Virus record (IMG/VR): IMGVR_UViG_3300045110_000277
Span: 1-64,000 of that record
Length of the DNA stretch: 64,000 nucleotides
Reading direction: 5' to 3' (one strand)
Source: a virus
Shown here: in pieces, positions 1 through 64,000 of the stretch
Numbering within the stretch: position 1 is the stretch's first letter
Layout: each line of letters opens with the position of its first letter
Made by a program: the position numbers and the translations under genes
Notes under the pieces: model-generated
Seen by the model: the letters and a program-made list of their open reading frames with translations, nothing else
Told to the model about the DNA's origin: nothing
Databases searched by the model: none

Positions 1-1
1 G

Positions 2-43
2 GTGTCCGCTTACGACAAGAACGCCGGCGAGCTGCGGGCCTAG
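2..43 (+). CDS. 3' end of upstream gene (partial)
   Basis: Open frame VSAYDKNAGELRA* with GC3-rich codons ending TAG at 41-43. Confidence 0.4.
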   Translation: MSAYDKNAGELRA

Positions 44-274
44 AGCGATCTTGGGCGACTGGACCCGCTCCTCTGGGTCCGCGTCGCTGGACGCATCGCG
101 GGCCAGCATAGCGGCGAGCTCAAGGCGAGCGCACGCGCTCACGGGCTGCGAACGACCGTTGGCATCCCGACCAGAGGTCGGCCCGGAGCTCCCCACATTC
201 TGGTATCGCCGCAGGTCAGAGGCGTGAACTGGCCGGTTAGTCCGTGCGGCCCAAGCCGTTGCCGATACCCAGGC

Positions 275-490
275 ATGGCCTGTCCGAGCGGGTGCGACTG
301 CTACTGCAAGGCGAGCTGCCACGAGGCGCACTACCGCCTGCACGAGCAGCTACACGACGTGCTGGAGTGCCGGGCGAGGACGGCGGCGGAGGAAGCGGGT
401 CCCGTGGCGCGAGCGCCGGGGTCGCCGGGGGCGGGTCAGACGCCCGACAGCCACGGGACCCGAATCCTTCCTACGTCCGAGCCGGCTTGA
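275..490 (+). CDS. Small Cys/His-rich hypothetical protein
   Basis: MACPSGCDCYCKASCHEAH...; ATG 6 nt after a GCCGATAC element. Confidence 0.45.
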   Translation: MACPSGCDCYCKASCHEAHYRLHEQLHDVLECRARTAAEEAGPVARAPGSPGAGQTPDSHGTRILPTSEPA

Positions 491-596
491 GCGCAAGTGC
501 GGATGCCAACGAGCGTTCGCAGCACCTCCGCGCGAGATCCCGTCCGGGCGAATCTCCCACTCAACGTGAGAATCCGTGGCTCTGCGTGACCTAGCT

Positions 597-622
597 CAGA
601 TCAGATCCGGAGTTGCCGATCC
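597..622 (+). promoter_or_regulatory. Putative sigma28/WhiG-type promoter for the lysin operon
   Basis: CAGAT-N13-GCCGATCC upstream of the 661 and 804 genes. Confidence 0.55.
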
Positions 623-660
623 ACCTAGGACCTGCCCGAGAAAGCGTCCTAGGAGGACCT

Positions 661-807
661 GTGACCGAACCCGCGCTCGACCCGGACCTCGCCATCGGCG
701 AGCTGGCCGAGACCGACAACACCGCCAAGGCGTCCGACGGCGACCAGCACGTCGCCCAGGAGCCCGGCAGCGCGTACGACCCGACCGGTGAGCCGGTGGA
801 GGCGTGA
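661..807 (+). CDS. Small acidic hypothetical protein
   Basis: AGGAGG RBS before GTG at 661; GTGA overlap with the endolysin start. Confidence 0.7.
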   Translation: MTEPALDPDLAIGELAETDNTAKASDGDQHVAQEPGSAYDPTGEPVEA

Positions 808-1577
808 CCACCGCCCAGCAGTACCTCGCGGTCCAGCGCGGCCAGCTCGGGCAGGGCGAGACGCCCGACGGGTCGAACCACACCATCTACGGCGCCTTCA
901 CGGGCTACCAGAACCAGCCCTGGTGCGGGTCCTTCCAGCTGTGGGCCGCCCATCAGGCCGGTCTCGTGCTGCCGCCCAACGTCAGCCCGGCGCTGGTCTA
1001 CACCCCGGCCGGTGCCGCGGCGTACCAGAAGGACGGTCGCTGGTCGGCCACGCCGATGGTCGGGGCCCACGTCTTCTACCGCTGGCCCGGCTCCAGCCGG
1101 ATCGACCACGTGGAGTGCGTCGAGTCGATCCTGCCCGACGGCAGCTTCTACGCCCTCGGCGGGAACGTCTCGAACCGGGTCATGCGTACCCACCGGTCCC
1201 ACGACAGCGTGGTTGGCTTCGGCCTGCCGGTCTACACCATCGCCCCGCTGCCCCCGGGCCCGCCGCCGGCGCCGCACCCGGTCGGCACGACCCGCGTCTC
1301 GCTGAGCGCGGTCATCGCCGCGGCCAAGCACGACGCCCCGGCGGCCGGTCAGCCGACCGAGCACAAGGTGGACGTGCTCCCGGTGGAGAGGGCGCTGGCC
1401 GCTGAGCACCTGCTGGCCAGCCAGTACGTGGACGGCTCCTTCGGCAAGATGACCATCGCGGCGTACGCGGGCTGGCAGCGCCACTGTGGCTACCAGGGCG
1501 TGGACGCGAACGGCGTGCCTGGCAGCGCCTCCCTGATCAAGCTGGGCGCTCGCCACGGGTTCGTCGTCGTTCGGTGA
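804..1577 (+). CDS. Endolysin: CHAP-like amidase/peptidase domain plus C-terminal peptidoglycan-binding domain
   Basis: QPWCGSF (catalytic Cys), DHVE (His), GGN; Pro linker; VDGSFGKMTIAAYAGWQR...ANGVPG PG-binding repeat. Confidence 0.85.
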   Translation: MTTAQQYLAVQRGQLGQGETPDGSNHTIYGAFTGYQNQPWCGSFQLWAAHQAGLVLPPNVSPALVYTPAGAAAYQKDGRWSATPMVGAHVFYRWPGSSRIDHVECVESILPDGSFYALGGNVSNRVMRTHRSHDSVVGFGLPVYTIAPLPPGPPPAPHPVGTTRVSLSAVIAAAKHDAPAAGQPTEHKVDVLPVERALAAEHLLASQYVDGSFGKMTIAAYAGWQRHCGYQGVDANGVPGSASLIKLGARHGFVVVR

Positions 1578-2527
1578 TCGTCGACCTGTTCGCGGGCGCC
1601 AGTGGGTGGGCCACTGGTGCTCGCGGACTCGTCGAGGGCATCGTCGGGGTCGAGCTCGATCCGCAGGCGGCGCAGACGCACCGCAACGCCCACGGCGCTC
1701 GCTCGGTGATCGAGACCGACGTGCGCTTCGTGAACCCGAACCGGGTCAGCAACGGTCAGTGGGTGGAGGGCCTCATCAGCTCCTCGCCGTGCCAGACGTT
1801 CTCCCGGGCCGGGAAGATGTCCGGCATCCCGCAGGTGCCCAACCTGGTGGACGCGGTGGCGCTGATGGGCGCTGGCGCACCGTTCAAGGAGGCGGTGGCG
1901 ACCACCGGGCTGTCCAGCGCGGACGAGCGCACCCTGATGGCGCTGGAGACGATGCGCTGGATCCACGCCCTCGACGCCGGCGGCCAGAAGCTCGCGTGGG
2001 TCGTGATGGAGCAGGTGCCCTTGGTGCTGCCGGTGTTCCAGGCGTACGAGGAGGTGCTGCGCTCGCGCGGCTTCTCCACCTGGACCGGCCAGGTGAACAG
2101 CGTCGACTTCGGCGTCGCCCAGGACCGGACCCGGGCGGTGATGCTGGCCAGCCGGCTACGCACCGTGGCCAGGCCGTACATCGAGACCCCGAAGCTGGCC
2201 ATCGCGGACGTGCTCGACCTGAGCCACATCCCGGCCGACGCACGGCTCAAGACCGGCAGCTGGGGTGCGGGTGCGACCCGCGGTCGGCCGTTGGTGGATC
2301 GTTCCAGCCCTAGCCCGACGCTGGCGTTTGGGAAAGACTCCAGCGGTTGGGAGTGGGTGGTCGAAGGAGCAAAGACCACCTACCCGCTCACGACGACGGA
2401 CATGGCCCTGCTCCAGGGGTTCCCTGCCGACTTCCCTTGGGCAGGACCACGTACGGCTGTCGTACGACAGATCAGCAACGCCATCCCGCCGCCGTTGGCC
2501 CGGGAGATCTTGCACGCTGTCACCTAG
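1574..2527 (+). CDS. DNA cytosine-C5 methyltransferase (orphan)
   Basis: Motif I VDLFAGASG, motif IV SSPCQTFS, VI MEQV, VIII QDRTR, IX-X LLQGFP...QISNAIPP. Confidence 0.92.
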   Translation: MIVDLFAGASGWATGARGLVEGIVGVELDPQAAQTHRNAHGARSVIETDVRFVNPNRVSNGQWVEGLISSSPCQTFSRAGKMSGIPQVPNLVDAVALMGAGAPFKEAVATTGLSSADERTLMALETMRWIHALDAGGQKLAWVVMEQVPLVLPVFQAYEEVLRSRGFSTWTGQVNSVDFGVAQDRTRAVMLASRLRTVARPYIETPKLAIADVLDLSHIPADARLKTGSWGAGATRGRPLVDRSSPSPTLAFGKDSSGWEWVVEGAKTTYPLTTTDMALLQGFPADFPWAGPRTAVVRQISNAIPPPLAREILHAVT

Positions 2528-2536
2528 GAGGGCACG

Positions 2537-3700
2537 TTGACGTACTCAGACCAGCTCGGTCCCATCGGGGCTGCTGCTGACGCCCAAGTGCAGGGCCTGC
2601 TGAACCAGGTCGCTTCACTGACGGCCTCGCTCACCGCGGCACAGGCCCAGCACGCCGCTGACCTGCAGACCATCGCGGCGGAGACGGCCACCATCACCGG
2701 TGACCAGGCTCAGATCGACGCGCTGAACGCGAAGGTCGCCGACCTGGCCGCCAAGCTGGCTGCCGACGAGGCGATCTTGCACCCGCCGCCCCCGCCCCCT
2801 CCGCCGCCGCCCCCGCCCCCGCCTCCCCCTCCGCCCCCGCCGCCCGCGGTCACGCTCAGCGGCAGCGCGTACATCTCCGGCCAGGAGAGCGCGTGGGAGC
2901 AGATGGAGGCGATGTGCGGCAAGCCGCTGGACTCCCGGCGGTCATACCACTCGCCGGGCGCGCTGCCGGCGACGCTCGCCCAGACCGAGGCCGGCATCGA
3001 CATCGGCAAGCGCCGCTCGGTGTGGTCGATGAAGGGCCTGACCGGCAACGGGAACACCGACTGGGCCTTCATCGCCTCAGGCGGTCAGGACGCCCAGATC
3101 CTCGCGGTGCTGCGGTCGAACCCGCTGGACCACGAGCTGGACCTGATCACCCACCACGAGCCCGACGGCGGTGGCGGTGGCTCGTACCAGGACGGCCCGT
3201 TCGCCGACTACCGGGCGATGAGCAAGCACGTGCGCACGCTCGTGGACCTGGTGAACGGTGAGCGGCTGGCCAAGTCGGCCACCGCGAAGAAGATCCGGTA
3301 CGGCGCGGTGTGGATGACCTTCACGCTGATCCGCACCGACGCCCCGTTCAAGGGCACCGCCCTGGCCGACCAGTGGTACCCCGGCGACGGCGTGTTCGAC
3401 TTCATCTACTGGGACGGCTACAACGTCCACGTCACCACGAAGGCGATGCAGACCGCGGGCGCGATCTTCAACGCGGCGCTGGCGTACACCCAGAGCAAGC
3501 CCGGGGTCGGCTTCGGGATCACCGAGTACGGCAACTTCGCCGGCTTCACCGTCGCCCAGCGCGCTGCGGACATCGTGGCGTGGCGGGCGTACTGCAAGAG
3601 CGTGAAGGCCCAGGTGAGCATGTACTTCAACGTCATGCCCGCCGGGTCGTACGACTGGAGGCTCACCGACAACAGCGAGTACCAGGCGCTGGTGAGCTGA
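2537..3700 (+). CDS. Coiled-coil + 21-Pro linker + GH26-like (clan GH-A) glycoside hydrolase domain
   Basis: HHEPD, WYPGDGVFDFIYWDGYN and ITEYG motifs typical of GH26-like TIM barrels. Confidence 0.7.
   Translation: MTYSDQLGPIGAAADAQVQGLLNQVASLTASLTAAQAQHAADLQTIAAETATITGDQAQIDALNAKVADLAAKLAADEAILHPPPPPPPPPPPPPPPPPPPPPAVTLSGSAYISGQESAWEQMEAMCGKPLDSRRSYHSPGALPATLAQTEAGIDIGKRRSVWSMKGLTGNGNTDWAFIASGGQDAQILAVLRSNPLDHELDLITHHEPDGGGGGSYQDGPFADYRAMSKHVRTLVDLVNGERLAKSATAKKIRYGAVWMTFTLIRTDAPFKGTALADQWYPGDGVFDFIYWDGYNVHVTTKAMQTAGAIFNAALAYTQSKPGVGFGITEYGNFAGFTVAQRAADIVAWRAYCKSVKAQVSMYFNVMPAGSYDWRLTDNSEYQALVS
2783..2845 (+). repeat. (CCN)21 polyproline-coding tract
   Basis: 21 consecutive Pro codons. 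Confidence 0.95.
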
Positions 3701-3725
3701 GATCCGCCGGCGGCCGCACCGATAC
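3699..3725 (+). promoter_or_regulatory. Putative sigma28/WhiG-type promoter (leaderless)
   Basis: GAGAT-N14-ACCGATAC, ATG at 3732; a palindrome copy at 3736-3753 follows. Confidence 0.5.
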
Positions 3726-3731
3726 CCAGCC

Positions 3732-3863
3732 ATGATGCGAACGCTCATTGGCAGGAGCCTGCAGGGTGCGGCCGCCGGCGCGCTATTCGCGGTCGTCGGC
3801 ATCTGGGCGTGGATCGCGGTGATCGGCGTCCAGGAGTGGGCGAAACGGAACGGGCTTGCCTGA
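3732..3863 (+). CDS. Small single-TM membrane protein
   Basis: MMRTLIGRSLQGAAAGALFAVVGIWAWIAVIGVQEWAKRNGLA; below the ORF-track cutoff. Confidence 0.55.
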   Translation: MMRTLIGRSLQGAAAGALFAVVGIWAWIAVIGVQEWAKRNGLA

Positions 3864-3885
3864 CCGTGCTCAAAGGTCCTAGGAT
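3856..3885 (+). promoter_or_regulatory. Housekeeping (sigmaA/HrdB-type) promoter, leaderless
   Basis: TTGCCT-N18-TAGGAT, ATG 6 nt downstream; GCTCAAAGG motif in the spacer. Confidence 0.55.
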
Positions 3886-3891
3886 GGGCGC

Positions 3892-4362
3892 ATGGCTGAC
3901 CCGTACGCCCTCGACCTCGCGTGGTACGACGCCGCGCAGGACAAGCACAAGCGGCTGACCGCGCCGATCTTGAACCTGAGCGGCACCAAGAACAGCACGG
4001 GCGACCACTTCGAGATCACCGTCGAGGCGGAGCCAGCGGTGGTGGACCTCGCGGTCGGCCGGGTCTACCAGGTCACGCTGGAGACGCCCGCCAAGGCGCT
4101 CGCCAAGCAGCTCGACTGCGTGATGGTCAGCGCGACGCTCCAACGCACGGCGAGCAACCAGCCCGACAACATGATTCTGATCTTCGAGGATGTCGCAGGG
4201 TTCAAGCTCGGCACGGGCACTACGTTCGGCGACCTGGGGCGCGAGATGCCCAAGCCGCCGAAGTTCAGCTCCATCGAGGAGGCAGACGCCTGGATGGAGA
4301 AGCACGAGGAGCGCGCCACCGGGGCGCTCGACAAGATCCTGGGCAAGAGGAGCAACCGATGA
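3892..4362 (+). CDS. Hypothetical protein with PPKFxxxEEADAW motif
   Basis: Good codon bias, ATGA overlap with the next gene. Confidence 0.75.
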   Translation: MADPYALDLAWYDAAQDKHKRLTAPILNLSGTKNSTGDHFEITVEAEPAVVDLAVGRVYQVTLETPAKALAKQLDCVMVSATLQRTASNQPDNMILIFEDVAGFKLGTGTTFGDLGREMPKPPKFSSIEEADAWMEKHEERATGALDKILGKRSNR

Positions 4363-4709
4363 GCGAGACAACTCCCGAGGCTTCGGCCACGGAGGAGGAG
4401 GTGCCAGCCATCGTGCTGGACGTACCGACGGCGGACGGCAACGCGGTGAACGCCGTGGACCTGCCCGTCGAGGAGGAGAGCCCGGCCGAGGCCGAAGCCG
4501 AGGTCGAGGCGCCCGAGAGTCTGGACCCGCCCGAGGAGGCCCCGCTGGACGGCGAGGGCAACCCGATCCAGGAGCGCGACCTGGAGGACCCGGCGGACGC
4601 AGAGACGGCTCAGGCTGATCCCGAGCCGGTCCCGGTGCCCGACGCCAGCTCGCACGCCTTCGTGCCCGGCGTGGACAACCCAGAGCCCGAAGGTGCGTAC
4701 GTGCCCTGA
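4359..4709 (+). CDS. Highly acidic disordered protein
   Basis: MSETTPEASATEEE...; RBS GAGGAG; E/D/P-rich. Confidence 0.7.
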   Translation: MSETTPEASATEEEVPAIVLDVPTADGNAVNAVDLPVEEESPAEAEAEVEAPESLDPPEEAPLDGEGNPIQERDLEDPADAETAQADPEPVPVPDASSHAFVPGVDNPEPEGAYVP

Positions 4710-4750
4710 TCTGAGTAGCGTGCTACTCGTCGTGCTCGCCTGCGACCGGG

Positions 4751-4784
4751 AGCCCCGACCGTCTCATACACGGCCGGGGCTTTC
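4751..4784 (+). terminator. Putative intrinsic terminator hairpin
   Basis: AGCCCCGACCGT...ACGGCCGGGGCT followed by TT. Confidence 0.5.
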
Positions 4785-4852
4785 CGCTGTATCGGCCGAT
4801 GGGCGCGCTTCGGGTGGCGCAAGACTCGCGCCAGCGCGCCTAGCTCTGAGGC

Positions 4853-4879
4853 AAGTTCGCGCCGGTCTCGTGCCGATAG
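4853..4879 (+). promoter_or_regulatory. Putative sigma28/WhiG-type promoter
   Basis: AAGTT-N14-GCCGATAG upstream of the 4901 gene. Confidence 0.65.
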
Positions 4880-4900
4880 GCGTCTCGGAGAGGAGTTCCG

Positions 4901-5170
4901 ATGGCACTCACGCCTGGCACGTACACGCAGGGCTCAGCGGTCAGCGACGCCGAGACCGGCTGGGGCGACAGCTCGGCTGACAGCAAGACCGGCGGCCCGT
5001 ACTTCCAGGACGCCGTGATCTCGCCGGTCACCGTGGCCGACGGCACGCTGCGCCAGCGGTTCGACCTCAAGTGCTACCCGCAGAAGGGCATCACCGCCCT
5101 GGGCACCGACTCCGACGGTGCGGCGGCTCCGGCCACCGCGAAGACCGTCTACGGCGCCACCAGCCACTGA
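4901..5170 (+). CDS. Hypothetical (possibly virion) protein
   Basis: GAGGAG RBS, ATG, strong GC3 bias. Confidence 0.7.
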   Translation: MALTPGTYTQGSAVSDAETGWGDSSADSKTGGPYFQDAVISPVTVADGTLRQRFDLKCYPQKGITALGTDSDGAAAPATAKTVYGATSH

Positions 5171-5213
5171 CCCTGCACCTGCCAACGAGCGTTCGCACGC
5201 CGAGGAGACCCAG

Positions 5214-5441
5214 ATGTCCGACATGAGCATCCGCGAGCAGGGCAGCGCGACCGCGACCTGCCCGAGCTGCGGCGCCGCCCTGGCCGTCAGCACCACGGCG
5301 TACGGCTCCGAGGTGCCCGACACCTGCCTGGTCTGCTACGGCGACCCGGCGAGCGCCCCCGCCGACGAGCCCGCCCCGACCGCGCTCGACCAGCTCGACC
5401 CGCCGTCCGACCCGCCCGCTGTGACCGAGGAGACCGACTGA
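5214..5441 (+). CDS. Small Zn-ribbon protein
   Basis: CPSC...CLVC; RBS GAGGAG. Confidence 0.6.
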   Translation: MSDMSIREQGSATATCPSCGAALAVSTTAYGSEVPDTCLVCYGDPASAPADEPAPTALDQLDPPSDPPAVTEETD

Positions 5442-5442
5442 C

Positions 5443-6507
5443 ATGGCAGCTCCCACCCTGACCGCGGTCTCCCCGGCTTCTGCTGAGGCGGGCAAGGCCA
5501 CCACGGTCGTCCTGACCGGCACGGGCCTCGGCACCGCCCTCGTCCCGGCTGTGACCGCCTCCGGCGGCTGCACGGTGGGCACGGTGACCGGCCTGGCCGG
5601 CACGTCCATCAGCTTCACGCTCACGCCCCCGGTCGGGGCGCCGGCGGGCGTGGCGCCGACCCTGACGGTGAAGACCCGGCACACGATCTCCAACGTCGTC
5701 CTGACCAGCAACGTGGTCACGGTCACGGTGGAGTCCGGCCACTCGATCATGGTCGGCGACTCGGTGGCTGTGGTCGCCGTGACGAACACGGCCATCAACG
5801 GCACCTTCACGGTGACGGCGGCCGACGCGACCACGTTCAGCTACGCACTGACCCACGCCAACATCACCACGGGCGCGGACACCGGCACGGTGGTGGACAA
5901 CACCGCCGTCACCCACGCGGGCCCGGTCCTGCGGCCCGGCGGCGCCTCGACCCAGCCGTACTACAACACGATCCCGGGCACCGTCCTCGCGGCGGACTCG
6001 GCGGTCGGGCAGACCACGGAGACCTCGGTCGACGTGGAGAACCCGTTGAACGGCAAGGTCCTGTCGAGCGCCACGGCGAACAGTCAGTCGGCGAAGCAAT
6101 GGACCGACAACGGCTCCGGGCTGCAGCCGGCCGAGCCCGTCGCGGCGACCAACCCGGCCGTGGCGATGGACTCCCGCCTGCAGGAGACGGACCTGTCGGG
6201 CGTGGGCCTGGGCGACTACGTGCAGCAGCACGCCTACAGCTTCCCGCTGGTCAACAAGGTGCTCACGTCCAACGTGGCCACCCTGACCACGGCGCAGGCG
6301 CACGGCTTCACCGTCGGCCAGGTCGTCACCGTCGCCGGGATCGACTCGATCTTCAACGGCGCCTTCACCATCACGGCGGTGACCAGCACGACCTTCTCGT
6401 ACGCCAAGACCCACGCGGACGTGGGCACCGCAGCCATCACGGCCGGGACCGTGACGGGCACCTTCGCGGACCGTCCCAGCAGGATCCCGGCCCCTTCGGT
6501 GGGGTAG
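5443..6507 (+). CDS. Virion-associated beta-rich protein: IPT/Ig-like N-terminus plus two LTSNV beta-domains
   Basis: APTLTAVSPAS...VVLTGTGL (IPT-like); two copies of LTSNV..T...H....G..V.VA.....NG.FT.TA...TTFSYA.THA. Confidence 0.7.
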   Translation: MAAPTLTAVSPASAEAGKATTVVLTGTGLGTALVPAVTASGGCTVGTVTGLAGTSISFTLTPPVGAPAGVAPTLTVKTRHTISNVVLTSNVVTVTVESGHSIMVGDSVAVVAVTNTAINGTFTVTAADATTFSYALTHANITTGADTGTVVDNTAVTHAGPVLRPGGASTQPYYNTIPGTVLAADSAVGQTTETSVDVENPLNGKVLSSATANSQSAKQWTDNGSGLQPAEPVAATNPAVAMDSRLQETDLSGVGLGDYVQQHAYSFPLVNKVLTSNVATLTTAQAHGFTVGQVVTVAGIDSIFNGAFTITAVTSTTFSYAKTHADVGTAAITAGTVTGTFADRPSRIPAPSVG

Positions 6508-6866
6508 TGCCTCTCGGGGACCCCAACCGACCGGCATCGGTGCTCTGCACGAACTGCGGAGCAACGGTGCCGGTCGGTGTGTTCGGGAGGCTCCCCAGGT
6601 TCTGCAAGCCCTGCCGGAACGACCGCGAGGTCCAGAAGCGGCACCGCCCCGAGCCGAAGCCCCGTGTCCTGCCCACCGAGGCCGAGCTCGACGAGCGCAT
6701 GGAGTACCGGCTGACCCAGCTCAGGCTGCGAACGGCTGCCGCGGTGCCGCTGCTGCGGATCGCCCTGGAGCACCGCCAGTGGGAGCTGGTGGACGCCGCG
6801 CTCGACGAGCTGGAGGGCAAGGGCACGGTCATCGACCTGCGTGCCTATGTTGCCCATTTGGGCTAG
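6507..6866 (+). CDS. Zn-finger hypothetical protein
   Basis: CTNC...FCKPC, then a helical region. Confidence 0.6.
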   Translation: MPLGDPNRPASVLCTNCGATVPVGVFGRLPRFCKPCRNDREVQKRHRPEPKPRVLPTEAELDERMEYRLTQLRLRTAAAVPLLRIALEHRQWELVDAALDELEGKGTVIDLRAYVAHLG

Positions 6867-6876
6867 GATGCCGGCC

Positions 6877-7209
6877 ATGCCTGCACTCCACACGGTCAAG
6901 CCCGAGATCAGTTTCGGCTACGTCACCGTCCGGTTCACCTGCCAGGCCCCCGAGGGCTCCGACTGCCGCGTCGAGTGCGCAGAGAGCTGCGGCGCCGAGA
7001 GCTGGCCCTGCTACGACGACGAGGGCCTGCCCGAGCAGCGCGAGCACCCACGAAAGGACGGCGGCGAGTGTCAGGTGATCTTGTGGCTGGAGGACGACGG
7101 GATCGAGAACCACGTCGCCAAGGCCGAGGTGCTCCGTGAGGCGCCGATCCACGTGCGATGGACTGGAGACGGCTACCAGTGGGCCTTCGAGGAGGCACTC
7201 CTTGCATGA
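6877..7209 (+). CDS. Cys-rich hypothetical protein
   Basis: TAGGAT -10 element at 6864-6869 upstream; FTC...CRVECAESC. Confidence 0.65.
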   Translation: MPALHTVKPEISFGYVTVRFTCQAPEGSDCRVECAESCGAESWPCYDDEGLPEQREHPRKDGGECQVILWLEDDGIENHVAKAEVLREAPIHVRWTGDGYQWAFEEALLA

Positions 7210-7393
7210 CCAGCTGACCCTCGACGGCGAAACCGAGCGCATCCCAGGTGTGGTCCGCGACGCTAGTGGGCAGATTGCTCAGCGGTGGGTCCAGATCGTG
7301 CGCACCACCACCGGCCTTGTTGTTCATGCTCCCGCCGACGTGTCGGCCGTTGTCGACCCCGACGGGCGTGTGACGCTGGTCTGGCCCGAGTGA
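7202..7393 (+). CDS. Hypothetical protein
   Basis: TTG start after GAGGAGG; overlaps both neighbours. Confidence 0.5.
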   Translation: MHDQLTLDGETERIPGVVRDASGQIAQRWVQIVRTTTGLVVHAPADVSAVVDPDGRVTLVWPE

Positions 7394-7509
7394 CCCAGCC
7401 AGACCCGTATCGGTGCGGGTGGTGCAACGCGCACAAGCCCGTTCCTAGCCTCGCTCGTGACTGCGAGCGCAAGCACGAGGAGGAGGAGAATGGCCCAGCA
7501 CGGCCGTAA
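7390..7509 (+). CDS. Tiny C2-CH Zn-finger protein
   Basis: YRCGWC...ARDCERKH. Confidence 0.5.
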   Translation: MTQPDPYRCGWCNAHKPVPSLARDCERKHEEEENGPARP

Positions 7510-8083
7510 CCACGTGGTGGTCTGCCCGATGGGCGACTGGCAGATCGAGTGGCCGCACTACGCCTACGAGGACGAGTTGCTCCTCATCGTCATCGAGGAG
7601 ATCCTGCGCGAGCACCTGCTCCACGACCACCAGCTCGCGCGAACGCACCACCCGGCCTGGAGACTCGGGCCGGTCAGCGAGACCAGCACGGCACAAAGGG
7701 CGGCGGCGGCCCTCGCCGCGTCCCATTCGTCCTGGGATCACCCAGGTAAGCAGAGGAGTCCAGACGTGAGCTTCACCCTCAAGGACAACCAGCAGGTCGA
7801 CCTGTCCCTGACGTTCCAGGACGCAGCGGGCAACGCGACCGTGGACACCGGCGCGCTCGCGTGGGCGTCCTCGGACGACTCGGTGCTCGTGGTCGTCGAC
7901 AACGGCAACGGGTCGGCCACCGCGGTCGCCCAGGGCCCGGTCGGCTCCGCCACGGTCACGGTGACCGACACGGAGACCAACGGCCAGCAGTTCATCGGCT
8001 CGCTCGCCATCGACGTGGTTGGCGGCGACACCGCGGCCATCACGGTCGTGGCCGGCACCCCGGTGGACAAGCCGGTCGCGTAG
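7490..8083 (+). CDS. Protein with C-terminal Ig-like domain; second in-frame start likely at 7766
   Basis: RBS+ATG at 7490 and RBS (AGAGGAG)+GTG at 7766; WASSDDSVLVV...GSATVTVT Big-type motif. Confidence 0.65.
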   Translation: MAQHGRNHVVVCPMGDWQIEWPHYAYEDELLLIVIEEILREHLLHDHQLARTHHPAWRLGPVSETSTAQRAAAALAASHSSWDHPGKQRSPDVSFTLKDNQQVDLSLTFQDAAGNATVDTGALAWASSDDSVLVVVDNGNGSATAVAQGPVGSATVTVTDTETNGQQFIGSLAIDVVGGDTAAITVVAGTPVDKPVA

Positions 8084-8090
8084 CAACAGC

Positions 8091-8129
8091 CGAGAGCCCC
8101 GACCCTCGCAGCTTGGGTCGGGGCTCTCG
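8091..8129. terminator. Bidirectional terminator hairpin between convergent genes
   Basis: Perfect 15-bp stem CGAGAGCCCCGACCC / GGGTCGGGGCTCTCG. Confidence 0.85.
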
Positions 8130-8147
8130 CTTGTGCCTGGGTACTGC

Positions 8148-8465
8148 CTACGAGCGCGGGGGCTTACCGCCCGGCTCCGGGCCGGTGAACACCTCCGAAC
8201 GCAGCTGTGCGAACTGCTGCTGGACCTCACGGCGCACCTGCTGGGTGACCTCGTTGACGATCTCCTGCTTGGCGGCGTGGAGCACCATCACCTCGCTGAC
8301 CCTGCGAGCCGACCGGATCGTCTGCTCGGCAAGGTCCCAGAACGCCTGGCCGTACTGCGCGAGCTGCTCGCTCGTGGTGCCGGACGGCGTGCCCGAGTCG
8401 ATGAGGGACTGGATGTCCAGCCGGGATGGGCTGTAGCCCACCCGCTCCTCTGTCTGCGCTGTCAT
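8148..8465 (-). CDS. Helical hypothetical protein; the only credible minus-strand gene
   Basis: AGGAGAGG RBS before ATG, converges on the hairpin, coiled-coil-like composition. Confidence 0.7.
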   Translation of the reverse strand: MTAQTEERVGYSPSRLDIQSLIDSGTPSGTTSEQLAQYGQAFWDLAEQTIRSARRVSEVMVLHAAKQEIVNEVTQQVRREVQQQFAQLRSEVFTGPEPGGKPPRS

Positions 8466-8948
8466 AGGGCGCCTCTCCTTCATCCATCAGCCGTAAGCCG
8501 TAGTTGCTGCGAAGTCCTCGAACCTAGGCCGGTAACGCCAAGGTCACAACCCCCTGTCGGCGTGTCGGCCATTCGGGTGAACTTCTAGCCCAAATGATCA
8601 CTGAAGACGGCTCTGGTGCGGATGCCAACGACCGTTCAGAGCACCTCCACTCGCCGATTCGGCTCTCAACGCTCGTTCAGAGCACCACCACGTGCGTTCT
8701 GGTGCTGGCGTGTCCGTGTATGTCCGATTTCCCTTGCCCCGCAACAAGATCAAGAGCTTCTGGTGCGGATGCTTGGCATGTTTGGTGGCCCGTGCTAGCC
8801 TCCGGCCTCCGGCGTGAGCGAGGAACCGAGCGGTCGACGGGAAAGCGCCAGCGTCAAAGGGCAAGAGCTTGGATCCATGGATCTAGGTATCCACCGCGCG
8901 TGCGCGCGAACGATTTGACTCTTTGAGCACGGACTGCGTTACCGTCGT

Positions 8949-9491
8949 GTGATGAACCGACGAAATGTGGTCACCGCCCTAGTCGTTGGGACTGTGCTCG
9001 TCACAGCTCCCGCGGCTGCCGCGAGTGCTCCCAAGACAGAGGTCCGCGCGGCTGCCCCGGCGTACGTCGCCGAGCAGCACGCCCATCCCATGAGGACGTT
9101 GAGCACGTCACGCTCGCTCCCGCGCCGGCCACCCGCCAAGGTGGCCATTCGTGTTTCCAAGCCCAAGCCGAAGGTCCACCACGTCAGCACCAGGCGCACC
9201 GCTGTCGTCCCCAGGCACTACGGCACCGCGTACCTCGTGGCCATGGCGAGCTGCATCCGGCACCACGAGTCCGGCGTGTACACCCGCAACAGCGGCAATG
9301 GCTACTACGGGGCGTACCAGTTCAGTGACGCAACGTGGCACGCCCAGACGCACCTGCCGGGGCACGCCAGCGATTATCCGAAGGCCGTCCAGGACTACTG
9401 GTTCATGCACACGTGGGCCAAACTGACGAGCGACTCTGCCAGGCAGGGCCAGTGGTCGACGTACCACTTCTGCTCGTACATCCGTCCCTGA
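8949..9491 (+). CDS. Secreted Rpf-like (resuscitation-promoting factor family) lytic transglycosylase
   Basis: Signal peptide (RR...VVTALVVGTVLVTAPAAAA); CIRHHESG...GNGYYGAYQFSDATW...Q..W...QWSTY..C. Confidence 0.85.
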   Translation: MMNRRNVVTALVVGTVLVTAPAAAASAPKTEVRAAAPAYVAEQHAHPMRTLSTSRSLPRRPPAKVAIRVSKPKPKVHHVSTRRTAVVPRHYGTAYLVAMASCIRHHESGVYTRNSGNGYYGAYQFSDATWHAQTHLPGHASDYPKAVQDYWFMHTWAKLTSDSARQGQWSTYHFCSYIRP

Positions 9492-9500
9492 GGGGGAGCC

Positions 9501-9713
9501 GTGTCGCTGAACCAGGACAACCCGTCCGATCTGATGGGGAAGCAGGTCCGCCTGCACACCCGTCAGGGCGACACGGTGGCCGAGGGCAAGATCATCGCCT
9601 ACACGGAGGCTCCGACCATCGTGATCGAGAAGGCGGACGGCTCGCGGATCAGCTGGAGGGCGGACCTTGCCACCATGCTCCCAGCTGATCTGCAGACCGG
9701 CGCGCCGGAGTAA
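9501..9713 (+). CDS. Small beta-barrel hypothetical protein
   Basis: RBS GGGGAG; YTEAPTIVIEKADGSRISWRADL. Confidence 0.6.
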   Translation: MSLNQDNPSDLMGKQVRLHTRQGDTVAEGKIIAYTEAPTIVIEKADGSRISWRADLATMLPADLQTGAPE

Positions 9714-9782
9714 GTCCTGGCCGAGCTGGGTACTGTGTGCCACACTGTGCTCAAATGGACTCGGACTAGGAAGGGTTGGATC

Positions 9783-10013
9783 ATGGCTGGACGCGCTCTG
9801 CTCAAGCAGGGCAAGGACCGCCGCAGCGCGATCTTGAAGTTCACTCGGGCCTACATCAGGAAGAACGGGTACGGCCCGTCCGTGGCGGAGATCGCCGAGG
9901 GCGTCGGCCTTGCCAGCAAGACCGCTGTGCGGCATCACCTTGCCACCCTCCAGGAGGAGGGGAAGGTCGAGATGACCCCTGGCCGCTACCGCTCGCTTCG
10001 CCTCGTGTCCTGA
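9783..10013 (+). CDS. LexA-family winged-HTH DNA-binding domain only (no S24 peptidase/dimerisation domain)
   Basis: ILKFTRAYIRKNGYGPSVAEIAEGVGLASKTAVRHHLATLQEEGKV...PGRYRSLRL matches the LexA N-domain pattern; stops after about 76 aa. Confidence 0.85.
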   Translation: MAGRALLKQGKDRRSAILKFTRAYIRKNGYGPSVAEIAEGVGLASKTAVRHHLATLQEEGKVEMTPGRYRSLRLVS

Positions 10014-10014
10014 G

Positions 10015-10929
10015 GTGGGCCTGACCGACGCGGGCGAGGCGTACTTCCGGGAGCAGATCGCGCACGCGCTCCAGGAGTCACGCCTTGCCCGCGCCCAGGA
10101 GTCGAAGAAGGTCGCCGCGGTCCTTCGCCAGCTCGGCCAGCAGTCCGATGCCGCTGCCGTGCTCCAGAAGCAGCTCAACGACGTGATCGCCAACCAGCTC
10201 CGCACGTACTCCACCGGCATCGACTACCACGAACCCGAGAACGACGGAGGGACTATGGCCCGCAGGCGAGGACCGCTGCACGGGTTCAGCCCGGTCCTGG
10301 ACGTGAACGGGATCGAGGTCGACCTGTGCCGGGTCTGCAACGGCCCGAAGGCGAACCGCGCCCACCAGGCGCCCGCGGCGAAGTCGAAGCCGAAGGGCGT
10401 GGCCGGGTTCGCCGTGGGCACCCGGGTGACCTGGACCCCGAAGGCGATGGGCGGTAGGACCCCGGTGCCGCTGCTGGGCACCATCGTCGGCGAGGACCGG
10501 GCCTTCGACGGCCTGATCGAGGACTACACCGTCCAGCAGGACGGCCCCGTCAAGGGGGGCTTGATGACCCCTGGCGAGCTGGTGCAGGTGAAGCCGGCCG
10601 ACCTGCACACCGTGGTCGCCCCGCCGAAGTTCAGGACGCCCGAGGAGGCAGACGCATGGCTGGAAGCTCAGGCGGTCGAGCGTGAGCGGGCTGCGCCGGG
10701 ACGTACCGGCAGCCGTACGGCCGGATGCCAGATCTGCGGTGACCCCGACGACCACGGTGGCGTCGCCCACCCCGGCCGTCCCGGTGACCCCGGCTACGCG
10801 GGTGCCAGCAGCTACGCGCCCGGTGCTGTCGCCCTCGGTGGCGCCGGGAACATCCAGCGCATCCCCATCGCCCCGTTCACGCTCAACGACGGCGACTCGC
10901 TCACCATCACCACCGAACTCACTATCTGA
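10015..10929 (+). CDS. Multi-module hypothetical protein (Zn-knuckles, SH3-like segment, PPKFxxxEEADAW motif); internal start likely at 10255
   Basis: CRVC..H, CQIC..H; GGAGG+ATG in frame at 10255. Confidence 0.65.
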   Translation: MGLTDAGEAYFREQIAHALQESRLARAQESKKVAAVLRQLGQQSDAAAVLQKQLNDVIANQLRTYSTGIDYHEPENDGGTMARRRGPLHGFSPVLDVNGIEVDLCRVCNGPKANRAHQAPAAKSKPKGVAGFAVGTRVTWTPKAMGGRTPVPLLGTIVGEDRAFDGLIEDYTVQQDGPVKGGLMTPGELVQVKPADLHTVVAPPKFRTPEEADAWLEAQAVERERAAPGRTGSRTAGCQICGDPDDHGGVAHPGRPGDPGYAGASSYAPGAVALGGAGNIQRIPIAPFTLNDGDSLTITTELTI

Positions 10930-10948
10930 GCCGCCCAAGCAGCTCGTC

Positions 10949-11329
10949 GTGCCCGGCGTGGGCGTCTGGGTTATCCCGCTGCCGTTCACCAAGGCGCTGA
11001 GCCTGAACGACCGGTACGGGAACCAGTACGCCCGCGCTCGGGCGGTCCGGGAGTGGCGTGACGCGACCCGCTGGTCGGTGCGGGCGGCCAAGGTCCCGCA
11101 CTACGAGCGGATCCTGGTCGGGCTGCACTACATCCCGAAGGACATGCGCCGGCGGGACCCGAACAACCTGATCGGCGGGATGAAGCCCTGCGAGGACGCG
11201 CTGGTCGACGAGGGCGTGGTCGACGACGACACCCTGCAGTTCATGCAGCGGGAGTACCCGACCATCCACGACCCGGACCCGAAGATCGTCGGCGGCCGGT
11301 TCTGGCTGACCATCGTGCAACTCCTGTAA
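10949..11329 (+). CDS. RusA-like Holliday junction resolvase
   Basis: LSLNDR...RRRDPNNL...KPCEDALVDEGVVDDD; start approximate. Confidence 0.8.
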   Translation: MPGVGVWVIPLPFTKALSLNDRYGNQYARARAVREWRDATRWSVRAAKVPHYERILVGLHYIPKDMRRRDPNNLIGGMKPCEDALVDEGVVDDDTLQFMQREYPTIHDPDPKIVGGRFWLTIVQLL

Positions 11330-11434
11330 CACGACACGCCGTGGCGCAAGTAGTGCGCCAATGACGGGCTGTGACCCTTAGGCCACCTACAGTCGGCATG
11401 TGCAGACGCCAACGCTCGTTCGCGGGACCACCGC

Positions 11435-12079
11435 GTGAGCATCGGGCCCGGTGTGGCCAACGTCCCGTTGGTGAAGGTGCTCACCCCGAGCGGCCAGGTC
11501 ATCGAGGTGATGGGCGCCGGGGAGCAGGACTTCTACGACGGCCAGCGGGACCGGTACCAGGCGGAGAACAGCTTCACGAATGCCTCGGACCTGCTCGACC
11601 TGGACCGGCTGCTGTTCTTCGAGCTGATGATCTTCCGCTCGACCACGTGGCTTGGTGGCGGTAAGGACTACTACGGCGACCTCCTGTCCCCTTCGCAGGA
11701 GGCCGACCAGCGGCGGTCGCTGAAGGAGAACAGCGCCCTGGTCTCGACCATCAAGAACGACCTGGGCATGACGAAGGCCCAGCGCGACAAGGCGCAGTAC
11801 GAGTCGGTCGGCACCTACATCCAGCAGCTCCGTGCCCGCGCCCAGGAGCACGGGATCAAGCGGGAGAAGGAGCTGGGCAAGGCACTGACGCTGATGAAGG
11901 AGCTGTACTCCATCGTCGGGGCGTACGACCGGGCCGACGAGACCGAGCGCAAGAAGCTCGGCTTCGAGGACGAGGCGGAGATCGTTGACTGGATCCGGAC
12001 GGTCATGCGTCCGGAGTTCGACCGCATCGACGCCTACTTCCGGGCCAACGCCCAGCGGTTCTGGGTCCGGGAGTTGTAG
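11435..12079 (+). CDS. Helical hypothetical protein (terminase small subunit candidate)
   Basis: Position upstream of TerL; ...IKNDLGMTKAQR resembles TerS C-terminal motifs. Confidence 0.5.
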   Translation: MSIGPGVANVPLVKVLTPSGQVIEVMGAGEQDFYDGQRDRYQAENSFTNASDLLDLDRLLFFELMIFRSTTWLGGGKDYYGDLLSPSQEADQRRSLKENSALVSTIKNDLGMTKAQRDKAQYESVGTYIQQLRARAQEHGIKREKELGKALTLMKELYSIVGAYDRADETERKKLGFEDEAEIVDWIRTVMRPEFDRIDAYFRANAQRFWVREL

Positions 12080-12315
12080 TGGGCCGCAGCGGCAACCCGG
12101 CCAAGCGGGCTGTACAGAAGGGCGCTCCGCCTGTACAGCCCAAGCGGCGCCGTTGCTACTACTGCGGAAGCAAGACCAGCTCCGACGGTGAGAGCACCCA
12201 GGAGGCTCGGTTCCCGCACGCCCAGCGTCGCCAGACCTGGGACCCGATCTGCGAGGTCGCGCGCAAGACCCGGCTGGTGCAGCGGCGCCTACGCATGGAG
12301 GCCCTGGGTGGCTGA
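12079..12315 (+). CDS. Small basic Zn-finger protein
   Basis: GRSGNPAKRA, CYYC; overlaps neighbours. Confidence 0.5.
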   Translation: MGRSGNPAKRAVQKGAPPVQPKRRRCYYCGSKTSSDGESTQEARFPHAQRRQTWDPICEVARKTRLVQRRLRMEALGG

Positions 12316-12859
12316 CGGGGCGCGCCAGGCACAGTGGGAGCAGGCCCGCACCCTGTACCCGAGCACCGAGTACCAGTCGCGGGTCTGGGCGGACTACTTC
12401 GACGAGCATCCGGACGTGCTGACCAAGCTGCTCGGGGACGTGTACCGGGTCTACAAGACCGAGGAGGCCAAGCGCGCCGGCGTCTCCAACCCGCAGGGTG
12501 GCCGGCGTCGTTCGCACGTGAACGGCAACCTGGACGAGCTGTGGGCCATCCTGACGCCGAAGTTCTCGATGGACCCGTTCCCGGTGGCGGTGCGCGAGCT
12601 GATGGGCAAGAAGTCGGTGCGCCAGTTCGCTGCGGACGTGGGCATGGACCACCGCGAGCTGAGCCGGCTGCTGAACGGCGCTCGCCGCCCCAGCATGATC
12701 CACTGGCTGGAGGTGATTGCCCGCGGAGCTGATGTGCATCCGGCGTTCTTCCTGGAGTGGCGGACGGCAACGCTCGTTGGCATCATGGCCGACGCCTTCG
12801 CGTCGCAGCCGCATCTGTCGATCACCGCGCTGAAGGCTCTGGGGAGGCGACCGGCGTGA
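12308..12859 (+). CDS. XRE-family HTH DNA-binding protein
   Basis: SVRQFAADVGMDHRELSRLLNGARRPS...LEVIARGADVHPAFF. Confidence 0.75.
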   Translation: MADGARQAQWEQARTLYPSTEYQSRVWADYFDEHPDVLTKLLGDVYRVYKTEEAKRAGVSNPQGGRRRSHVNGNLDELWAILTPKFSMDPFPVAVRELMGKKSVRQFAADVGMDHRELSRLLNGARRPSMIHWLEVIARGADVHPAFFLEWRTATLVGIMADAFASQPHLSITALKALGRRPA

Positions 12860-14487
12860 GCGTCGTCGCCGCCCTGACCGAGGAGGAGATGTACCTCCTC
12901 GCCATCATCGACGACCCGTCGGGCATCGAGCTGGCCGAGTTCTGCTTCCTCGACGAGGAGCCCGGCAAGGCCGACCCGTGCTTCCGGGTCCGCGACTATC
13001 AGTGGGCGTGGTGGACCAACGAGGAGCGGTATCAGATCGACCACTGTTCCCGAGACGTGGGCAAGAGCCAGGGCATCCAGCTGCGGGCGTTCGCGTTCCC
13101 GTTCAACTTCCCTGGTCAGGAGATGCTGGTCACCGCGCCGGAGCTGAACCACCTCTCGCCCATCGTCGACAAGATCGAGAAGTTGTTCCTGCGTGTTCGT
13201 TTGGGCAGGGAGATGCTCCCGCCGCGCAAGGGTGGTGGCATCAAGCACCAGCCGCAGTTCCAGATGACCTTCATCAACGGCGCGGTCATCATGGGCCGGC
13301 TGCCCAACCGCGACGGCCGTGGCGTCAAGGGCCAGCACTCCCACCGCATCGAGATGGACGAGGCGCAGGACTACCCCCAGCAGGGCTGGATGGAGCTCGT
13401 CGAGACGATGCGCGACACCCCGGGTGCTCAGTGGCGTGCGCACGGCGTGAGCCGCGGCATCCGGGATATGTACTACCGGCTGACGCAGAGCGAGAACCCG
13501 GACTTGCCGTTCTACGTCCATCGCTTCATGGCCATGCACCGGCCGGGCTGGTCAGCGCGGGAGCGCAAGAGCAAGATCGCCATCTACGGCGGCTCGCGGG
13601 ACAACCCGGACTACAAGCGCAACGTGTACGGCGAGCACGGCGACATCAGCAACCCGGTGTTCGTGCTCGCGCGGCTCATGGCGTGCGTGCGGATCAACGA
13701 GAGCACGTGGGCCACGGAGTACAACGAGAACGTCTACGCCAAGATCAAGATCGAGGCGGAGTCGCTTGAAGGCCGACCGATCACGACGTTCCTGCAGTTC
13801 CCGGCGAACCACCGCTCGACGGCGTACAAGAGCTACTGGGCCGGCATCGACATCGGCTTCACCAACGACCCGAGCGAGCTGCTGATCTTCGGCCAGGTCA
13901 ACGTCAAGGACAAGGACGTGCTGCGGCTGCTCTCGCGTGTCCACATGATGCGGATCAGCTCACCGGACCAGGAGGCGGTCATCGCCTCGGTCTTCGAGTT
14001 CTACGGCGACCGGCTGCGCACGCTGTCCATGGACAAGACCGGCAACGGCCTGCCGATCTGGCAGCACATGGCCCTGGACCCGCGGCACCGCGGCTACCGG
14101 GACCGGATCAAGGGCTACGGCTTCAGCGAGAAGAAGGCCGTCGAGTTCGACGACCGGGCGCTGGAGCGCAAGGAGAAGCCCGAGGACGCGGTGATCGAGA
14201 AGAACGTCATCGAGTTCGCCACGGACCAGCTGCGCGCCTACGTGGACGCCGGCATGGTCGAGCTGCCGTACGACCAGGAGCTGCTGAGCGAGTTCCAGGG
14301 CCAGACCGTGCTCTACACCCGGGACGACACCGACGTGGGCAAGAGGCGGACCCGGTACGGCGGTGGGTCCTTCCACACCCTGGACGCCAGCAAGCTGATG
14401 ATCTTGGGCAAGGAGCTGGAGGCCATCGAGGCCGCCCTCGCCCCCAAGCGCCGACGGGGACCTGTGCTCGACCGATTCGCATCCTGA
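12856..14487 (+). CDS. Terminase large subunit
   Basis: Walker A CSRDVGKS, Walker B IEMDEAQD, nuclease AGIDIG..DP, MDKTGNG, HTLDA. Confidence 0.9.
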   Translation: MSVVAALTEEEMYLLAIIDDPSGIELAEFCFLDEEPGKADPCFRVRDYQWAWWTNEERYQIDHCSRDVGKSQGIQLRAFAFPFNFPGQEMLVTAPELNHLSPIVDKIEKLFLRVRLGREMLPPRKGGGIKHQPQFQMTFINGAVIMGRLPNRDGRGVKGQHSHRIEMDEAQDYPQQGWMELVETMRDTPGAQWRAHGVSRGIRDMYYRLTQSENPDLPFYVHRFMAMHRPGWSARERKSKIAIYGGSRDNPDYKRNVYGEHGDISNPVFVLARLMACVRINESTWATEYNENVYAKIKIEAESLEGRPITTFLQFPANHRSTAYKSYWAGIDIGFTNDPSELLIFGQVNVKDKDVLRLLSRVHMMRISSPDQEAVIASVFEFYGDRLRTLSMDKTGNGLPIWQHMALDPRHRGYRDRIKGYGFSEKKAVEFDDRALERKEKPEDAVIEKNVIEFATDQLRAYVDAGMVELPYDQELLSEFQGQTVLYTRDDTDVGKRRTRYGGGSFHTLDASKLMILGKELEAIEAALAPKRRRGPVLDRFAS

Positions 14488-14495
14488 GGAGAACC

Positions 14496-14828
14496 ATGAT
14501 CGTCACCGACATCGCCCGTGCCTGCCACGAGGCCAACCGCGCCGTCCAGCGCAGCCTCAGCGAGGAGATCAACCCACCCTGGGACGAGGCGCCCGAGTGG
14601 ATGAAGGAGTCGATCACCAAGGGCGTCGAGGGCATCCAGGCCGGGAACACCCCGGAGGAGAGCCACGCCGCCTGGATGGTGGACCGGACTGAGCGCGGCT
14701 GGGTCTGGGGGAAGTTCAAGAGCGAGCTGGCCAAGACCCACCCCGACCTCGTGCCCTACGAGGAGCTGCCGCCCGAGCAGCAGCTCAAGGACACCCTGTT
14801 TCACGCCATCGTGACGATCCTGACCTGA
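14496..14828 (+). CDS. RyR-domain protein
   Basis: ESHAAWM.....GWVWG......KTHPDLVPYEELP.....KD. Confidence 0.85.
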   Translation: MIVTDIARACHEANRAVQRSLSEEINPPWDEAPEWMKESITKGVEGIQAGNTPEESHAAWMVDRTERGWVWGKFKSELAKTHPDLVPYEELPPEQQLKDTLFHAIVTILT

Positions 14829-14956
14829 CTCTAGGGAGTTCTGGCCGGGTCTAGGACCGGTGTTGCGGCGGAACGCAACAGGCTGCGAACGGCCGTTGGC
14901 ATCCCGCGTCTTCGTCGACTGGGAGCAGATCACCACCAAATCGGAGCAGATCCGAG

Positions 14957-14983
14957 CAGATTCCGAGCTGAACCTGCCGAAGG
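14957..14983 (+). promoter_or_regulatory. Putative sigma28/WhiG-type promoter for the portal operon
   Basis: CAGAT-N14-GCCGAAGG, ATG 6 nt downstream. Confidence 0.6.
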
Positions 14984-14989
14984 AGAGAC

Positions 14990-15388
14990 ATGCCCAAGGG
15001 AGTCGTCGCCGGTACGGATTCCGGCGGGTACGTCGAGCAGGCTGGCGTCGACCCGGCGCTGCTGGCCGCCCTGGCCGGCGAGATGGCCCCGCTGCGGACG
15101 GGCGTTGGCAGCCGGGTCGAGGTGCTCCAGGAGCTGATGGCGATCAAGGCGGCCATCTGCACGTGGCACCGCAAGGAGGTCGGCCAGGTCCTCCAGGAGG
15201 CCAGCGCCTACTCGGCCCGGCTCACCGAGCTGTGGACCGAGCTACGGCTGCTGGAGTCCTCCGACCGGGCGTTCACCCAGCTCCGCACGATGCAGGTCCA
15301 GCCGGTGCTCGATGAGGTCGACCGGCAGTACCGCTTCGCCACGTCCCGCATCGCGCTGATGCGCCAGGACATCGACCTGAGCCGGTAG
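14990..15388 (+). CDS. Hypothetical helical protein
   Basis: Clean ORF between the RyR gene and the portal. Confidence 0.7.
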   Translation: MPKGVVAGTDSGGYVEQAGVDPALLAALAGEMAPLRTGVGSRVEVLQELMAIKAAICTWHRKEVGQVLQEASAYSARLTELWTELRLLESSDRAFTQLRTMQVQPVLDEVDRQYRFATSRIALMRQDIDLSR

Positions 15389-15397
15389 AGGAGCACC

Positions 15398-17191
15398 ATG
15401 CCTGTCGAGGTCGTCTACAGCCCGGGAGCCGAGGAGTTCCGCGACGCCGGCCTGGAGCCCAGGATGCGCCAGATGGCGGCGCAGCTCACGTCGTGGGTGA
15501 ACCAGACCCGTGCGGTCACGAACCGGTCCGGGCTGTTCGACCGCGGGAAGTACACGTCGAGCGACAACCCGTACGACCAGATGCGCACCGCTCGTCGCGC
15601 GCTGAGCGACGACGACGTGGTGGCCGGCGCCGCCGAGCTGACTGAGGGCATGGCCTTCCAGGGCATCAAGTGGGAGTCCGCCAACGCGGACGAGACCGAC
15701 CTGATGAACCAGATCGCGGCCGAGCACGACCTGGACTCCATCGTGCGCAAGATGTGGCGCGAGGAGTTCACGCTGTCCTCGGTCGTGCAGGGCTTCTGGT
15801 GGGACAACGGCAAGTTCACGGTGCGCGGTACGACGCCGGTGGAGAAGCCGGAGATCGACCCGGCGACCGGGCAGCCGAAGGAGGACCCGGCCAAGCCGCC
15901 GAAGGGTGGGAACAAGCGCAAGAAGACGTACGACGTGTGGTTCCCGCGCAGCATCACCACGCTCGACAGCACCAAGGTCGTGCCGGTCGGGATGATGCAG
16001 TTCGGCCAGGAGCGGCTCGCGTGGCAGGCCACCACGCAGGAGATCGCGCAGTACGACATGCTGATGAACGGTGCGCTGCAGGACGAGATGATGGACCGGT
16101 TCTACGCCGGGAAGTACGTCTGCCGCGACATCGACGAGCAGCGCGAGCTGACCGGGCTCGGCGTGGACGTGACCCGGCTGATCCTGCTCGACGACCGCTG
16201 GACGCACCGGCACACGCTGACCAAGCCGGACCACGAGCGGTTCGCTGACGTGCGGCTCAAGAGCATCTTCCGGCTGCTCGACCTCAAGCAGCAGCTGATG
16301 GAGGCCGACCGCGTGCAGCTGATCGGCGCGGCCAACTACATCCTGCTGGTCAAGAAGGGCGACAAGGACGACCCGGCGTACCCGGAGGAGATCACCAACC
16401 TCCAGCAGAACTTCAACTACATCGCCAAGCTCCCGGTCATCTTCGCCGACCACCGACTGACCATCGAGATCATCACGCCGAAGACGGACCTGTCGCTGTC
16501 GCCGGAGAAGTACGACGTGCTCGACAACCGCATCATCGCGCGGCTGCTGAACACGCTGACGGCCGTTGGCAGCCGCTCTGGTCAGCGCGGCGACGACTCC
16601 CTCAAGCTGGGCCGCGCGGTGGCCCGCACGATGGAGGGCCGCCGCCACATGATCAAGCGGTACCTGGAGCGTCACGTCGCCAAGGCCATGTGGGACGACC
16701 CCAAGAACAAGGGCAAGTTCCAGGGTGAGCCGCCCAAGCTGACGTTCCTGCCGGGCCGCATCCAGCTCGACGACGACACCGGCTGGCTGGCCAGCATCAT
16801 CCAGCTGCGCAGCATGAACGAGCTGTCCCGCGCCACGACGCTGGAGGTGTTCGGGTTCGACCAGCAGGTCGAGGCGATGCGCCGTACGTTCGAGGACGAG
16901 AACGGCATGGACGACATCTTCCAGACGATGGTGCCGCACGGCTCGCCCGGCGTGGGCGGGAACACCGGCGCCGCGTCCGGCAACCCGACCGCCGAGGAGA
17001 CCGCTGCTGCCGCTGGGCAGACGGCCGAGGCCACGGCGGCTGGCGCAGCGAAGGGCGCTCCCCCGGTGGCGCAGGCCGGCGCGGGCCGGCAGGGCGGTCG
17101 GCCGGCTGGCGGCGGCACGGCCAAGAAGACCGCGGCGACTCGTCGAACCGCCAAGGGCACCACGAGCACCTCGAAGGGCGGTTCCACCTGA
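15398..17191 (+). CDS. Portal protein (putative)
   Basis: About 600 aa, downstream of TerL and upstream of protease/capsid; low-complexity C-tail. Confidence 0.7.
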   Translation: MPVEVVYSPGAEEFRDAGLEPRMRQMAAQLTSWVNQTRAVTNRSGLFDRGKYTSSDNPYDQMRTARRALSDDDVVAGAAELTEGMAFQGIKWESANADETDLMNQIAAEHDLDSIVRKMWREEFTLSSVVQGFWWDNGKFTVRGTTPVEKPEIDPATGQPKEDPAKPPKGGNKRKKTYDVWFPRSITTLDSTKVVPVGMMQFGQERLAWQATTQEIAQYDMLMNGALQDEMMDRFYAGKYVCRDIDEQRELTGLGVDVTRLILLDDRWTHRHTLTKPDHERFADVRLKSIFRLLDLKQQLMEADRVQLIGAANYILLVKKGDKDDPAYPEEITNLQQNFNYIAKLPVIFADHRLTIEIITPKTDLSLSPEKYDVLDNRIIARLLNTLTAVGSRSGQRGDDSLKLGRAVARTMEGRRHMIKRYLERHVAKAMWDDPKNKGKFQGEPPKLTFLPGRIQLDDDTGWLASIIQLRSMNELSRATTLEVFGFDQQVEAMRRTFEDENGMDDIFQTMVPHGSPGVGGNTGAASGNPTAEETAAAAGQTAEATAAGAAKGAPPVAQAGAGRQGGRPAGGGTAKKTAATRRTAKGTTSTSKGGST

Positions 17192-18798
17192 TGGACACCA
17201 AGGACCGGATGGCGAACGGGACGTACCCGATCACCAACCAGAAGCAGGCCAAGGCGGCCTGGGACCTGCGCGGGTCCAGCAAGACGTACTCCGAGGCCGA
17301 GGTGGTCTCGCACATCCGCGCGCAGGTCGCCAAGCACGGGCTGGAGATGCCCGCCGACAAGGTGGCCCCGAAGCAGAAGGCCGCTGCTGTCCCGCCGCAC
17401 GGCTTCATCTGGCCCGAGGGGATGCCCGACTGCTCGCTGTGCGACCGGACGGCCAACGATCCGGTCCACGTCAACCCGCCCCGCAACCCGCAGCGGTTCG
17501 GGGAGAGCACGTACCGCACCGAGGCGTCCGACAAGAACCCGAACCCGTCGATGCCGGTGCGCTCCCACGCCTACACCCCGAACGTGAACATGATCACGAA
17601 CCGGGTGCTGTGCCAGGGCTGCGGGGAGAACCTCGGCAACGGCATCCACGTGGTCGGGATGCCCGCCGGGATGGTCCCGTCCAGCTCGAACTCGGGCATC
17701 TGGGGTGCCGGGCAGACTGCGGTGGGCGCCGGGGGCTCACCGTTCGGCGCCGGGCCGCAGCTGGCGGAGCTGTCCGCGCATCGGTTCGAGCCGATGGACG
17801 GCCACGACGGCTGCGGGCTGGGCTGTGGGCTGCCGAGCTCGGACGAACTGCACACGCGAACGCCCGTTCGCACCCAGCCGAGGCAGCAGGCCGACCTCTC
17901 CGACGGCTCCGCCTACGACCAGGCGCAGCGCGCCCTGGCCCTGATGGCCATCGCCGACGAGGCGCTCGACCAGGCCCAGCCGCTGCTGGCTGCCGCCCTC
18001 GGGATGCCCAACCCGGACTCCGACGATGAGCCGGTGCGGGTGGCTGCCCAGGTCGCCTTCGTCTCCGAGATCGGTCAGAAGCTGGTCTTCGCGGCGCCCG
18101 GGTCCACCGGCTTCGACGTGTCGTCGCTGCCCCGGGAGATCGCCGCCGGCTTCCAGCGGGCGAGCGCGGCCAACCCCTACAACCTGTGGGTGACGGGGCG
18201 CTACGTCGAGGCGGACCGGCCGAACCGCAACGCGGCGTACTGGTCCACCGCTGACCTGGAGGTCGGCCAGCCGTCGGTTGCGCACGGGCCGATCAACTGG
18301 AACCACCAGGAGAAGGAGATCATCGGCTGCATCGCGGCGACCGAGCTGGTCAAGGTCGAGCGCCAGGCCGCCTCCGACGTGGGCAGTCACATCGTCGCGC
18401 TCGCCGCGGTGTGGGGCTTCATCTACCCGGAGCGGGCCCGCGCGGTGCAGAAGGCGTCGGAGGACCAGAAGCTCTGGTACTCGATGGAGTGCATCAGCCG
18501 GGAGGTCGCGTGCCTGTCGGGTGACTGTGGTGTGGTGCTCCCGTACCGCGACTACATGACGCGGCAGACCTCGCGCTGCGAGCACATGCTGGGCGGCGCA
18601 CCGCGCCGGTTCGTGGACCCGGTGTTCGGCGGCGGGGCCATGATCGTCCCGCCAGTACGGCCCGGGTGGGCAAATGCCGATGCACGGGTGATGAAGCAGG
18701 CGGCCGCGTTGGCCGAACGACAGGCAGCCGCCTTCGGCGACCTGACCACCTCAGAAGCCGAGCTGCTGGTGGCCCAGCTGATCGGGACAGGAGAGTAG
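17191..18798 (+). CDS. Capsid maturation protease-like protein with multi-module N-terminus
   Basis: PNRN...PINWNH...IIG...WYSMEC C-terminal domain; position between portal and scaffold. Confidence 0.55.
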   Translation: MDTKDRMANGTYPITNQKQAKAAWDLRGSSKTYSEAEVVSHIRAQVAKHGLEMPADKVAPKQKAAAVPPHGFIWPEGMPDCSLCDRTANDPVHVNPPRNPQRFGESTYRTEASDKNPNPSMPVRSHAYTPNVNMITNRVLCQGCGENLGNGIHVVGMPAGMVPSSSNSGIWGAGQTAVGAGGSPFGAGPQLAELSAHRFEPMDGHDGCGLGCGLPSSDELHTRTPVRTQPRQQADLSDGSAYDQAQRALALMAIADEALDQAQPLLAAALGMPNPDSDDEPVRVAAQVAFVSEIGQKLVFAAPGSTGFDVSSLPREIAAGFQRASAANPYNLWVTGRYVEADRPNRNAAYWSTADLEVGQPSVAHGPINWNHQEKEIIGCIAATELVKVERQAASDVGSHIVALAAVWGFIYPERARAVQKASEDQKLWYSMECISREVACLSGDCGVVLPYRDYMTRQTSRCEHMLGGAPRRFVDPVFGGGAMIVPPVRPGWANADARVMKQAAALAERQAAAFGDLTTSEAELLVAQLIGTGE

Positions 18799-18800
18799 CC

Positions 18801-19454
18801 ATGCCCGCACCGAGCCCGTTCCCGGTCCCGGACCCCAACAACACCACGCTCGGCGAGCTGAACCCGGCGTTCGGCCCGGCCGGGTCCAACGGCGGCGTCT
18901 CGCCCGGTCACATCGTGGCCGTGTCCGAGAAGTCCTTGACCAGCAACGTCGCCCTGCTCGTGGTCGGCGCGCACCCGTTCGCCGTCGGCGACTCGGTGCT
19001 GGTCAACATCGGCGACGCGATCTACGACGGCGTGCAGACGCTGACGGCCGTGACCAGCACCAGCGTGTCCTTCGCCAAGACCCACGCCGACGTGGTGGGC
19101 GGGCCGTACACGATCACGAACAAGCTGCTCGCCAGCTTCGTGGGCACGCTGACCATGGCGGCCACCACCGGCCTGGCCGTGGGTGACCTGGTGACCGTCT
19201 CCGGCCTGTCCGGGTTCAACGGCACGTACGTGATCAAGTCGCTGACCGGCACCACGATCAGCTTCCGGATCTACGCCGCAGACGTGGGCACGGCAGCCGC
19301 GTCCGGCACCATCACCCGGATCGGGCCGCTGCGCGGCACGGTCGAGTCCAACCTCGCCTACGACGCCGCGTTCGTGGTGCCCGAGGCGGTCCTGCCCCAG
19401 CAGCCGGCCGCCAACCAGGCGCTGCCGAACACCGACACCGGGGGCATGGGCTGA
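18801..19454 (+). CDS. Virion accessory protein with two LTSNV-type beta-domains
   Basis: KSLTSNVALL...HPFAVGDSV...YDG...TAVTSTSVSFAKTHADV, repeated. Confidence 0.65.
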   Translation: MPAPSPFPVPDPNNTTLGELNPAFGPAGSNGGVSPGHIVAVSEKSLTSNVALLVVGAHPFAVGDSVLVNIGDAIYDGVQTLTAVTSTSVSFAKTHADVVGGPYTITNKLLASFVGTLTMAATTGLAVGDLVTVSGLSGFNGTYVIKSLTGTTISFRIYAADVGTAAASGTITRIGPLRGTVESNLAYDAAFVVPEAVLPQQPAANQALPNTDTGGMG

Positions 19455-19624
19455 TGCCGGACCCGCAGGACATCTTCCCGGCGGCGCCAACGACCGTCGA
19501 CACCGCGTTCGAGGAGACGCCGGACGAGCCGGCCGACTTCGGCGCCTTCAGGGCCGGCGACCCGCTGCTGCCGGCGCGGGACGACCAGCAGCTGCCCAAC
19601 ACCGACCCCGGCATCACCGGCTGA
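19454..19624 (+). CDS. Small acidic protein
   Basis: TGATG coupling; C-terminal LPNTD shared with the upstream gene. Confidence 0.55.
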   Translation: MPDPQDIFPAAPTTVDTAFEETPDEPADFGAFRAGDPLLPARDDQQLPNTDPGITG

Positions 19625-19636
19625 GAGAAGGACGAC

Positions 19637-19837
19637 ATGCCCCAGGACGACTACTCCAGCGCGGTCACCGACATCAAGACCGCCCCGCACAACATCCCGA
19701 CCGACGGCGACCCGAACCCCGCCTTCAAGGGCACCGCGAGCACCCCGCAGCAGTTCCCGTTCGTGGAGATCAACCAGCTCGACATCGGTGGCTCTGTGGG
19801 CTCGCTGCCCGCCACCGATCTGCCCATCCGCGGCTAG
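19637..19837 (+). CDS. Small hypothetical protein
   Basis: AAGGA RBS, GC3 bias. Confidence 0.6.
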   Translation: MPQDDYSSAVTDIKTAPHNIPTDGDPNPAFKGTASTPQQFPFVEINQLDIGGSVGSLPATDLPIRG

Positions 19838-19896
19838 CGCCCTGCGGCCCGACGGCCGTTGGCATCTCCAGTGGGTGCCAACGGCCGTTCGCACGT

Positions 19897-19922
19897 CAGT
19901 TGCGGCTCCCTAGTGCCGATAT
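19897..19922 (+). promoter_or_regulatory. Putative sigma28/WhiG-type promoter for the scaffold-capsid operon
   Basis: CAGTT-N13-GCCGATAT; two palindrome copies (19847-19864, 19876-19893) lie just upstream. Confidence 0.65.
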
Positions 19923-19971
19923 GCCCGGCACAGGCCGGAGTCCTCCGGCCGTTCCATGCCGAGGAGGGCAG

Positions 19972-20517
19972 ATGGCCGAGCCGCGCACCTTCACCGAGGG
20001 TGAGGCGTACGCGCTCGTCTCCGACGCAGTTCAGCGTGAGACGGCAGCCGTGGTTGCGGAGAAGGAGACGCTCACCGAGCGCCTCACCGCGGCCGAGACC
20101 GAGCGGGACGCGGCTCTTGCCCGCGCCACCGCCGCGGAGGAGCTTGCCGCCACGACCAAGACCGCCCACGACGAGTTCGTGGCGGGTCTCGAAGCGCAGA
20201 AGGCCCAGGAGGCGAAGCGCACCGAGCGCCTCGCCAAGCTGGCCGAGGTCGCTCCGGGTCTCACGGTCGAGGCCGAGCGCGCGGACCGCATCGTGGCGAT
20301 GAGCGACGAGGCGTTCGACGAGATGGTGGAGACGGTCCGCGAGACCGCCGCTGCCAAGCCGACCGAGGGCTCCACGCCTCCGCCGGCCGCACCCACGGGC
20401 GTGCCGCGCGAGTCGGCCGCCTTCCAGGGCAAGAGCCCCGCAGAGGGCGACGCCGCCACCACCGGGTCGGTGATGGGTCTCCTCGGAGCCCGTCGCGCGA
20501 TGGCCGGCAAGCAGTAG
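19972..20517 (+). CDS. Capsid scaffolding protein
   Basis: RTFTEGE N-terminus, coiled coil, position before the capsid genes. Confidence 0.75.
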   Translation: MAEPRTFTEGEAYALVSDAVQRETAAVVAEKETLTERLTAAETERDAALARATAAEELAATTKTAHDEFVAGLEAQKAQEAKRTERLAKLAEVAPGLTVEAERADRIVAMSDEAFDEMVETVRETAAAKPTEGSTPPPAAPTGVPRESAAFQGKSPAEGDAATTGSVMGLLGARRAMAGKQ

Positions 20518-20533
20518 AGGGGAGGGTCCAACC

Positions 20534-21064
20534 ATGGCATCTGACTACGGCCTCAACTTCGGCTTCCGCCGGAGCGACGAGTCCACGCGCGTCAGCGAGG
20601 GCAGGCTGAAGGTTCCGGCGACGGGCACCTTCCGTCTCGGCTCGCTGGTCATGTTCGACAGCGCGTCGGCCGGCTACCTCAAGGCCGCCACTTCCGGCGC
20701 GGTCGGCGAGGGCGGCACCAACGGCCTGCTCGTGCAGGAGGAGATCTGGGACCGCTCGGTGTACGCGCCGAGCACCATCGACTCCTTCTACCTGGGTCTG
20801 GCCCGCAACAACCGGCTCGCGGTCATCGCGTCCGGCGCGGGCACCAAGGTGTGGTTCAAGAACACCGCGGCCCAGACCAGGGCGGACGGCCGAGTGGTTT
20901 CGGCGGTCACGATGGTCGACTTCTCGACCCCGCCCGCTGTCAACGACTACCTGACCTGGACCGGCACGCAGTACGCCAAGTCCGGCTCGGGAGTCTCCGA
21001 CTCGATGCTTCGGGTCACGCTGTCCAACGGCGTGGACTACCTCGAAGCCGTCCTCGTTCGCTAG
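20534..21064 (+). CDS. Head decoration/cement protein (putative)
   Basis: Small beta-rich gene between scaffold and major capsid protein. Confidence 0.6.
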   Translation: MASDYGLNFGFRRSDESTRVSEGRLKVPATGTFRLGSLVMFDSASAGYLKAATSGAVGEGGTNGLLVQEEIWDRSVYAPSTIDSFYLGLARNNRLAVIASGAGTKVWFKNTAAQTRADGRVVSAVTMVDFSTPPAVNDYLTWTGTQYAKSGSGVSDSMLRVTLSNGVDYLEAVLVR

Positions 21065-21079
21065 AAGGGAGGCACCGAC

Positions 21080-22054
21080 ATGACCGTCATCAACGACCTG
21101 GCCCGCACGCGGGCCGCGATGAACCCCTGGGGCGCCTCTGGCGAGGGCGTCGAGGCGTACCAGAAGGCCGCTGCGGAGCTCAACGAGGCCGCGCGGACCC
21201 GCTGGGACGACCCGGACTTCCACCGTCAGGTGGCAGCCGACATCAACAGCATCGTGGACTACCAGTTCACGTTCGAGAACCTGTTCGGCTCGTACTTCGA
21301 CGTGCAGAACGTCGGCGAGTTCGACCGGGTGATCCTCCGCGAGCGTCGCGGCCTCAAGGTGTTCTACACCTCGCGGGGCGGCTACATCGAGGAGAGCCAG
21401 CTCAAGTCGGAGATCTGGGAGCTGCCGCGCGACACCATCGGCTTCCACGTCTCCGAGTTCGCCGACAAGCTGCGGATGAACTTCGCCGAGAGCATCGAGG
21501 ACCTCGTGACGCTGGGCGCTGCCCGGCTGGAGGCCGAGGTCAACCGGCGCATGTTCAACCTCCTCCAGGAGGCCATCCCCAGCTCCAGCTCGTACTACGT
21601 GGCCAGCACCGGGCTCACGAAGGCGCAGCTGGACACGGCGATCCGCCAGGTGAAGGACGCCATCAAGCCGAACGGGATGGGCCCCGTGCCTGTCACGATC
21701 ATCGGCCGGGCGTCCATGGTCGACCAGATCTCGGACTTCAACCTCGGGTTCGACCCTGAGGCCACGTCGGAGATTCGTGCCAAGGGGCGCCTCGGCGTCT
21801 ACCGCGGCGCGAACGTCGTGCAGGTGATCAACTACACCGACGAGAACGCGCTCCCCTACATCCCGGCGAACGAGCTGTGGGTGTTCGGCGGGACCGTCGG
21901 CAAGTTCGCCATGTACGGCGGCCTCCAGACCAAGAGCTGGGAGGAGAACACCGTGGACTACCGCCACTACAAGGCGCGGAAGGACATCGGTGGGCTCATC
22001 CACCACCCGGAGCAGGCGCGCCGGATCGTCGACAGCTCGGTGACCGAGGTCTAG
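21080..22054 (+). CDS. Major capsid protein (HK97-fold, putative)
   Basis: 324 aa, strong RBS, optimal codons, GRLGVYRGANVV, followed by a strong terminator. Confidence 0.8.
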   Translation: MTVINDLARTRAAMNPWGASGEGVEAYQKAAAELNEAARTRWDDPDFHRQVAADINSIVDYQFTFENLFGSYFDVQNVGEFDRVILRERRGLKVFYTSRGGYIEESQLKSEIWELPRDTIGFHVSEFADKLRMNFAESIEDLVTLGAARLEAEVNRRMFNLLQEAIPSSSSYYVASTGLTKAQLDTAIRQVKDAIKPNGMGPVPVTIIGRASMVDQISDFNLGFDPEATSEIRAKGRLGVYRGANVVQVINYTDENALPYIPANELWVFGGTVGKFAMYGGLQTKSWEENTVDYRHYKARKDIGGLIHHPEQARRIVDSSVTEV

Positions 22055-22079
22055 CCTCGGCCGCACCCCTCCTGGGGTC

Positions 22080-22128
22080 GAGAGGGTCCCTGCCTTGTGG
22101 TCTTAGGCAGGGGCCCTCTCCGTTTGTT
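22080..22128 (+). terminator. Intrinsic terminator after the capsid gene
   Basis: GAGAGGGTCCCTGCCT...AGGCAGGGGCCCTCTC followed by CGTTTGTT. Confidence 0.8.
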
Positions 22129-22149
22129 CGGGCCCCGCCCGGCCGATAT
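22124..22149 (+). promoter_or_regulatory. Putative sigma28/WhiG-type promoter
   Basis: TTGTT-N13-GCCGATAT. Confidence 0.5.
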
Positions 22150-22167
22150 CTCCCTCGGGAGGCCGGT

Positions 22168-22407
22168 ATGAGCGGCGAGGAACGTGAGTTCGACCCGGAT
22201 GACCCGTCCAAGATCATGCGGGTGTACCTGAGCAAGGTCGAGAACGGCGTGGAGTCCACCGCCGAGATCTCCGTCCCGGGCCCCTACCACCCCGAGATCC
22301 TCGAAGACCTGTGCCGCAAGGCGCTGATCACCCTGGGCGGCATCTTCTCCGAGGAGGAGACCGCCGACTACCTCCAGGAGATGTTCGACGAAGATCCGGC
22401 GCCCTAG
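22168..22407 (+). CDS. Small acidic hypothetical protein
   Basis: GGAGG RBS + ATG. Confidence 0.65.
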   Translation: MSGEEREFDPDDPSKIMRVYLSKVENGVESTAEISVPGPYHPEILEDLCRKALITLGGIFSEEETADYLQEMFDEDPAP

Positions 22408-22417
22408 CCGCCGAAGA
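22391..22417 (+). promoter_or_regulatory. Putative sigma28/WhiG-type promoter
   Basis: AAGAT-N14-GCCGAAGA. Confidence 0.55.
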
Positions 22418-22468
22418 CCTCGGTACTGCACCTGCCGCCCCCTGCAAAGGGCACACCGAGGAGACCCG

Positions 22469-22999
22469 ATGGCCAGCACGAAGCTGAAGCCCCGCAACGA
22501 CCACGAGGAGATCTGGGAGGTCCAGATCCCCGGCACGATCTACCTGCAGGTCACCACCCACAACCGGCACGGCCAGTCGATGGACGCCGACCTGGCGCTG
22601 GGCCCGAACAAGGTCGGCCACCAGTTCCGCATCTCCGACGCCGACCGGGTGATGAACCAGGAGCGCATCCAGGACTCGATCAACGACCCGTTCACCAACG
22701 GGATGCTGATCCGCTGCGACGCCGACCAGCAGGCCGACGAGGACACCGCCTCCGACCAGGCGCTGTCGGCCGCCGACCTGACGCTGATCTTCGACCAGCA
22801 CGGCGCGGTGTTCGAGAACGCCATCCGCCCGCTCGGCGAGATCAACCTGCGCCGGCTGCTGGACATCGGCTCGGCGATGGACGCCTCCCACAAGCAGATC
22901 GAGACCTTGGAGGAGCTGATCCGCGAGCGGTACGGCAAGGGCGGGGCGCAGGACCTCGACCAGGCCCAGCTGCTGTCAGGCGGGCTGCTCCCCGGCTGA
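22469..22999 (+). CDS. Hypothetical protein (head/neck region)
   Basis: GAGGAG RBS, clean ORF. Confidence 0.7.
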   Translation: MASTKLKPRNDHEEIWEVQIPGTIYLQVTTHNRHGQSMDADLALGPNKVGHQFRISDADRVMNQERIQDSINDPFTNGMLIRCDADQQADEDTASDQALSAADLTLIFDQHGAVFENAIRPLGEINLRRLLDIGSAMDASHKQIETLEELIRERYGKGGAQDLDQAQLLSGGLLPG

Positions 23000-23073
23000 G
23001 ACCTGCGGGGGGCCGCTGGCTGCCGCACCTGGGCGATGCAGGCGCCCGACCGCGACCGAGCCGCGGCCCCCCG

Positions 23074-23100
23074 CAGATACCCCACCCCTGCAGCCGATGA
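23074..23100 (+). promoter_or_regulatory. Putative sigma28/WhiG-type promoter
   Basis: CAGAT-N14-GCCGATGA. Confidence 0.65.
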
Positions 23101-23132
23101 CCTGATCAGACCGCTCCAGGGAGGACCGCCTG

Positions 23133-23912
23133 ATGACCGAGACCGTGCCGCACATCCGCATCACCGTCGGCAACTCGTCGCCGCACGAGCTGTTCGACCA
23201 CGACCCGGAGAACCTCGGGGACCAGTACCGTCTCCAGGTCCGCGGTGGCGAGGTCATCTCGACCCCGGACGGCGAGCCGGACATCCACCGGGTGCCGCTG
23301 GAGCTGGGCAACAACACGGTCATCGAGTGGCCGCACGAGTCGCCCATCGACCACCTGCTGCCGACCATCAAGCAGCTGTGGGGCAAGCACTCCGCCGACC
23401 CGGGCACCTGGGTGGTCATCGAGAACGACGGCGACGACCCGGCTCGCGCGGCCTTGGTGAAGGCGCTCCTGGAGGCGTACTTCAACATCCGGCAGCCGGA
23501 CCCGGGCGAGATCACCGCGCTGGTGACCAACGCGGGCCTGGACTTCATCGCCAAGCAGCTCTCGGGCGGCACGGCGTCGGCGACAGCGGTGGCGAAGTGG
23601 ATGGCCCTGACGGCCAACGCCTCGGCGGCGTCCGCCTCGGACACCACGCTGACCGCGGAGATCGCCACCGGCGGCGGTGGCCTGATCCGCGCCGTGGCCA
23701 CGTACGCACACACCGGCTCGGCGAGCACGTACACGCTGACCATCACGTACACGGCGAACGGCTCGGACTCCCTGCCGGTCACCATCGCCAAGATGGGCGT
23801 GTTCGACGCGGCCTCCACCGGCAACCTGGTCTACGAGACGCTGCTCTCGGCGACCGCCACGCTGACCGCCTCAGGTGACCAGCTCACCGTGACGGAGACG
23901 GTCACGATCTGA
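23133..23912 (+). CDS. Two-domain virion protein (C-half tail-fibre/collar-type beta domain)
   Basis: VTNAG...MALT......DTTLTAEI...GL.RA...KMGVFDAASTG...GDQLTVT. Confidence 0.65.
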   Translation: MTETVPHIRITVGNSSPHELFDHDPENLGDQYRLQVRGGEVISTPDGEPDIHRVPLELGNNTVIEWPHESPIDHLLPTIKQLWGKHSADPGTWVVIENDGDDPARAALVKALLEAYFNIRQPDPGEITALVTNAGLDFIAKQLSGGTASATAVAKWMALTANASAASASDTTLTAEIATGGGGLIRAVATYAHTGSASTYTLTITYTANGSDSLPVTIAKMGVFDAASTGNLVYETLLSATATLTASGDQLTVTETVTI

Positions 23913-23914
23913 CC

Positions 23915-24271
23915 ATGGCGCTGATCCTGGCCGACCGGGTGAAGGACACGTCGACCACAACCGGGACCGGCACCCTGACGCTGGCTAACAGCGCGCCCGC
24001 GGGCTTCCAGACCTTCGGGTCGGTGATGGCCGACGGGGACGTGTGTTGGTACGCCCTGGTCGACTCCTCGGGCGCGTGGGAGACCGGCATCGGCACGTAC
24101 ACGGCCAGCGGCACGCACCTGAGCAGGGACACGGTGTTCTCCAGCTCGAACGCGAACGCGCTGGTGAACATCGCGGCTGGCACCACGACCGTCTTCCTCA
24201 CGATGCCGGCCAAGCAGGCCATGACCCAAGGCGTAGCCGTCGCAACCGCCCTCGGCTGGGCCGGAAACTAG
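23915..24271 (+). CDS. Virion/fibre-associated protein
   Basis: MALILADRVKDTSTTTGTGTLTL...WETGIGTY, a widespread phage structural motif. Confidence 0.7.
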   Translation: MALILADRVKDTSTTTGTGTLTLANSAPAGFQTFGSVMADGDVCWYALVDSSGAWETGIGTYTASGTHLSRDTVFSSSNANALVNIAAGTTTVFLTMPAKQAMTQGVAVATALGWAGN

Positions 24272-24280
24272 GAGCTGAGC

Positions 24281-24736
24281 ATGGCCGCCAACCAGAGCCC
24301 GATCTTCACTCTGACGCCGAAGATCGGTCGCAAGGCGTGGACCTCCTCGACGACGGCGAACACCAAGTCCGACGGCGCGGGCACCATCGGCACCGACATC
24401 CTGCTGGTGTTCACCGGCGGCACCAACGGATCGTTCCTGAACCGGGTGCGGCTGTCCCCGTACGCCTCGGCCGCGGGCACCGCGACCACCCCGACCGTCG
24501 CGCGGCTGTACCTGTCGACGCAGACCTCCTCGACGACAACGGCCGCTGACACCTCGCTGTTCGCGGAGGCGGCCTGCCCGGCCCAGACCGCTGACCAGGC
24601 GACCACGGCGACGAACTTCATCGAGATCCCGTGCGGCTTCTACATCCCGTCCACGATCAGCCTGCTGGTGTCGATGCACCACGCCGCAGCTGCCAACACC
24701 GGCTGGCAGTTCATCGCCTTCTACGGCGACTACTGA
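24281..24736 (+). CDS. Virion beta-sandwich protein
   Basis: MAANQSPIF...GDY; Thr/Ala-rich. Confidence 0.65.
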   Translation: MAANQSPIFTLTPKIGRKAWTSSTTANTKSDGAGTIGTDILLVFTGGTNGSFLNRVRLSPYASAAGTATTPTVARLYLSTQTSSTTTAADTSLFAEAACPAQTADQATTATNFIEIPCGFYIPSTISLLVSMHHAAAANTGWQFIAFYGDY

Positions 24737-24742
24737 GCCGCC

Positions 24743-25663
24743 GTGTTCGAGGACTACCTGGACGTTCTCGGCCAGTCCCGGGCGGACGTGCAGCTGTTCA
24801 AGGCCGGGGCCAACGCGCAGACGTGGCGCAAGCCCCGCGGCGCGCAGATGCTGCACATCGTGCTGTTCACCGCTGGTGGCGGTGGCGGCGGTGGGATGAC
24901 CGGCCTGACGGCGACGGTGCGCGGTGGTGGCGGTGGCGGCGGCGGCGGCGCGATCATCCAGGCGATCATCCCGCTGTACTACCTGCCTGACGTGCTGTAC
25001 CTGTCGGTGCCCCGTGGTGGCGCGGGTGGCGCGGCGACGGTGAACGGCTCGGCAGGCAGCATCCAGTCGCTGGTGTTGACCAACAACGTGACGCCCGCGG
25101 CTCCGGCGGGAAGCGACATCGTGCTCGGTGGCCAGGCCGGCTTCCTCGGCGCCGGGGGTACGGCCGGCTCTACGGGCGGCTCGGCGTCCGGTGGCTCGGG
25201 TGCGGGCGCTTCCAACGCCAACGGCGGCTGGGCGGTGATGGGCATCCGCAGCTTCCTGGCTGGCGGGAACGGCGGCGCGGGCGGTGTGGTCGGTGGCGGT
25301 GCGGGCACGGGCCTCACCATCGCCGGTGCGTCGCCGTACCGGATCTTCGGCGGCGCTGGCGGGGCGACAACGCCCGCTGGCAACAACGACTTCGCCGGCG
25401 GCGGCTTCACCGGCGCGGGCCTGTTCCCCAGCACGGCAGGCGGCACGGCCGGTGGCGGCAAGGGCGACGGGTCCCCGGCCTACTTCAACGGCTCCCTGGT
25501 CGTCTACGGCGGCACGGGTGGCGGCTCAGCGGGCGCTGGGACCGGCGGCGACGGTCAGGACGGTGGGTACCCGGGCGGCGGTGGTGGCGGCGGTGGCGGC
25601 GGCATCACGGGCGGCAAGGGCGGCAAGGGCGGCGACGGGCTCACGATAATGATTGCCTGGTGA
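24743..25663 (+). CDS. Glycine-rich domain protein, paralog 1
   Basis: W.KPRG..M...GGGGGGG...IPLYYLPDVLY...GGKGGDGLTIMIAW. Confidence 0.8.
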   Translation: MFEDYLDVLGQSRADVQLFKAGANAQTWRKPRGAQMLHIVLFTAGGGGGGGMTGLTATVRGGGGGGGGGAIIQAIIPLYYLPDVLYLSVPRGGAGGAATVNGSAGSIQSLVLTNNVTPAAPAGSDIVLGGQAGFLGAGGTAGSTGGSASGGSGAGASNANGGWAVMGIRSFLAGGNGGAGGVVGGGAGTGLTIAGASPYRIFGGAGGATTPAGNNDFAGGGFTGAGLFPSTAGGTAGGGKGDGSPAYFNGSLVVYGGTGGGSAGAGTGGDGQDGGYPGGGGGGGGGGITGGKGGKGGDGLTIMIAW

Positions 25664-25667
25664 GCTG

Positions 25668-26606
25668 ATGTTCCTCGACGCGATGGACGCACCGCCGTTC
25701 AACCTCGGCGCCAGCGACCTGCAGGTGTTCAAGGCGCAGGCGCCGGGCACCCAGGTCTGGCAACAGTGGCAGCGCCGACGCGGCGACACCATGTGCATGA
25801 TCACCTGCCTGGGCGCGGGCGGCTCTGGTGCGGGCGGCATGACCGGTGCGACCGGCTCGGTCCGCGGTGGCGGTGGCGGTGGTGGCAGCGGAGCGGTCGC
25901 CCGGCTGCTCATCCCGGTCTTCTTCCTGCCCGACACGCTGTTCATCAACGTGGGCAAGGGCGGGGCCGCGGTCGCCGCGGTTGCCGCGGGGAACCCGGGC
26001 AGTCTCAGCTACGTCAGCGTGGCCCCGAACACCACCGCGACCAACATCCTGCTGCAGTCCGGCGCGGCGGCAGCTACGGCGGCCACGGCGGGCTCCACGG
26101 GCGGCTCGGCGGCTGGCGGGGCGGCGGAGACCATCTCCACCATCGCGCTGTGCCTGCTGGCGAACCTGGGCATCGTGGAGTTCGCGGCCGGGCGGGCGGG
26201 GGCCATCGGCGGGGTGGTCGGCGGCGGGGCGGGCACCGCGATCACGTGGAACGCGGCGACGTACCCGATCCAGTCCGGCTCGGGTGGCGGGACCACGCCG
26301 GCGGCCAACAGCCAGTTCGCCGGCGGGGCCCAGACCGGCTCCGGCTTCACGCTGCCAACGGTCGCTGGCGGCGCGTCTGGTGGCAACCCGGGCGACGGCA
26401 CCATGGGCCCGCCGAACAACGGGGTCGGTGGGTGGGCCTCCTACGGCGGCGTCGGTGGTGGCACCGGCGGGGCCGCCGGTCAGGTCGGTGGCAAGGGTGC
26501 AGACGCCGCGGGGTACGGCGGTGGCGGTGGCGGTGGAGGCGGTGGCGTGACCGGCGGTGGCGGTGGGGCCGGAGGCGACGGCCTGGTCACCATCGTCAGC
26601 TGGTAG
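25668..26606 (+). CDS. Glycine-rich domain protein, paralog 2
   Basis: Same architecture, ends GGDGLVTIVSW. Confidence 0.8.
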   Translation: MFLDAMDAPPFNLGASDLQVFKAQAPGTQVWQQWQRRRGDTMCMITCLGAGGSGAGGMTGATGSVRGGGGGGGSGAVARLLIPVFFLPDTLFINVGKGGAAVAAVAAGNPGSLSYVSVAPNTTATNILLQSGAAAATAATAGSTGGSAAGGAAETISTIALCLLANLGIVEFAAGRAGAIGGVVGGGAGTAITWNAATYPIQSGSGGGTTPAANSQFAGGAQTGSGFTLPTVAGGASGGNPGDGTMGPPNNGVGGWASYGGVGGGTGGAAGQVGGKGADAAGYGGGGGGGGGGVTGGGGGAGGDGLVTIVSW

Positions 26607-26607
26607 C

Positions 26608-26634
26608 CAGATGACCCTTCCGCCGAGCCGATAG
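26608..26634 (+). promoter_or_regulatory. Putative sigma28/WhiG-type promoter (leaderless)
   Basis: CAGAT-N14-GCCGATAG, ATG 7 nt downstream. Confidence 0.7.
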
Positions 26635-26641
26635 GACGAGC

Positions 26642-27541
26642 ATGTACCAGGACCACTTCGGCTTCCCGCCGCCAGCTCCTGGGGACACGCAGGTCTTCCG
26701 CGCCGGACCGATCTGGGACACCTGGCACAAGCGTCGCGGCGACACGATGCTGTACATCGTCGCCTTCGGCTCGGCCGGCGGCGGGGGCGGCGGCAAGACC
26801 AACGCCATCGGCAACGCGCGAGGCGGCGGCGGCGGGGGCGGCTCGGGCGCCATCATGCGCCTGCTCATCCCGCTCTACCTGGTGCCCGACATCCTGTACG
26901 TCTTCGTCGGCCGGGGCGGCGCCGGTGGCACGCCGGGTAACCCGGGCTCCTCGGGCGACTTCAGCCTGGTCAGCTTCCAGCCGTCCACCTCGCTCGACGT
27001 GCTGGTCAAGACCGGGAACGCGGTGGCCGGCGGCGGGGCGGCCGGCACGACCGGCTCCAACGCTGGTGGCTCGGCCGGCACCATCGCCACGCTGGCGAAC
27101 TGCCCGATGGCCGCCTTCGGCATGGCCAACTTCATCGCCGGGAAGATCGGTGCGGCGTCCGGCGCGAGCACCGGTGCGGCCGGGCTCAACAACACCATCG
27201 CCACCACGCACCAGCTGAACGGCGGTGCGGGCGGCGGCACCACGCCCACCGGCAACACCGAGTTCGCGGGCGGCGACCAGACCGGGGCGGGCATCTTCCC
27301 GACGGTCACCGGCGGCGCGGGTGGCGGCAACCCTGGGCCCGGGGCGGGCGGACTGCTGCTGGACCGCCCGTTCATGTCCTACGGCGGCTCAGGCGGTGGC
27401 ACGGGCGGCGCGGCAGCGACCGTTGGCGGCCGTGGTGGAAACGGTGCCGTCGGCTCCGGCGGTGGCGGCGGTGGCGGGGGTGTCACCGGCGGGACCGGTG
27501 GCTCCGGCGGCGACGGCCTCGTGCTGATGACGAGCTGGTGA
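26642..27541 (+). CDS. Glycine-rich domain protein, paralog 3
   Basis: Same architecture, ends GGDGLVLMTSW. Confidence 0.8.
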   Translation: MYQDHFGFPPPAPGDTQVFRAGPIWDTWHKRRGDTMLYIVAFGSAGGGGGGKTNAIGNARGGGGGGGSGAIMRLLIPLYLVPDILYVFVGRGGAGGTPGNPGSSGDFSLVSFQPSTSLDVLVKTGNAVAGGGAAGTTGSNAGGSAGTIATLANCPMAAFGMANFIAGKIGAASGASTGAAGLNNTIATTHQLNGGAGGGTTPTGNTEFAGGDQTGAGIFPTVTGGAGGGNPGPGAGGLLLDRPFMSYGGSGGGTGGAAATVGGRGGNGAVGSGGGGGGGGVTGGTGGSGGDGLVLMTSW

Positions 27542-27544
27542 GCC

Positions 27545-29434
27545 GTGGCCTTCGGCGGCGATAGCGCCTTCTCCGAGTACCCGTTCGCCGCACAGGCGGC
27601 CGGGCAGCAGCTCACGCGCACCACTTCTGACGACGCGACGGTCAGCGACTCGGTGGCGCGCTCTGTGGTCCTCGCGCGCACTACGTCGGACGCGGTGGGC
27701 TCCATCGCGGCCGTTCCAGCCAACGCGACGATCATCATGGGCGCGGCTGGCTGGATTACCAGCGGCACCGGCAACAGCCACCCCATCGTGATGACCATTC
27801 CGGCCGGGGCCCGGGTCAACGACCGGGTGTACATGGCGTTCGGCGAGAACGGTGGCGTCGCCATTCCCGTTCCGACCGGGTGGCGGCCGATCCTGGTTCC
27901 CGCTGCGTACAACGGCAACATCCTCAGCTGCGCCATCTTCGAGCGGGACGCGCTGCTCGGGGTGGGCGAGGCTGGCTCCACGGTCACCGTCGACATCGGC
28001 CAGAGCCGGGTGCAGATCGGCGTGATCTTCACCAGCGACGGCGACCTGGACGCGGTGAGCGCGGTCAGCAACCAGACCTCGCTGCAGTCCACGAACACGG
28101 TGCCCGCGGTCACCCCGGTCACTGACAACGCGCTGCTGCTGGAGATCGCGTTCCTGGTCTCCACCACGAACGCCCAGACGTACACGAGCACGCCACCGAC
28201 CGGCTACAGCACGCTGTTCGACCAATGCACCTCGAACGCGGGCGCGAACAAGAACATCGAGATCTTCATCGCCAGCAAGCAGCTGTCCGGCCAGAAGACG
28301 ATCTCGCAGGGTCCGACCTTCTCCACCCCGTCGGTGCAGACAGAATCGGTGGTGGTGTCGCTGACGTTGACCCAGGCCGCCAAGGAGCGGGCGGTCGCCA
28401 ACGTCGGCCGGTTCGCCTCGACCAGCGACAACGCCACGGTCAGCGAGACGGCGGTGCGCTCCGCCGAGGTGTACGCCCGCACGACCGCCGACAGCGTGCC
28501 CGTCAGCGAGAGCCTGGCCCGTACTGCACAGGTGTTCAGCCGCACCACGAGTGACTCGGTGGTGGTCTCCGAGGCGCTGTCCAGCCACGTCACGGTGGCC
28601 CGCACCACGGCCGACTCCGTGGTGGTCAGCGAGGCCGCGGTCCGCTCCGCTGACAACTACTCGCGCACGGCCTCCGAGACTGCCACGGTCTCCGAGACGG
28701 TTGCCCGGTCGCTGCTGCAGGCTCGCGCCCCGTCGGACGCCGTGTCCGTCTCGGACACCACCACCCGCGTGGTCGCCCAGTCCCGTACTACCTCGGACAA
28801 CGCCACGGTCTCCGACGTGGCCTCCGGCGTCATCGGCGGCAACCTGCACCTCACGCGCACCGCGTCGGACTCGATCAGCACCAGCGAGTCGGTGGCCCGG
28901 ATCGTCGTCCTGCCCCGCGCGGTGGCCGCTTCGGTGCCCGTCAGCGAGAGCCTGGCCCGCACCGCGCAGGTCTTCGCCCGGTCCACCTCGGACAGCGTGG
29001 CCGTCGTCGAGTCGGCGACCCGCTCGGCCGAGGTCTTCGCTCGCACGAGCTCGGACAGCGTGCCGGTCTCGGATGCCAACGCTCGTTCGCAGCATGACTT
29101 CAGGTCGACTGGGGAGTCGGTCCCGGTCAGTGAGGCGGCGACTCGGGCTTCCCAGGCGTTCGCCCGGACGACGGCCGACACCGCCGTGGGAGCCGCCTCG
29201 GTCTCCTCGCACACCGCCGCGTCGCGCACCACGTCGGACTCGTTCGCGGTCGGCACCAGCACGCCCACCCCGGTGTACGTGCCGTCCATCAAGGATCCGG
29301 AGATCGAGGAGGCCGGCGCCCTGGTTGGCGTCACCACCACGGGCGTGGTGCTCGGCGTGACCACCACGAGCGTGCTGCTCGCATCGCCCACGCTCGGCGC
29401 CGATATCGACCCCATCGACACGATGACTCGCTGA
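27545..29434 (+). CDS. Fibre-like virion protein with ~20-21-aa ARTTSDSVxVSE repeats
   Basis: About 15 repeats, mostly in 28400-29260, flanking a globular beta domain. Confidence 0.7.
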   Translation: MAFGGDSAFSEYPFAAQAAGQQLTRTTSDDATVSDSVARSVVLARTTSDAVGSIAAVPANATIIMGAAGWITSGTGNSHPIVMTIPAGARVNDRVYMAFGENGGVAIPVPTGWRPILVPAAYNGNILSCAIFERDALLGVGEAGSTVTVDIGQSRVQIGVIFTSDGDLDAVSAVSNQTSLQSTNTVPAVTPVTDNALLLEIAFLVSTTNAQTYTSTPPTGYSTLFDQCTSNAGANKNIEIFIASKQLSGQKTISQGPTFSTPSVQTESVVVSLTLTQAAKERAVANVGRFASTSDNATVSETAVRSAEVYARTTADSVPVSESLARTAQVFSRTTSDSVVVSEALSSHVTVARTTADSVVVSEAAVRSADNYSRTASETATVSETVARSLLQARAPSDAVSVSDTTTRVVAQSRTTSDNATVSDVASGVIGGNLHLTRTASDSISTSESVARIVVLPRAVAASVPVSESLARTAQVFARSTSDSVAVVESATRSAEVFARTSSDSVPVSDANARSQHDFRSTGESVPVSEAATRASQAFARTTADTAVGAASVSSHTAASRTTSDSFAVGTSTPTPVYVPSIKDPEIEEAGALVGVTTTGVVLGVTTTSVLLASPTLGADIDPIDTMTR

Positions 29435-29443
29435 GAGGCTGCG

Positions 29444-29806
29444 ATGACCGTCCAGACCGTCCACATGAAGCAGAACGACCTGCTTCCGCAGCTCCAGGCG
29501 ACCCTGACCAGCACCGACCCGATCACGGGCGTGGTGTCCAACGTCGACCTGACCACGGCCACGTTGATCCACTTCTACATGAAGAACGCGATCAGCGGAC
29601 TGAAGGTCTCGGCGCTGGCGGTGCGCGCGGTGGACCAGTCGGTCGACACCGGGCAGGTCACGTACACCTGGCAGGGCACCGACACCGACACGGCCGGGAA
29701 GTTCCAGGGCGAGTTCGAGGTGGTCTGGGCGAGCGGTAAGCGGGAGACGTTCCCGAACGACAGCTACTTCATCATCAACATCCACGCCGACCTCGGGAAC
29801 GCCTGA
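29444..29806 (+). CDS. BppU-like N-terminal domain protein
   Basis: MKQNDLLPQLQATL...VDLT...G.VTYTW...DTDTAG...EFEV...ETFPN. Confidence 0.7.
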   Translation: MTVQTVHMKQNDLLPQLQATLTSTDPITGVVSNVDLTTATLIHFYMKNAISGLKVSALAVRAVDQSVDTGQVTYTWQGTDTDTAGKFQGEFEVVWASGKRETFPNDSYFIINIHADLGNA

Positions 29807-29826
29807 TGGCGCAGAACTTGCGCCAC

Positions 29827-29853
29827 CAGTTCCCTGCCGTCCCGAGCCGATGA
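29827..29853 (+). promoter_or_regulatory. Putative sigma28/WhiG-type promoter (neck operon)
   Basis: CAGTT-N14-GCCGATGA, ATG 7 nt downstream. Confidence 0.7.
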
Positions 29854-29860
29854 GGAAGCC

Positions 29861-30409
29861 ATGACCACACTCGCTCCGCTGATCCCGGCGCTCAAGCGCG
29901 AGGTGTCAGGACCCGGTGAGTTCGACGCCGACTTCCCGTCCTCCGACGACGGCGAGCTGCTCGGCGGACTCGCGGATGCCTTCGGCCAGGCCCAGCTCGA
30001 CGGCTTCTTCGGCACGGTCACTCTCGACCTGGTGACGGTGGAGACCGACAAGGACCTGAGCATCGCCGCACAGCAGCTGGTGGTCATCTACGCGGGCGAG
30101 CGCATCCTGCGCAGCAAGCTCCGCAACCTGAACACCAAGACGCTGTACAAGGCTGGCGGCGTGGAGTACGCGACGGAGAACAGCGCCGGCGCGATCACCC
30201 AGCTGCTCAAGGACATCCAGGCGCGCAAGCAGCAGCTGCTCGACCAGATCCTGCGGATCGGCCGGGCGCAGAACGCGGTCCACGTCACCGACGGCTACCT
30301 GATCCGCAGCCAGGGCTACTTCCCGCTGGGGATGTGGGGCGAGTTCGGCGGGTTCTTCGGCTACGAGATCGGCGGCCTCGGCGGCTCGATGACTGGCCTT
30401 CTGTTCTGA
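29861..30409 (+). CDS. Head-tail adaptor (putative)
   Basis: Synteny; helical protein ahead of the neck/tail genes. Confidence 0.5.
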   Translation: MTTLAPLIPALKREVSGPGEFDADFPSSDDGELLGGLADAFGQAQLDGFFGTVTLDLVTVETDKDLSIAAQQLVVIYAGERILRSKLRNLNTKTLYKAGGVEYATENSAGAITQLLKDIQARKQQLLDQILRIGRAQNAVHVTDGYLIRSQGYFPLGMWGEFGGFFGYEIGGLGGSMTGLLF

Positions 30410-30439
30410 GACGTGCGACGACGCGAGGCGGTGAGGTAG

Positions 30440-30886
30440 ATGGCGAACCCTGGGATCTCGGGCTTCGACGCTGCTGCCGTGCGCGCTGGGCTCCGTCTGG
30501 CCATGCAGGTGGGGCTGCCCATCACGGCGTCCGAGCGGCCGACCTTCTTCATGCCGCAGACCGTCACCGCCACCGGCCACAACCTGGACGGCTCCAAGGT
30601 GCCGTTCGACCCGACGGTGCAGCCCACCAGGTCCGCGCGCCAGACGCACCAGGTGCCGTGCGCCATCGAGTACGCCGATGGCACCGGGAAGATTGCGGCG
30701 CTCGGGATCATCGACCCGGCGACCGTGGTGCTGACGCTGCTCGACGAGGACTACGCGACCGTGCGGGGCTTCGAGTTCGTCGTCATCACCGGCCAGAAGT
30801 TCTTCTACCGCAGCACGGAGCCGGGCCAGGGCCTGGTGGATGTGGGCATCTGGCGCGTCCGCTGCGTCTCGGAGGATGAGGGATGA
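30440..30886 (+). CDS. Head closure/stopper protein (putative)
   Basis: Synteny, beta-rich. Confidence 0.45.
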   Translation: MANPGISGFDAAAVRAGLRLAMQVGLPITASERPTFFMPQTVTATGHNLDGSKVPFDPTVQPTRSARQTHQVPCAIEYADGTGKIAALGIIDPATVVLTLLDEDYATVRGFEFVVITGQKFFYRSTEPGQGLVDVGIWRVRCVSEDEG

Positions 30887-31422
30887 GCTACATCCGCGGC
30901 CAGGAGCGCATGGTCATCCAGACGACCATCGACTACGTGACGGCCAGCCTGACCACGCTGGGCTGGTTCCTGACGGCCGGCTCGCTGCCGTACGGCGCGC
31001 AGTACCCGGTGCAGATCGTCGACGACCTGCCCGACCTGGAGAAGGCCATCGCGCCGAACACCGTGTCCATCGTGGAGGGCAAGACCCTCGACGACGAGCC
31101 TGGCGAGCTGGGTGCGTCCGGTGGCGGTCTACACCTGACCAAGCAGGTCATCTTCGTGGACGTGTTCGGCGAGAACATCGGCATGGCCAAGGCCATCGCC
31201 GCCGACGTGCGCGCGATCCTGACCGGCAAGCTGGACAGCCCGGTGACCAGCCGCTTCCAGGTGCTCAAGGACTACTCGGTCAACCCCGCGGTGGGCACGA
31301 CCGCGCTGATCGAGTACCAGGACATCGAGATGGACCGCCCGCTCAACCAGGAGTTCCAGAAGACCTGGATGACGCTGCACGTCACCGCGGAGCTCCAGTG
31401 GACGGGGCACGAGCACTCGTGA
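30883..31422 (+). CDS. Tail terminator/completion protein (putative)
   Basis: IFVDVFG......IAADVRAIL pattern; synteny. Confidence 0.5.
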   Translation: MSYIRGQERMVIQTTIDYVTASLTTLGWFLTAGSLPYGAQYPVQIVDDLPDLEKAIAPNTVSIVEGKTLDDEPGELGASGGGLHLTKQVIFVDVFGENIGMAKAIAADVRAILTGKLDSPVTSRFQVLKDYSVNPAVGTTALIEYQDIEMDRPLNQEFQKTWMTLHVTAELQWTGHEHS

Positions 31423-31709
31423 GCGCAGGCAGCTACGCGCAGAAGGTGGCGGTCGAGCAGCGCAAGCGGCTCGTCGGCTCGGTCATGGCCATGGTCGAGC
31501 GGGACGTGTACCCGCACCTGCCAGCGGACGTTCGCACCGCCTTCAGGAACAAGCTGCTGCAGTCCGTCGGGGTCTACCACGACTTCGTGCTGGACAGCCT
31601 GAAGGCCGCCATCGAGGACAGCGACACCACGCTGAACGAGGCGGTCATCGAGGCCCTCGGTGAGCTGGCCAACGAGACCCGGATGCTGCGCGAGCTGAGG
31701 GAGGGCTGA
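31419..31709 (+). CDS. Hypothetical helical protein
   Basis: GTGA/TGATG coupling on both sides. Confidence 0.65.
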   Translation: MSAGSYAQKVAVEQRKRLVGSVMAMVERDVYPHLPADVRTAFRNKLLQSVGVYHDFVLDSLKAAIEDSDTTLNEAVIEALGELANETRMLRELREG

Positions 31710-32524
31710 TGGCGAACGCTGGGTCGTTCACCACCGGCACCGGCCCGCGCTCGGGCTCGGCCAACCGGGCCAAGCAGCTGAGCTGGGGCGTCGGCAACTA
31801 CGAGTTCCTGGACTCCGAGGCGTCCAAGGTCAACCTGTACTGGCGGGCCATCGAGTACGGCTCCGACGTGATGGTCGGCCGGTTCCTGGGCGGTGGCTGG
31901 GCCGGGGCCGGCGGCGGTCGGGGCGCTCGGCACGGCCAGGAGCTGACCGCCTTCGGCGAGGGCTCCGGCCAGCAGTTCATCCCGTACTCGGCCACGATGC
32001 GGACCTTCGAGGATGCCCTGCACTCGGCGCGGGCCGCTCGTGAGGTGATGCGCGCCCAGGGCGCCCACTTCGGCGGCCGCACCGGCAAGGTCGGTAAGGG
32101 CAACCCGGGCCCCTCGACGCTGGGCCTCATCACCAAGCCCATCGAGGCCCACGAGGCGTACGCCAAGGCGTTCAAGGAGTTCGACGTGGTGGCCCAGGAG
32201 CGGGAGGCCATCTACGCGGTCTTCGGGACCATCGTCCGGCAGGCCCAGACCCGCAGCGCCCCGCAGTACAAGGTCGGGGTCGCCAACATCCCGAACTTCA
32301 TGACCGTCTCGGTGCTGTCCAGCATCAACCTGAAGAAGCTGGCCAACGACATGACCAGCGACGCCATCGGGTCCTTCTCCGAGCGGCTCACCGCGGTCCA
32401 TCGGGAGCTGGCCATCCGGCTCCAGGAGCTGGTGGCCTCCAACCTCGTGCTCGTCCGACCGGGCGTGTCCAGCGGCCAGCTGAGGAGGGCGGTCCTCGAC
32501 CCGCGAAACCGCTTCCCGCAGTAG
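31709..32524 (+). CDS. Neck/tail completion-type protein (putative)
   Basis: YWRAIEYGS motif; directly upstream of the tail tube gene. Confidence 0.5.
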   Translation: MANAGSFTTGTGPRSGSANRAKQLSWGVGNYEFLDSEASKVNLYWRAIEYGSDVMVGRFLGGGWAGAGGGRGARHGQELTAFGEGSGQQFIPYSATMRTFEDALHSARAAREVMRAQGAHFGGRTGKVGKGNPGPSTLGLITKPIEAHEAYAKAFKEFDVVAQEREAIYAVFGTIVRQAQTRSAPQYKVGVANIPNFMTVSVLSSINLKKLANDMTSDAIGSFSERLTAVHRELAIRLQELVASNLVLVRPGVSSGQLRRAVLDPRNRFPQ

Positions 32525-32531
32525 CCGGGCC

Positions 32532-32558
32532 AAGTTCGATCCCCGACTCCGCCGAAAC
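32532..32558 (+). promoter_or_regulatory. Putative sigma28/WhiG-type promoter for the tail tube gene
   Basis: AAGTT-N14-GCCGAAAC followed by AAGGAGG RBS. Confidence 0.65.
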
Positions 32559-32578
32559 CCCCTCCAAGGAGGCCACAG

Positions 32579-34237
32579 ATGGCGATCAAGGCTGGCAACA
32601 TCGTCCACGTCGGTAACGACACGTACCTGATCAACCGCATCCAGACGGGCGGTCCCGGCCAGGTCAACATCAAGCGCGAGACGGTCCGAGAGGTCGGCAA
32701 CTACCTCTCGGTCGGTCAGGTCGTGGACACTCCCGACCTGTCCTTCTCGCTGGAGTCCTACGACGTGAGCTGCGCCCTGGAGGCGCTGATGCTCGACGAG
32801 GACCCGACGATCACCCACACGTACGACCTCTCCGCCGCCGTGCCCCTGAACATCAAGGGCGCGTTCAAGGGCGGGCTGACGGCGACCTCCCCGTACGCCA
32901 CGGTCGACTCGGTGGCCATCCCGTACCTCCTGCTGGAGTCGATGGCCTACAAGTTCGGGCTCAAGACCGACGCCAGCCAGACGGCCACCCTGAAGGGTGA
33001 CTCGATCTACTACAACCCGGGCTCGACGTACATCGAGTCTGCGGCCGGTCTCGGCCAGCCCGCGGTGGCCACGGTCACCAACAAGGCGCTGACCTCCAAC
33101 GTCGCCACGCTGACGGTGGGCTCCTCGCACGGCATCGCGGTCGGCCACGTCATCACGGTGGCCGGCGTCGACTCCACGTTCAACGGGACCAACCTGGTCG
33201 TGACCGCGGTGGCCTCCACCACGATCAGCTACGCGGTCGTCCACGCGAACGTCGGCTCGACGGGCGCCTCGGGCACGGTCACCACGACCGGCCAGGAGAT
33301 CGTCACGGCGCACGCGGCCTACGCGGTCACCGAGGGCGGCGTCGTCCGGCGCACGCTGTCGGTGGGCACCAAGACCCGCCGGCTGAACCTGGGCACCGAC
33401 TACACCGAGACCTACGGCGGCGTCACCGCCGAGGCCGCGGTGACCACGGTCCACACCATCGGGGCTCTGGCGGCCACCGACCGGCTGCGCATCATGTACG
33501 CCTCGCCCACGGTCGAGTCGTTCCTGCAGACGGTCCACGCGGTTGTCACGGGCACGGCGGGCACCATCACCGGGGCCACCTCGGTGTCGGGCACCAGCCT
33601 CCTGGTCAACGCGACCGCGCTGTACGCCGTCGGCGACGTGATCATCATCGACGACGGGCTGGGCACGGTCGAGCTGGTCAAGGTGTCGGCCATCTCCGGG
33701 ACGGTGGGTGCGCAGACGCTGACCGTCTCCGCGCTGACCCAGAACCACCTCGACGGGGCGGCCATCGCCACGTACGTGCCGACCGTCCGCCCGGCCGCGA
33801 TCCGTGGGCGCGACATCGACGTGTACATCAACAGCGTCAAGAAGATCAGCGTCCAGAGCGTGGACCTGACCTGGAAGGTGACGCTGGAGCCGGACGAGGA
33901 GTTCGGCAACTACCACTACGTCGACCAGGACTTCGAGGTCCCCGACGTGTCCGGCACCATCGACTTCAAGCCGCGTGACGCCGCGGAGATGCTGGCCCTG
34001 ATGCAGCAGCTCGCGGGTGTCACCGACGCGCTGCAGTCGGCGCCGGCCACCTCGGCCCCCGCGATCCGCGTGGACATCTGCCTGAAGAACCCGGTCGACG
34101 GCCGGATCCTCAAGCGGCTGATGGTGCCGGACGCACGGTTCGACATGCCCGGCTACTCCGCGAAGGTCCTGCAGAAGCTGGACTTCTCGGCGAAGTTCAC
34201 GTCCGACACCGGAGCCCTGACGGTCTCCGACAGCTGA
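32579..34237 (+). CDS. Major tail tube protein with inserted accessory beta-domains
   Basis: Strong RBS; position before chaperone and tape measure; two tube-like halves plus an LTSNV domain insert. Confidence 0.65.
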   Translation: MAIKAGNIVHVGNDTYLINRIQTGGPGQVNIKRETVREVGNYLSVGQVVDTPDLSFSLESYDVSCALEALMLDEDPTITHTYDLSAAVPLNIKGAFKGGLTATSPYATVDSVAIPYLLLESMAYKFGLKTDASQTATLKGDSIYYNPGSTYIESAAGLGQPAVATVTNKALTSNVATLTVGSSHGIAVGHVITVAGVDSTFNGTNLVVTAVASTTISYAVVHANVGSTGASGTVTTTGQEIVTAHAAYAVTEGGVVRRTLSVGTKTRRLNLGTDYTETYGGVTAEAAVTTVHTIGALAATDRLRIMYASPTVESFLQTVHAVVTGTAGTITGATSVSGTSLLVNATALYAVGDVIIIDDGLGTVELVKVSAISGTVGAQTLTVSALTQNHLDGAAIATYVPTVRPAAIRGRDIDVYINSVKKISVQSVDLTWKVTLEPDEEFGNYHYVDQDFEVPDVSGTIDFKPRDAAEMLALMQQLAGVTDALQSAPATSAPAIRVDICLKNPVDGRILKRLMVPDARFDMPGYSAKVLQKLDFSAKFTSDTGALTVSDS

Positions 34238-34362
34238 TCTCGACGACGGCCGGGTGCGACCGGCCGTTGGCACCACCACTGGAACTGGATGAGCGGCCGG
34301 GCCCCTTTGAAGCTGGGGGCTCGGCCGCTGCCCTAAGGGGCTGGACCCGAGACAGGAGAGCC

Positions 34363-35235
34363 ATGAGCACAGACTTCGCCCGGCTGACCGACCTCTTTCA
34401 GGAGGGCACGGTCCTGGAGCTGTCCAAGGGCGAGCAGACCATCACGGTCTGGATCAACAAGCTGAGCCCCTTCGAGATGGAGGAGGCCCGCCAGGACGGC
34501 CGCGTGGCGCGAGCCCGGCTGGTGCTGGCGCTGAAGGAGATCGGCTCCCCGGAGTACGTGCTGTTCCGGTCCTCGATGGACGACATCTCCGACGAGGCGC
34601 TGATCCACACGCTGCTGGAGGCCCGCTCCAACGAGTGGGTCGCGCAGGCGGTCCGCGACATCCGCTCCGACAAGGACTGGACCGAGCGAGTCGAGGTGAT
34701 CGAGCAGTCCAGCGAGCTGGTGGGGCGCCCGGCCGACGACCCCGAGGTCAAGCTGATGTCGAAGTTGGCCGTGGAGTACACCGAGCACGTCCAGCAGATG
34801 GCTGCGGACTCCCGCGAGGAGGAGAGGGCGGTGCTGCTGGGCGCCTCCCGGGCCCAGCTGGAAGCCAAGTACGAGGAGTCGTACCTGGAACAGCGCGGGC
34901 TGACTGCGTTCACCGTCGAGTACCAGCGCACCGAGGTCTTCCACGCCGTCCGCGAGTGCAAGGCGACCAGGCGCGACGACACGTGGGACCACGACCTGTG
35001 CAACCACAACCAGCGGGTGTGCGCGAACCGGGAGGCGGTGGCGCAGCTGCCCGAGCGGGTCTGGCAGCTGATCCGGCAGGCCATCGTCGAGCTGAACATG
35101 CCCGTGGACGTTGCCCGTTTCATGGCCGCTCCGGCGAGTTCCTCCGCCTCGTTGGAGCAGCCAAGCGAAGCGGTGGAGGAGTCCACAGCCTCTATCCCGG
35201 AGGAGACCCCCGTCGAGCCGGCTGGGATCTCGTAA
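34363..35235 (+). CDS. Tail assembly chaperone (G-like)
   Basis: Between tail tube and tape measure; S/E/P low-complexity tail. Confidence 0.65.
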   Translation: MSTDFARLTDLFQEGTVLELSKGEQTITVWINKLSPFEMEEARQDGRVARARLVLALKEIGSPEYVLFRSSMDDISDEALIHTLLEARSNEWVAQAVRDIRSDKDWTERVEVIEQSSELVGRPADDPEVKLMSKLAVEYTEHVQQMAADSREEERAVLLGASRAQLEAKYEESYLEQRGLTAFTVEYQRTEVFHAVRECKATRRDDTWDHDLCNHNQRVCANREAVAQLPERVWQLIRQAIVELNMPVDVARFMAAPASSSASLEQPSEAVEESTASIPEETPVEPAGIS

Positions 35236-35450
35236 CCGCCGCCAACGAAGCACTTCTGATCTTGGGGTACTGGGAGGTCCCCGAAGACGAGCAGCCACCG
35301 ATGGAGCTGTACGGCAACGACGACCGGCTAGCCCAGTGGTGGGAGGACGTGAAGGCGATCCGGGCCGAGAAGTACAAGACGCCGGGCAAGGAACCGCTCG
35401 AAGAAGTGCCCCTGATGCAGAACGAGCTGGAACTGCCGAAGTTCTGGTAG
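35113..35450 (+). CDS. -1 frame extension of the tail assembly chaperone (GT-like)
   Basis: Overlapping -1 frame with no good RBS/start, protein-like C-part ending at the tape measure; start approximate. Confidence 0.55.
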
Positions 35451-35498
35451 CGGAGCAGACGCCAACGACCGTTGGCACCGAGACGAGGAGGTGACTGG

Positions 35499-38400
35499 GT
35501 GGCCGAGAACGTCGAAATCAACGTAACCGCCAACGCCTCGTCGCTCGGCACGGCTGCCGCGGACATCGAGCGCCTCGACGCCGCGCTCGCGCTGCTGGGC
35601 AGCCGGTCGTCCGCCGGGGCCGCGGTCGCCGCCACCCTCGGTGAGATCGCCAGCGGGGCGGTCACCGCCACCGGCTTCCTGGAGGAGTTCCTCGCCACCG
35701 CCGAGAGCGGGTCCGCTGGGGCAGCCTCGGCGCTGCGCAGCCTCATCACCCAGGTCGAGGCGTACGTGGGCGCCCAGGAGGCCGCAGCGGTCGCCCAGCA
35801 GGCTGCCAATGGCGAGGCGGCGACCGCCTACGAGCGGGTCGTGCTGGGCGCTGGGGCGGCCGTACAGGCCACGGAGGCCCAGACCGCAGCGGTGACCCTG
35901 CTGACGGCCGCGAACGCGGAGCTGGCCAAGGTCGAGGCGCAGGTCTCCATCGAGCGCGAGCGGGCCGCGGCCAAGGCGTCCATCGCGGCGGCCCCGAACA
36001 TCGGCACGAACGTCGCCGGCAACGCGGTCGGCTCTGCGGCCGGCATCGGCGGGTTCGTCGCCGGCCAGGACAGCCGCTTGAAGGACGCCGAGGCCCGCGC
36101 GATCCAGCTGCTCAACGAGCGCGGCGTCGCGGACGCCCAGCTGATCCTCTACACCACGGCGCTGGGCAAGGCCGCCCTGGCGGCGGTGGCCACCGAGGAA
36201 GCCTTCGTCGACATCCAGTCCAAGGACAACGCGGCCACCCAGACGCTGATCCGGTCCAAGAGCGCGGCGGTCGCAGCCCAGGACAAGCTGAACATCCTGG
36301 CCGCCGAGGACGTGTCCAGCGGCGGGCGCGGCCGGGGCGGCGGCAACTTCTCTGGGCTGTCGGACAGCTCCGGTGGCAGCTTCCTGGGCCAGCTCGGGAC
36401 CACGTTCAAGTACATCGCCTTCTACCAGGTGTTCCAGCTGCTGCTGACCACGTTCAAGGACAGCGTGGAGGCGTCGGCCAACTACGACCGCGCGGTCACG
36501 AACCTGGGCATCGCGCTCGCGGGCACCGACGTGGACGCGGGCAACCTGGCGAACAGCCTGGGCCAGATCGGCACCCGGGCCGGCATCGCGGCGTCCGAGG
36601 CGGTCGCGGCCGGCACGCAGTACCGCCGGGCGTTCCCCTCCGCCGACCCGACGCAGGCGGCGCTGGCCGGCGCGAGCACCATCTCGACGCTGGCCGTGAT
36701 CGGTGACCCGAAGACGGCGCAGGCCAACAGCGCCGACGTGCTCGCGGTGCTGGCCAACTACAACCTCGGGATCGAGGGCACCACCCGGGTGCTGGACGCG
36801 GCCACCGCTGCCGCGCAGGCGTTCGGGCTGTCCGGCCCCAACGACGTGCTGCCGGGCCTGGCCCAGATCTCCGACGTGGGCGCCGCGCAGGGCTTCTCGC
36901 CCGAGGAGCTGGCCGCCACCGTCGCCACCATCGTGCAGCGCACGTCGGAGACCAGTCAGGCCGCGGCCGGGGAGCTGCAGCGATTCCTGGGCCGTGAGGG
37001 CGGCAACGCCGTCCAGCAGGTCTTCGCCAGCTTCGGGGTCGACACGACCAAGAAGTTCGCCGACGAGCTGCGCCAGTTCGAGCCCATCTTCGAGCAGCTG
37101 ACCGCGGCCCAGCAGCAGGCGGTCGTCTCCGAGCTGGGCGGTGGCCGGGCGGCCCCGGCCGTGCAGGCCGTGCTCGACACGTACAAGCAGATCGAGCAGG
37201 TCGCCACCGCCGACAACGCGGGCAAGGCGCAGGAGCAGGAGATCGCCCGCCTGGCCGACCTGAAGGGCCTGCTGACCCAGATCGGCGGTGACTTCCAGGA
37301 GCTGTACAAGGACATCGGCTCGTCCGGCATCGGGGTCATCTTCGGGGTTGCCCTGCAGGAGCTGGACCCGCTGCTCAAGGGCGTCGATGACCTGCTCCAG
37401 CTGTGGAACGAGATGCCCGGCCCGATCAAGCAGATCACCGCGGCGGTCGTCGAGCTGTCGGTGGCGCTGGCGCTGCTCGGCAAGGGTGAGGGCGTCGGCC
37501 TGCTTGGGTCCATCGGCGCCGGTGGCTCCAAGGTGCTCGGCAAGCTCGGGCTGGGTGGGCTGCTCGGCGGCGGTGGCGAGGCGGCGGGACTCGCTGGAGC
37601 TGCGGGCGGCGACCTGTCAACGGTCATTGGCACCTCCGAGATCGGCGCTGCCACCGGTGGCCTGGAGGGCGTGGCGGCCGGTGGCGGGGCGGTGGCCACG
37701 CTGGTGCCGTACATCGCCCCGGCCATCGTCGGGCTGATCGCGCTCGGCGCGTGGAAGGACATCAACGACAAGACGAACAAGGCGATTGCCGACGCGGGCA
37801 CCGCCAAGCAGCTGGACTCGGCGGACTCCGCTGCGGCGTACAAGGACCTGGCGTCGAAGTTCGCCACCGCCAAGACCGAGGTGCCGACCGGCTTCGTCAC
37901 GTCGCTGTTCGGCAAGGGCGTCGAGAACGACCAGCTGATCGCCGACCTCGACAAGCTGCAGAAGTTCGCCGAGGCGCAGTCCAAGGCGTACTCCGACGCG
38001 GCAGCCGCACGGGGCACCGGCACGGCGTTCACCAACAACGGCGAGGTCGACTTCCAGGGCCTGTTCACCTCGCTGCACGGCTCGGGCCAGTCCAGCGCGG
38101 AGATGCTGAAGCAGCTCACCGACGCGATCTTCGGGCTGGGCGGTGCGGCGGGCACCACGGCGCAGCGACTGGTCAACGACAAGGGCACCATCGACGCGCT
38201 CGCTCGCGGTGCGACGGCGACCGGTTTCGACAAGCTGTTCAATGAGCGGCTGCCGATCCCCGGTGGCCCGGTGGTCGCCTTCGACGGCATCGGCAACCCG
38301 GCCATCCCCGGCTCGCAGTCGGTGCAGTCGCCCAGCCTGAACGACCAGAACTCCCAGGCGCAGAAGCTGTTCGAGGCTGGCGTCAACGAGTCGATCACCA

Positions 38401-40064
38401 AGGCTGCCTCGACGCTGCCGGCCGGTGCGCCGCTGAACGCCAGCACCATCGCGGCGATGAAGGCGGCGGCCGACAAGTTCGCCGAGTCGACGTTCCCGAA
38501 GGCGCAGCTGCCGACGGCCATCAAGACGATCAACGACAACATCGACAAGACGTACGCGACCCTGCAGGCCGGGCTCGCCGCGCTCGCCAGCGGCAAGGGC
38601 ATCAGCGACACCCAGCTCGCGTCGCTGTTCGGTGGCGGCGGCTACGTGCAGGCCGTGCAGGACACGATCTCCGGCATCGGCTCCCTGACCAACTTCGTGG
38701 AGCAGACCCGGCAGGGCAACCAGCTGCTGCTGACCGCCCAGCACGCCCTGCAGATCGCGCTGGCCAGCGGGAAGGCCGCCGACATCGACCAGGCCCGTGC
38801 CGGGCTGGCGCTGGCCCAGGCACAGGTCGACCAGCAGGCGGTGTCCAACGCGCAGCAGCTGATCGCGCACATCAAGGCGACGCAGGGCAACACGGCGCGG
38901 GCGCGGGCGGCCATCGTTCAGGTCGAGCGCCAGCTGGTGGGAACGCTCGCTGGTAACCAGGACGTAAACGGTCTCATCGCCGCGTTCGCCAACATGGACA
39001 AGGCGACCATCGCCTCGGTGGTGCGCTCCGCGGAGGCCGCGGTGCAGGCGGCGAAGGCGGCCGACGACGCGGCGAAGGACATCATCGCCAAGAGCGCGGA
39101 GGCGGCCCAGCTTGCGGCCAACTACGCGGCCGGCTTCGGCGTCGCGCCGGCTACCGCTGCGGCGAACACCCCGGGCGCGAAGGCTGCGGACAAGGCGTAC
39201 AACGATGCGCTGGCCCGGCTGGCGGCCATCAAGACCGCGGCCGGGGTGGCCTCTCCGAGCGGGTCGGACCTGAAGTTCCCGAAGCCCAGCGGTGGCGGCG
39301 ACACGGCGGCGCAGATCGCTGCGGCCAAGGCGTCGGCTGCGGCCATCGCCGGGGACGCGATCTCCGAGGCGCAGGCCGCGGTGAGGGCCGCGCAGATCAA
39401 CCTCGGTGCGGCCAAGAAGGGCAGCGTCGAGTTCTACAACGACCTGAAGGCGCTGCACGACGCGCAGTACCAACTGGCCACCGCCGAGCAGACCCTGGCC
39501 AACCAGGCGCTGGCGCTGCGCGGCGACGTGACGGACCCGCTCGTGCAGGCCCGGGACAAGGTGATCGCCGACCGCAACAAGCTGGCGTACGACCGGGCGC
39601 GCGGGGCGAACACGACCGCGGATGCCTTGCAGCTCAAGCAGGATCAGGCCGCGCAGGAGAAGACGGCGTTCGAGCAGAAGTTCTCCGACGAGCAGACCGC
39701 GTACCAGCTGAACCAGATCAGCTACCAGAGCTACATCAACTACCTGGAGGCCCAGCACAACCTGCTGACGGCCGTTCACAAGAAGACCCGCGACCAGATC
39801 GACGAGCTCAACCAGGTCGACTCGGCGTTGCAGGCCGCGCAGCAGCAGCTGTCCGGCCAGTTCAACATCGGCGCGATCCAGCTGCCGACCATCTACGAGG
39901 TGCGTCGGTCCATCGCGGCAACGGCCGCTGGCACCACGTACCAGGGCTCGACGCAGAACACGATCTACATCACCGGCACGGACACCGCTGCCGTCAAGAA
40001 GGTCATCCAGGACGTGCTGGGCCCCACCGCCTCGCAGACGCGCACCGTCGCCGGAAGGAAGTAA
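35499..40064 (+). CDS. Tape measure protein
   Basis: About 1520 aa, Ala-rich helical, VEINVTANAS N-terminus, GAGGAGG RBS. Confidence 0.9.
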   Translation: MAENVEINVTANASSLGTAAADIERLDAALALLGSRSSAGAAVAATLGEIASGAVTATGFLEEFLATAESGSAGAASALRSLITQVEAYVGAQEAAAVAQQAANGEAATAYERVVLGAGAAVQATEAQTAAVTLLTAANAELAKVEAQVSIERERAAAKASIAAAPNIGTNVAGNAVGSAAGIGGFVAGQDSRLKDAEARAIQLLNERGVADAQLILYTTALGKAALAAVATEEAFVDIQSKDNAATQTLIRSKSAAVAAQDKLNILAAEDVSSGGRGRGGGNFSGLSDSSGGSFLGQLGTTFKYIAFYQVFQLLLTTFKDSVEASANYDRAVTNLGIALAGTDVDAGNLANSLGQIGTRAGIAASEAVAAGTQYRRAFPSADPTQAALAGASTISTLAVIGDPKTAQANSADVLAVLANYNLGIEGTTRVLDAATAAAQAFGLSGPNDVLPGLAQISDVGAAQGFSPEELAATVATIVQRTSETSQAAAGELQRFLGREGGNAVQQVFASFGVDTTKKFADELRQFEPIFEQLTAAQQQAVVSELGGGRAAPAVQAVLDTYKQIEQVATADNAGKAQEQEIARLADLKGLLTQIGGDFQELYKDIGSSGIGVIFGVALQELDPLLKGVDDLLQLWNEMPGPIKQITAAVVELSVALALLGKGEGVGLLGSIGAGGSKVLGKLGLGGLLGGGGEAAGLAGAAGGDLSTVIGTSEIGAATGGLEGVAAGGGAVATLVPYIAPAIVGLIALGAWKDINDKTNKAIADAGTAKQLDSADSAAAYKDLASKFATAKTEVPTGFVTSLFGKGVENDQLIADLDKLQKFAEAQSKAYSDAAAARGTGTAFTNNGEVDFQGLFTSLHGSGQSSAEMLKQLTDAIFGLGGAAGTTAQRLVNDKGTIDALARGATATGFDKLFNERLPIPGGPVVAFDGIGNPAIPGSQSVQSPSLNDQNSQAQKLFEAGVNESITKAASTLPAGAPLNASTIAAMKAAADKFAESTFPKAQLPTAIKTINDNIDKTYATLQAGLAALASGKGISDTQLASLFGGGGYVQAVQDTISGIGSLTNFVEQTRQGNQLLLTAQHALQIALASGKAADIDQARAGLALAQAQVDQQAVSNAQQLIAHIKATQGNTARARAAIVQVERQLVGTLAGNQDVNGLIAAFANMDKATIASVVRSAEAAVQAAKAADDAAKDIIAKSAEAAQLAANYAAGFGVAPATAAANTPGAKAADKAYNDALARLAAIKTAAGVASPSGSDLKFPKPSGGGDTAAQIAAAKASAAAIAGDAISEAQAAVRAAQINLGAAKKGSVEFYNDLKALHDAQYQLATAEQTLANQALALRGDVTDPLVQARDKVIADRNKLAYDRARGANTTADALQLKQDQAAQEKTAFEQKFSDEQTAYQLNQISYQSYINYLEAQHNLLTAVHKKTRDQIDELNQVDSALQAAQQQLSGQFNIGAIQLPTIYEVRRSIAATAAGTTYQGSTQNTIYITGTDTAAVKKVIQDVLGPTASQTRTVAGRK

Positions 40065-40067
40065 CCC

Positions 40068-40499
40068 ATGATCCACAAGGTGTATGGCAGCTCGCTGATC
40101 ACCATGGTGAACGGCGAGTGGGCCTTCATCGGCGGCTCCGTCAAGGCGCTGCTGTGCTCCGCCTCGTACACGCCGAACCAGGACACGCACAAGTACCGCA
40201 GCGACCTCACCAACGAGCTGAGCACCGCTGGTGGCTACACCGCGGGCGGCGTCGTGCTGGGCACCAAGAGCACGCCGTACACGGCGCTGACCAAGACGAT
40301 GGCGTTGCTGTGCGCCAACATCGTCTACTCGGCGGTCACCCTGTCGGCGCGGTACTGCATCATCTACCTCGACACCGGGGTGAGCGGCACGAGTCCGCTG
40401 ATCAGCTACATCGACTTCGGGTCCACGCAGTCACCGTCGAGCCAGAACCTCCAGCTGACCATCAACGCCGCCGGGCTGATCACCTACCAGGTGGCGTAG
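40068..40499 (+). CDS. Virion structural protein
   Basis: KALL...YTPNQDTH.Y.SD.TNE...GGYTAGG..L...LISYIDFG, a common phage motif. Confidence 0.7.
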   Translation: MIHKVYGSSLITMVNGEWAFIGGSVKALLCSASYTPNQDTHKYRSDLTNELSTAGGYTAGGVVLGTKSTPYTALTKTMALLCANIVYSAVTLSARYCIIYLDTGVSGTSPLISYIDFGSTQSPSSQNLQLTINAAGLITYQVA

Positions 40500-40505
40500 C
40501 CGCCG

Positions 40506-42965
40506 ATGACTCTGTTCACGCGCACCGCCTCGGACAGCGCCGCTGTCTCCGAGTCGGTTGCGCGCGTGTGCAGGCACCCGCGCAGCACGTCGGACAGCGT
40601 GCCCGTCGCCGAGGCGCACACCCGGTCTGTCCACCGGTTCAAGACGACCTCGGACTCGGCGGTGGTGTCCGAGTCGAACATCATCCTGGGTCCGCTGATC
40701 AACCTGAGCGTGCCGGTCGGTGGGGTGAACGCGGCGACCGGCCAGCTGCCGACGGAGGTGCTCGGCGCGTACTACGAGGTGGCCCTGGCAGCGGCCGTTG
40801 GCGCCTACGCTTCCGGCCAGCCGGTCGGGATCTACCTGGGCGCGCTGAGCTACATCTTCGACTTCGACTGCCCCGAGGTGCAGGTCGGTGGCCGGCTGCC
40901 GTCGCTGTTCGTCGGCACCCCCGGGGTGGACGGGGACTTCTTCGGCCTGCCGATCATCTTGTCCGGGCTCAGTGGCACCGGGACGTTCAGTCTGCAGGGT
41001 GCCACGGTGGAGACCGGCGAGCAGGACGCGCTGAACGCCCTGGAGCCCACCGGCGGCCGGGTGGTGGTGCCGACCGCGATCCAGATCGGCGCGACGGTCA
41101 ACGTGCCGGACGCGACCCCGGCCAGCTTCACCGCGGTGCAGGCCACCATCGGCCCGCTGACGGTGCGCCGGGTGTTCTCCTCCAGCCTGCCCACGCACAT
41201 GCCCGCGGGCATCGCGGGCATCGTCGCGTTCTACTCGTTCAAGTCGAACACGACCATCCAGGACCTCATCAACGGCGTGCATGACGCGGCGGTGCGAACG
41301 CTCGTTCAGAGCCTGCCCAACGGCACGTACCTGACCAGCTACCACGAGCCCGAGAACGACATGGACGGCGACACCTTCGTCGCGCTCATGGACCACCTGT
41401 ATCCGCTGGTGAAGTCGATCAACCCGACGATCCAGTTCGGCCCGGTCTACATGACGTACTGGTGGCGCCCGTCGCTGTCGGGCGTGGGCAAGCCGGGCAA
41501 CGGTCACAACCCGCAGCCGAAGGACTCGTGGGAGCCGCACGACTACGACTTCCTGGGGTGTGACAACTACGCGCAGCCGCCGCAGACCCCGCTGGAGCTG
41601 GCCTCCGACACGACGTTCCAGAACTGGTACACCTGGGCGAAGGCGAAGGCGAACGCGGCCAACGTGCCGGTGTGCATCGTGGAGTACGGCGCGGGCGCGA
41701 TCACCTCGGGCATGACCGGGGGCGAGCGGGCCACCATGGAGGCTGCTCGCGCGGTCGTCATCGCCAACGACGGCACGTACGTGGCCAGCGAGCCCACCAT
41801 CGGCATGTGGCTGCTGTGGGACGGCACCGGCGCTGCTGGTGACTGGTTCCTGCACGACAGCGCCAGCCAGGCCGCGTGGGCGGCCATCGCCTCGGGCGGC
41901 AGCACCACCGGCACGGCGTTCGCGGGCATCGGCGACAAGAGCATCTGGATGCAGTTCACCGCGCCGCTGGACGGCACCTTCACCTTCACGGTGGACGACG
42001 CCTCGACGCCGGACTACCGGCTGGCCATCTACCACGGCGAGGCCATCGACGACCCGGCGATGGTGCTGCTCGGCGAGGTGTTCGCCAACGGCTCGACGGA
42101 CCCGACGCTCTCGGTGGAGTTCAGCCGGGGCGAGTCGTACTACGTCTACGTCAACAAGGTCGACGGCACGAGCACCACGTACCCGCTGCAGAGCTACACC
42201 TGGTCGTTCGGCCCGGCCGTGCTCGGCCCGGTGCTGACCATCGACCCGAACATCCTGGACCGGGTGCCAACGGGCCTTGTCGTCTCGTTGGTGAACATGC
42301 TCGACGGCGGTGAGGCGGTCGACTTCACCCTGGTCGGCAACGCCAGCGTGCTGGCCACCTTGCAGGCCGACGAGCAGGGCACCATCGTCGGCGTCACGGT
42401 GCCGCTGGGTCTGCCGCTGTCGGCGGGCACGTACACCCTGCAGGCCACCGGCGAGTCCTCCGGCCGCGTCGGCTCCTGCACCTTCCAGCTGCTCAACGAC
42501 CCGATGACTCGGCCGGCGCCGCCGCCCGACGACGTGCCGGTCTCGCCGCCAACGCAGGTTGGCATCCAGCGGTGGGTGTTCCAGGACCCGATGCCCGGCG
42601 GCCTGGCCACGCTGGTGTTCCCGGCGAACCCGGAGAAGGCGAGCAGCTTCTACGCCCCGGTGCCGGTCACGGTCGAGCACACCGTCGCGCAGGACGGCAC
42701 CGCGGTGGTCTGGGAGGGCGCACCCACGGCGCTGGCCGCGCAGTTCAGCGGCTACACCACCGACGAGACGTTCTACCTGGCGGTCGAGGCGTACGCCGCG
42801 CTGAACCGCAAGTTCTACCTGATCGACCACCGCAGCAAGGTGTGGGTGGTCGCGCTGACCAGCTTCGGCCCGGACCGGCGCATCGTGCAGCCGGTGCATC
42901 AGACCGACTCGTCGTGGGCGTGCAACTACACCGCGACCGTGATGATCTTTGCGGGGCCGATGTGA
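40506..42965 (+). CDS. Multidomain minor tail protein: RTxSDS repeats + GH26-like domain + distal-tail-like C-terminus
   Basis: YHEPEND, DFLGCDNY, IVEYG; C-terminal RWVFQDP...F.ANP..G......LIDH. Confidence 0.65.
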   Translation: MTLFTRTASDSAAVSESVARVCRHPRSTSDSVPVAEAHTRSVHRFKTTSDSAVVSESNIILGPLINLSVPVGGVNAATGQLPTEVLGAYYEVALAAAVGAYASGQPVGIYLGALSYIFDFDCPEVQVGGRLPSLFVGTPGVDGDFFGLPIILSGLSGTGTFSLQGATVETGEQDALNALEPTGGRVVVPTAIQIGATVNVPDATPASFTAVQATIGPLTVRRVFSSSLPTHMPAGIAGIVAFYSFKSNTTIQDLINGVHDAAVRTLVQSLPNGTYLTSYHEPENDMDGDTFVALMDHLYPLVKSINPTIQFGPVYMTYWWRPSLSGVGKPGNGHNPQPKDSWEPHDYDFLGCDNYAQPPQTPLELASDTTFQNWYTWAKAKANAANVPVCIVEYGAGAITSGMTGGERATMEAARAVVIANDGTYVASEPTIGMWLLWDGTGAAGDWFLHDSASQAAWAAIASGGSTTGTAFAGIGDKSIWMQFTAPLDGTFTFTVDDASTPDYRLAIYHGEAIDDPAMVLLGEVFANGSTDPTLSVEFSRGESYYVYVNKVDGTSTTYPLQSYTWSFGPAVLGPVLTIDPNILDRVPTGLVVSLVNMLDGGEAVDFTLVGNASVLATLQADEQGTIVGVTVPLGLPLSAGTYTLQATGESSGRVGSCTFQLLNDPMTRPAPPPDDVPVSPPTQVGIQRWVFQDPMPGGLATLVFPANPEKASSFYAPVPVTVEHTVAQDGTAVVWEGAPTALAAQFSGYTTDETFYLAVEAYAALNRKFYLIDHRSKVWVVALTSFGPDRRIVQPVHQTDSSWACNYTATVMIFAGPM

Positions 42966-44260
42966 CGCAGCGGTGGACGTTCCTGGACCCCGACAACGGC
43001 GTCGTGGAGTACGTGTTCGAGCGCAACCCGAAGCAGGTCGGCTCGCCGTACCCGAACAAGAAGCTCGACACGTTGAGCACCGGTGCCACCGCGACGCCGA
43101 ACATCCGCGGGTTGAAGCAGCCGGACACCCCGGTCGAGTGGTCGTTCACCGGCACCCTGGCCAGCCAGGCGATGTACGACCAGCTGCTGTCGTGGTCGGC
43201 GGTGCGCAAGCTCGTGCAGGTCATCGACGACCTGGGCCGCACGTACAACATCCTGCCGACCGGCGTGGAGTTCTCCGACCGCGCGCCGACTCCGCGGCAC
43301 CCGGTGCGCTACGAGTACACCTTCAAGGCGTTGCTGTTCCCGACGCTGGTCACGCCCAACCCGGTAGCCATCGACCAGCCGGTGTTTGTCGGGCGCCCCA
43401 TCCTCGACCCGCCGTCGTACGTGCCGTCCGACCCGAGCCTGCCGACCCCGCCGGAGACCACGCCGGGCACGCCGGTGCCGCCCGTCACGCCGCCGACGCC
43501 GCCCGGAGCGGACGCCACGATCAAGTGGGGCTCGGCCTTCGGCTCGAACCTGTCCTGGCAGCTGACCAACTTCCCGGCAGCCAAGAGCGCGCGGCACTTC
43601 ACCACGCCGATCACGCTGTACAGCAGCAGCTCGGCCAGTCACCGGATGCCGACGCCCGCGGAGATCTGGGAGTCGGCCAAGCCCGACCCGGCGTCGGTGA
43701 TCAACGGCTCGATGAACAGCCTCATCGACGCCTGGATCGCCAGCTGGACCCGCGACGTGGTGCTCACCTTCTGGCACGAGCCCGAGCAGGGCCAGCCCAA
43801 CTACCGGGTACCGCCGGCCACCTGGGTACCGATGCAGCGGGTGCTGCTCGCTCGCGTCGCCGCGGTGGGCAACTCGCACGTGAAGACCGCGGGCATCCTG
43901 ATGAGCTACACGCTGAGCTTTGGCAACAGCCGGGTCGACTCGTACTTCAAGCCCAGCGGCACGCTGATCGGCTTCGACTACTACGCCTTCGACTGCTACA
44001 AGCCGGCGCACACGATCCTGGCGATGAACTGGGCGCAGAGCAACGGCGTCGCCTGGGCCATCCCGGAGTGGGGCACCAGCACCGGCCCTGGTGGGGACGC
44101 GGACACCAAGGCGCAGCTGATCCAGATGGTCTCCGACGTGTCGGGTTACAAGCCGCACGCAGTCATGTACTTCGACGCCCCGGTCGGCCCGCACCTGAGC
44201 CCCCTGCTGATCAACGCTCCGCTGACCGACTCGTACCTGAAGGGACTGGCCGGCCCATGA
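42962..44260 (+). CDS. Distal-tail-like N-domain + Pro linker + GH26-like domain
   Basis: RWTFLDP...FERNP...WSFTG...IDDLGR; FWHEPE, FDCY, IPEWG. Confidence 0.65.
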   Translation: MTQRWTFLDPDNGVVEYVFERNPKQVGSPYPNKKLDTLSTGATATPNIRGLKQPDTPVEWSFTGTLASQAMYDQLLSWSAVRKLVQVIDDLGRTYNILPTGVEFSDRAPTPRHPVRYEYTFKALLFPTLVTPNPVAIDQPVFVGRPILDPPSYVPSDPSLPTPPETTPGTPVPPVTPPTPPGADATIKWGSAFGSNLSWQLTNFPAAKSARHFTTPITLYSSSSASHRMPTPAEIWESAKPDPASVINGSMNSLIDAWIASWTRDVVLTFWHEPEQGQPNYRVPPATWVPMQRVLLARVAAVGNSHVKTAGILMSYTLSFGNSRVDSYFKPSGTLIGFDYYAFDCYKPAHTILAMNWAQSNGVAWAIPEWGTSTGPGGDADTKAQLIQMVSDVSGYKPHAVMYFDAPVGPHLSPLLINAPLTDSYLKGLAGP

Positions 44261-46434
44261 GGCTCGTGACCGACGACACCAACGCCGCGTGGCAGGCCGC
44301 TTTCAAGGGCGGTGACACGCGACCGGTCGTTCGCGCGACCATCCAGAAGATGGACGTGAAGCTGTGCCCGTACAAGCGGCCCACGCAGAACGGGGTCGCG
44401 GGCAACAGCGGTGTCTTCGCCAGCGCCATCTTCGGCCAGGACTTCCAGCCGGTCGAGCTACCCAACCTGGCCAGCGTGAAGTGGACGCGCTCGGTGGACC
44501 AGGACGTGGCCCAATGCGACATCGTGATCTGGAACACCGAGCGCCTGGCGGTCGGCGAGGTGCCACCCGACGACGTGAGCTTCGACAAGCCCGGCTACAT
44601 GACGTTCAACCGCGGCGTGGACCCGGCCGCCGTCAGCCGGTGGGGGTACGCGGCCAATGGCTGGCGTGACCTGCTGGTGCCCGACCGGATCATCCGCACC
44701 TTTGAGGGCTACGGCTTCGACCCGTCAGTCACCCCGGAGGCCGACCCGAACCTGTACCCCTCCGGTGTGTGGCTGATCGACGACGTGGAGTACAGCGCCG
44801 ACGGCACGATCAAGGTGTCCTGCCGCGACATGGGCCGGGTGCTGCTCGACCAAATCTTCTTCCCGCCGGTCGTGCCGTTCAGCGAGTACCCGTTCACCTG
44901 GATCCCGGACCAGACGGTGCCCGGCCCGCCGAAGCTGACCACCTCCAGCGGGTGGAAGCGCCCGGTGTACGAGACCGACTCGGGCATCCCGTACATCGGC
45001 AAGGGCTTCACCGACGGGTCGTTCCCCTACGTCGACTCCACCGGTGCGGTGCTGGGCCACCATGGGCGCTACGCCTTCGACACCAACGTGGCGAGCTACT
45101 GGCTCTCGGTCGGCAACGAGGCCAGCTGGAGCTCGGCGTTCGAGTACGTGCAGGGTGCCATCAGCGGCGCTGTCCACGCGGTGCAGCTGAAGACCTGGGG
45201 CGGTCCGTACCTGGTCTACGTCAGCCTGTGGGATGGCAGCAAGTGGCTGGGCAGCCGCAAGATCCCTTACCGCGCAAGGGTTGTGGACACCAACGCCGAT
45301 ATCCCGTTCGTCGACTCGTTCACCGCGGGCAAGTCGACAACGACCGTTCGCGCCCTGCCCAAGGCGTACGCCGGCATCACCAAGATCCGGCTCACCTTCA
45401 CCGACCTCTACAACAGCGGCATCGGCGAGTTCAAGTACCGCGCGGGCTGCTACGACATCCAGGTCAACGAGTCGGTGGTCACCAGCACGCCCACCACGAT
45501 GGTCATCGGGAACATGGCCGACTACACCGACATCGTGAAGTGGGTCTGCGCGTGGGGCGGGTTCTTCTGGCCCGACGAGTCCACCGGCTTCGACTATCTG
45601 ACCAACGCGGACGGGACGACAACGAACGTTGTCGCCTCCACCCCGGATCCCGTGCTGCCCACTGGGCGGGTGTGGGGCGACTTCGAGGGGACGGGCACCA
45701 ACAGCCTGATCCCGCTCACCCCGGACATCTGGGACAAGAAGCCGCTGATGGACTCGATCACGTACGTGCGCAACATCGTCAACTTCATCTTCTTCATCGA
45801 CGAGACCGGCGGCGTGGTCTGGCGGAGCCCGAACATCTGGCAGGAGGGCAACTACATCGGCGGTGGGCTCAACGACGCCGATATCGGCCGGACCACCGAG
45901 GGCCGCACGTCCACGGTGTACGTCATCGACGAGCAGGACACCATCCTGGGGCTGCGGCCCAAGCTGAGCAGCCGGGCGATGCGCGAGCGGTACTTCGTGG
46001 CCAACACCGACGGCGCGTTCGGCGCGGTGTCACCGCCCATCGGCAGCGTCAGCTACAACCCGTACCCGTCGGGGCTGCGCCGGGTGGCCGGCTGGACTGA
46101 CCAGCACTTCTCCACGCAGGCGGAGTGCCAGATCATGGCCGACCTGATCGCGGTCCGCTCGATGTTCGAGTACCGCACCAACGTGGTCACCGTGCCCGGC
46201 AACCCGGGCCTGCAGGTGGACGACCAGGTGCGGATCATGGAGCGGGTCACCGGCGAGACGTACCTGCACTACGTCCGGGGCATCACCAGCGACTGGGACG
46301 CCAAGAGCGGCAAGTGGACGTACGAGATCGAGACCCACTGGCTGGGCCTGACGCCGTTCAGCAACTGGGCGTTCGACCCGTCGCTGCTGTCGGCTGAGAC
46401 CAAGCAGTACCTCACGGCATTGGGGAAGATCTGA
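44257..46434 (+). CDS. Baseplate hub/Tal-like tail protein
   Basis: Position; CRDMGR.L.D; C-terminal PGNPGLQVDDQVRI.E...YVRGITS. Confidence 0.7.
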   Translation: MRLVTDDTNAAWQAAFKGGDTRPVVRATIQKMDVKLCPYKRPTQNGVAGNSGVFASAIFGQDFQPVELPNLASVKWTRSVDQDVAQCDIVIWNTERLAVGEVPPDDVSFDKPGYMTFNRGVDPAAVSRWGYAANGWRDLLVPDRIIRTFEGYGFDPSVTPEADPNLYPSGVWLIDDVEYSADGTIKVSCRDMGRVLLDQIFFPPVVPFSEYPFTWIPDQTVPGPPKLTTSSGWKRPVYETDSGIPYIGKGFTDGSFPYVDSTGAVLGHHGRYAFDTNVASYWLSVGNEASWSSAFEYVQGAISGAVHAVQLKTWGGPYLVYVSLWDGSKWLGSRKIPYRARVVDTNADIPFVDSFTAGKSTTTVRALPKAYAGITKIRLTFTDLYNSGIGEFKYRAGCYDIQVNESVVTSTPTTMVIGNMADYTDIVKWVCAWGGFFWPDESTGFDYLTNADGTTTNVVASTPDPVLPTGRVWGDFEGTGTNSLIPLTPDIWDKKPLMDSITYVRNIVNFIFFIDETGGVVWRSPNIWQEGNYIGGGLNDADIGRTTEGRTSTVYVIDEQDTILGLRPKLSSRAMRERYFVANTDGAFGAVSPPIGSVSYNPYPSGLRRVAGWTDQHFSTQAECQIMADLIAVRSMFEYRTNVVTVPGNPGLQVDDQVRIMERVTGETYLHYVRGITSDWDAKSGKWTYEIETHWLGLTPFSNWAFDPSLLSAETKQYLTALGKI

Positions 46435-46862
46435 TGGCCTTCGACGCTTGGCGTCACCTCAAGGACGTGGGTGACAGCGACGACCGGCACCGGGAGAACA
46501 GCTCGCGGCTGGCGCACGCCTACATCCGCACCGACTCCACCGGGTGGGGCGAGGTCACCTACGACAACCCGTTCGTGTTCGGCGTGCGGTTCATCGACAA
46601 GCCGTACGTGGCCTACAGCTTCGACGTGGACGACACCACCGACGTGGTGGACACCCGGTACCCGCGGGCGTGCGGGTTCATCTACCGCTGGCAGATCGAC
46701 TCCCGCGGCTTCTACACCGGGGCGTACATGGCGGTCACTGTGGACGACCAGTCCACGTTCATCACCGCGGTCGGCGACAGCCCGAACTACCTGCTGCACC
46801 ACCACTTCTCCTTCTCGGGCATCGCCATGAAGTCGGTGCCCGACTACCTGGCGCAGGGCTAG
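46434..46862 (+). CDS. Tail tip-associated protein
   Basis: TGATG coupling to the hub gene. Confidence 0.6.
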   Translation: MAFDAWRHLKDVGDSDDRHRENSSRLAHAYIRTDSTGWGEVTYDNPFVFGVRFIDKPYVAYSFDVDDTTDVVDTRYPRACGFIYRWQIDSRGFYTGAYMAVTVDDQSTFITAVGDSPNYLLHHHFSFSGIAMKSVPDYLAQG

Positions 46863-46864
46863 CC

Positions 46865-47683
46865 GTGGTCTGGGGGCCGTGGCTTCCGTCGCCGCAGATC
46901 GTGGTGACGGCGACCATGCCGTGGGAGCAGGTGCAGGGCGCGGAGTCGTTCGTCCACCACGGCGACACCACCGTCGACCCGTTGCAGATCGGGTCGACGC
47001 AGGCTTCCGTGCAGGCGACCGGCGGGTCGGACGCGGCCTTTGAGTCGCCCAACTCGATGCCCGGCCTGGCCGTACCGTGGACCGCCACGATGTTGCAGGA
47101 CTTCAGCTTCTTCACCATGTCGGTGACGTACTCGGTGGCCTACAACCGGGCCATCATCGACTGCTCGCCGACGTTGAACAGCTACCCGACGCCGGACGAC
47201 AACGCGGTCGGGGTGCTCGGCGACATCCAGATGCACGGGGGCACCGACACGTTCGTGGCGTGGCAGACCGGCTCGATGGACTGGACCCCGCTGGTCGACT
47301 TCGGCGCGACGTTCGGGCTGCGGCTGCGCCAGACGCCCTACGTCAACGCCAGCTCGTTCTTCTGGGACCCCTACGACGACACCGGTCGCTTCGCCGAGCT
47401 GACCGCCGCCGACGTGGTGGACATCCCGCCGTACCCCGCCGCCGACTTCTCGATCTGGTGCCAGCCCGCGTTCGACTACTCCGCCATCAGCGAGTCCGAC
47501 CTGGTGACCGTGTTCTCCGGGCTGGACGAGGCCGGCGGCTCGTGGGCGCTGAACAGCATCACCTTGCAGGCCGTGGTCCAGCCGCCCGACTACCGTCAAT
47601 GGCTGGACCTGGTGCCCAACCTCAGCGGCGGCATCCAGCAGCCGGTCGTCCACTTCATCACCACGCGGAGGCGGCTCGGATGA
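46865..47683 (+). CDS. Acidic minor tail protein
   Basis: GTG start after the preceding stop; ends PNLSGGIQQPVVHF... Confidence 0.6.
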   Translation: MVWGPWLPSPQIVVTATMPWEQVQGAESFVHHGDTTVDPLQIGSTQASVQATGGSDAAFESPNSMPGLAVPWTATMLQDFSFFTMSVTYSVAYNRAIIDCSPTLNSYPTPDDNAVGVLGDIQMHGGTDTFVAWQTGSMDWTPLVDFGATFGLRLRQTPYVNASSFFWDPYDDTGRFAELTAADVVDIPPYPAADFSIWCQPAFDYSAISESDLVTVFSGLDEAGGSWALNSITLQAVVQPPDYRQWLDLVPNLSGGIQQPVVHFITTRRRLG

Positions 47684-48228
47684 CGTACGACTGGTTCGAC
47701 AACAGCACCTCTGGCGGCTTCGGCGACTACGGCATCTGCAGCGAGGGCGTCATCGAGCGCGGCTCGGGCGGTGCGCACATCGGGCAGTTCACCGAGGGCA
47801 TCTTCTTCGGGAACGGGACGCCAACGGCCCTTGTCGGCGGGGAGCGCGTCTGCCGGCCGCCGACCGGGACGGGGCACTTCCTGCGCCACCTGGTCGTGTG
47901 GTGGACCGACGCCTCGATGACCACCAGCGTGGACGGCACCCATGACCTGTACGACACCGACTACCTGAAGACGGTGGACCCGGCGTACCCCACGGGTTAC
48001 AGCGGCGACGACATCACCGCCAGCCTGACCGCGCCAGCCGGGGCCACGTACTGGTCGTGGGCCATCCTCGACGAGGGCCCGTACGACGGCAGCGGGACGA
48101 CCAGCTCCGACCCGGGCTCGTACTCGCCGTACACCGCTGCTGATACCGCGGTGGCCCTCCTGAGCGCCTGCTCCGCGGCTCCCGATCTGTCGGGGTTCGT
48201 CCATGCGGGTGAAGTCCACTTCTCGTAG
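47680..48228 (+). CDS. Acidic minor tail protein
   Basis: ATGA overlap; ends PDLSGFVHAGEVHFS. Confidence 0.6.
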   Translation: MTYDWFDNSTSGGFGDYGICSEGVIERGSGGAHIGQFTEGIFFGNGTPTALVGGERVCRPPTGTGHFLRHLVVWWTDASMTTSVDGTHDLYDTDYLKTVDPAYPTGYSGDDITASLTAPAGATYWSWAILDEGPYDGSGTTSSDPGSYSPYTAADTAVALLSACSAAPDLSGFVHAGEVHFS

Positions 48229-48244
48229 GACCTCTGGCCGGTGT

Positions 48245-48271
48245 CAGATTCGCCCCGGCTGGGGACGATGG
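48245..48271 (+). promoter_or_regulatory. Putative sigma28/WhiG-type promoter for the holin operon
   Basis: CAGAT-N14-GACGATGG; palindrome copy at 48282-48299 just downstream. Confidence 0.5.
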
Positions 48272-48314
48272 ACACATGAGATGCGAACGCTCGTTGGCGG
48301 GGAGGAACTGGGTC

Positions 48315-48827
48315 GTGACGATGCTGGGCTTGGGGCTTCCCGATCTGCCTCCACACCCGGCCACGGCCGGAGCGTCCCTGGTCGTTAGCGGGGTCGGCAC
48401 CGTCGTCGCGGTCCTCAGCTCCACCATCGAGGAGAATGCAGCCGTTCGCAGCATCCTGTTCATCGGTGGCATCTGCGCCGCCCTGGCCGGCATCGCGGTA
48501 CTGGCCCGCACGGTGGCCAAGGGCGCGTTCTGGGGCGTCCGGGCAGCGGACGGCATGGGGGACTTGATGGGTGACCCGAAGGCGAATCCGCCCGTCCCTG
48601 GTCTGGGCGACCGGATGGAGCGGATGGAGGCCACGGTCGACGACGTGCAGCGAACGCTCAAGGGCAAGGTGGAGCAGGACGCTGCGCGAGCCGAGCAGGA
48701 CGACGAGCGGTGGCGCAAGGTCGACCAGATGCACGACCGACAGACCGAGATCCACGACTTGCTCAGCAAGCTCGCAGGGAACGCCGGACCGGCTGACCGC
48801 GAGCCCCCCGATGAGGAGCTTGCCTGA
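48315..48827 (+). CDS. Membrane protein with coiled coil (lysis accessory)
   Basis: Two hydrophobic segments, G.P...PGL..RM.RME motif; start could be 48276. Confidence 0.65.
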   Translation: MTMLGLGLPDLPPHPATAGASLVVSGVGTVVAVLSSTIEENAAVRSILFIGGICAALAGIAVLARTVAKGAFWGVRAADGMGDLMGDPKANPPVPGLGDRMERMEATVDDVQRTLKGKVEQDAARAEQDDERWRKVDQMHDRQTEIHDLLSKLAGNAGPADREPPDEELA

Positions 48828-49189
48828 TGGCTGACCACGCAGCGCCCGGCACCGGATGGCTGAACCTGCTCGACAAGGTACCTCCGGCCGTGCGGCACGC
48901 CCTCATCCTGCTCATCGGTGCTGGCCTGAGCTACGCCTCGGCGCACCTGCCGGACCTGCACCTCCAGCAGCCGTACCCGAACTTGCTCGGCGGCGCGCTG
49001 GCGATGCTCCTGCTGATCGTCACCCCGCTCACCTCGCAGTACGGCGTGGGCAAGAAGGTGGACGACGCGGCCCAGGCCCAGGCGGACCTGGACGCAGCCG
49101 TACAGCTCGTGCTGGGGGCGGCCAAGGACGCTGCAGCTGCCAAGCTGGGCGCGCCAACGGACGTTGCCGTCCAGCCTCCTGTGGCATAG
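48827..49189 (+). CDS. Holin (putative, 2 TM)
   Basis: Two TM helices, TPLTSQYGVG; end of the tail operon. Confidence 0.65.
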   Translation: MADHAAPGTGWLNLLDKVPPAVRHALILLIGAGLSYASAHLPDLHLQQPYPNLLGGALAMLLLIVTPLTSQYGVGKKVDDAAQAQADLDAAVQLVLGAAKDAAAAKLGAPTDVAVQPPVA

Positions 49190-49394
49190 CCCACGGAACC
49201 GAATGGCTCTTGTGTGCGTCGCCTGTGGACGACGAACGGGAGCGTGTCCACAGATTCTGCTGATCCGGTAACAAACTCGGCGCGGCGGCTTGTAACCGTG
49301 TCCAAAGGGGTTATGGTCTCCTTCGCGCCAGACCCTGCGTGATCGACCGATCACCTTTCCCTGGGAGCTGGCTGTCTAAACAGGGGAGGCTCGG

Positions 49395-49619
49395 GTGCTG
49401 GAAGCGGTACCCGAGTTGATCGGGGACGGGGCCGAGTCGCTACAGGCGGCGCTCAGCTACCTACTGGCTGCTATCGGTCCTGCCTCCCTGTTCAACCTCA
49501 AGACCGCCGTCGAGGCCGCTCGGGTCGACGGTGTAAGCGGTGAGCTGACGATCCACGTGCCCCGCAAGGTCGGAGAGCGCGTCGAGGTCGACTGGCAGTC
49601 CAACGCCCGGCCCCGCTGA
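49395..49619 (+). CDS. Small hypothetical protein
   Basis: GGGAGG RBS + GTG; housekeeping-like promoter at 49290-49317. Confidence 0.5.
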   Translation: MLEAVPELIGDGAESLQAALSYLLAAIGPASLFNLKTAVEAARVDGVSGELTIHVPRKVGERVEVDWQSNARPR

Positions 49620-50047
49620 CTCACATCGTGGACAATCTTGAGCCCGAGTCTGGGTCCATTTGAGCGTAGACGGGCTGCCAACGCTCGTTGACATAGGTAC
49701 TTTGGGCTAGGACCTTGCGCTCTGTCGGACCCTGTGGTTAGAGTCCGGGTCACTCGTTCGGCCGGTTCGCATCCCCCGTCGTTCCGGCTGGATGGGGCTC
49801 CTCCCGGGAGAGCGGGTCTCGCTTCACCCCGGGAGGGGCATCAACTTCACAGGTCGGTGACGACCACCAGGCACGCGGCAAGAGCCGGTGCGTGGGCCAT
49901 CCCCGAGAAGACTCGGAGGGCGGCGATCAAGGTAGGGCTTCGGCCCTGTCCTGGTCGTCGCCCTTTGCGTTACTCGGGAGCGGCCATGCACACGCTCGGC
50001 GTCATTGCGTTCGTCATCACATGCCTGTTCATTGCGGCCCTCGCGCT

Positions 50048-50926
50048 GTGATCATCCGGCAGTCCGATCTTGCGGCGTACGCCAGGTGCGCACGCCAGAG
50101 CAAGCTCGGCAAGGACTCTGCTGCGGGCATCATCGAGCCCGAGCGGCAGCTGAGCGCCACCGTCTACGGCACGGTGATGCACCACGCCCTGCAGGTCATG
50201 GAGACCCGGCACCACAACGGCGACTCTGACGCGGGCGACGTGGCGGTGGCCACCTTCGAGCACTACTGGCACCCGGACCACATGGCCGACCTGACCCAGC
50301 CCGGTGATCAGACGCTGCGCGTGGACGAGTGGATCGCCCGGCAGACCTACGGCGGGATGCTGACCAAGGGCCGCCTGGCCCTGCGCGCGCACTACGAGTA
50401 CCTCAAGGGCGACGTGGGCGAGCTGCTGGCCTTGGAGCTGCCCTTCCTGCTGCCGCTGGGTGACCTCGGGCTGCCGTACGGCGAGCACCAGCTGCGCGGC
50501 ATGGTCGACCGGCTGTCCCTGCGCAAGGTGAGCGGCAAGAAGTTCCTCAACCTGGAGGACTTCAAGACCGGCAAGCAGCCCACCTACCTGCGGTACAGCG
50601 TGCAGTTCACCTCGTACGCCTGGGCGTCCCTCCAGCCAGCCTTCTGGGACCCGTGGGGCGCCGACGCCGAGGACATGCGGGCGAGGACCCAGGCGCTGCC
50701 CCGGCGCGGCACGTGGATCGACATGAAGGTCGGCAAGCGAGTGGACGCCGGCTGGCGTGGACCCCAGGACTACGACCGCCTCATGGTCGCCCTGGCCGAG
50801 TACGTCCGGGCCGTCGAGCTGGGTGTCTACCCGCTCTCGATGACCGGCGAGAACTGCACGTACTGCCCCTTCCGTGACGCCTGTGCTGGCGTCCCCGTGC
50901 CCGATGAGGACCACGGTCGGCCATGA
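50048..50926 (+). CDS. RecB/Cas4-like PD-(D/E)XK exonuclease
   Basis: S.L..Y..C, GTVMH.AL, E.PF, G.VDRL, DFKTG, QF..Y, C.YCPFR..C. Confidence 0.9.
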   Translation: MIIRQSDLAAYARCARQSKLGKDSAAGIIEPERQLSATVYGTVMHHALQVMETRHHNGDSDAGDVAVATFEHYWHPDHMADLTQPGDQTLRVDEWIARQTYGGMLTKGRLALRAHYEYLKGDVGELLALELPFLLPLGDLGLPYGEHQLRGMVDRLSLRKVSGKKFLNLEDFKTGKQPTYLRYSVQFTSYAWASLQPAFWDPWGADAEDMRARTQALPRRGTWIDMKVGKRVDAGWRGPQDYDRLMVALAEYVRAVELGVYPLSMTGENCTYCPFRDACAGVPVPDEDHGRP

Positions 50927-50949
50927 GATTCGATTGGAGAACCTGCCTC

Positions 50950-51591
50950 ATGTCCCTCAAGAGCGAGCTCTACAAGGAGCTCGGTGAGCTGGAGGACGCC
51001 AACGGGCGTCTGCGTGCTGCGATGGCTTCCTGCGAGCAGGAGCTGACCGAGACCCGGCTCGGTCGGGACGAGGCGCTGGCCCGTGAGTCCGACGCCAACG
51101 CCCACAACACCGCGCTGCAGGAGTCGCTGGAGCGGGCACGCCTGCAGCGCACCGACCTGCGTGAGCTGCTGCTGGCGGCGCGAACGACCATCAGCGAGCA
51201 GAAGCGTGACAACGAGCGTTTGACACTGGAGGGCAAGCTCCTCCTCGACCGCATCCAGGCGGTCCACACGCTGACCTGCCCGGACTGCTGGCCGGACGGC
51301 GTGATGTTCACCGGCCTGGGCCCGACCGGCTACGAGACGGAGACCGGCAGGGAGGTCCAGCAGGCCACCCCGTGGAGCCCGTGCGACAGGCACACCGCGG
51401 AGGTGCGCCACGCGGAGTTCCAGAGCCGCATCCTCGTGATGCCGTTCGAGCCGGCGCCGGGCCAGGCCGAGGACGGGTCCATCGACGACGCCGAGACGTA
51501 CTTCGGCGAGGGCACCCACCTGGGCCTGGCCGAGCAGGCGGGCAAGGCGTTCCGTGACGCGGCGAACGCCGAGGGGATGCCGCAGCCGTGA
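50950..51591 (+). CDS. Coiled-coil protein with C-terminal Zn site
   Basis: Heptad-rich N-half; CPDC...CDRH. Confidence 0.65.
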   Translation: MSLKSELYKELGELEDANGRLRAAMASCEQELTETRLGRDEALARESDANAHNTALQESLERARLQRTDLRELLLAARTTISEQKRDNERLTLEGKLLLDRIQAVHTLTCPDCWPDGVMFTGLGPTGYETETGREVQQATPWSPCDRHTAEVRHAEFQSRILVMPFEPAPGQAEDGSIDDAETYFGEGTHLGLAEQAGKAFRDAANAEGMPQP

Positions 51592-52016
51592 CGTACGCCG
51601 CTGAGACGACGGTGACGGTGGGCCGGTCGCAGGAGGAGATCGTCAAGACCCTCATGCGGTACCGCGTCGACCAGTACAGCTTCGGCGCTGGCCGTACGTC
51701 GGCCATGGTCGAGTTCCTCATCAGCGGCTACCCCGTGCGCATCGCCGTGCCGGTCCCAGCCCGGCCCGAGCACCCGAAGATGAAGTCGCCAACGACCGGT
51801 CGCATGGTCGACGCCGAGAAGGCGTGGGACCAGGTGGTGCGCCAGCGGTGGCGTGCGCTGCTGCTGCTCATCAAGGCGAACCTCGAAGCCGTCGAGATGA
51901 ACCTGCTCACGGTGGACCAGGCGTTCATGGCCTACCTCGTGACCGGCGACGGCAAGGTCCTCGGCGACACGGTGCTCCCGCAGTACGGCCGCGCGCTGAA
52001 GCAGCTGGAGGCGTGA
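51588..52016 (+). CDS. Conserved phage hypothetical protein
   Basis: YAAETTV...RSQEEI...RQRWRALLL.IKA.LEAVE...AF. Confidence 0.75.
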   Translation: MTYAAETTVTVGRSQEEIVKTLMRYRVDQYSFGAGRTSAMVEFLISGYPVRIAVPVPARPEHPKMKSPTTGRMVDAEKAWDQVVRQRWRALLLLIKANLEAVEMNLLTVDQAFMAYLVTGDGKVLGDTVLPQYGRALKQLEA

Positions 52017-52279
52017 TGGACCTCCCGTTCCCGTACGACTCCTCGCTGAGCCTGGCCACAACGATGGGCAGCAAGTGGGGCGTGGGCACCACGCACGCCA
52101 CGTACACCGGCCTCAAGGACGACATCTGGGGTCGCCAGCAGCACCTGCTGTGCAGCGACAAGCCGCTGCGCGGTCGGGTCGTCAAGAGCCGCACCTCCCT
52201 GAAGGTGCTGCGCGAACGAGTCCTGTGTGCCAAGTGCCGTCAACGCCTGTTGGCGCCAGCAAGCCGGAGATCCGCATGA
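52016..52279 (+). CDS. Small Zn-binding hypothetical protein
   Basis: H...LC...LCAKC. Confidence 0.55.
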   Translation: MDLPFPYDSSLSLATTMGSKWGVGTTHATYTGLKDDIWGRQQHLLCSDKPLRGRVVKSRTSLKVLRERVLCAKCRQRLLAPASRRSA

Positions 52280-52300
52280 CGATCATGGATGGAGATACCC

Positions 52301-52546
52301 ATGCCCGGACAGACCTCGGCAGCCCGGGACGCGATGCGGTCGCTGGTCCACCGCTTCGCGTACCACCCGCCGACGAGCCCACAGAGGGTGAAGGAGCACG
52401 AGCAGGCGAGGCAGAAGGTGCGCCTGCTGGCTCAGCACTTCCAGCGTTCGTTGCCGGAGGGCCGGGAGAAGGCCCTGGTGATGACGAAGCTGGAGGAGGC
52501 CCTGTTCTGGGCGAACGCAGCCGTGGCAAGGCAGTCCGACGACTGA
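52301..52546 (+). CDS. Acb2/Tad1-like helical-hairpin protein (putative cyclic-nucleotide sponge)
   Basis: RFAYHPP...R......P.GREKAL..TKLEEALFWANAAVAR. Confidence 0.75.
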   Translation: MPGQTSAARDAMRSLVHRFAYHPPTSPQRVKEHEQARQKVRLLAQHFQRSLPEGREKALVMTKLEEALFWANAAVARQSDD

Positions 52547-52778
52547 GCGCCGTCCCGGTCATCCGGGCGTCGCGCCAGGCCCTCCAAGCGGAGGTGCTCC
52601 TCGACTACCTGGGCCACGGCCAGGTGTCGCTGAACGTCCGCATCAGCCGGGGTGACCCGGAGCTGGTCAAGGCGCTCAAACCGTTGCAGGCGCTGCTCGT
52701 TGCCCGCGCCAAGGCGGCCGTCTCACACATCGCTGACAGCTAACGGCTGACGGCTGACGGATCGAGAGAGAAGGAACC

Positions 52779-54218
52779 ATGCTGTTGATCAAGACGACCG
52801 GCATCGAGGACTACCTCGATGGCGGCGAGGGTCGGGTGAAGGCTCTGATCCAGGGCCAGCCCGGCTCGGGCAAGACGCGCTCGGCGTCGTTCTGGCCCAA
52901 GCCGCTGCTGCTCGACTGCGAGGACGGCCGCATGTCGGTCGCTGACCGGGGCATCGACTACGCCCGGATCGAGTCCTCGGAGGACATGAAGGCCGCGCTG
53001 AAGCTGGCGTGGATGGAGACCCAGAAGCCGGTCGAGGAGCGGCGCTGGATGACCCTGATCATCGACACGCTGGACTCGTACCAGCGGATCGTGATCCAGG
53101 AGCGGCTCAAGGTCACCGGCAACGAGGGCCTGTCGGGCTGGGCGGACTGGGGCTACCTCGACGGGAAGATGCAGACGCTCGTCAGCGCGCTCCAGGCGCT
53201 GCGCATGAACGTCGTCGTCAACCTCCACGTCAAGGAGACCAAGGTCGGCGAGGACGAGGAGGGCAAGGGCGGCTACCTCGTCCAGGGCCCGAAGCTGAAG
53301 GGCGACCTGCGCGAGCAGATCGGTGCCGAGTTCGACCTGGTGGGCCACATGGGCACCACCTTCGAGAGCAACGGCGAGGAGCGCACGCAGGTCCGAGGCG
53401 TCCAGTGGCACGCCACGCCGGATCGGCCGGGCCTGAAGGACCGCTCGGGCACGTTGCCGAAGTGGACCCCGGTCACCTTCACCGACGACGACTACTACGG
53501 GCTGTTCTCCCGGCTGATCGAGAAGGCTGAGACGCTCCAGGAGTCCCGGGTGGTGCAGGAGGTCGAGACCGAGGCGCTGCCTCAGCCGGTGGGCCCGATG
53601 GCCGGGGGCCCGGTGGCGGCCAAGAAGGCTGCGGCTGCTCCGCCGGCGAAGAAGGCCGCAGCGGCACAGGTGCCAACGCCCGTTGACACCCCGCCCGCAG
53701 CTGCAGCTGTGCCGGCGGCACCTGCAGCTCGGGCTGTTCCGGCTGCAGCCAAGCCGGTCATCGGTGGCGCGAGTTCTGCGCCAGCCGCTGCACCCGTCGA
53801 GGCCCCAGCAGTTGTGGCCGAACCGGTGGCGGAGCCCCAGCCTGAGCCTGAGCCGACGGTCGAGGAAGCCGTCGCAACGGTGGAGGAGGCGCTCGGAGGC
53901 ACGGTTATCTCCGAGCCCGCACCTGCCGATGGGCCAACGGTGACACCTGCCGAGGCACCTGCTGCCCCGGCCCCGGTCGCACCGGCTGCTGAGTCCACCG
54001 ACTTCCCCGCCTGCGGTCAGGGCCGGGACGCCGACGTGGAGAACCCCGTACCCGGCTGCGGCAAGGTGCTGCGGATCGGCAAGGGACCTGACGGGTCGCT
54101 CGTCATCGACGACCCCGACGAGAACCCGGACCTCATCGAGATCGCCGGGCTGAAGACGCGGACGTGGCTGTGCAACAGCGACTTCGCTACCTACCGCGCC
54201 AACGCGAAGAAGGGCTGA
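52779..54218 (+). CDS. Sak4-like AAA_24 ATPase/recombinase with Pro-Ala linker and C-terminal Cys domain
   Basis: GQPGSGKT, LLLDCEDG, LIIDTL, KDR; adjacent to SSB. Confidence 0.8.
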   Translation: MLLIKTTGIEDYLDGGEGRVKALIQGQPGSGKTRSASFWPKPLLLDCEDGRMSVADRGIDYARIESSEDMKAALKLAWMETQKPVEERRWMTLIIDTLDSYQRIVIQERLKVTGNEGLSGWADWGYLDGKMQTLVSALQALRMNVVVNLHVKETKVGEDEEGKGGYLVQGPKLKGDLREQIGAEFDLVGHMGTTFESNGEERTQVRGVQWHATPDRPGLKDRSGTLPKWTPVTFTDDDYYGLFSRLIEKAETLQESRVVQEVETEALPQPVGPMAGGPVAAKKAAAAPPAKKAAAAQVPTPVDTPPAAAAVPAAPAARAVPAAAKPVIGGASSAPAAAPVEAPAVVAEPVAEPQPEPEPTVEEAVATVEEALGGTVISEPAPADGPTVTPAEAPAAPAPVAPAAESTDFPACGQGRDADVENPVPGCGKVLRIGKGPDGSLVIDDPDENPDLIEIAGLKTRTWLCNSDFATYRANAKKG

Positions 54219-54224
54219 CCTGCC

Positions 54225-54710
54225 ATGCCGAAGGGCACCGTTACCGAAGCCGTCAACTACCCGATCCCGACCGAGACCCTCTGCCCGGCCAAGCTCCAGA
54301 GCGTGGACGAGGTGACCGTCCCCTTCACGTACAAGAAGGGCGACAAGGTGGGTCAGCAGGGCTCGTTCAACAAGTGGACGTGGACCTTCAAGATCTACGA
54401 GGGCCCGTACGCAGGCATGACCGTCGAGGGCTCGTCCGAGCCCAACGTCACCAACGCGGACACCCCGAGCGGCTTCCTCGCTCTGGCCCGGCCGTGGTAC
54501 GAGACCCTGCTCGGCCGCGAGCTGCGCCTGGGTGAGGCCGTGGACACCGACGTGCTGCTCGGCCTGCCGTGCCAGATCACGGTGAAGCACCTGGATCCCC
54601 GGCCGAAGCGTGACGGCGACGGCTTCTGGTTCAACACCGAGGTCGAGGACGTGCTGCCCGCGAAGAAGAACGCGGACGGCACCGTGGCGTACGACGAGCC
54701 GCCCTTCTAG
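54225..54710 (+). CDS. Single-stranded DNA-binding protein (phage OB-fold type)
   Basis: WTFKI..G.Y.G, LLG.PC.ITV, acidic DEPPF C-tail. Confidence 0.75.
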   Translation: MPKGTVTEAVNYPIPTETLCPAKLQSVDEVTVPFTYKKGDKVGQQGSFNKWTWTFKIYEGPYAGMTVEGSSEPNVTNADTPSGFLALARPWYETLLGRELRLGEAVDTDVLLGLPCQITVKHLDPRPKRDGDGFWFNTEVEDVLPAKKNADGTVAYDEPPF

Positions 54711-54717
54711 CAAGACT

Positions 54718-54758
54718 CCGTTGCGGCCCTCTGGTCCCGAGTCGGAGGGCCGCAACGG
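54718..54758 (+). terminator. Hairpin/terminator after SSB
   Basis: CCGTTGCGGCCCTC...GAGGGCCGCAACGG 14-bp stem. Confidence 0.7.
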
Positions 54759-54793
54759 TCCTTGGCATCCGCAAGTCCATCCCCAGCCGAGGA

Positions 54794-56701
54794 GTGTTCG
54801 TGGAAGACGCCATCGCCTATCTCGCCAGCAAGGCCATCCGTGTGGCCCGCGGTCCTGGTGAGGAGGTCATCGTCCACTGTCTGTTCTGCCCGGACGGTGA
54901 CCCCAAGGGCAAGGGCAAGATGTACGTCAACGCCGACACCTGGCTGTACGACTGCAAGCGGTGCGGCACTCGGGGCAACCGCAAGACCCTCATGCGCCAC
55001 TTCGGCGACGAGGACGTGGTGGAGTACATGCCGGGGCTGAACCCGGCGATGCGGCGCAAGGCTCTGTCGGAGGCCACCGACATCGCAGCCGAGATGCTGC
55101 TGGAGAACCAGCCGATCCTGGACCAGCTCAAGGCCCGCGGCCTGTCCATGCGAACCATCGTTGACGCCCGGCTGGGCTACGTGCCCACCGGCTGGAGCCT
55201 GTGCGGCTCGTTGAAGTCGACGAACGTGGTCGCCGACCTGATCGCCTCGGGCCTGATGACCGAGAAGGGCCAGGACTTCCTGGCCAACCGGATCACCATC
55301 CCGTACCAGTCGCACGGCGACGTGGTGCAGCTCCGGGGCAAGGACCCACAGCCTGGCGGCAAGTACCTGACGCCCACGGGTGACGCGGTGCGGCTATACA
55401 ACGCCGACCGGCTCCAGGACGCGCTCGACGTGATCATCGTGGAGGGGGAGTTCGATGCGCTCGTCCTCCAGCAACACCTCCAGCTGAGTGGCGACTCGAA
55501 GCTGATGGCGACAGCGGTCGTTGGCATCCCTGGCGCTGAAGCACTTCCGACGGGCTTCCTCTCCTACTTCGAGGGCGCCCGTCGGGTGTACGTGGCGCTG
55601 GACCCCGACGACACGGGGATGCGGGCGGCGATCCGCATCAAGGACCTGCTGGGTAGCAAGGCCCGTATCGTCCACCTGCCCGAGGACCTGCCCAAGTGCG
55701 ACTGGTCAGAGTTCTTCTCGGCCCGGGGCAAGACCTGGCGTGACGTGGTGCCGCTGCTGGCTGCTGCTGACTCCGAGGGCCGCAGGCTGTGGACCATCGG
55801 TGACGCGGAGACCTCGTGGCGCTACGTCGAGGACGAGGTGGGCGGCGTCAAGCTGGGCTTCCCAGAGCTGGACGACTGGATGGACCCAGGCATGAAGCCG
55901 GGCCAGGTGTTGATCCCGCTGGCGAAGACGGGCGTTGGCAAGACCAACTTCCTGTGCAACGTGGCCTGGTACACCCGCACCCGCCCGCTGCTGTACGTCA
56001 CGTTGGAGATGACGCGCGCCGAGATCTACGAGCGGCTGCGGCGCATCGCGTTCTTCTGGAACCCGCTCTACACCGACGAGCAGATCCGCGAGGAGTTCAA
56101 GCTCCTGCGCATCGTGGACCAGAACAGGCTCAAGGAGGGCGACCTGGCCCGGCTGTGCGAGGAGTACGCCGAGGAGGTCGGCATCGCCCCGCAGCTGGCG
56201 TTCGTGGACTACCTGGGCTACTACGCCAAGGGCGTCAAGGGCACCGGGCTGTACGAGAAGACCACCAACGCGGCGATGAGCTTGAAGGAGGACGCCAAGG
56301 GTGCGTTCGTCTCGCTGATCACCCCGCACCAGGTGAACCGTTCGGCGGACGACGGCAAGCCGCTGGACATGGACGACGCGCGTGACTCCGGTGCGGTCGA
56401 GGAGACGGCCGACATGATCATCAGCCTGTACGCGCCGGCGGACTCGGTGAAGGCGGTCGACGGGCGCCCCACGTCAGCGACCGTTCGCACCCAGATCCTG
56501 AAGAACCGCAACGGGCCCAAGGGGATGGCGGCGTCGTTCACGTTCAGCAACGCCTCGCTGGTGCTGGTCCCGGCGAACACTCCAGCCGCACAGCTCTGCG
56601 AGGAGGAGAACCGGATGATCTGGCGCGGTGCCAAGTACCCGGAGGTCCGGGCCTTCCGTCGTGGCGGCGAGCACGCCGACCGACAGCTGCGGCTGGCGTG
56701 A
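54794..56701 (+). CDS. Bifunctional DNA primase-helicase (Zn finger + TOPRIM + DnaB-like)
   Basis: CLFC/CKRC, IVEGEFDAL, LDPDDTG, AKTGVGKT, FVDYL, HQVNR, DSGAVEETAD, KNRNG. Confidence 0.93.
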   Translation: MFVEDAIAYLASKAIRVARGPGEEVIVHCLFCPDGDPKGKGKMYVNADTWLYDCKRCGTRGNRKTLMRHFGDEDVVEYMPGLNPAMRRKALSEATDIAAEMLLENQPILDQLKARGLSMRTIVDARLGYVPTGWSLCGSLKSTNVVADLIASGLMTEKGQDFLANRITIPYQSHGDVVQLRGKDPQPGGKYLTPTGDAVRLYNADRLQDALDVIIVEGEFDALVLQQHLQLSGDSKLMATAVVGIPGAEALPTGFLSYFEGARRVYVALDPDDTGMRAAIRIKDLLGSKARIVHLPEDLPKCDWSEFFSARGKTWRDVVPLLAAADSEGRRLWTIGDAETSWRYVEDEVGGVKLGFPELDDWMDPGMKPGQVLIPLAKTGVGKTNFLCNVAWYTRTRPLLYVTLEMTRAEIYERLRRIAFFWNPLYTDEQIREEFKLLRIVDQNRLKEGDLARLCEEYAEEVGIAPQLAFVDYLGYYAKGVKGTGLYEKTTNAAMSLKEDAKGAFVSLITPHQVNRSADDGKPLDMDDARDSGAVEETADMIISLYAPADSVKAVDGRPTSATVRTQILKNRNGPKGMAASFTFSNASLVLVPANTPAAQLCEEENRMIWRGAKYPEVRAFRRGGEHADRQLRLA

Positions 56702-56702
56702 C

Positions 56703-56930
56703 ATGGCCTACGTCCGGCCGCCGACGCCCGTTGGCACCGCACCCACAGAGCGGGAGATCGAGGTCGCCCAGCTCGTAGCGATGGGCCACAGCAACAAGGT
56801 GATCGGCAAGCGGTTGTACCTGTCCGAGGACACCGTGAAGACCCACCTGCGGCACCTGTCCGCACGGCTGGGCACCAAGAGCAGGGCGCACACGGTGATG
56901 GTGCTGCTGCGACGGGGGCTGATCCGGTGA
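56703..56930 (+). CDS. Stand-alone LuxR/GerE-type HTH regulator 1
   Basis: TEREIEVAQLVAMGHSNKVIGKRLYLSEDTVKTHL. Confidence 0.9.
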   Translation: MAYVRPPTPVGTAPTEREIEVAQLVAMGHSNKVIGKRLYLSEDTVKTHLRHLSARLGTKSRAHTVMVLLRRGLIR

Positions 56931-57142
56931 GAGCCTCGCTGATCGAGAAGCCGCTGACGGCCCGGGAGATCGAGGTCATCCAGCTGATCGCGGACGGCCA
57001 TGGCAACCGGGAGGTCGCCGAGCGGCTGCACTTGTCCCCGCTGACGATCAAGAGCCACCTGGCCCGCATCGCGTTCAAGCTGGGCAACGGCTCGCGCGCA
57101 GCCCAGGTCGCCATCGCTTGGCGGAGGGGGCTGCTGCGATGA
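56927..57142 (+). CDS. Stand-alone LuxR/GerE-type HTH regulator 2
   Basis: LTAREIEVIQLIADGHGNREVAERLHLSPLTIKSHL. Confidence 0.9.
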   Translation: MRASLIEKPLTAREIEVIQLIADGHGNREVAERLHLSPLTIKSHLARIAFKLGNGSRAAQVAIAWRRGLLR

Positions 57143-57606
57143 ACGACTACACCCGTTGGCAGCACCACGACCCGACGACCCACGGCGAGCTGTACGACAT
57201 GCTCCGCTGGATGTTCGGGCTCGGCTCGTGGGATGAGGTCACCGCCGAGGAGCCGTACTTCAAGGCGCGCGGCACCGAGATGGGCAAGCTGAAGCGGACG
57301 ATGACCGCCCGCCAGGTGGGCATCCCCGAGGCCGTGCTGGCCGCCCGGTACTGCTACCGGCACCGCATCCCGGTGCTGTGGACCACGGAGATCTTCAAGC
57401 ACCTGGCTGCTGCGCGCCGCGAGGCCGCTGAGTTCGCCCGCGGTGACATCCAGCGGGAGATGGAGGCCGCCATCAGGTGCGAACGCTCGTTGGCACGTGC
57501 TTCGAGCGACGACTGGGTGAGCCGGCTGACCCGGGCCCAGGGCGACTACCGAAGGGAGGTGCTCGACTCATGGCGGCTCAGCCAGCAGACGCAGGCGGTG
57601 TCCTGA
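57139..57606 (+). CDS. Hypothetical protein
   Basis: ATGA overlap, GC3 bias. Confidence 0.65.
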   Translation: MNDYTRWQHHDPTTHGELYDMLRWMFGLGSWDEVTAEEPYFKARGTEMGKLKRTMTARQVGIPEAVLAARYCYRHRIPVLWTTEIFKHLAAARREAAEFARGDIQREMEAAIRCERSLARASSDDWVSRLTRAQGDYRREVLDSWRLSQQTQAVS

Positions 57607-57788
57607 TCCCGTTCCCGGGCCCGGAGCGCACGTGCTTCGTGTGCCCCCACCACGAGGACACGACAGACGAGGACAACGGGCTGGCGTCGTGGTGCTCCGC
57701 ATGGGAGCAGCCCATCGACAGCGAGACGTACGAGGCAGAGGACTGCTCCCTGTTCGAGATCGACCGAGAGAAGGTGCTCCCGATATGA
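57570..57788 (+). CDS. Small Cys-cluster protein
   Basis: CFVC.H...C...A..C..F; start uncertain. Confidence 0.5.
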   Translation: MAAQPADAGGVLIPFPGPERTCFVCPHHEDTTDEDNGLASWCSAWEQPIDSETYEAEDCSLFEIDREKVLPI

Positions 57789-58333
57789 GAGCGAAACTGC
57801 TCGACCCGACAGAGCACTACCCGATCCCGATCATGCACCGCCAGCGGTTCCGGGGCTCCGGCATCACGCTGGGCTGCACCCACGCGGACTGCCGCTGGGT
57901 GCTGGACCGGCAGCTCATCCTGGGCGAGGACCTGAAGGAGCTGTTCGCCCTGTTCCACCCGCACGAGCCAACGGACGTTCGCAACGTGGGCATCCTCGGA
58001 CATCCAGGGGCCGCCGACGGCCTGGACCTGCCGCAGCGCAGCGAGGACGCGCCGATCCCGTACGAGCCGGTGGTCATCGAGCAGCCGGTGGTCACGGTGC
58101 GTGAGCCGTTCGTCGAGGCGGTCGAGGCGCTGAACGACCGGTACCCAGCGAAGAAGCAGAAGACCGCGAAGGCCCCGTGTCACAACGACCGTTGCAGCCT
58201 GGGCTACAACCATCTCGGCCGCTGCGACGCCAGCACGACCAAGGTTAGCGACTGCCCGTGTCCAGCGACGATGCGGTACTCGCTTCGGAAGATCTACTAC
58301 CCGGAGTGCCCGGTGCATGGGGCCGACTCGTGA
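57785..58333 (+). CDS. Cys/His-rich hypothetical protein
   Basis: Several C/H clusters (CPC...CPVHG). Confidence 0.6.
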   Translation: MRAKLLDPTEHYPIPIMHRQRFRGSGITLGCTHADCRWVLDRQLILGEDLKELFALFHPHEPTDVRNVGILGHPGAADGLDLPQRSEDAPIPYEPVVIEQPVVTVREPFVEAVEALNDRYPAKKQKTAKAPCHNDRCSLGYNHLGRCDASTTKVSDCPCPATMRYSLRKIYYPECPVHGADS

Positions 58334-58524
58334 GCGCCGAGCGGTGCGAGAAGACGGACCTGCTCGTGGACCAGTGTGGCTGCGACATCCACCGGCCGCC
58401 CGTCAACGTGCCCTTCATGGCCCGCTACCCGGGCTACTGCTACACGTGCGACAAGCCGTTCGTGGCTGGCGACAAGATCCGCGAGAACGAGCTGGGCCAG
58501 TACGCCCATGCGAGCCACCGATGA
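58330..58524 (+). CDS. Small Zn-binding protein
   Basis: ARYPG.C..C...F..GD.I. Confidence 0.6.
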   Translation: MSAERCEKTDLLVDQCGCDIHRPPVNVPFMARYPGYCYTCDKPFVAGDKIRENELGQYAHASHR

Positions 58525-58670
58525 CCCGCGCTGGGGTCAGCGACATCATCCTCGGCGTCCTGCTCGTGGCCGGTGTCGTCTGGGTGTGGCGGGACGCGAC
58601 CAGGGAAGCCCGTGAGCACAAGTTCGTGGAGGAGGTGGAGGCATGGCGACGCACGTACAGCCAGGGGTGA
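58521..58670 (+). CDS. Small membrane protein
   Basis: IILGVLLVAGVVWVW TM segment. Confidence 0.55.
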   Translation: MTRAGVSDIILGVLLVAGVVWVWRDATREAREHKFVEEVEAWRRTYSQG

Positions 58671-58812
58671 CCCCGAGCATGATCCACGAGTGGCGGACCA
58701 GCGTGATGGCGGTCGGCCCCGAGCACTACGAGGTCACCTGGTGCATCCGGCACGGCGAGGTGGCCAAGACGGCGATCTTGGTGGCGAGTCACCCGATCCT
58801 GGCGGGCTACCG

Positions 58813-58908
58813 GTGAAGCTCCTGTGCTGGCTGCTGCGCGGCCACGACTACAAGCTGCGGTGGGCCCTCATGGAGATCCGCTGCACCCGCTGCGGGGCCA
58901 AGCTCTGA
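58813..58908 (+). CDS. Tiny Zn-binding protein (LLC.L.GH...C.RCG)
   Basis: Typical phage microprotein motif. Confidence 0.5.
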   Translation: MKLLCWLLRGHDYKLRWALMEIRCTRCGAKL

Positions 58909-59225
58909 TGCCAGCAAAGCAAACGCTGGAGACCCGGCGTGTCCCGACGTTCCACGCCCACGGTTGCTGCAACTGTGGCCGTAGGTACCAGGACGCCTGC
59001 GCGACACCCCTGCACAACGGCCATTGCAACACCTGCTCTCTGGGGCACCCGCCCTCGCTCACGGACAACAACTACCTGCCCAAAGCCTGCTGCCGAGTGG
59101 CCAGCCGCCTGATGACGACGGTCGATGACCACAAGCGGTGGGCCCTGGGTGGCGAGGGGCCCTGGTACCGCTGCTTCACCTGCTCACGCACGCACCCGTT
59201 CAACCCAGCCGAGAGGAAGCCATGA
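58908..59225 (+). CDS. Cys-rich hypothetical protein
   Basis: Multiple CxxC pairs. Confidence 0.6.
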   Translation: MPAKQTLETRRVPTFHAHGCCNCGRRYQDACATPLHNGHCNTCSLGHPPSLTDNNYLPKACCRVASRLMTTVDDHKRWALGGEGPWYRCFTCSRTHPFNPAERKP

Positions 59226-59692
59226 GTGCCCAGCCCGAGGAGGTCGCGGCCGCCCTGGCTTCGGTCCCGACCGACCCGTTCCAGCCCGTCGTCGTCCCGA
59301 CGATCCCAGCCCCGGCTGTCGCCGGCGCCCCAGTCGCGGCACCTCCCGTGGCGCCAACGCCCGCTGCCATCCCCACGGCCGCAGCTGCCCTCCCGACTTT
59401 CGAGGGCGCCAAGGTCGAGCGGGTCGCGCTCAAGATCAGCGGCGCGGCGACCGTGGAGATGTACGACCGGCAGCTTCCCAACGCTGACCCGCGTGATGTG
59501 CAGGGCCTGGTGTCCCTGGACGACCGGGTACGCCTGGTCGGGGACTACCGCGTCGTCGGCGTCCACTTCGTGGTGGACCCCAAGACGGGTGACGCCGTGC
59601 GGATGCAGATCTTGAAGCCGCTGGAGCTGGAGATCTGCCCGTGGGACCCGTCCGACCCGACGGACACGGGGATCGTGCGAGCCCGGCCATGA
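59222..59692 (+). CDS. Hypothetical protein (Pro/Ala N-tail + beta domain)
   Basis: RBS GAGG, ATGA overlaps. Confidence 0.65.
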   Translation: MSAQPEEVAAALASVPTDPFQPVVVPTIPAPAVAGAPVAAPPVAPTPAAIPTAAAALPTFEGAKVERVALKISGAATVEMYDRQLPNADPRDVQGLVSLDDRVRLVGDYRVVGVHFVVDPKTGDAVRMQILKPLELEICPWDPSDPTDTGIVRARP

Positions 59693-59892
59693 CGCCGGAG
59701 GGCGTCCGCAGCAAGGAGAACGCGCGAACGCTCGTTCGTGAGGCAGCCGTGGAGCTGGAGCTGGCCATCCACTACGCCGAGCGGCACCCGTCAGACCCGT
59801 CCGGGTCGCATGACCTGGACTACCGCCAGGACAACTTCGGTGAGGCGCTCGACTGCTACGTGCGCTTCGTGACGCAGGGAGTAACCACGTGA
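59689..59892 (+). CDS. Hypothetical protein
   Basis: Coupled overlaps. Confidence 0.5.
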   Translation: MTPEGVRSKENARTLVREAAVELELAIHYAERHPSDPSGSHDLDYRQDNFGEALDCYVRFVTQGVTT

Positions 59893-60218
59893 GCAACGCC
59901 CGGCACGCCCACCCGCTCGGCCCAGGGGTCGAGGCGGCCATCGCCCAGGCTGAGGCCCAGCAGAAGAACGCGGACGTGATGGCCCAGCTGCCCGAGATGG
60001 TCCGACCGCAGCCGTACCCGAAGGCCATCGGTATCGGCATCGAGGAGTGGGGCGGCGAACGAGTGTTCGCACTCCAGGTCTTCTCAGCTCACGGGATCCG
60101 GGTGCTGCACTTCACCCCGGACGAGTGGGACGGGCTCAACCAACAGGTGCAGGCCCGCATGGTCGAGTGCCGTACCGGCCTGCAGGTCGCGCACGGCGGC
60201 ATCCCGCTGCTCGGCTGA
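59889..60218 (+). CDS. Hypothetical protein
   Basis: Coupled overlaps. Confidence 0.55.
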   Translation: MSNARHAHPLGPGVEAAIAQAEAQQKNADVMAQLPEMVRPQPYPKAIGIGIEEWGGERVFALQVFSAHGIRVLHFTPDEWDGLNQQVQARMVECRTGLQVAHGGIPLLG

Positions 60219-60475
60219 TGAACCGGGCGGACATCCTGGCCGAGGCGGCTCGTCTGACCACCGAGGACCGGGACAAGGACTACGGGGACCCGCTGACCAA
60301 CCACAAGCGGATCGCCAAGCTGTGGTCGGTGGTGCTGGGGCACAAGGTGACCCCGGCCCAGGTGGCGCTGTGCATGGTGCAGGTCAAGGTGGCCCGGCTG
60401 ATCGTGACGCCTGACCACACCGACAGCAACGTGGACGGCGCCGCGTACCTGGCCATCGCAGGGGAGATCGTCTGA
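60218..60475 (+). CDS. DUF6378-like phage protein
   Basis: IL.EA.....DR...YG.P..N..RIA.LWS......VALCM..VKVAR......DS.VD.A.Y. Confidence 0.8.
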   Translation: MNRADILAEAARLTTEDRDKDYGDPLTNHKRIAKLWSVVLGHKVTPAQVALCMVQVKVARLIVTPDHTDSNVDGAAYLAIAGEIV

Positions 60476-60816
60476 TGGCCAAGGTGATCGCCGGGGTCTG
60501 CGACGAGTGCGGTGCCGCGGCGCCTCACCCGCAGGTCCACGAGGGCTGGCACGCACAGCTGGAGCGGCTCCTTCGGGTGCCAACGAGCGTTGGCGCCAAG
60601 GTTGCGCCAGATCTCGCCGGCGGGATGCGGTCCGGCTTCGGCCAGGGCAGGTACCCGATCCCGCAGGAGGAGCACGAGGTACCGACCGACTTCATCGCCC
60701 CGCACCCGACCGAGCCCGCTCGGGCACCGTTCGAGGACAGCAGCCCGGAGGGCATCCACGCCGCACAGGAGGCGCTCGCGCACCTGGCACCGCGGGGCGA
60801 GGGGATGGACCGGTGA
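60475..60816 (+). CDS. Hypothetical protein
   Basis: CDECGA...H..WH. Confidence 0.55.
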   Translation: MAKVIAGVCDECGAAAPHPQVHEGWHAQLERLLRVPTSVGAKVAPDLAGGMRSGFGQGRYPIPQEEHEVPTDFIAPHPTEPARAPFEDSSPEGIHAAQEALAHLAPRGEGMDR

Positions 60817-60974
60817 GCCCGATGGGCAGGGACCGCGCTCTGTGCAACGGCCCCGGGTGCGACAGGACGTACCGCGTGGCGGCCCGCCCAGGCCCCGACC
60901 CGCTGCACCACTTCTGCTCGCAGGAGTGCCTCGACCGGTACAACGCGCTGTACAAGCGGAAGGTGCTGCGGTGA
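60813..60974 (+). CDS. Small TRASH/MYM-like Zn-finger protein
   Basis: CNGPGC...HFCSQECL. Confidence 0.55.
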   Translation: MSPMGRDRALCNGPGCDRTYRVAARPGPDPLHHFCSQECLDRYNALYKRKVLR

Positions 60975-61210
60975 GCCAGGTGATCCGGTCCATCTTCTTC
61001 GGCGATGGGCTCGTCGAGATCGTCTACATGGACCTGCCAGCGGACGTTCGCGCCAACGGCACCCTGGCCCAGTCGCACACGCTGTCCATCGACACCGAGC
61101 ACGGGGACTACGACACCGAGCGGGAGGCCGTGGAGGAGGCCGCGCTCGCCTTGCTGCGGGACGCGCTGGAGGACTTCCACGCCCCGCCCGCCGTCTTGCC
61201 TGGGGAGTGA
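60971..61210 (+). CDS. Hypothetical protein
   Basis: GTGA overlaps. Confidence 0.55.
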   Translation: MSQVIRSIFFGDGLVEIVYMDLPADVRANGTLAQSHTLSIDTEHGDYDTEREAVEEAALALLRDALEDFHAPPAVLPGE

Positions 61211-61671
61211 TCGTGTCTACCGAGTTGGAGACCGAGACCGTCCGATACCTCCGTGGGGAGGTGGACGCTGTGGCCGAGAAGCTCGTGGACATCACGATCA
61301 GGTGCGCGAAGTGCTTGAAGGCCGGGCAGTACGCGCCCACGGGCGTTCGCGTCACGGTGCTCAGCAACCTGGGCTGCTACTACGAGTTCTTCTGCCAGTC
61401 CACAGCCTGCCGGGCCTACAACAAGGCGTGGCTGGACCTGGAGCCGGCGACGAAGCTGCACGACGCCGGGGTGCCAACGAGGGTCATCGACGTGCCCGCT
61501 GAGGTCGGCGAGCACCCGCACCCGGACGCCCCCGGCCTGTCCGAAGACGACTTGCACGTGTTCCTGCGGTACCTCAAGCACATCGAGGACGTTGCGGAGG
61601 GGGAAGCTGATGAAGCTGGAGCGGTTCATCGAGTGCCTCGAAAGCATCGGCGAGCGGACCCGAAAGGCTGA
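61207..61671 (+). CDS. Zn-ribbon hypothetical protein
   Basis: CAKC...YEFFC...C...L..AGV. Confidence 0.6.
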   Translation: MIVSTELETETVRYLRGEVDAVAEKLVDITIRCAKCLKAGQYAPTGVRVTVLSNLGCYYEFFCQSTACRAYNKAWLDLEPATKLHDAGVPTRVIDVPAEVGEHPHPDAPGLSEDDLHVFLRYLKHIEDVAEGEADEAGAVHRVPRKHRRADPKG

Positions 61672-61955
61672 CGAGGCCGATGAGTAGGTGCGTCCACGTC
61701 TGGCTGGGTCACATCTGCCTGGCGTGCGGCGCGTGGGACGGCAAGGACATGGAGGGCAGCTCTGAAGAACCTGCCGGCGGCCCAGGTGGCTGACCTAGAC
61801 GCCAACGACCGTTCGCAGGGGCCGACATGCCTGGAGGTGTTGGTCTTCAGGGCTGGCGAGGTCTTCCCGGAGGACCACGGCGACATCGTGATCGGCTGCG
61901 ATCTGCTCATCGACGGGCACGTGGAGCACGCGGGCGACGGCTGGAGGTGGACCGG

Positions 61956-62330
61956 GTGAGTCACCTGCGCCTGGTCCAGCCGTACTCGAAGGACGAGCAG
62001 ACCGGCGACGGTGACGCTCAAGCAGAGACGAAGGCGGTGCCAGCGGCCGTTCGTGCCGCGGTGCTGGAGCGAGATGGCCACAGCTGCCGGGTATGCGGGT
62101 CGTACGCGAAGGAGCCCGCGGTCCACCACATCAGCTACCGCTCGGAGGGCGGGCTGCACGTGGTGGAGAACCTGGTCACGGTCCACTGGATGTACGAGCC
62201 CCGGTGCCACGAGAGGGCACACGCAGACAAGGGCCTGTGGCAGCCGCTGCTGGCCGAGGTCGTGAAGCACGACGGGATGACCGCCATGGGCCTGCTGAGG
62301 CGCTACCGGGCAGCACAGGGGTGCTCGTGA
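61956..62330 (+). CDS. HNH endonuclease
   Basis: VLERDG..C..CG...VHHI..RS.GG....NL......CH..AH. Confidence 0.85.
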   Translation: MSHLRLVQPYSKDEQTGDGDAQAETKAVPAAVRAAVLERDGHSCRVCGSYAKEPAVHHISYRSEGGLHVVENLVTVHWMYEPRCHERAHADKGLWQPLLAEVVKHDGMTAMGLLRRYRAAQGCS

Positions 62331-62551
62331 CGTACCGCGAGCCTCCCGAGGGCTGGTTGCAGTTCGGCACGCACGCCGTGCTGCCCATCGTCCCGCCGCT
62401 GCTGTTCAGCGAGGAGCGGGATGAGGTGGGAGATCCGCTCTGGGAACGGGCGTTGACACCCAAGGATGTCGCCGACTTCCTCTGGAGCATCGGCCACGTG
62501 ACCTCGTTCACCGCCGTGCGCGACCACTACAAGCTGAAGTGGACCTCGTGA
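62327..62551 (+). CDS. Hypothetical protein
   Basis: GTGA overlaps. Confidence 0.45.
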   Translation: MTYREPPEGWLQFGTHAVLPIVPPLLFSEERDEVGDPLWERALTPKDVADFLWSIGHVTSFTAVRDHYKLKWTS

Positions 62552-62711
62552 GCCGGCACGCGCGGGACGCCAGCGACCATCCGTACGCGGAGGCGTTGGA
62601 GTGCCTCGACGAGCTGACCCAGATGCTGCTGGACACCGCGCGGGACGTGGAGTGGGCCAGGCAGGGCGGCTGTTACCCGTGGGAGTACCCGAAGCCTGGA
62701 GGTAGGCACGC

Positions 62712-63458
62712 ATGACAGACCTGGCCGAGACGTGGGCCGAGTACGGAGCCACCCGCAGCCCGGTGGCGAGGGACGCCCTGATCTTGGCGTACCGCCCGCT
62801 GGTCAGGTACGTGGCGGCCCGGCTGGCCCAGGGCCTGCCAGCGTCCGTTGAGGTCCAGGATCTCGCCAGCTACGGGGTCTTCGGGCTGATCGACGCCATC
62901 GAGAAGTACGAGATCGGGCGGGTGAAGTTCGAGACGTACGCGATCCAGCGGATCCGAGGAGCCATCCTCGACGAGCTTCGAGCCCTGGACTGGGCGCCAA
63001 GGTCCGTTCGCAGCAAGGCTCGTGCCATCGAGCGTGAGCTCAGCCGGCTGGAGCACGAGCTCGGGCGCACCCCGTCGGAGGAGGAGCTGGCAACGGCCGT
63101 TGGCGTTTCGGCGCAAGACCTGCGCCGCAGCTTGAGCCAGCTCCGCCTGGCCCAGACGGACAGCCTGGACCGCAGCGTGGCCGGGCCGGACGACACGGGC
63201 TCGACGCTGGCCGACCGGGTGGAGGACCGTTCGGACATCACGTTGACTCCGCAGATGGAGGAGGCCGGACGCCTGCTTTCTGAGGGTATTGCTCGACTTC
63301 CGGACCGCGAACGCACGTTCATGGCCCTGTACTACTTCGAGGGCCTGACGCTGGCGGACATCGGCGTCACCCTGCGGGTCTCGGAGTCGCGGGTCTGCCA
63401 GCTCCATACCCGGGCGGCGGTGGCGCTCCAGCGGATCCTCGCTGGGCAACTGGTCTGA
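62712..63458 (+). CDS. whiG: RNA polymerase sigma factor, FliA/WhiG (sigma28) family
   Basis: LILAYRPLVRYVA.R...GLP..V...DL.SYGVFGLIDAIEK...KFETYA..RIRGAILDELRALDW.PRSVR; LYYFEGLTLADIG..L.VSESRVCQLH. Confidence 0.93.
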   Translation: MTDLAETWAEYGATRSPVARDALILAYRPLVRYVAARLAQGLPASVEVQDLASYGVFGLIDAIEKYEIGRVKFETYAIQRIRGAILDELRALDWAPRSVRSKARAIERELSRLEHELGRTPSEEELATAVGVSAQDLRRSLSQLRLAQTDSLDRSVAGPDDTGSTLADRVEDRSDITLTPQMEEAGRLLSEGIARLPDRERTFMALYYFEGLTLADIGVTLRVSESRVCQLHTRAAVALQRILAGQLV

Positions 63459-63482
63459 GTTCATCGCCCGTTTGGCCGATGA
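63457..63482 (+). promoter_or_regulatory. Putative sigma28/WhiG-type promoter immediately after the sigma gene
   Basis: GAGTT-N13-GCCGATGA. Confidence 0.6.
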
Positions 63483-63523
63483 CCCTGGCGTTGACTCGGG
63501 CCACCCGTATGAGGGGGCAAGCC

Positions 63524-63772
63524 GTGGGGTTCGCAGCAAGCATCGAGAAGGCCAAGGCTAAGCAGGACACCAGGAACCGGAAGTGCTCAGTCCTTCTGGC
63601 GCTGGAGAGCATGACTCCGAAGGACCGGGCGGCGCTGACCGCCAGCCTGCTGGACGACGAGATCCGACACGCGACCATCGAGACGGCGCTGCGGGAGTCG
63701 GGGATCACCTACTGCAAGGCCGGGACCATCTCCCGGCATCGTTCCGGTGGCTGCTCGTGTGGTGACTCCTGA
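63524..63772 (+). CDS. Small HTH/Zn protein
   Basis: C.V...L......I..AL...G......I.RHR.G.CSC. Confidence 0.6.
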   Translation: MGFAASIEKAKAKQDTRNRKCSVLLALESMTPKDRAALTASLLDDEIRHATIETALRESGITYCKAGTISRHRSGGCSCGDS

Positions 63773-64000
63773 TGGACCTCACCCCGGAAGCGATGGCGGC
63801 CCGGCAGCTGATCGCGGAGCTGCGCACGGCGCTCGTTGGCACCCAGCGGGAGCTGCGCAAGCAGAAGGACCGCACCGACCTGCTGGTCGAGGCCGTGATC
63901 CAGGGCTGCCGCGAGGCCATCCTCGCTCAAGGCCCGCTGCCAACGGTCGTTCGCACCAAGACGGCTCGCCGACCTGCAGCTGCCGGCAAGCCGGAGGTCG
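63772..64000 (+). CDS. Partial gene running off the window end (coiled-coil N-terminus)
   Basis: TGATG coupling, open to 64000. Confidence 0.55.
   Translation, partial: MDLTPEAMAARQLIAELRTALVGTQRELRKQKDRTDLLVEAVIQGCREAILAQGPLPTVVRTKTARRPAAAGKPEV

Follow-up and report, generated by a model that had tools for sequence, protein, structure and literature searches.

The 18-bp palindrome described here occurs about once per 2 kb along a phage genome, genes included, and the array that it forms probably offers docking points to a dimeric DNA-binding protein and is probably maintained by selection at the DNA level. This estimate covers the docking array only, and neither the reader nor the role proposed below. 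The array is real, and it adds to a known yet unexplained kind of phage repeat. The window spans positions 1–64,000 of the 86,079-bp IMG/VR record IMGVR_UViG_3300045110_000277. The phage is an uncultured, high-GC soil phage, and a metagenome search found the sequence in soil and rhizosphere metagenomes only.

The core of the site, AACGNNCGTT, is present in 30 copies in the window, whereas dinucleotide-preserving shuffles never exceed 2 and average 0.40, close to the chance value of about 0.5 that the first-pass annotation of this DNA had estimated. All 30 core starts listed in that annotation are exact matches, and the seven one-mismatch copies that it cited are all genuine. The whole record carries 43 cores. 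When up to two mismatches are allowed, the 16-mer GCSAACGNNCGTTSGC is found 57 times in the window, for 2.7 expected. The symmetrised consensus of the full site, TGC[C>G]AACG-NN-CGTT[G>C]GCA, has the flanks that had been claimed on either side, and the uneven distribution is also as first described: half of the cores (15/30) lie within 48–64 kb, the last 16 kb of the window, and the structural block at 20–40 kb contains two.

The architecture of the site obeys strict rules. The 2-bp spacer is strict, with 43 occurrences of AACG-N2-CGTT in the record and 0–3 for other spacings, and the inner G..C is present in 43 of the 50 AAC-N4-GTT sequences. The two half-sites vary independently: they agree at position −1 in 22/43 sites, for 21.9 expected, with the same outcome at positions −2 to −4. 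Such independence is the symmetry of two identical reading heads and not that of base pairing; together with the strict spacing, it fits a dimeric protein on double-stranded DNA rather than an RNA or DNA hairpin. That RNA or single-stranded DNA folds into a hairpin at these sites (terminator, processing site or cruciform) is extremely unlikely, although a stem of 7–8 bp is possible and several copies are found in short same-direction gene spacers, directly upstream of ribosome-binding sites. Indeed, without covariation at the four variable positions, where the arms agree at chance level, about half of the stems would contain a C-C or G-G mismatch; moreover, the letters are conserved as sequence rather than as pairs, the loop would have just 2 nt, no T-run follows the sites, and the sites have no match in Rfam.

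Sites are about 3.5 times as dense in intergenic DNA, of which the record has 12.3 kb with 16 sites, as in coding DNA, and the sites within genes are in large excess. In the codon-preserving check called for by the first-pass annotation, run on the whole record, synonymous-codon shuffles (n = 300) contained 0.81 ± 0.86 intragenic cores with a maximum of 4, whereas the real count is 27, an approximately 33-fold excess. The copies do occupy many coding sequences and impose rare codons, as had been stated, but the frames are not evenly mixed: a single one, xxA ACG NNC GTT, which forces CCA/CGA and GTT codons, accounts for 11/17 intragenic sites in the window and 19/27 in the record. The same bias is repeated in three relatives (G009, G001 and G041), thus in four genomes in all. 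The shared frame, the similar pentapeptides of the intragenic copies and a length of 18 bp, a multiple of three, would suit a by-product of a coding repeat, of compositional bias or of tiny mobile-element insertions. This explanation is refuted for practical purposes, as the site-bearing proteins are unrelated, one third of the sites are intergenic, synonymous shuffling abolishes the sites, orthologue alignments contain no 18-bp insertions, and motif-free relatives exist at the same GC content.

Table 1. Palindromic sites (18-bp spans) and the candidate reader gene in the window. Gene coordinates come from a GC3-based gene caller and are approximate.
Feature	Span	Strand	Core start	Location and remarks
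site	147..164	.	151	intergenic
site	504..521	.	508	intergenic
site	5180..5197	.	5184	short spacer, 4901-5170 stop to 5214 start
site	8623..8640	.	8627	tandem pair member 1, 41 bp to next; divergent intergenic region upstream of mini-LexA operon
site	8664..8681	.	8668	tandem pair member 2; same region
mini-LexA	9783..10013	+		76 aa, LexA DNA-binding winged helix only; candidate reader
site	11407..11424	.	11411	~38 nt upstream of gene 11453
site	12765..12782	.	12769	within 12308-12859; local peptide unlike all 16 aligned orthologues
site	14884..14901	.	14888	intergenic
site	17855..17872	.	17859	within 17209-18798; both half-sites CGAAC, formally also an SOS box
site	19847..19864	.		one-mismatch copy GACGGCCGTT, 29 bp upstream of site 19876..19893
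site	19876..19893	.	19880	upstream of scaffold/capsid operon; GCCGATAT (-10-like) element 25 nt downstream
site	29074..29091	.	29078	within 27545-29434
site	35460..35477	.	35464	short spacer immediately upstream of tape-measure gene
site	41293..41310	.	41297	within 40566-42965
site	45335..45352	.	45339	within 44266-46434; aligned position empty in 9 relatives
site	45617..45634	.	45621	within 44266-46434; aligned position empty in 13 relatives
site	48282..48299	.	48286	~25 nt upstream of start 48315
site	49152..49169	.	49156	within 48890-49189
site	49676..49693	.	49680	intergenic
site	51207..51224	.	51211	within 50950-51591; weak flanks
site	53671..53688	.	53675	within AAA_24 gene 52779-54218
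site	57478..57495	.	57482	within 57139-57606; retained in G001
site	57966..57983	.	57970	within 57785-58333
site	58180..58197	.	58184	within 57785-58333; weak flanks
site	59723..59740	.	59727	~18 nt upstream of start 59749; both half-sites CGAAC
site	60578..60595	.	60582	within 60475-60816
site	61800..61817	.	61804	~32 nt upstream of start 61840
site	62441..62458	.	62445	within 62357-62551
site	63088..63105	.	63092	within sigma-factor gene 62712-63458; retained in G001
site	63306..63323	.	63310	within sigma-factor gene 62712-63458; weak flanks
site	63938..63955	.	63942	within 63772-64800

The core is common to about 40 related IMG/VR contigs of 49–70% GC, with 9–55 copies per relative; it is enriched in 29/29 relatives identified by their capsid protein, and also in additional ones identified by terminase. 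Six or more syntenic relatives carry neither the core nor a substitute palindrome. The core is absent from G031c5, G037 and G040 and has two copies in G034, and these four contain no other outstanding dyad. A relative that is itself motif-free lies in the sole metagenome-assembled genome with a relative, which contains 15 sites in 3.7 Mb, vs 12 for a control pattern. Across the GC range, the core and a Y-R flank rule are identical; the flanks otherwise vary by genome (TGCS, TAGW or GTTS). Intragenic sites turn over fast, with 3/57 orthologous positions retained, and the alignments of orthologues show that sites arise by point changes, with no insertion or deletion. Some are created by synonymous choices (CCA and GTT vs CCC and GCT in a motif-free relative) and others by amino-acid replacements. 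Most relatives keep a site at the same place ahead of the scaffold gene, and it is often doubled into a tandem pair, as in five of them (L042–L045 and L060); in the present virus (G000), it has a one-mismatch partner.

The array comprises two classes of sites. The first consists of a few position-fixed intergenic sites, often in tandem at 36–42 bp, which resemble classical operators and precede the capsid operon and the operon with the LexA-domain-only gene. The second gathers the many intragenic and short-spacer sites, unfixed and steadily gained and lost by point mutation, which enter where the local peptide, [P/R]-T-x-V-[G/R] for example, admits a site cheaply. In this second class, selection would act on the number and spread of sites and not on individual ones.

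Four helix-turn-helix proteins (9783, 12308, 56703 and 56927) had been put forward as possible readers, and only the LexA-like 9783 remains, imperfectly. The GerE pair was rejected, being unique to this genome, and so was the 12308 protein, the residues of which show no link to the motif. The 9783 product, mini-LexA, matches Pfam PF01726 with an E-value of 6.5e-17, aligns with solved LexA structures along their entire N-terminal domain, and also matches small PHROG families, one of them annotated as transcriptional repressor. It is a genuine LexA N-terminal domain; the 76-aa protein stops at the DNA-binding domain and has no S24 peptidase domain for RecA-stimulated self-cleavage. We tentatively propose this cleavage-proof winged helix as a possible reader of the sites. 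The gene is found in this virus and in 12–13 motif-bearing relatives, is absent from three motif-free ones, and has a site or a tandem pair upstream of its operon at 9/10 loci. Bacterial lexA genes likewise have tandem sites upstream. However, motif-bearing G013 (near-complete, 21 sites), G041 (81% complete, 49 sites) and G048 lack mini-LexA, as does the L130/L185 subclade in its syntenic region; missing from several motif-bearing genomes, the protein is the best phage-encoded candidate only. A weak homologue is encoded by G034, which is motif-free, and by its kin. In lineages devoid of mini-LexA, its place might be taken by a host repressor or by a different small phage protein.

The Gram-positive/actinobacterial SOS box, CGAAC-N4-GTTCG, has the same AAC-N4-GTT geometry as the phage site. 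The likeness extends to the C two positions before AAC and to the phage-encoded LexA DNA-binding domain. The base adjoining AAC is mostly C here, whereas LexA needs G; G occupies this position in both half-sites in 6/43 sites, which are formally SOS boxes, and C, A or T dominate there in the relatives. Canonical actinobacterial LexA was rejected on this count as the reader of most sites. Further differences are the invariant inner G..C, where the SOS box has a loose spacer, the dozens of intragenic copies, and a phage protein with neither the cleavage nor the dimerisation domain of LexA. We know of no dimerisation of the LexA N-terminal domain by itself.

In G000 and G036, no protein is cleanly present with the motif and absent without it. 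This would be explained if a host protein, such as a PaaR-type TetR repressor or another conserved regulator, read the sites and were exploited or titrated by the phage, or targeted it, a reading that we consider fairly unlikely. The constancy of the core and of the Y-R rule over 49–70% GC is expected of a conserved host factor. Also in line with a host reader, the unrelated viral contig G053 has 15 copies of AACGGCCGTT and no mini-LexA. In addition, the operator cited for the TetR-family PaaR of Thermus thermophilus, CNAACGNNCGTTNG, has the same core and inner flank: its 14-bp consensus, cited in PMC6651687 and PMC9493321, matches the central 14 bp of the phage site letter for letter, so that a TetR-type dimer would be able to read it. 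Such a reader must be host-derived, since a search of 20 phage records gave no TetR_N domain above the cut-off, which led us to reject a phage-encoded TetR. The PaaR operators number two and belong to the catabolic regulon of a bacterium with no relation to these phages' lineage; the resemblance is a lead only.

Several observations argue against a host reader. A scan for the 18-mer in 2.9 million IMG/VR contigs returned 25 stretches, seven of them from this lineage (G001 twice, G002, G003, G007, G011, G012 and G016); 17 of the other 18 have at most three core copies, and the array is therefore not carried by unrelated phages of the same habitat. Syntenic relatives of similar GC content lack the site, the genome-specific flanks suggest readers that co-evolve with each phage, and the phage would draw no evident benefit from dozens of catabolic-repressor sites.

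Tandem pairs favour a spacing of 36–42 bp, other close neighbours are depleted (45 vs 72.5 at random), and the spacing in the leftward arm is more regular than chance (CV 0.41, P 0.0006, for a region picked post hoc). This regularity would suit an enzyme site that marks the genome at intervals, be it for a nickase, an endonuclease or a factor that packages DNA or loads the replication machinery, or as a Chi-like brake on a host exonuclease. A density that is selected while positions turn over, which Chi and uptake sequences show as well, and a palindrome that reads alike from both DNA ends are compatible with such a site, and the lineage encodes Ku, a ligase, a RuvB-like protein, RusA, a PD-(D/E)XK nuclease and an HNH protein. 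We nevertheless regard an enzyme site as very unlikely: these DNA-transaction genes all occur in motif-free relatives too, the position-conserved tandem pairs at promoter regions suit operators better, and known Chi and nick sites are asymmetric.

If the array is a set of protein docking sites, genome-wide control of transcription during lytic growth is a plausible rather than a probable role, judged from site positions only. Operators at key promoters would be complemented by roadblock or titration sites, with their highest density in the early, replication and leftward arms and few copies among the late virion genes. The first-pass annotation had proposed a binding-site network that coats or silences the genome, conceptually like mycobacteriophage stoperators. 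Selection at the DNA level and a dimeric reader both have good indirect support; coating or silencing stays a conjecture. An integrase was found in G009 but not in G000 (~74% complete), G013, G015 or G001, and its absence from the near-complete G013 and G015 makes an immunity network unlikely in general. The Cluster A stoperators, read by a single phage protein (L5 gp71), are comparable in density (~0.5 sites/kb) and in occupying both spacers and genes. As summarised in PMC4351075, they are asymmetric, oriented with transcription and used for prophage silencing, whereas the sites here are symmetric palindromes.

The closest precedent is found in the Cluster O mycobacteriophages (Corndog etc.), which carry more than 30 copies of a 17-bp dyad repeat, TGTTCGGNNNCCGAACA, whose purpose is unexplained and for which a dimeric protein was likewise inferred (Cresawn et al. 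2015, PMC4351075). Both are short perfect dyads in tens of copies, partly intragenic and denser in one arm, in phages that encode Ku and are not obviously temperate. In both, most sites lie far from promoters, an observation that speaks against a transcriptional role, as Cresawn et al. objected for Cluster O. The architectures differ, 7-3-7 (TGTTCGG-N3-CCGAACA) in Cluster O and 8-2-8 around AACG-N2-CGTT here, and the phages are unrelated, as none of the matches to the terminase of the present phage in 50,697 phage records is from Cluster O. Here, moreover, two thirds of the sites are coding with one preferred frame, and the lineage is far wider and more divergent, with rapid positional turnover and natural motif-free relatives.

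A more speculative and distinctly unlikely extension is that the array forms a private SOS-box-like network across a widespread soil-phage lineage, in which an uncleavable LexA domain or a stand-in reads dozens of self-made sites as a replication-coupled timer or as a mark of its own genome. As a timer, the multiplying genome copies would soak up the protein and free the late promoters; as a mark, the sites would distinguish phage DNA from host DNA. Such a network, if true, would be the first mechanism for the unexplained dispersed palindromes of phages.

Dispersed palindromes, some of them intragenic, bound by one dimeric protein over a whole replicon are also known from the KorB-OB, ParB-parS, Noc-NBS and MatP-matS systems and from the conserved inverted repeats (CIRs) of phage phiC31. 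The KorB, ParB, Noc and MatP sites are unrelated in sequence to those described here; ParB_N (PF02195) has no match in 8 motif-bearing records, and a phage-encoded ParB was rejected as reader. The Streptomyces phage phiC31 is temperate and has about 18 CIRs, mostly intergenic, for its repressor.

The AACG-N2-CGTT core of the palindrome is present in 43 copies in the whole viral record (G000). The 30 core coordinates reported for the window by the first-pass annotation are all exact matches, where 0.40 would be expected, and each of the one-mismatch copies that it offered as examples is genuine. When two mismatches or fewer are allowed on the 16-mer, 57 copies are found in the window versus 2.7 expected. 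The flanks were also correctly described, as the symmetrised matrix reads T-G-C-[C>G]-A-A-C-G-N-N-C-G-T-T-[G>C]-G-C-A, and the enrichment over codon-preserving shuffles is borne out, with 27 cores in genes versus 0.81 ± 0.86 after within-gene synonymous shuffling. Intergenic DNA makes up ~14% of G000, yet it carries 16 of the 43 sites; the structural block between 20 and 40 kb is sparse, as had been noted, with two sites. The copies said to lie inside genes do so, but not evenly in different frames, since one of them, xxA-ACG-NNC-GTT, is strongly preferred: it accounts for 19/27 intragenic copies in G000 and for 27/37, 22/28, and 20/34 in the relatives G009, G001, and G041, respectively. In this frame, the common peptide [P/R]-T-x-V-[G/R] becomes a site chiefly by third-position choices (CCA or CGA, GTT).

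The spacing of the two half-sites is strict, with 43 copies of AACG-N2-CGTT and 0–3 for every other spacing, and the inner G..C is present in 43 of the 50 AAC-N4-GTT sequences of G000. The variable flank positions are independent between the half-sites: at position −1 the arms match in 22 of 43 sites versus 21.9 expected, and positions −2, −3, and −4 behave alike. A paired hairpin under selection would give an excess of arm agreement; the lack of such an excess disfavors a hairpin relative to two identical subunits, each reading TGCSAACG. No T-run is present downstream of the sites, and no Rfam family was detected in the window. Together, the symmetry and the selection suggest that the element is a double-stranded DNA site for a dimeric protein.

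The window covers the first 64 kb of G000 (86,079 bp, 68% GC), the completeness of which is estimated at ~74%. The record carries modules for a siphovirus-like virion and for replication (primase-helicase, AAA_24, and PD-(D/E)XK nuclease), and the leftward-arm block from the RuvB-like gene to Ku is kept in most relatives, motif-bearing and motif-free alike. Gene calls and coordinates were obtained with a home-made GC3-based caller. The G000 sequence is present only in soil and rhizosphere metagenomes, and no RNA data sets are listed among the sequencing runs that hold it. No close cultured phage was found among 50,697 phage records, where the top terminase match has 40% identity. The sole match in genome collections, a Rhodothermales MAG, was discarded as a host clue, the contig being probably mis-binned.

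Features of G000 and of its relatives, with their coordinates (window positions unless another record is named)
Feature	Position	Remarks
mini-LexA	9783-10013 (+)	candidate reader
RusA-like Holliday-junction resolvase and small RyR-domain protein	10949-11329, 14496-14828	flank the terminase region
GC-rich zone	24600-27550	72.6% GC; GC skew reversed; few confident genes by the GC3 caller; several degenerate (one-mismatch) sites
GCCGAT(A/G) elements	4872, 19915, 22142, 23093, 29846, 32551, 40502 and others	15-64 nt 5' of rightward genes
81-aa protein, Acb2/Tad1 hairpin domain	52301-52546	E 8e-18; likely a sponge for cyclic-nucleotide defence signals
GerE/LuxR pair	56661-57142	
Sigma factor, WhiG/FliA-type	62712-63458	phage-encoded
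Leftward arm past the window	L093 (G000 64001-84000): 6967-8031, 9921-17406	order: RuvB-like ATPase, DUF6744, vWA protein, MoxR AAA+, ATP-dependent DNA ligase, Ku
Tyrosine integrase	G009 26033-26548	
115-aa protein	L185 4796-5143	motif-bearing relative

The exact 18-mer is found in only 25 stretches of IMG/VR, seven of them on contigs of the lineage, namely G001 (twice), G002, G003, G007, G011, G012, and G016. The enriched core was first seen in G001–G003, and ~100 loci from relatives were gathered by capsid-protein search and terminase alignment. The core is enriched in all 29 records related by their capsid protein, with 4–55 copies versus 0–2 for a reversed control pattern, including the near-complete 130-kb genomes G013 (50% GC, 21 copies) and G015 (23 copies). 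It is also borne by the remoter genomes G036 (19 copies), G041 (49), and G048 (9), and is kept across very divergent genomes of 49–70% GC. The flanks obey a Y-R-N-N-AACG rule with variable details, namely TGCS in G000, TAGW in G013, and GTTS in G015. Syntenic relatives of similar GC content contain no core (G031c5, 74 kb; G037, 103 kb; G039; and G040) or are nearly empty (one copy in G032 and two in G034). No alternative outstanding dyad was found in G031c5, G034, G037, and G040, each scanned whole; the palindromes CCGG-N5-CCGG, CCGG-N2-CCGG, and TCGA-N2-TCGA, considered as substitutes in relatives, reflect codon-level repetition in coding sequence that is glycine-rich or acidic, and do not form site arrays.

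Eighteen core copies are present in an unrelated viral contig of 53.9 kb and 60% GC (G053, IMGVR_UViG_3300037722_000853, L227–L229), 15 of them as the fully symmetric AACGGCCGTT with A/T adjoining. This contig shows no capsid kinship with the lineage and carries no LexA domain, and its array may be an independent one with a similar core. It provides no independent handle on the reader, the putative protein that binds the site, as the only proteins that it shares with the lineage are an Acb2-like one and one of 142 aa with no known function.

The intragenic sites of G000 are rarely retained at orthologous positions (3/57, all three in G001). The orthologue alignments are gap-free, which indicates that the sites are not insertions. 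At a conserved PTGV of the RuvB-like gene, CCA ACG GGC GTT is present in G000 and G001 and CCC ACG GGC GCT in the motif-free G037, and in the gene starting at 12308 the peptide itself is altered to accommodate the site. The intergenic site that precedes the scaffold and capsid genes (19880 in G000) occupies the same position in most relatives; it forms a tandem pair in five of them (L042–L045 and L060), the G000 partner having one mismatch, and a GCCGAT(A/G) element is located 11–36 nt downstream. When 18 motif-bearing genomes are taken together (1.11 Mb, 412 sites), a spacing of 36–42 bp is seen in nine adjacent pairs; apart from these, neighbors less than 400 bp apart number 45, below the 72.5 of a random scatter. 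Sites are spaced more evenly than chance would give along the leftward arm of G000 (CV 0.41, P 0.0006) and over the first 30 kb of G009 (P 0.002); the two regions were picked after looking. The turnover in genes and the positional conservation of a few intergenic sites point to two classes, so that a few fixed sites would be operator-like and many others would be replaceable, with their number and spread maintained.

The GCCGAT(A/G) elements resemble the −10 of sigma-28/WhiG promoters and are strand-biased in intergenic DNA (16 forward and 3 reverse). They are genuine, but only 2 of ~16 adjoin a palindrome, which sets them apart from the array as a separate feature.

The 76-aa mini-LexA consists of a complete LexA DNA-binding winged helix and nothing more (PF01726, E 6.5e-17), the alignment spanning residues 7–69 of E. 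coli LexA; it matches small PHROG families, one of which is annotated as a transcriptional repressor. Gram-positive SOS boxes have an AAC-N4-GTT geometry, which is common to the phage site. With a lineage-specific HMM, the gene was found in 13 motif-bearing genomes, in a syntenic position upstream of the terminase genes, and was not found in the motif-free G031c5, G037, and G040. Homologues of the protein are encoded by G009, G015, and G036. Of 10 informative loci, nine have an exact site no more than 1.2 kb upstream of the gene, in four cases as a tandem pair, an arrangement that looks like autoregulation by the candidate reader. The link between mini-LexA and the motif is, however, not clean. 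The gene is absent from the motif-bearing near-complete G013, from G041 (81% complete, 49 sites) and G048, and from the L130/L185 subclade, where the syntenic region is fully covered, while weak homologues exist in G034 and its kin, which lack the motif; in addition, most half-sites carry a C where LexA requires a G. Tandem sites are nevertheless present in G013 (59.6, 68.4, and 84.2 kb) and in G041 (10.0 and 38.1 kb). Covariation between the flanks and the mini-LexA recognition helix is uninformative because the flanks are too alike (Y-R-N-N) across relatives. We therefore regard mini-LexA as a tentative reader; if it does read the site, it would represent a new phage use of the SOS repressor fold.

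That another phage protein is the reader appears similarly doubtful. The other candidates did less well than mini-LexA, and no protein tracking the motif emerged from two presence/absence screens. The GerE/LuxR pair was found in G000 alone, no ParB_N was found that would support a ParB/KorB-type reader, and no phage TetR_N scored over the cut-off. The TerS-like HTH protein encoded at 12308, beside the terminase, and the conserved protein encoded at 11453 both occur in motif-free relatives and have no discriminating residues, motif-linked ones being likewise absent from the former. The MoxR-vWA-DUF6744 module seemed motif-linked, being absent from G031c5, yet G034 and G040, both motif-free, also have it, and the two matches of the G036 screen belong to families also found in motif-free genomes. 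A host protein is rather unlikely to be the reader. It is kept in play by the operator of PaaR, a TetR-family repressor of Thermus thermophilus, cited as CNAACGNNCGTTNG in two reports (PMC6651687, PMC9493321); this sequence matches the inner 14 bp of the phage site exactly, so that a TetR-type dimer would be able to read the latter. Recognition by something other than a regulator-type protein seems improbable.

Silencing of the genome in the manner of stoperators, as proposed in the first-pass annotation, is unlikely as a general role insofar as it concerns prophages, since the near-complete G013 and G015 lack integrases of both the tyrosine and the serine type. A tyrosine integrase is encoded by G009, and lifestyle may differ within the lineage. 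Unlike stoperators, the G000 site is symmetric and has no orientation, so the array is not a stoperator array; nor is it an SOS regulon or a ParB/KorB array. The fixed tandem sites precede the capsid and mini-LexA operons, where operators would be, and the replaceable sites are concentrated in the early, replication, and leftward arms, with few in the late virion block. The most economical reading of these positions is that the array may exert genome-wide transcriptional control in lytic growth. The fixed tandem sites would act as operators, and the remaining ones would form roadblocks or titrate the protein as genome copies increase.

The nearest known counterpart is the 17-bp dyad repeat of Cluster O mycobacteriophages, which is present in more than 30 copies, denser in one arm and for one third in genes, and has no known function; these phages are not obviously temperate and carry Ku (PMC4351075). 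Dispersed phage palindromes have been on record since that 2015 report, their reader and purpose not being known, and Cresawn et al. met the same impasse over the role of the Cluster O repeats (PMC4351075). The G000 array differs from the Cluster O repeats in sequence, architecture, and phage lineage, and its whole-lineage conservation, positional turnover, frame bias, and motif-free relatives are new beside that report. The lineage thereby gives comparative leverage, with a core kept over 49–70% GC, fast site turnover, a few fixed operator-like sites, and array-free syntenic relatives. Such contrasts narrow the search for the reader and allow the question to be addressed with synthetic DNA and expressed proteins, no cultured host being needed.

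Some further observations concern the gene content of the lineage. Besides G000, both G009 and the unrelated G053 contain Acb2-like genes. The 115-aa protein of L185 ends in SGRLPEVLIQEYLAVH, which we take, by eye, to resemble the Lsr2 C-terminal DNA-binding motif; this ending hints at an actinobacterial host. In five relatives (G003, G011, G015, G016, and G021), the TerL reading frame is in two or three separated pieces, which suggests inteins, introns, or homing-endonuclease insertions.

Follow-up and report, generated by a model that had tools for sequence, protein, structure and literature searches.

Here, we describe a bipartite, promoter-like motif at 13 gene boundaries of an uncultured soil phage with a high-GC genome (68% G+C), together with a sigma factor gene of the FliA/WhiG family in the same genome. 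These features suggest that the phage probably switches to its late genes with a WhiG-type sigma of its own, acting at the 13 sites. Both the motif and the sigma gene had been pointed out in a preliminary description of the DNA. The observation is confirmed, and the interpretation given there is partly supported. The window, which is the whole stretch of DNA analysed, covers positions 1 to 64,000 of the 86,079-bp record IMGVR_UViG_3300045110_000277.

In the proposed mechanism, a WhiG-type (sigma-28 family) factor would be made from the end of the rightward block of replication genes. Bound to the core RNA polymerase of the host, it would bring the enzyme to 13 promoters that read (c)(t)CA-GWT(C), 12-13 nt, GCCGA(T/A)(A/G). 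Its targets would be genes for lysis and for two membrane proteins, the modules for head, tail and fibres, and the pair of genes that come directly after the sigma gene. The predicted start of transcription is the eighth nucleotide after the -10 octamer, with seven nucleotides in between, and the mRNA would begin at the start codon, as a leaderless message, at 26642, 29861 and perhaps 14990. The outcome would be an early-to-late switch. We infer the reading of the sites by this sigma, the start positions and the timing; the motif statistics, the sigma family, the conserved DNA-reading residues and the motif-free replication and leftward blocks were observed.

The motif is present at all 13 coordinates listed in the preliminary description. 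The pattern AGWT-N13/14-GCCGAW is exact at 10 of these; the other three, 3699 (ACCGA), 22124 (TTGTT) and 48245 (GACGA), are single-base variants, which count against the late switch, and site 597 ends in GCCGATC, not in R. Throughout the record, this strict pattern occurs ten times on the + strand and never on the - strand, while 300 dinucleotide-preserving shuffles averaged 0.62 on both strands together and reached 3 at most. When the spacer was varied from 5 to 25 nt on the + strand, three matches were found at 13, seven at 14 and 0-2 elsewhere. The spacers are mutually unrelated (mean pairwise identity 0.34), so the signal is bipartite and not a repeated element. Because the weight matrix was built from the same 13 sites that it scored, the gap between these sites (16.4-23.7) and the next best position on either strand (14.5) is what counts, rather than the absolute scores. 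In a GC3-based gene map, each of the 13 falls between genes or at the edge of one.

The -10 heptamer has no diagnostic value by itself, since GCCGAWR is common (111 copies versus 38 expected) and mostly intragenic, and the density of GCCGA[ATC] upstream of genes is not above that within genes. These counts would suit a chance or compositional effect of the 68% G+C genome. However, the ten occurrences of the strict pattern against the shuffles, its absence from the - strand and its dependence on spacing lead us to reject this explanation, which retains almost no probability. A motif that is far above chance and specific in strand, spacing and position argues instead for the late switch.

The preliminary description had seen no motif in front of the replication genes, and this holds: the weight matrix scan found no site scoring at least 14.5 within 49.4-62.7 kb, and none before the nuclease, AAA_24 ATPase or primase-helicase genes. 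Between 64.9 and 86 kb, the sole site of at least 14.5 is at 68549 (14.5), on the + strand and opposite to the leftward genes, and the scan gave no site on the coding strand of this leftward arm. The lack of sites in both places favours a role of the motif in late transcription. In the same scan, the terminase gene 12757-14487 had no site of its own, which counts against it.

Table 1 Promoter-like sites and the sigma factor gene.
Feature	Position	Strand	Boxes or matches	Matrix score	Genes that follow, or context
Promoter-like site	597..622	+	CTCA-GATC, spacer, GCCGATCC	22.1	small gene (GTG 661), endolysin 804-1577, DNA methyltransferase 1574-2527, 2537-3700
Promoter-like site	3699..3725	+	variant -10 box ACCGATAC; relaxed pattern	20.4	3892-4362 (next solid gene)
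Promoter-like site	4853..4879	+	AAGTTC-N13-GCCGATAG	22.6	4901-5170, 5443-6507
Promoter-like site	14957..14983	+	octamer GCCGAAGG	18.5	14990-15388, 15398-17191, 17191-18798
Promoter-like site	19897..19922	+		23.7 (top)	scaffold-like gene (ATG 19972), 20534-21064, major capsid gene 21080-22054
Promoter-like site	22124..22149	+	variant -35 TTGTTC	16.4 (lowest of 13)	79-aa ORF (ATG 22168)
Promoter-like site	22391..22417	+		20.7	22469-22999
Promoter-like site	23074..23100	+		21.8	23133-23912 and subsequent genes
Promoter-like site	26608..26634	+		19.8	ATG 26642, predicted leaderless
Promoter-like site	29827..29853	+		21.4	ATG 29861, predicted leaderless
Promoter-like site	32532..32558	+		19.4	32579-34237 (552 aa, tail-module gene by position)
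Promoter-like site	48245..48271	+	variant -10 box GACGATGG; relaxed pattern	20.7	membrane-protein genes 48276/48315-48827 and 48827-49189
Promoter-like site	63457..63482	+		22.3	begins at stop codon of sigma gene; ~90-aa gene, then 63772-64800 (342 aa)
FliA/WhiG-family sigma gene	62712..63458	+	Pfam, TIGR02479		248 aa

As had been described, the motif precedes lysis and virion-module genes. The endolysin and methyltransferase labels come from PHROGs, and the product of 5443-6507 has a weak PHROG match to a virion structural protein. The three genes after site 14957 are head-module genes by synteny with the GX15bay terminase and portal. The gene that follows site 19897 is Ala/Glu-rich and scaffold-like, and the capsid gene encodes a YonB-like HK97-fold capsid protein (protein atlas, score 0.98). 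Site 22124 lies just after a hairpin downstream of the capsid gene, and an imperfect palindrome-like stretch directly follows site 3699. Downstream of site 23074, Pfam gives a weak Gp80 fibre match (24.3 bits, below the cut-off of 27), and downstream of site 26608 a weak PHROG match to tail fiber assembly. A hydropathy scan showed two hydrophobic segments in the 48276/48315-48827 product and one in that of 48827-49189. Most virion-gene labels come from synteny and position only, which counts against the late switch, and no family match confirms the earlier labels portal, neck and tail tube. Neither protein encoded after site 63457 has a Pfam match; their genes are not recognisably virion genes, which also counts against the switch. 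By eye only, phosphoesterase-like motifs can be seen in the 342-aa protein.

Published WhiG promoters read T(A/C)AA-N16-GCCGATAA, in which the central CGA never varies; to qualify as a -10 box, GCCGA must retain this CGA and may differ once, in position 1 or 2 (PMC12871210). The Actinoplanes missouriensis consensus, as cited in PMC12871210, is CTCA-N16-17-GCCGAACT, also with an invariant central CGA. All 13 phage sites have a sigma-28/WhiG-type -10 box as so defined: the central CGA is present in each, GCCGA in 11 and one mismatch in two. The A of AGWT is located 16 or 17 nt ahead of GCCGA in 13/13 sites. Actinobacterial WhiG promoters thus share this -10 box and the N16 spacing with the phage sites, N16 and N17 both occur in the phage, as with the WhiG1/FliA type of motile actinomycetes, and this shared geometry supports the late switch. 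The GCCGA box with its extended -10 GC also resembles the GCCGATAA promoters of late flagellar genes, but the phage -35 box is 1-2 nt further from the -10 box than in FliA promoters. In contrast, the published -35 4-mer, T(A/C)AA or CTCA, is exact at only one site of 13, site 597, which is literally CTCA-N16-GCCGA. The conserved -35 core in the phage is AGWT(C), unlike T(A/C)AA, with a weak 4-mer consensus C-T-C-A that recalls A. missouriensis. The assignment to the sigma-28/WhiG promoter type therefore stands for the geometry and the -10 box, but not for the published -35 element. The 4-mers of 12 sites match neither of the two published consensus forms of host promoters, which favours the phage sigma as their reader.

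In the open complex of Pseudomonas aeruginosa sigma-28, the octamer occupies -15 to -8 (PMC12784957). At the same distance, the predicted +1 of the phage promoters would be the eighth nucleotide after the last base of the octamer. This base is A at 8/13 sites and a purine at 11/13; A is more frequent here than at any other of 15 offsets (P = 3e-4, uncorrected for offsets), and its enrichment supports the proposed switch. The preliminary description had noted four ATG codons 6-7 nt after the octamer, as expected for leaderless mRNAs. These distances are real (7 nt at 26642 and 29861; 6 nt at 3732 and 14990), but only the first two are clean cases. The ATG at 3732 opens an ORF of only 43 aa, and a Shine-Dalgarno-like GAAGGAG shares bases with the octamer at 14976; this overlap of a -10 box with a ribosome-binding site counts against the late switch. 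At site 32532, the predicted leader is 13 nt long and carries AAGGAGG.

The sigma gene is the final recognisable gene in the rightward replication block, and its start overlaps the upstream ORF 62539-62715. Sigma70_r2, r3 and r4 were found by Pfam across residues 23-240 of 248; region 1.1 is lacking. The protein scores 229.6 bits with the TIGR02479 FliA_WhiG model, above the curated cut-off of 189.6, and 274.5 bits with the WhiG equivalog NF004935 (NCBIfam), below the cut-off of 343. On the Pfam and TIGR02479 matches, the product of 62712-63458 is assigned to the FliA/WhiG (sigma-28) family, in agreement with the full WhiG-like sigma reported earlier. Its top solved relative is Streptomyces venezuelae WhiG, a WhiG2 (6PFV, 229 bits; also 6PFJ). 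Its identity to Streptomyces copies is 50-52%, and regions 2.4 and 3.0 are nearly identical to those of S. venezuelae WhiG, but the phage sigma is missing the N-terminal extension (the alignment of the 248-aa protein begins at residue 27 of a 278-aa chain). FliA of Escherichia coli and P. aeruginosa (6PMI, 9WSM) belongs to the same family, but scores only 140-152 bits, and the phage has no FlgM or flagellar context.

A quick tree gave the phage clade (7 rows) an SH-aLRT support of 99. With a single outgroup root, it falls inside a 33-row group with Streptomyces and the top Geodermatophilaceae copies (support 88), which would place it with WhiG2-type factors. This group is separate (support 100) from the second Geodermatophilaceae paralogues, which are presumed to be WhiG1. 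The sigma block is missing at the syntenic slot in the relative G005. Branching with actinobacterial WhiG-type factors and absence of the block in G005 fit the capture of a cellular sigma, as first proposed.

Of the -10 and extended -10 contact residues of P. aeruginosa sigma-28 named in passages of PMC12784957, 12 could be mapped, and the phage sigma is identical at seven: R80, R82, L86, R90, D93, R97 and R104. The remaining five positions are G41, E67, K72, R100 and S101, and three of these (G41, K72 and R100) are the S. venezuelae WhiG residues. Both -35-contacting residues, Ser and Gln, are retained. The phage sigma retains the -10-reading residues of actinobacterial WhiG; it is a cellular WhiG that has diverged little and, going by these residues, still has the -10 specificity of the cellular factors. 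Its match to the FliA_WhiG model, combined with the kept -10 and -35 contacts, argues for the late switch. Just before the -35 recognition helix, the phage clade has Ser versus Thr in 157 of 160 cellular-type homologues, drawn from bacterial-genome and metagenome contigs. This clade-specific Ser and the non-host -35 4-mers at 12/13 sites fit a private -35 specificity.

The c-di-GMP contacts of the WhiG2 clade are Lys57, Gly61 and Arg62 (Denis et al. 2026, PMC12871210). The phage sigma differs from this set, with R32, A36 and R37; the cellular-type homologues have K at the first position in 158/160 and G at the second in 151/160. Across seven phage-type clade clusters, the G61 position is A, A, V, V, G, G and L. 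The Ala at this contact hints that the phage sigma may escape from the RsiG anti-sigma. The RsiG-contact residues of WhiG sigma-4, T235, L236, Y239, E240 and L242, are conserved among WhiG2 factors, whereas WhiG1 factors vary widely at these positions (PMC12871210). They correspond to A205, L206, F209, E210 and L212 in the phage, where two are changed and three (L, E, L) are kept.

No FliA/WhiG-family match was found in any of ten relatives' records searched, and the five of them searched with Pfam r2 and r4 gave sub-threshold matches only. Eight of the ten records are judged 36-72% complete, so a sigma gene may be off-contig; the other two are judged 84% and 92% complete. GCCGA boxes nevertheless stand at orthologous places in relatives without a detected sigma gene, these two records included, which counts against the late switch. 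The bipartite box at the scaffold gene (position of site 19897) is kept in relatives G001, G004 and G005, and several relatives have sigma-28-like boxes ahead of the 32579-34237 orthologue. Among 13 distinct relatives, nine have an xCCGA/GxCGA octamer upstream of the 29861 orthologue at a distance of precisely 7 nt from its start codon, and two more come close, although the flanking sequences no longer align. This retention is in keeping with the late switch.

Boxes in records without a detected sigma suggest that another factor, most simply a host WhiG/FliA, can serve such promoters; a host WhiG or FliA may read those of the phage too. The boxes could then be read mainly by a sigma of this type from the host, should it have one, and the phage copy might, for example, strengthen the host WhiG regulon, alter its timing or provide a back-up. 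The phage -10 box is indeed the host-type (actinobacterial) consensus, and the -10-reading residues shared with cellular WhiG make cross-recognition plausible. However, the published host-type -35 4-mer is found at only one site, and 13 uniform bipartite sites in the sigma-bearing phage contrast with 2-5 matches on the structural strand of whole relatives, a count biased by a matrix trained on the window. We consider this explanation unlikely, and favour reading by the phage sigma. Given the boxes in relatives without a detected sigma gene, a regulon of the phage's own cannot be told apart from one that a host WhiG/FliA reads.

A second dispersed signal, the palindrome SAACGNNCGTTS, adjoins several promoter-like sites; one copy, at 48285-48296, lies in the predicted 5' region after site 48245. 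Its presence implies that other DNA-binding proteins act in these regions, and the motif might itself be the binding site of a non-sigma regulator, or an RNA-level signal that resembles a sigma-28 promoter, as the octamer overlapping a ribosome-binding site could also suggest. This seems improbable, since a pair of short boxes, always 13/14 nt apart and with spacers of unrelated sequence, has the features of a promoter and matches a sigma that the phage itself encodes. The single orientation just upstream of genes, the A at the predicted start and the constant 7 nt between box and start codon in diverged relatives also speak against it.

Phage-encoded sigmas that switch on middle or late genes include SPO1 gp28 and gp33/34 and T4 gp55. 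The phage sigma would act like these, as an early or middle factor that redirects the host core polymerase to private promoters. Further sigma genes are those of large Bacillus phages and of Microbacterium cluster EC/EI phages. Actinophage sigma genes with repeated intergenic motifs have already been annotated (PMC7302621). Unlike WhiG, the phage sigma would have virion and lysis genes as its targets, not whiH or whiI. None of the named sigmas in the phage collection exceeds ~31% identity to it, and those of Bacillus phages are ~24% identical. No named actinophage is among the 60 phage-sigma records listed; a tally of 146 such records gave ten named groups, none of them actinophage, and five unnamed groups. 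A literature search found no paper on a WhiG-type sigma with matching promoters in a phage. As the preliminary description inferred, virion production may possibly be tied to host development through the host WhiG. A private sigma for late genes is a familiar phage strategy, which here would take a new form, with a sigma of the sporulation/flagellar type.

All 13 sites of the bipartite motif listed in the preliminary description, in which a -35 core AGWT(C) is followed by a GCCGA-type -10 octamer, were found at their positions on the plus strand. The pattern AGWT-N13/14-GCCGAW is matched exactly by ten of these sites, and the other three differ from it by a single base. A search of the entire record for the strict pattern gave 10 hits on the plus strand and 0 on the minus strand; 300 dinucleotide shuffles gave a mean of 0.62 occurrences and a maximum of 3. 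Only spacers of 13 nt (3 sites) and 14 nt (7 sites) are enriched, and the spacer sequences themselves are unrelated (mean identity 0.34). A weight matrix trained on the 13 sites gave them scores of 16.4-23.7, while the best other place on either strand reached 14.5, and this clear gap indicates that the 13 sites are the whole set. The scan, a check that had been proposed with the motif, placed 13 of 13 sites at gene boundaries. It found none ahead of the replication genes, as had been claimed, and none on the coding strand of the leftward arm. The heptamer GCCGAWR without the -35 part is common within genes, and the density of GCCGA[ATC] upstream of genes does not exceed that within genes, which ruled out counting promoters by the -10 box alone; the signal therefore resides in the two-box arrangement. 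In five genomes, hexamer enrichment in upstream regions gave noise only, and CGA boxes at a fixed distance ahead of start codons showed no clear 7-nt peak, codon periodicity being dominant. The feature is real, and almost certainly the sites form a set of sigma-28/WhiG-type promoters.

The record is linear, viral, 86,079 bp long and judged 74% complete, and its first 64 kb make up the window, along which the G+C content is 65-74%. A GC3-based map of gene direction assigns the plus strand up to 64.8 kb and the minus strand from 64.9 kb to the end of the record. The capsid gene has a counterpart with 41% identity in the mangrove-soil phage GX15bay (MK557849.1), with which the terminase and portal genes are syntenic. 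Most proteins of the virion module have no match in PHROG or Pfam, and for this reason the portal, neck and tail-tube labels of the preliminary description are unconfirmed, position being their sole basis. The window gene 15398-17191 (597 aa), in the head module, likewise has no Pfam or PHROG match; its homologue in GX15bay (22352-25174, 39% identity) is annotated 'PhoH', which may be wrong.

Main features of the record (kb and nucleotide positions as in the window)
Feature	Position	Strand	Basis
Bipartite sites	597, 3699, 4853, 14957, 19897, 22124, 22391, 23074, 26608, 29827, 32532, 48245, 63457	+	
Endolysin gene	804-1577	+	PHROGs
DNA methyltransferase gene	1574-2527	+	PHROGs
Head-tail module	about 12.7 to 47.7 kb	+	
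Capsid gene, YonB-like HK97-fold	21080-22054	+	protein atlas, score 0.98
Two membrane-protein genes	48.3-49.2 kb	+	
Replication block: PD-(D/E)XK nuclease, AAA_24 ATPase, primase-helicase		+	
Sigma gene	62712-63458	+	
Leftward arm: RuvB-like, MoxR/vWA, ATP-dependent ligase proteins		-	
Palindrome SAACGNNCGTTS, example copies	507-518, 14887-14898, 19879-19890, 48285-48296, 49679-49690		

According to Denis et al. 2026 (PMC12871210), the promoter consensus is T(A/C)AA-N16-GCCGATAA for WhiG2 and CTCA-N16-17-GCCGAACT for WhiG1, and in the actinobacterial forms the central CGA is invariant and the final three bases are variable. The phage sites retain the central CGA in 13 of 13 cases, with 16 or 17 nt separating the A of AGWT from GCCGA. 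The phage 4-mer that matches the -35 element published there has the weak consensus C-T-C-A, site 597 reading literally CTCA-N16-GCCGA. The strongly conserved part of the phage -35 element, GWT(C), is directly 3' of this weak 4-mer. It occupies the position of GTTT in the enterobacterial sigma-28 box TAAAGTTT.

Transcription is predicted to start 8 nt past the octamer, where eight of the 13 sites have A and 11 have a purine; of 15 offsets, this one has the highest frequency of A (P = 3e-4, uncorrected for offsets). At 26642 and 29861 the predicted start coincides with the A of the start codon. At the first membrane-protein gene (48276-48827, two segments), ATG 48276 is only 4 nt past the -10 octamer and upstream of the predicted start, and GTG 48315 or ATG 48321, behind GGGGAGGAAC, is the likelier start codon.

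Other repeated elements lie in the same regions. The palindrome SAACGNNCGTTS has 29 copies in the window, with 0.36 expected. One copy immediately precedes the -35 box at 19897, another lies in the predicted 5' region beyond the -10 box at 48264, others are 60-90 nt upstream of sites 597 and 14957, and at 49.68 kb a copy overlaps a TTGACA hexamer. It is retained beside the scaffold-gene promoter region in four related loci (L008, L012, L015 and L028), and may be the site of a regulator acting on these promoters. Three direct copies of GAGCAGAT(C/T) occupy window 14915-14962, just ahead of and overlapping the -35 box at 14957, and two or three copies of GAGCAGAATC are found at the equivalent place upstream of the orthologue of gene 14990 in L008 and L024. 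Three gaps between genes in the early and leftward regions (window 49298; record 65495 and 74953) contain GTGTCCAAA(C/G)G or the complementary TTTGGAC, a candidate early promoter or operator element with too few copies to judge. Early-promoter candidates picked by eye were unsupported: a consensus scan gave 0 sites in 46-64 kb, and a scan for TTGxxN-N16-18-TAnnnT gave 1 site in the whole record.

Regions 2, 3 and 4 are all present in the phage sigma, which scores above the cut-off of the FliA_WhiG family model (229.6 versus 189.6 bits) and below that of the WhiG equivalog (274.5 versus 343 bits). The best solved relative is WhiG of Streptomyces venezuelae (229 bits), followed by FliA of Escherichia coli and of Pseudomonas aeruginosa. 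Acidimicrobiia, Geodermatophilaceae and Streptomyces all have WhiG-type genes at about 49-55% identity to it, so that no donor stands out. Six metagenomic proteins (P0002-P0007) are closer, at 55-72% identity, and in a quick tree they form a clade with the phage sigma (SH-aLRT 99), placed with the Streptomyces-type copies and apart from second paralogues of four Geodermatophilaceae genomes, which we presume to be of the WhiG1 type. A metagenome scan with the sigma alignment gave homologues of up to 52% identity only.

The structure of P. aeruginosa sigma-28, with the octamer at -15 to -8, has been described with named contact residues (PMC12784957), and 12 of these residues were mapped via alignment to chain 9WSM_F. 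Within this mapped subset, the phage sigma is identical to P. aeruginosa sigma-28 at seven positions (R80, R82, L86, R90, D93, R97 and R104), and at three of the remaining five it has the residue of S. venezuelae WhiG. Both residues named there as contacting the -35 element, Ser and Gln, are retained. Just ahead of the -35 recognition helix, the clade of the phage sigma has Ser, versus Thr in 157 of 160 cellular-type homologues, which come from bacterial-genome and metagenome contigs.

The capsid gene is common to 27 viral contigs at 61-84% identity, and the head-tail module is likewise shared. Upstream of the orthologue of gene 29861, for which 19 loci yielded 13 distinct sequences, an xCCGA/GxCGA octamer stands exactly 7 nt ahead of the start codon in nine. 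There are two near misses: in one sequence the octamer is at 8 nt, and in the other it stands 7 nt ahead of an in-frame ATG further upstream. Two sequences (GX15bay and L022) have no octamer. The rest of the flanking sequence cannot be aligned, so the octamer and its spacing to the start codon are under selection, and this conservation is the best available support for promoter function and for leaderless starts. Many relatives also carry boxes ahead of their orthologues of 14990 and 32579, those at 14990 overlapping a ribosome-binding site, and the full bipartite box ahead of the scaffold gene is retained in three related genomes (G001, G004 and G005).

No FliA/WhiG match was found in any of the 10 relatives' records searched, two of which were judged 92% and 84% complete, and a Pfam r2 and r4 search of five of these gave sub-threshold matches only. 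In G005, homologues of the genes at 62.2 kb and 68.8 kb are only about 2 kb apart, so its syntenic slot lacks the sigma-bearing block, which suggests an insertion or, in G005, a loss. The block (window 62.5-64 kb and record 64-68.2 kb) comprises the sigma gene, a gene of ~90 aa, a gene of 342 aa and three leftward genes. The 342-aa protein (record 63772-64800; L037:1773-2802), behind site 63457, has by eye motifs resembling those of metallophosphoesterases (GDxVEG, GNHG, HGDE and GHYH), and its Pfam search was empty.

Boxes without a detected sigma imply either that the relatives' sigma genes lie in unsequenced parts or that host WhiG/FliA serves such promoters. The second possibility lends some weight to the main rival explanation, that a host sigma exclusively reads the promoters of this phage too, which we nevertheless regard as quite improbable. 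It is opposed by the Ser/Thr difference near the -35 recognition helix, and by the -35 4-mers, 12 of 13 of which differ from the published host forms; both features favour a private reader in this phage. The likeliest reader is probably the phage's own WhiG-derived sigma, which would read the 13 promoters as a late switch.

Denis et al. (PMC12871210) report that Lys57, Gly61 and Arg62 of WhiG contact the c-di-GMP dimer that arms the anti-sigma RsiG, and that a side chain of any kind at position 61 would clash. The numbering of the solved S. venezuelae WhiG chain reproduces these three residues, and the phage sigma has Arg, Ala and Arg in their places. Among the 160 cellular-type homologues, Lys57 is retained in 158 and Gly61 in 151; across seven clusters of the phage-type clade, position 57 is Arg in all seven and position 61 is A, A, V, V, G, G and L. 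Three of five RsiG contacts in sigma-4 are retained in the phage sigma. The changed c-di-GMP contacts would be compatible with a possible escape from host RsiG. A broader reading joins these points: across a whole clade of large soil actinophages, WhiG/sigma-28-type promoters, some of them leaderless in several cases, would drive the late genes, and members without a sigma gene would rely on the host's c-di-GMP-gated developmental or motility sigma, so that virion production would be tied to whether the host decides to sporulate or swim. This phage would have captured a WhiG2-type copy, with Gly61 changed to Ala and Lys57 to Arg, that RsiG could no longer hold, freeing late transcription from the checkpoint. 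We consider this joint reading tentative and, as a whole, rather unlikely.

It is textbook knowledge that a phage sigma can direct the host polymerase to late genes. In the literature searched, no publication was found that connects a sigma encoded by an actinophage with WhiG or FliA. Two reports describe, for Microbacterium phages of clusters EC and EI, genes for RNA polymerase sigma factors and motifs repeated between genes (PMC7302621) and, for Arthrobacter cluster AZ phages, a sigma-like DNA-binding protein (preprint). In a phage collection, 146 records match the phage sigma with E values of 1 or less, all of them below 60% identity; no named actinophage is among the 60 matches listed of the 146 or in the ten named groups of the tally (five more groups are nameless). 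Bacillus phage sigmas are about 24% identical to it. FliA_WhiG-family sigmas exceeded the family cut-off in eight of ten other uncultured viral contigs tested. Six of these contigs (L159-L164; IMG/VR, 46-268 kb) encode such sigmas on separate tree branches, the gene being interior in several, in contigs of 112-147 kb, and a quick look by eye found no obvious boxes near them. Host-like sigma copies at or near the ends of four contigs (L002, L003, L157 and L158) may be host DNA.

Judged by the literature searched, three aspects lie outside the textbook picture: a little-diverged copy of an actinobacterial developmental/flagellar sigma that retains the cellular -10 specificity, several predicted leaderless late messages, and altered residues where c-di-GMP and RsiG hold WhiG. 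If true as read, the system would be a candidate orthogonal sigma-promoter pair for high-GC hosts, and its interest would be greater if clade-wide dependence on host WhiG and escape from c-di-GMP/RsiG control were also true. One sigma and 13 promoters make a compact, fully specified test system for the drift of -35 specificity after capture, and it could reveal whether phages read the c-di-GMP developmental checkpoint of Actinomycetota or escape from it.

Follow-up and report, generated by a model that had tools for sequence, protein, structure and literature searches.

Cluster A mycobacteriophages carry dozens of genome-wide repressor sites, the stoperators (read, for example, by L5 gp71 and Bxb1 gp69), many of which lie in short intergenic gaps and are thought to block elongating polymerase. 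Stoperators are asymmetric 13-mers aligned with transcription, and temperate phages read them with their immunity repressor. The phage analyzed here, IMG/VR record IMGVR_UViG_3300045110_000277 (86,079 bases, 74% complete), likewise contains 43 dispersed copies of one site, 15 of which are not wholly within genes in a record with 9% non-coding DNA (P 2.8e-6). This site, however, is a palindrome rather than an asymmetric sequence, and neither an integrase nor a CI-type or other classical repressor was found among the 81 of 131 predicted proteins of this 74% complete record that were scanned with Pfam.

A closer precedent for the protein is gp6 of the Bacillus thuringiensis tectivirus GIL01, a LexA head alone that binds a palindrome by EMSA, footprinting, and SPR (PMC6182141). 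Like gp6 (66 residues), the protein encoded at 9783-10013 of our record (76 residues; here mini-LexA) is a phage-encoded LexA winged-helix head without a C-terminal domain. GIL01 gp6 binds its own palindrome, GaCACAC GTGTGaC, and not the host SOS box, its recognition-helix residue K38 is essential, and its gene lies directly upstream of the late genes (PMC6182141); mini-LexA would likewise have a palindrome of its own. The helices read H-K-T-A-H-R-Y in gp6 and S-K-T-A-V-R-H in mini-LexA, with K38 aligned to K46 of mini-LexA in MAFFT alignment A4 and one residue off in A5, while the two proteins are only 23-29% identical. They also differ in scale: a single site has been mapped for gp6, at -43.5 of promoter P3, which gp6 activates (PMC6182141), whereas our record has 43 sites, of which 28 are intragenic. 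The AAC-N4-GTT geometry of the SOS box is kept in the phage palindrome but not in the gp6 site.

For the sites, the nearest parallel is the 17-bp dyad repeat of Cluster O mycobacteriophages, TGTTCGGNNNCCGAACA, present in 34 copies in Corndog (PMC4351075). Both are dispersed actinophage palindromes with about one copy per 2 kb, of which about a third are intergenic and the others fall in genes, and the Cluster O repeat is also denser in the leftward non-structural arm and not found in the host (PMC4351075). Cluster O phages likewise encode Ku (PMC4351075); the gene content of our phage includes a sigma factor, Lsr2, Rpf, and a Ku-ligase. The Cluster O repeat differs in having a 7-3-7 layout with an A/T center and invariant arms (PMC4351075), whereas the arms of our palindrome are degenerate. 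Its authors suggested a dimeric regulator and, in the sections cited here, proposed no reader beyond three predicted DNA-binding proteins (PMC4351075); in our case a candidate emerges from protein family, synteny, and the pattern of recognition helix versus site.

Cellular LexA shares with mini-LexA the DNA-binding fold (33-36% identity to the head of a Nocardioidaceae LexA), and its box has the same AAC-N4-GTT geometry; LexA of Streptomyces (S. venezuelae) binds tCGAAC-N4-GNNCGa (PMC9380542). In contrast to the actinobacterial SOS box, the phage site prefers C over G before AAC and adds a G/C beside the core and a TGC/GCA flank. On the comparisons that follow, we lean somewhat toward regarding the 76-residue protein as a transcription factor of the phage that consists of nothing but a LexA winged-helix head, and as the candidate reader of this phage group's 18-bp palindrome.

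Results

The 76-residue protein

Throughout, the window is the whole stretch analyzed, positions 1 to 64,000 of the record. The gene is as follows.

9783-10013, plus strand: mini-LexA gene, ATG at 9783, TGA at 10011-10013, 76-residue product

The ATG at 9783 is preceded by GGAAGGG and is favored as the start over an upstream GTG at 9735 because M-A-G is invariant in all eight homologues of alignment A1. Residues 12-70 match Pfam LexA_DNA_bind (PF01726) with 61.5 bits (cut-off, 23.7) and an E value of 6.5e-17, covering profile positions 6-64 of 65 and placing the protein among LexA-type winged helices; the mini-LexA family profile also matches LexA chains in the PDB (E 1.5e-9 to 4.5e-7). The chain ends six residues past the wing, and its sole Ala-Gly is at residues 2-3, so the linker cleavage site of a LexA repressor proper is missing. 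Its S24/dimerization domain is missing too: Peptidase_S24 (PF00717) was absent from all six frames of the 86,079-base record, and the adjoining downstream gene (10015-10929) had no Pfam match. The original prediction of a LexA head lacking both cleavage region and S24 domain is thus borne out.

All eight close homologues are 75-88 residues long and therefore form a stable short family rather than a set of truncations; a search for longer homologues found none at E 1e-5 or better, which is weak evidence. K46 is kept in all eight, and relatives that bear the motif all have K, R, or N there. The absence of the usual dimerization domain had been raised as a caveat. This concern is softened by the large class of stand-alone LexA heads, some of which occur as tandem-head fusions, and by palindrome binding by GIL01 gp6, yet mini-LexA has no known dimerization surface. 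The LexA N-terminal domain reportedly dimerizes on DNA (Kim and Little, 1992). In mini-LexA, a dimer contact might be made by the heads or by an N-terminal arm with the conserved sequence MAGxA(L/T)(L/I)xxG. The gene lies 1.3-3.5 kb upstream of the terminase module and is conserved in a group of soil actinophages.

The dispersed palindrome

The palindrome spans 18 bases, TGCS-AACG-NN-CGTT-SGCA. Its core, AACG-NN-CGTT, occurs 43 times in the whole record, where a first-order Markov model predicts 0.62. Within the window, AACNNNNGTT occurs 35 times against 3.5 expected, a count reached in none of 100 shuffles, and 30 of these 35 copies have the form AACGNNCGTT, in agreement with the AAC-N4-GTT geometry described originally. 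The sites are listed below without strand.

147-164: non-coding site
504-521: non-coding site
5180-5197: site with a stop codon on one side and the next start on the other
8623-8640: tandem-pair site, copy 1, 41 bp from copy 2, in the non-coding stretch of 507 bp that precedes the mini-LexA operon
8664-8681: tandem-pair site, copy 2, in the same 507-bp region
11407-11424: site 20 nt ahead of the start of gene 11435-12079
12765-12782: intragenic site
14884-14901: intergenic site
17855-17872: intragenic site, perfect CGAAC-N4-GTTCG (17857-17870)
19876-19893: intergenic site, core conserved at the corresponding position of relative G005
29074-29091: intragenic site
35460-35477: site in the gap separating a stop codon from the start of the tape-measure gene
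41293-41310: intragenic site
45335-45352: intragenic site
45617-45634: intragenic site
48282-48299: intergenic site, 25 nt ahead of a start
49152-49169: intragenic site
49676-49693: site in a long non-coding region
51207-51224: intragenic site
53671-53688: intragenic site
57478-57495: intragenic site
57966-57983: intragenic site
58180-58197: intragenic site
59723-59740: intragenic site, perfect CGAAC-N4-GTTCG (59725-59738)
60578-60595: intragenic site
61800-61817: intergenic site, 32 nt ahead of a start
62441-62458: intragenic site
63088-63105: site within the sigma-factor gene
63306-63323: site within the sigma-factor gene
63938-63955: intragenic site

Most copies fall within genes or in the stretch separating a stop codon from the following ribosome site, at a density of about 1 per 2 kb that is highest in the non-structural arms. 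A word that seemed to recur near the sites, CTAGGAC, shows no enrichment, with 3 and 2 copies where 2.8 and 2.3 are expected. Nucleotide alignments to relatives span only 2 of the 43 sites, and the core is kept in both, a small sample.

Mirrored positions of the palindrome show complementarity no more often than expected of independent positions (22 of 43 copies against 21.8 expected, 24 against 22.1, and 24 against 21.2). Because mirrored positions vary independently, the palindrome behaves, at the level of sequence, as a two-half-site protein site. Of 28 intragenic copies, 20 share the single frame xxA-ACG-NNC-GTT, with A and T at third codon positions. Judged by these random mirrored positions, the frame bias, and the excess in non-coding DNA, the palindrome is under selection at the DNA level. 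These patterns bear on a reading in which it is no protein operator at all but an RNA or DNA hairpin or a target of methylation, restriction, or packaging. A C5-cytosine methylase gene at 1574-2527, the two CpG within the core, and the location of several copies in 5' leaders are compatible with such a role, which we nonetheless find hardly credible: about half of the copies would have a stem mismatch and mirrored positions lack covariation, Rfam had no match in 8300-12900, and a 70-fold enrichment over chance is unexpected for a methylase or restriction site.

Among the 86 half-sites, 53 are CCAAC, 31 are CGAAC, and 2 are other. The original description of most copies outside two perfect CGAAC-N4-GTTCG sites as carrying CCAAC is therefore correct, but CGAAC makes up one third. 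A pattern scan recovered both perfect sites, at 17857-17870 and 59725-59738, and a third at 84593, outside the window. This composition is relevant to the possibility that host LexA binds the sites, through SOS-coupled control or LexA titration, with mini-LexA competing or uninvolved. Six of the 43 sites have GAAC on both halves, three of these being the perfect ones; GAAC-N4-GTTC is in excess in the record (9 copies against 0.78 expected), and the S. venezuelae LexA consensus tolerates mismatches (PMC9380542). However, 40 of the 43 sites depart from TCGAAC-N4-GTTCGA at 3-6 of its 12 specified positions, the base before AAC is mostly C (53 of 86), and G at that place is scarce in relatives (10/92, 2/32, 2/16, and 6/30). 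The inner conserved G/C and the outer TGC/GCA are foreign to the SOS box. We thus disfavor host LexA, the second of the two alternatives first put forward, and regard it as highly improbable.

Gene and site in related phages

A LexA-head-only protein of 74-90 residues is encoded in all nine related contigs that cover the region of the gene. The original prediction had proposed following gene and motif together across relatives: both the helix type described below and the core are present in eight of the nine, the ninth (L030) having another helix and no core, and in none of them is the motif kept while the gene is lost. Core density in relatives is 0.3-0.9 per kb. Contigs with homologues 49-66% identical have 2, 5, 3, 2, and 5 cores in 2.9-10.4 kb, where at most 0.06 is expected; the two coreless contigs in this identity group are 1.1 and 2.6 kb long. 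IMG/VR relatives G003, G004, and G008 contain 16, 8, and 15 cores and a syntenic LexA head of 74-76 residues just 32-35% identical to mini-LexA. These IMG/VR relatives were recovered solely by DNA pattern scans; single-protein IMG/VR scans (mini-LexA; portal) and alignment A1 found none. Against INPHARED, megablast of 9000-12000 gave no matches and tblastn of mini-LexA gave only distant LexA heads, less than 44% identical. GX15bay, a distant relative without the gene, has 1 core in 50 kb and only a mild excess of GAAC-N4-GTTC (7 against 0.98).

Copies of the site also recur ahead of the gene, at 130-150 bp upstream in L029, L031, and L032 (in L032 within a divergent intergenic region) and at 280-560 bp upstream in L028, G003, G004, and G008. 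In our phage they lie 1.1 kb upstream, ahead of the operon, and G003 has a comparable tandem pair, 40 bp apart, about 0.5 kb upstream of its mini-LexA gene. Homologues of gene 11435-12079 in L029, L031, and L032 are preceded by a copy as well, that of L029 with one core mismatch.

The core-richest relative, G002, has 46 cores in 52.7 kb; its contig stops short of the mini-LexA region and is hence uninformative on the gene. It does speak to a receiver-less GerE/LuxR pair (56661-56930 and 56927-57142), both GerE domains (E 3e-15), that might read the palindrome as a BldM-like 7-2-7 site. The BldM target TCACcCgnncGgGTGA is a 7-2-7 site with a CG-NN-CG center (PMC4125116), a layout that the phage palindrome also fits. 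G002 nevertheless spans the syntenic GerE slot, from the primase-helicase to the homologue of 57139, without a single GerE match at E 0.01 or better, and six contigs of phages that encode GerE homologues of 38-51% identity hold 1 core in 104 kb total. Half-site types pair randomly (16 CC/CC, 19 mixed, 6 CG/CG, and 2 other), with no sign of a heterodimer. We consider this pair a very improbable reader.

Among 185,579 species genomes, one contains a mini-LexA homologue, on a 5.4-kb contig of a Nocardioidaceae MAG. Five of the 18 cores in this 3.7-Mb MAG are on that contig, and, on these counts, the site is private to phages. This distribution can be set against a host regulator of a different fold, such as a PaaR-like repressor of the TetR family, acting on the sites. 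For Thermus PaaR (TetR family), an operator with the same core, CNAACGNNCGTTNG, has been proposed (PMC6651687). Yet the phage encodes no TetR_N domain, the full 16-bp site GCSAACGNNCGTTSGC is found in the MAG on the phage contig only, and flank differences between phage lineages fit a phage-encoded reader, making a host regulator of this kind a very remote prospect.

Recognition helix and site

The recognition helix of mini-LexA, SKTAVRHHL, differs at 5 of 9 positions from that of a host-type actinobacterial LexA from the Nocardioidaceae MAG (SSSSVAHQL), as had been noted originally for host-type LexA in general terms. In 12 homologue-bearing sequences, the core accompanies the helix type (K/R/N)-(T/A)-(A/T)-(V/I): eight of the nine sequences with this helix, our own included, have the core at 0.37-0.93 per kb, the exception being L027 (0 cores in 1.1 kb). 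The three sequences with other helices have none or background levels (L030, 0 in 2.6 kb; L047, 0 in 19.4 kb; Wildcat, 3 in 78 kb). This comparison was built on short contigs, and the blank over 2.6 kb in L030, in which no alternative repeated palindrome was found, is weak evidence. Wildcat, which encodes the LexA-like gp13, was rejected as a parallel case because its AAC-N4-GTT palindrome is not enriched. Proteins of the G003/G008 type have the helix RTAVVWH, and their flank type is TRMY-AACG, against TGCS-AACG in our phage.

The LexA_DNA_bind domain and a phage site that keeps exactly the AAC-N4-GTT of LexA boxes would fit one another as members of one family. Gene and site are, however, both universal in the phage group wherever examined, so co-occurrence cannot single out mini-LexA from other conserved genes of unknown function. 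Most of the 81 scanned proteins lack a Pfam match and many are conserved in relatives, and one of these might read the palindrome, leaving mini-LexA with few targets of its own or a host-directed role. Host action is feasible for such proteins, as Wildcat gp13 (77 residues) is toxic to M. smegmatis (PMC7474061). Against this stand the AAC-N4-GTT geometry and the helix-versus-site pattern, which point specifically to the LexA head, and the scan of the 81 proteins, in which no further sequence-specific dimeric HTH turned up beyond the GerE pair and, in gene 12308-12859 on the terminase side, a weak HTH. We therefore judge a different phage reader unlikely, though less so than the alternatives above.

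Discussion

Of the two original alternatives, a RecA-insensitive phage LexA with shifted specificity fits all of the comparative evidence (a gene present in 9 of 9 contigs, tracking of helix and core, and upstream copies). The analysis shows what domain the protein contains, how the sites are distributed, and that gene and site co-occur, while binding, its stoichiometry, and the regulatory sign are inferred. In our preferred reading, with mini-LexA as the reader, the candidate target of the 76-residue protein is TGCCAACGAGCGTTCGCA, and two copies would sit on the two half-sites of (T/C)GC(C/G)AACG-NN-CGTT(G/C)GC(A/G), pairing on DNA. Within the recognition helix, the first residues, (K/R)-T-A-V, would read the invariant AACG core and the remainder the lineage-specific flank. 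Since it has no cleavage region and no S24 domain, mini-LexA presumably cannot be inactivated by RecA. From site density, placement, and the copies ahead of its own operon, our best guess is an autoregulated protein that, as repressor or roadblock, shuts down or tunes non-structural genes; at some promoters it may instead be an activator, as GIL01 gp6 is. Because the sites keep no constant spacing to promoter-like elements (judged by eye) and a sigma-70 promoter scan of 8300-10100 returned no sites, the sign is a guess.

A bolder and rather doubtful proposal is that a RecA-blind LexA-head family, having kept SOS-box geometry while acquiring a private half-site, runs a genome-wide network that silences the non-structural arms. 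Its sites would come every 1-2 kb, embedded in open reading frames by way of rare third-position A and T, and the network would operate in phages without an integrase or classical repressor (as far as the 81 of 131 proteins scanned indicate). Specificity for the AACG core would reside in the helix start, (K/R)TAV, while the helix end would co-evolve with the flank. Together with the sigma factor, Lsr2, Rpf, and Ku-ligase, the network could support a dormant or carrier state where the actinobacterial host sporulates or grows slowly. If so, these phages would offer a natural series for decoding LexA-head recognition.

Dispersed actinophage palindromes such as the Cluster O repeat have been readerless since 2015, and there is now a named 76-residue candidate; our literature search turned up no paper in which a LexA-head protein is matched to a dispersed phage palindrome. 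Should mini-LexA bind as we propose, it would be the second worked example, after GIL01 gp6, of an SOS repressor head turned private phage regulator, controlling dozens of sites rather than one and showing a LexA head at work without its dimerization domain. Lineages with differing helices and flanks would then be available for the study of specificity shifts. Binding would also caution annotators that "repressor LexA", the label given to such phage proteins of 75-90 residues, need not mean SOS control.

One minor observation concerns the tandem pair. Without drawing anything firm from it, we note that in a relative about 90% alike, represented by short pieces among sequencing-run contigs, one contig has 17 letters in place of 8609-8666, the segment that contains the first copy of the pair, followed by the second copy.

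A stand-alone LexA head encoded next to its candidate site

The phage encodes a LexA head alone and carries a selected two-half-site DNA element. The source record (IMGVR_UViG_3300045110_000277) is a linear sequence of 86,079 bases from a soil metagenome, 74% complete (CheckV) and with a G+C content of 68%; its first 64,000 bases form the window. The protein, here called mini-LexA, is encoded as follows:

9783-10013, + strand, mini-LexA ORF; ATG preceded by GGAAGGG, TGA stop, 76 residues

The original prediction described this product as a LexA head without an S24 domain, and that description holds: Pfam LexA_DNA_bind matched at 61.5 bits (cutoff, 23.7), and no S24 peptidase is encoded across the whole record. 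The only other Pfam family to pass its own cutoff was FaeA, marginally (21.1 bits versus 20.7), and PHROGs returned families of unknown function plus one "transcriptional repressor" family. Eight close homologues (52 to 100% identity) are all 75 to 88 residues long with an invariant M-A-G start, indicating that the short form is the native form. Two features that define a LexA repressor are lacking, and mini-LexA therefore does not count as one. Its gene is third in the operon, after an Rpf-like gene and one encoding a 70-aa protein. The downstream gene, a 304-aa ORF without a Pfam match, starts one base after the mini-LexA TGA. The stretch ACTGTGCT(C/G)AAATGG, found at 9738-9760 and in a homologue-bearing contig (L029:5668-5690) about 25 to 45 nt ahead of the mini-LexA start, is a possible TG-extended -10 region of a promoter.

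When 1.84 billion representative sequences were searched with a profile of the family, 478 proteins matched at E <= 1e-10. The best 150 of these were mostly 66 to 160 aa, and by our own count 46 of the 150 contain two or more matched stretches. All six multistretch proteins scanned consist of two or three LexA heads in series, and an S24 domain was found in one of four long single-stretch proteins scanned. These scanned matches indicate that protease-less LexA heads form a large class, with two heads fused into one chain in some lineages. The earlier caveat that mini-LexA lacks a dimerization domain is correct in that no S24 domain is present, but the size of the class and the two-head fusions ease its weight. 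Proteins P0011, P0014, P0016, and P0018 to P0020, each with two or three LexA DNA-binding domains in a single chain and no protease domain, may correspond to mini-LexA-type heads joined covalently into pseudo-dimers.

The dispersed palindrome is a selected DNA site

In the window, AACNNNNGTT occurs 35 times against 3.5 expected, a count reached in none of 100 shuffles. For the tighter pattern AACGNNCGTT, the whole record contains 43 copies where 0.62 would be expected, and this pattern is by far the strongest among all 4+4 palindromes with spacers of 0 to 8. The 18-bp consensus reads T/C, G, C, C/G, AACG, NN, CGTT, G/C, G, C, A/G, and its mirrored flank positions are complementary at exactly the rate that independence predicts. 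According to our rough gene map, 28 copies lie inside genes; all three frames occur, and 20 of the 28 are in frame xxA-ACG-NNC-GTT. In this frame the A and the T fall on third codon positions, where both are costly in a genome with about 93% G+C at that position. The other 15 of 43 are not wholly within genes, versus 9% noncoding DNA (P = 2.8e-6). Because mirrored positions are independent, one frame is preferred, and copies are in excess outside genes, the palindrome is a selected DNA site for a two-part protein and not a hairpin. That it serves as a hairpin or methylation target is highly improbable, given the lack of covariation between mirrored positions. The core (AACG-NN-CGTT) holds two CpG, and no tie was found to the C5-cytosine DNA methylase (PF00145, E = 7e-28; 1574-2527, +), whose gene adjoins that of a CHAP-domain protein (804-1577, +).

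Site density varies along the genome. It is 0.86 per kb in the replication region (45-64.8 kb), 0.61 per kb in the leftward arm, and 0.5 per kb over 1-20 kb, but only 0.12 per kb among the structural genes (20-45 kb).

A number of intergenic copies lie directly after a stop codon, 20 to 35 nt ahead of the next start; copies adjoining sigma-28-like promoters do so at varying distances, as judged by eye. The array resembles the Cluster O dyad repeat or a palindromic stoperator set.

Gene and site co-occur in relatives

Gene and element travel together through diverged lineages, with the element upstream of the gene. Seven metagenome or MAG contigs with mini-LexA homologues (L027 to L032 and L035; 49 to 66% identity) contain 0, 2, 5, 0, 3, 2, and 5 cores, respectively, against 0.06 or fewer expected in each; the two coreless contigs are only 1.1 and 2.6 kb long. 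DNA pattern scans of IMG/VR turned up five phage relatives. Four (G003, G004, G005, and G008) have terminase, portal, and capsid in common with our phage at 57 to 81% protein identity and contain 16, 8, 4, and 15 cores; the fifth, G002, has tail, replication, and leftward-arm genes in common and contains 46. A reversed control pattern gave 0 to 1 matches per record in G002 to G005. Upstream of the terminase module, G003, G004, and G008 encode a LexA head of 74 to 76 aa that is only 32 to 35% identical to mini-LexA; this locus is outside the coverage of G002, and G005 stops just before it, so that both are uninformative on gene presence. GX15bay, a distant relative (structural proteins 30 to 42% identical), is without a mini-LexA gene and has one core in 50 kb.

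Two further IMG/VR records contain cores. G006 (L170 to L172; 53.9 kb), with one gene common to our phage and otherwise unrelated, has 18, nearly all AACGGCCGTT with A-rich/T-rich flanks; no LexA head was found in it, and its palindrome is a different dispersed one. G007 (L146/L159) is a complete 163-kb phage with terminal repeats; a 13.8-kb part of it contains six cores, and at 131179-131355 it shows weak similarity to a LexA head (E = 1.2e-4).

Upstream copies recur across these genomes. Our phage has a pair 41 bp apart in the 507-bp noncoding region ahead of the mini-LexA operon, and G003 has a pair 40 bp apart about 0.5 kb upstream of its LexA-head gene. In L032 the gene is preceded by a divergent intergenic region, with a perfect 18-bp palindrome 146 bp ahead of the start codon (L031 is similar), and L029 has a copy 150 bp upstream, within the preceding ORF; the distance is about 460 bp in L028, 557 bp in G004, and 280 bp in G008. 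Gene 11435-12079 or its homologue likewise has a copy ahead of it in each of the four phages compared, that of L029 having one core mismatch (AACGTGTGTT). Ahead of the same gene, a small stem-loop (11343-11359, +) without a T-run is kept at aligned places in L029, L031, and L032, with a compensatory change (GGCGC...GCGCC versus GGTGC...GCACC). ATGGGAC/ATGGGCC-type direct repeats between palindrome and mini-LexA start (L031:120-150 and L032:790-815) may represent binding sites of another type.

Candidate readers of the site

The original prediction offered two alternatives, a phage LexA or host LexA as reader. The first fits the co-occurrence of gene and site. Binding by host LexA is improbable, as 40 of 43 sites have three to six mismatches to TCGAAC-N4-GTTCGA and the G of GAAC is rare in the relatives' sites. 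GX15bay (L042, Caudovirales, MK557849.1) shows a mild excess of GAAC-N4-GTTC (7 versus 0.98 expected, inner bases mixed); these copies could be host SOS boxes. The GerE pair is a decidedly poor candidate: no GerE match was found in G002, despite its 46 cores and its coverage of the syntenic slot, and six contigs with GerE homologues contain one core in 104 kb. Binding by a TetR or PaaR-like host protein is very unlikely, since the phage is without a TetR_N domain and the site is private to phages; a 3.7-Mb Nocardioidaceae MAG has 18 cores, five of them on the 5.4-kb contig carrying a mini-LexA homologue, and the 16-bp flanked site occurs only on that contig. An unrecognized phage protein is an unlikely reader but one to be reckoned with, as most of the 81 proteins scanned, of 131 predicted, had no match.

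An alignment of recognition helices split LexA heads into two groups. Core-linked helices (SKTAVRHH, SNTAVRHH, SKATVRYH, ARTAVVWH, FRTAVAWH, and NRTAIVWH) accompany 0.37 to 0.93 cores per kb in our phage, L035, L028, L029, L031, L032, G003, G004, and G008; L027 has such a helix, yet 0 cores in 1.1 kb. The other helices accompany 0 cores in 2.6 kb (L030, SPNATRNH), 0 in 19.4 kb (L047, SASTANHH), and 3 in 78 kb (Wildcat gp13, SPATTKHH). In the Nocardioidaceae MAG, the corresponding helix of host-type LexA reads SSSSVAHQ. Flanks differ by lineage, TGC(C/G) in our phage versus T(G/A)(C/A/G)(C/T/A) in the G002/G003/G008 type, and in parallel the helix ends in R-H-H (our type) versus V/A-W-H, a correspondence between sequences that is at most suggestive.

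Mini-LexA offers a testable candidate reader for a dispersed phage palindrome. Two monomers would bind one site, and the protein would be insensitive to RecA. It may act as a repressor of, or block to, transcription in the nonstructural arms and at its own operon. Here the sign of regulation is the weakest step: GIL01 gp6 is an activator (PMC6182141), and no other protein of the head-only kind is known to have been studied. Mini-LexA would work in the manner of gp6, a LexA homologue that is reduced to its head and has a palindrome of its own.

Other phage genes

Beyond the window, the leftward arm (L033; genome 70967-81406, -) encodes a RuvB-like ATPase, a WGR-domain protein, DUF6744, a VWA protein with a MoxR ATPase, an ATP-dependent DNA ligase, and Ku; all except the WGR protein have G002 homologues. 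An Lsr2 homologue that the phage also encodes beyond the window (genome 68112-68495, -; L033:4112-4495) has both dimerization and DNA-binding domains. Within the window, a 70-aa protein (52334-52546, +) with a homologue in G002 is a candidate sponge for CBASS/Thoeris signaling nucleotides, given its match to PF24729, the Acb2/Tad1 hairpin domain (E = 7e-18).
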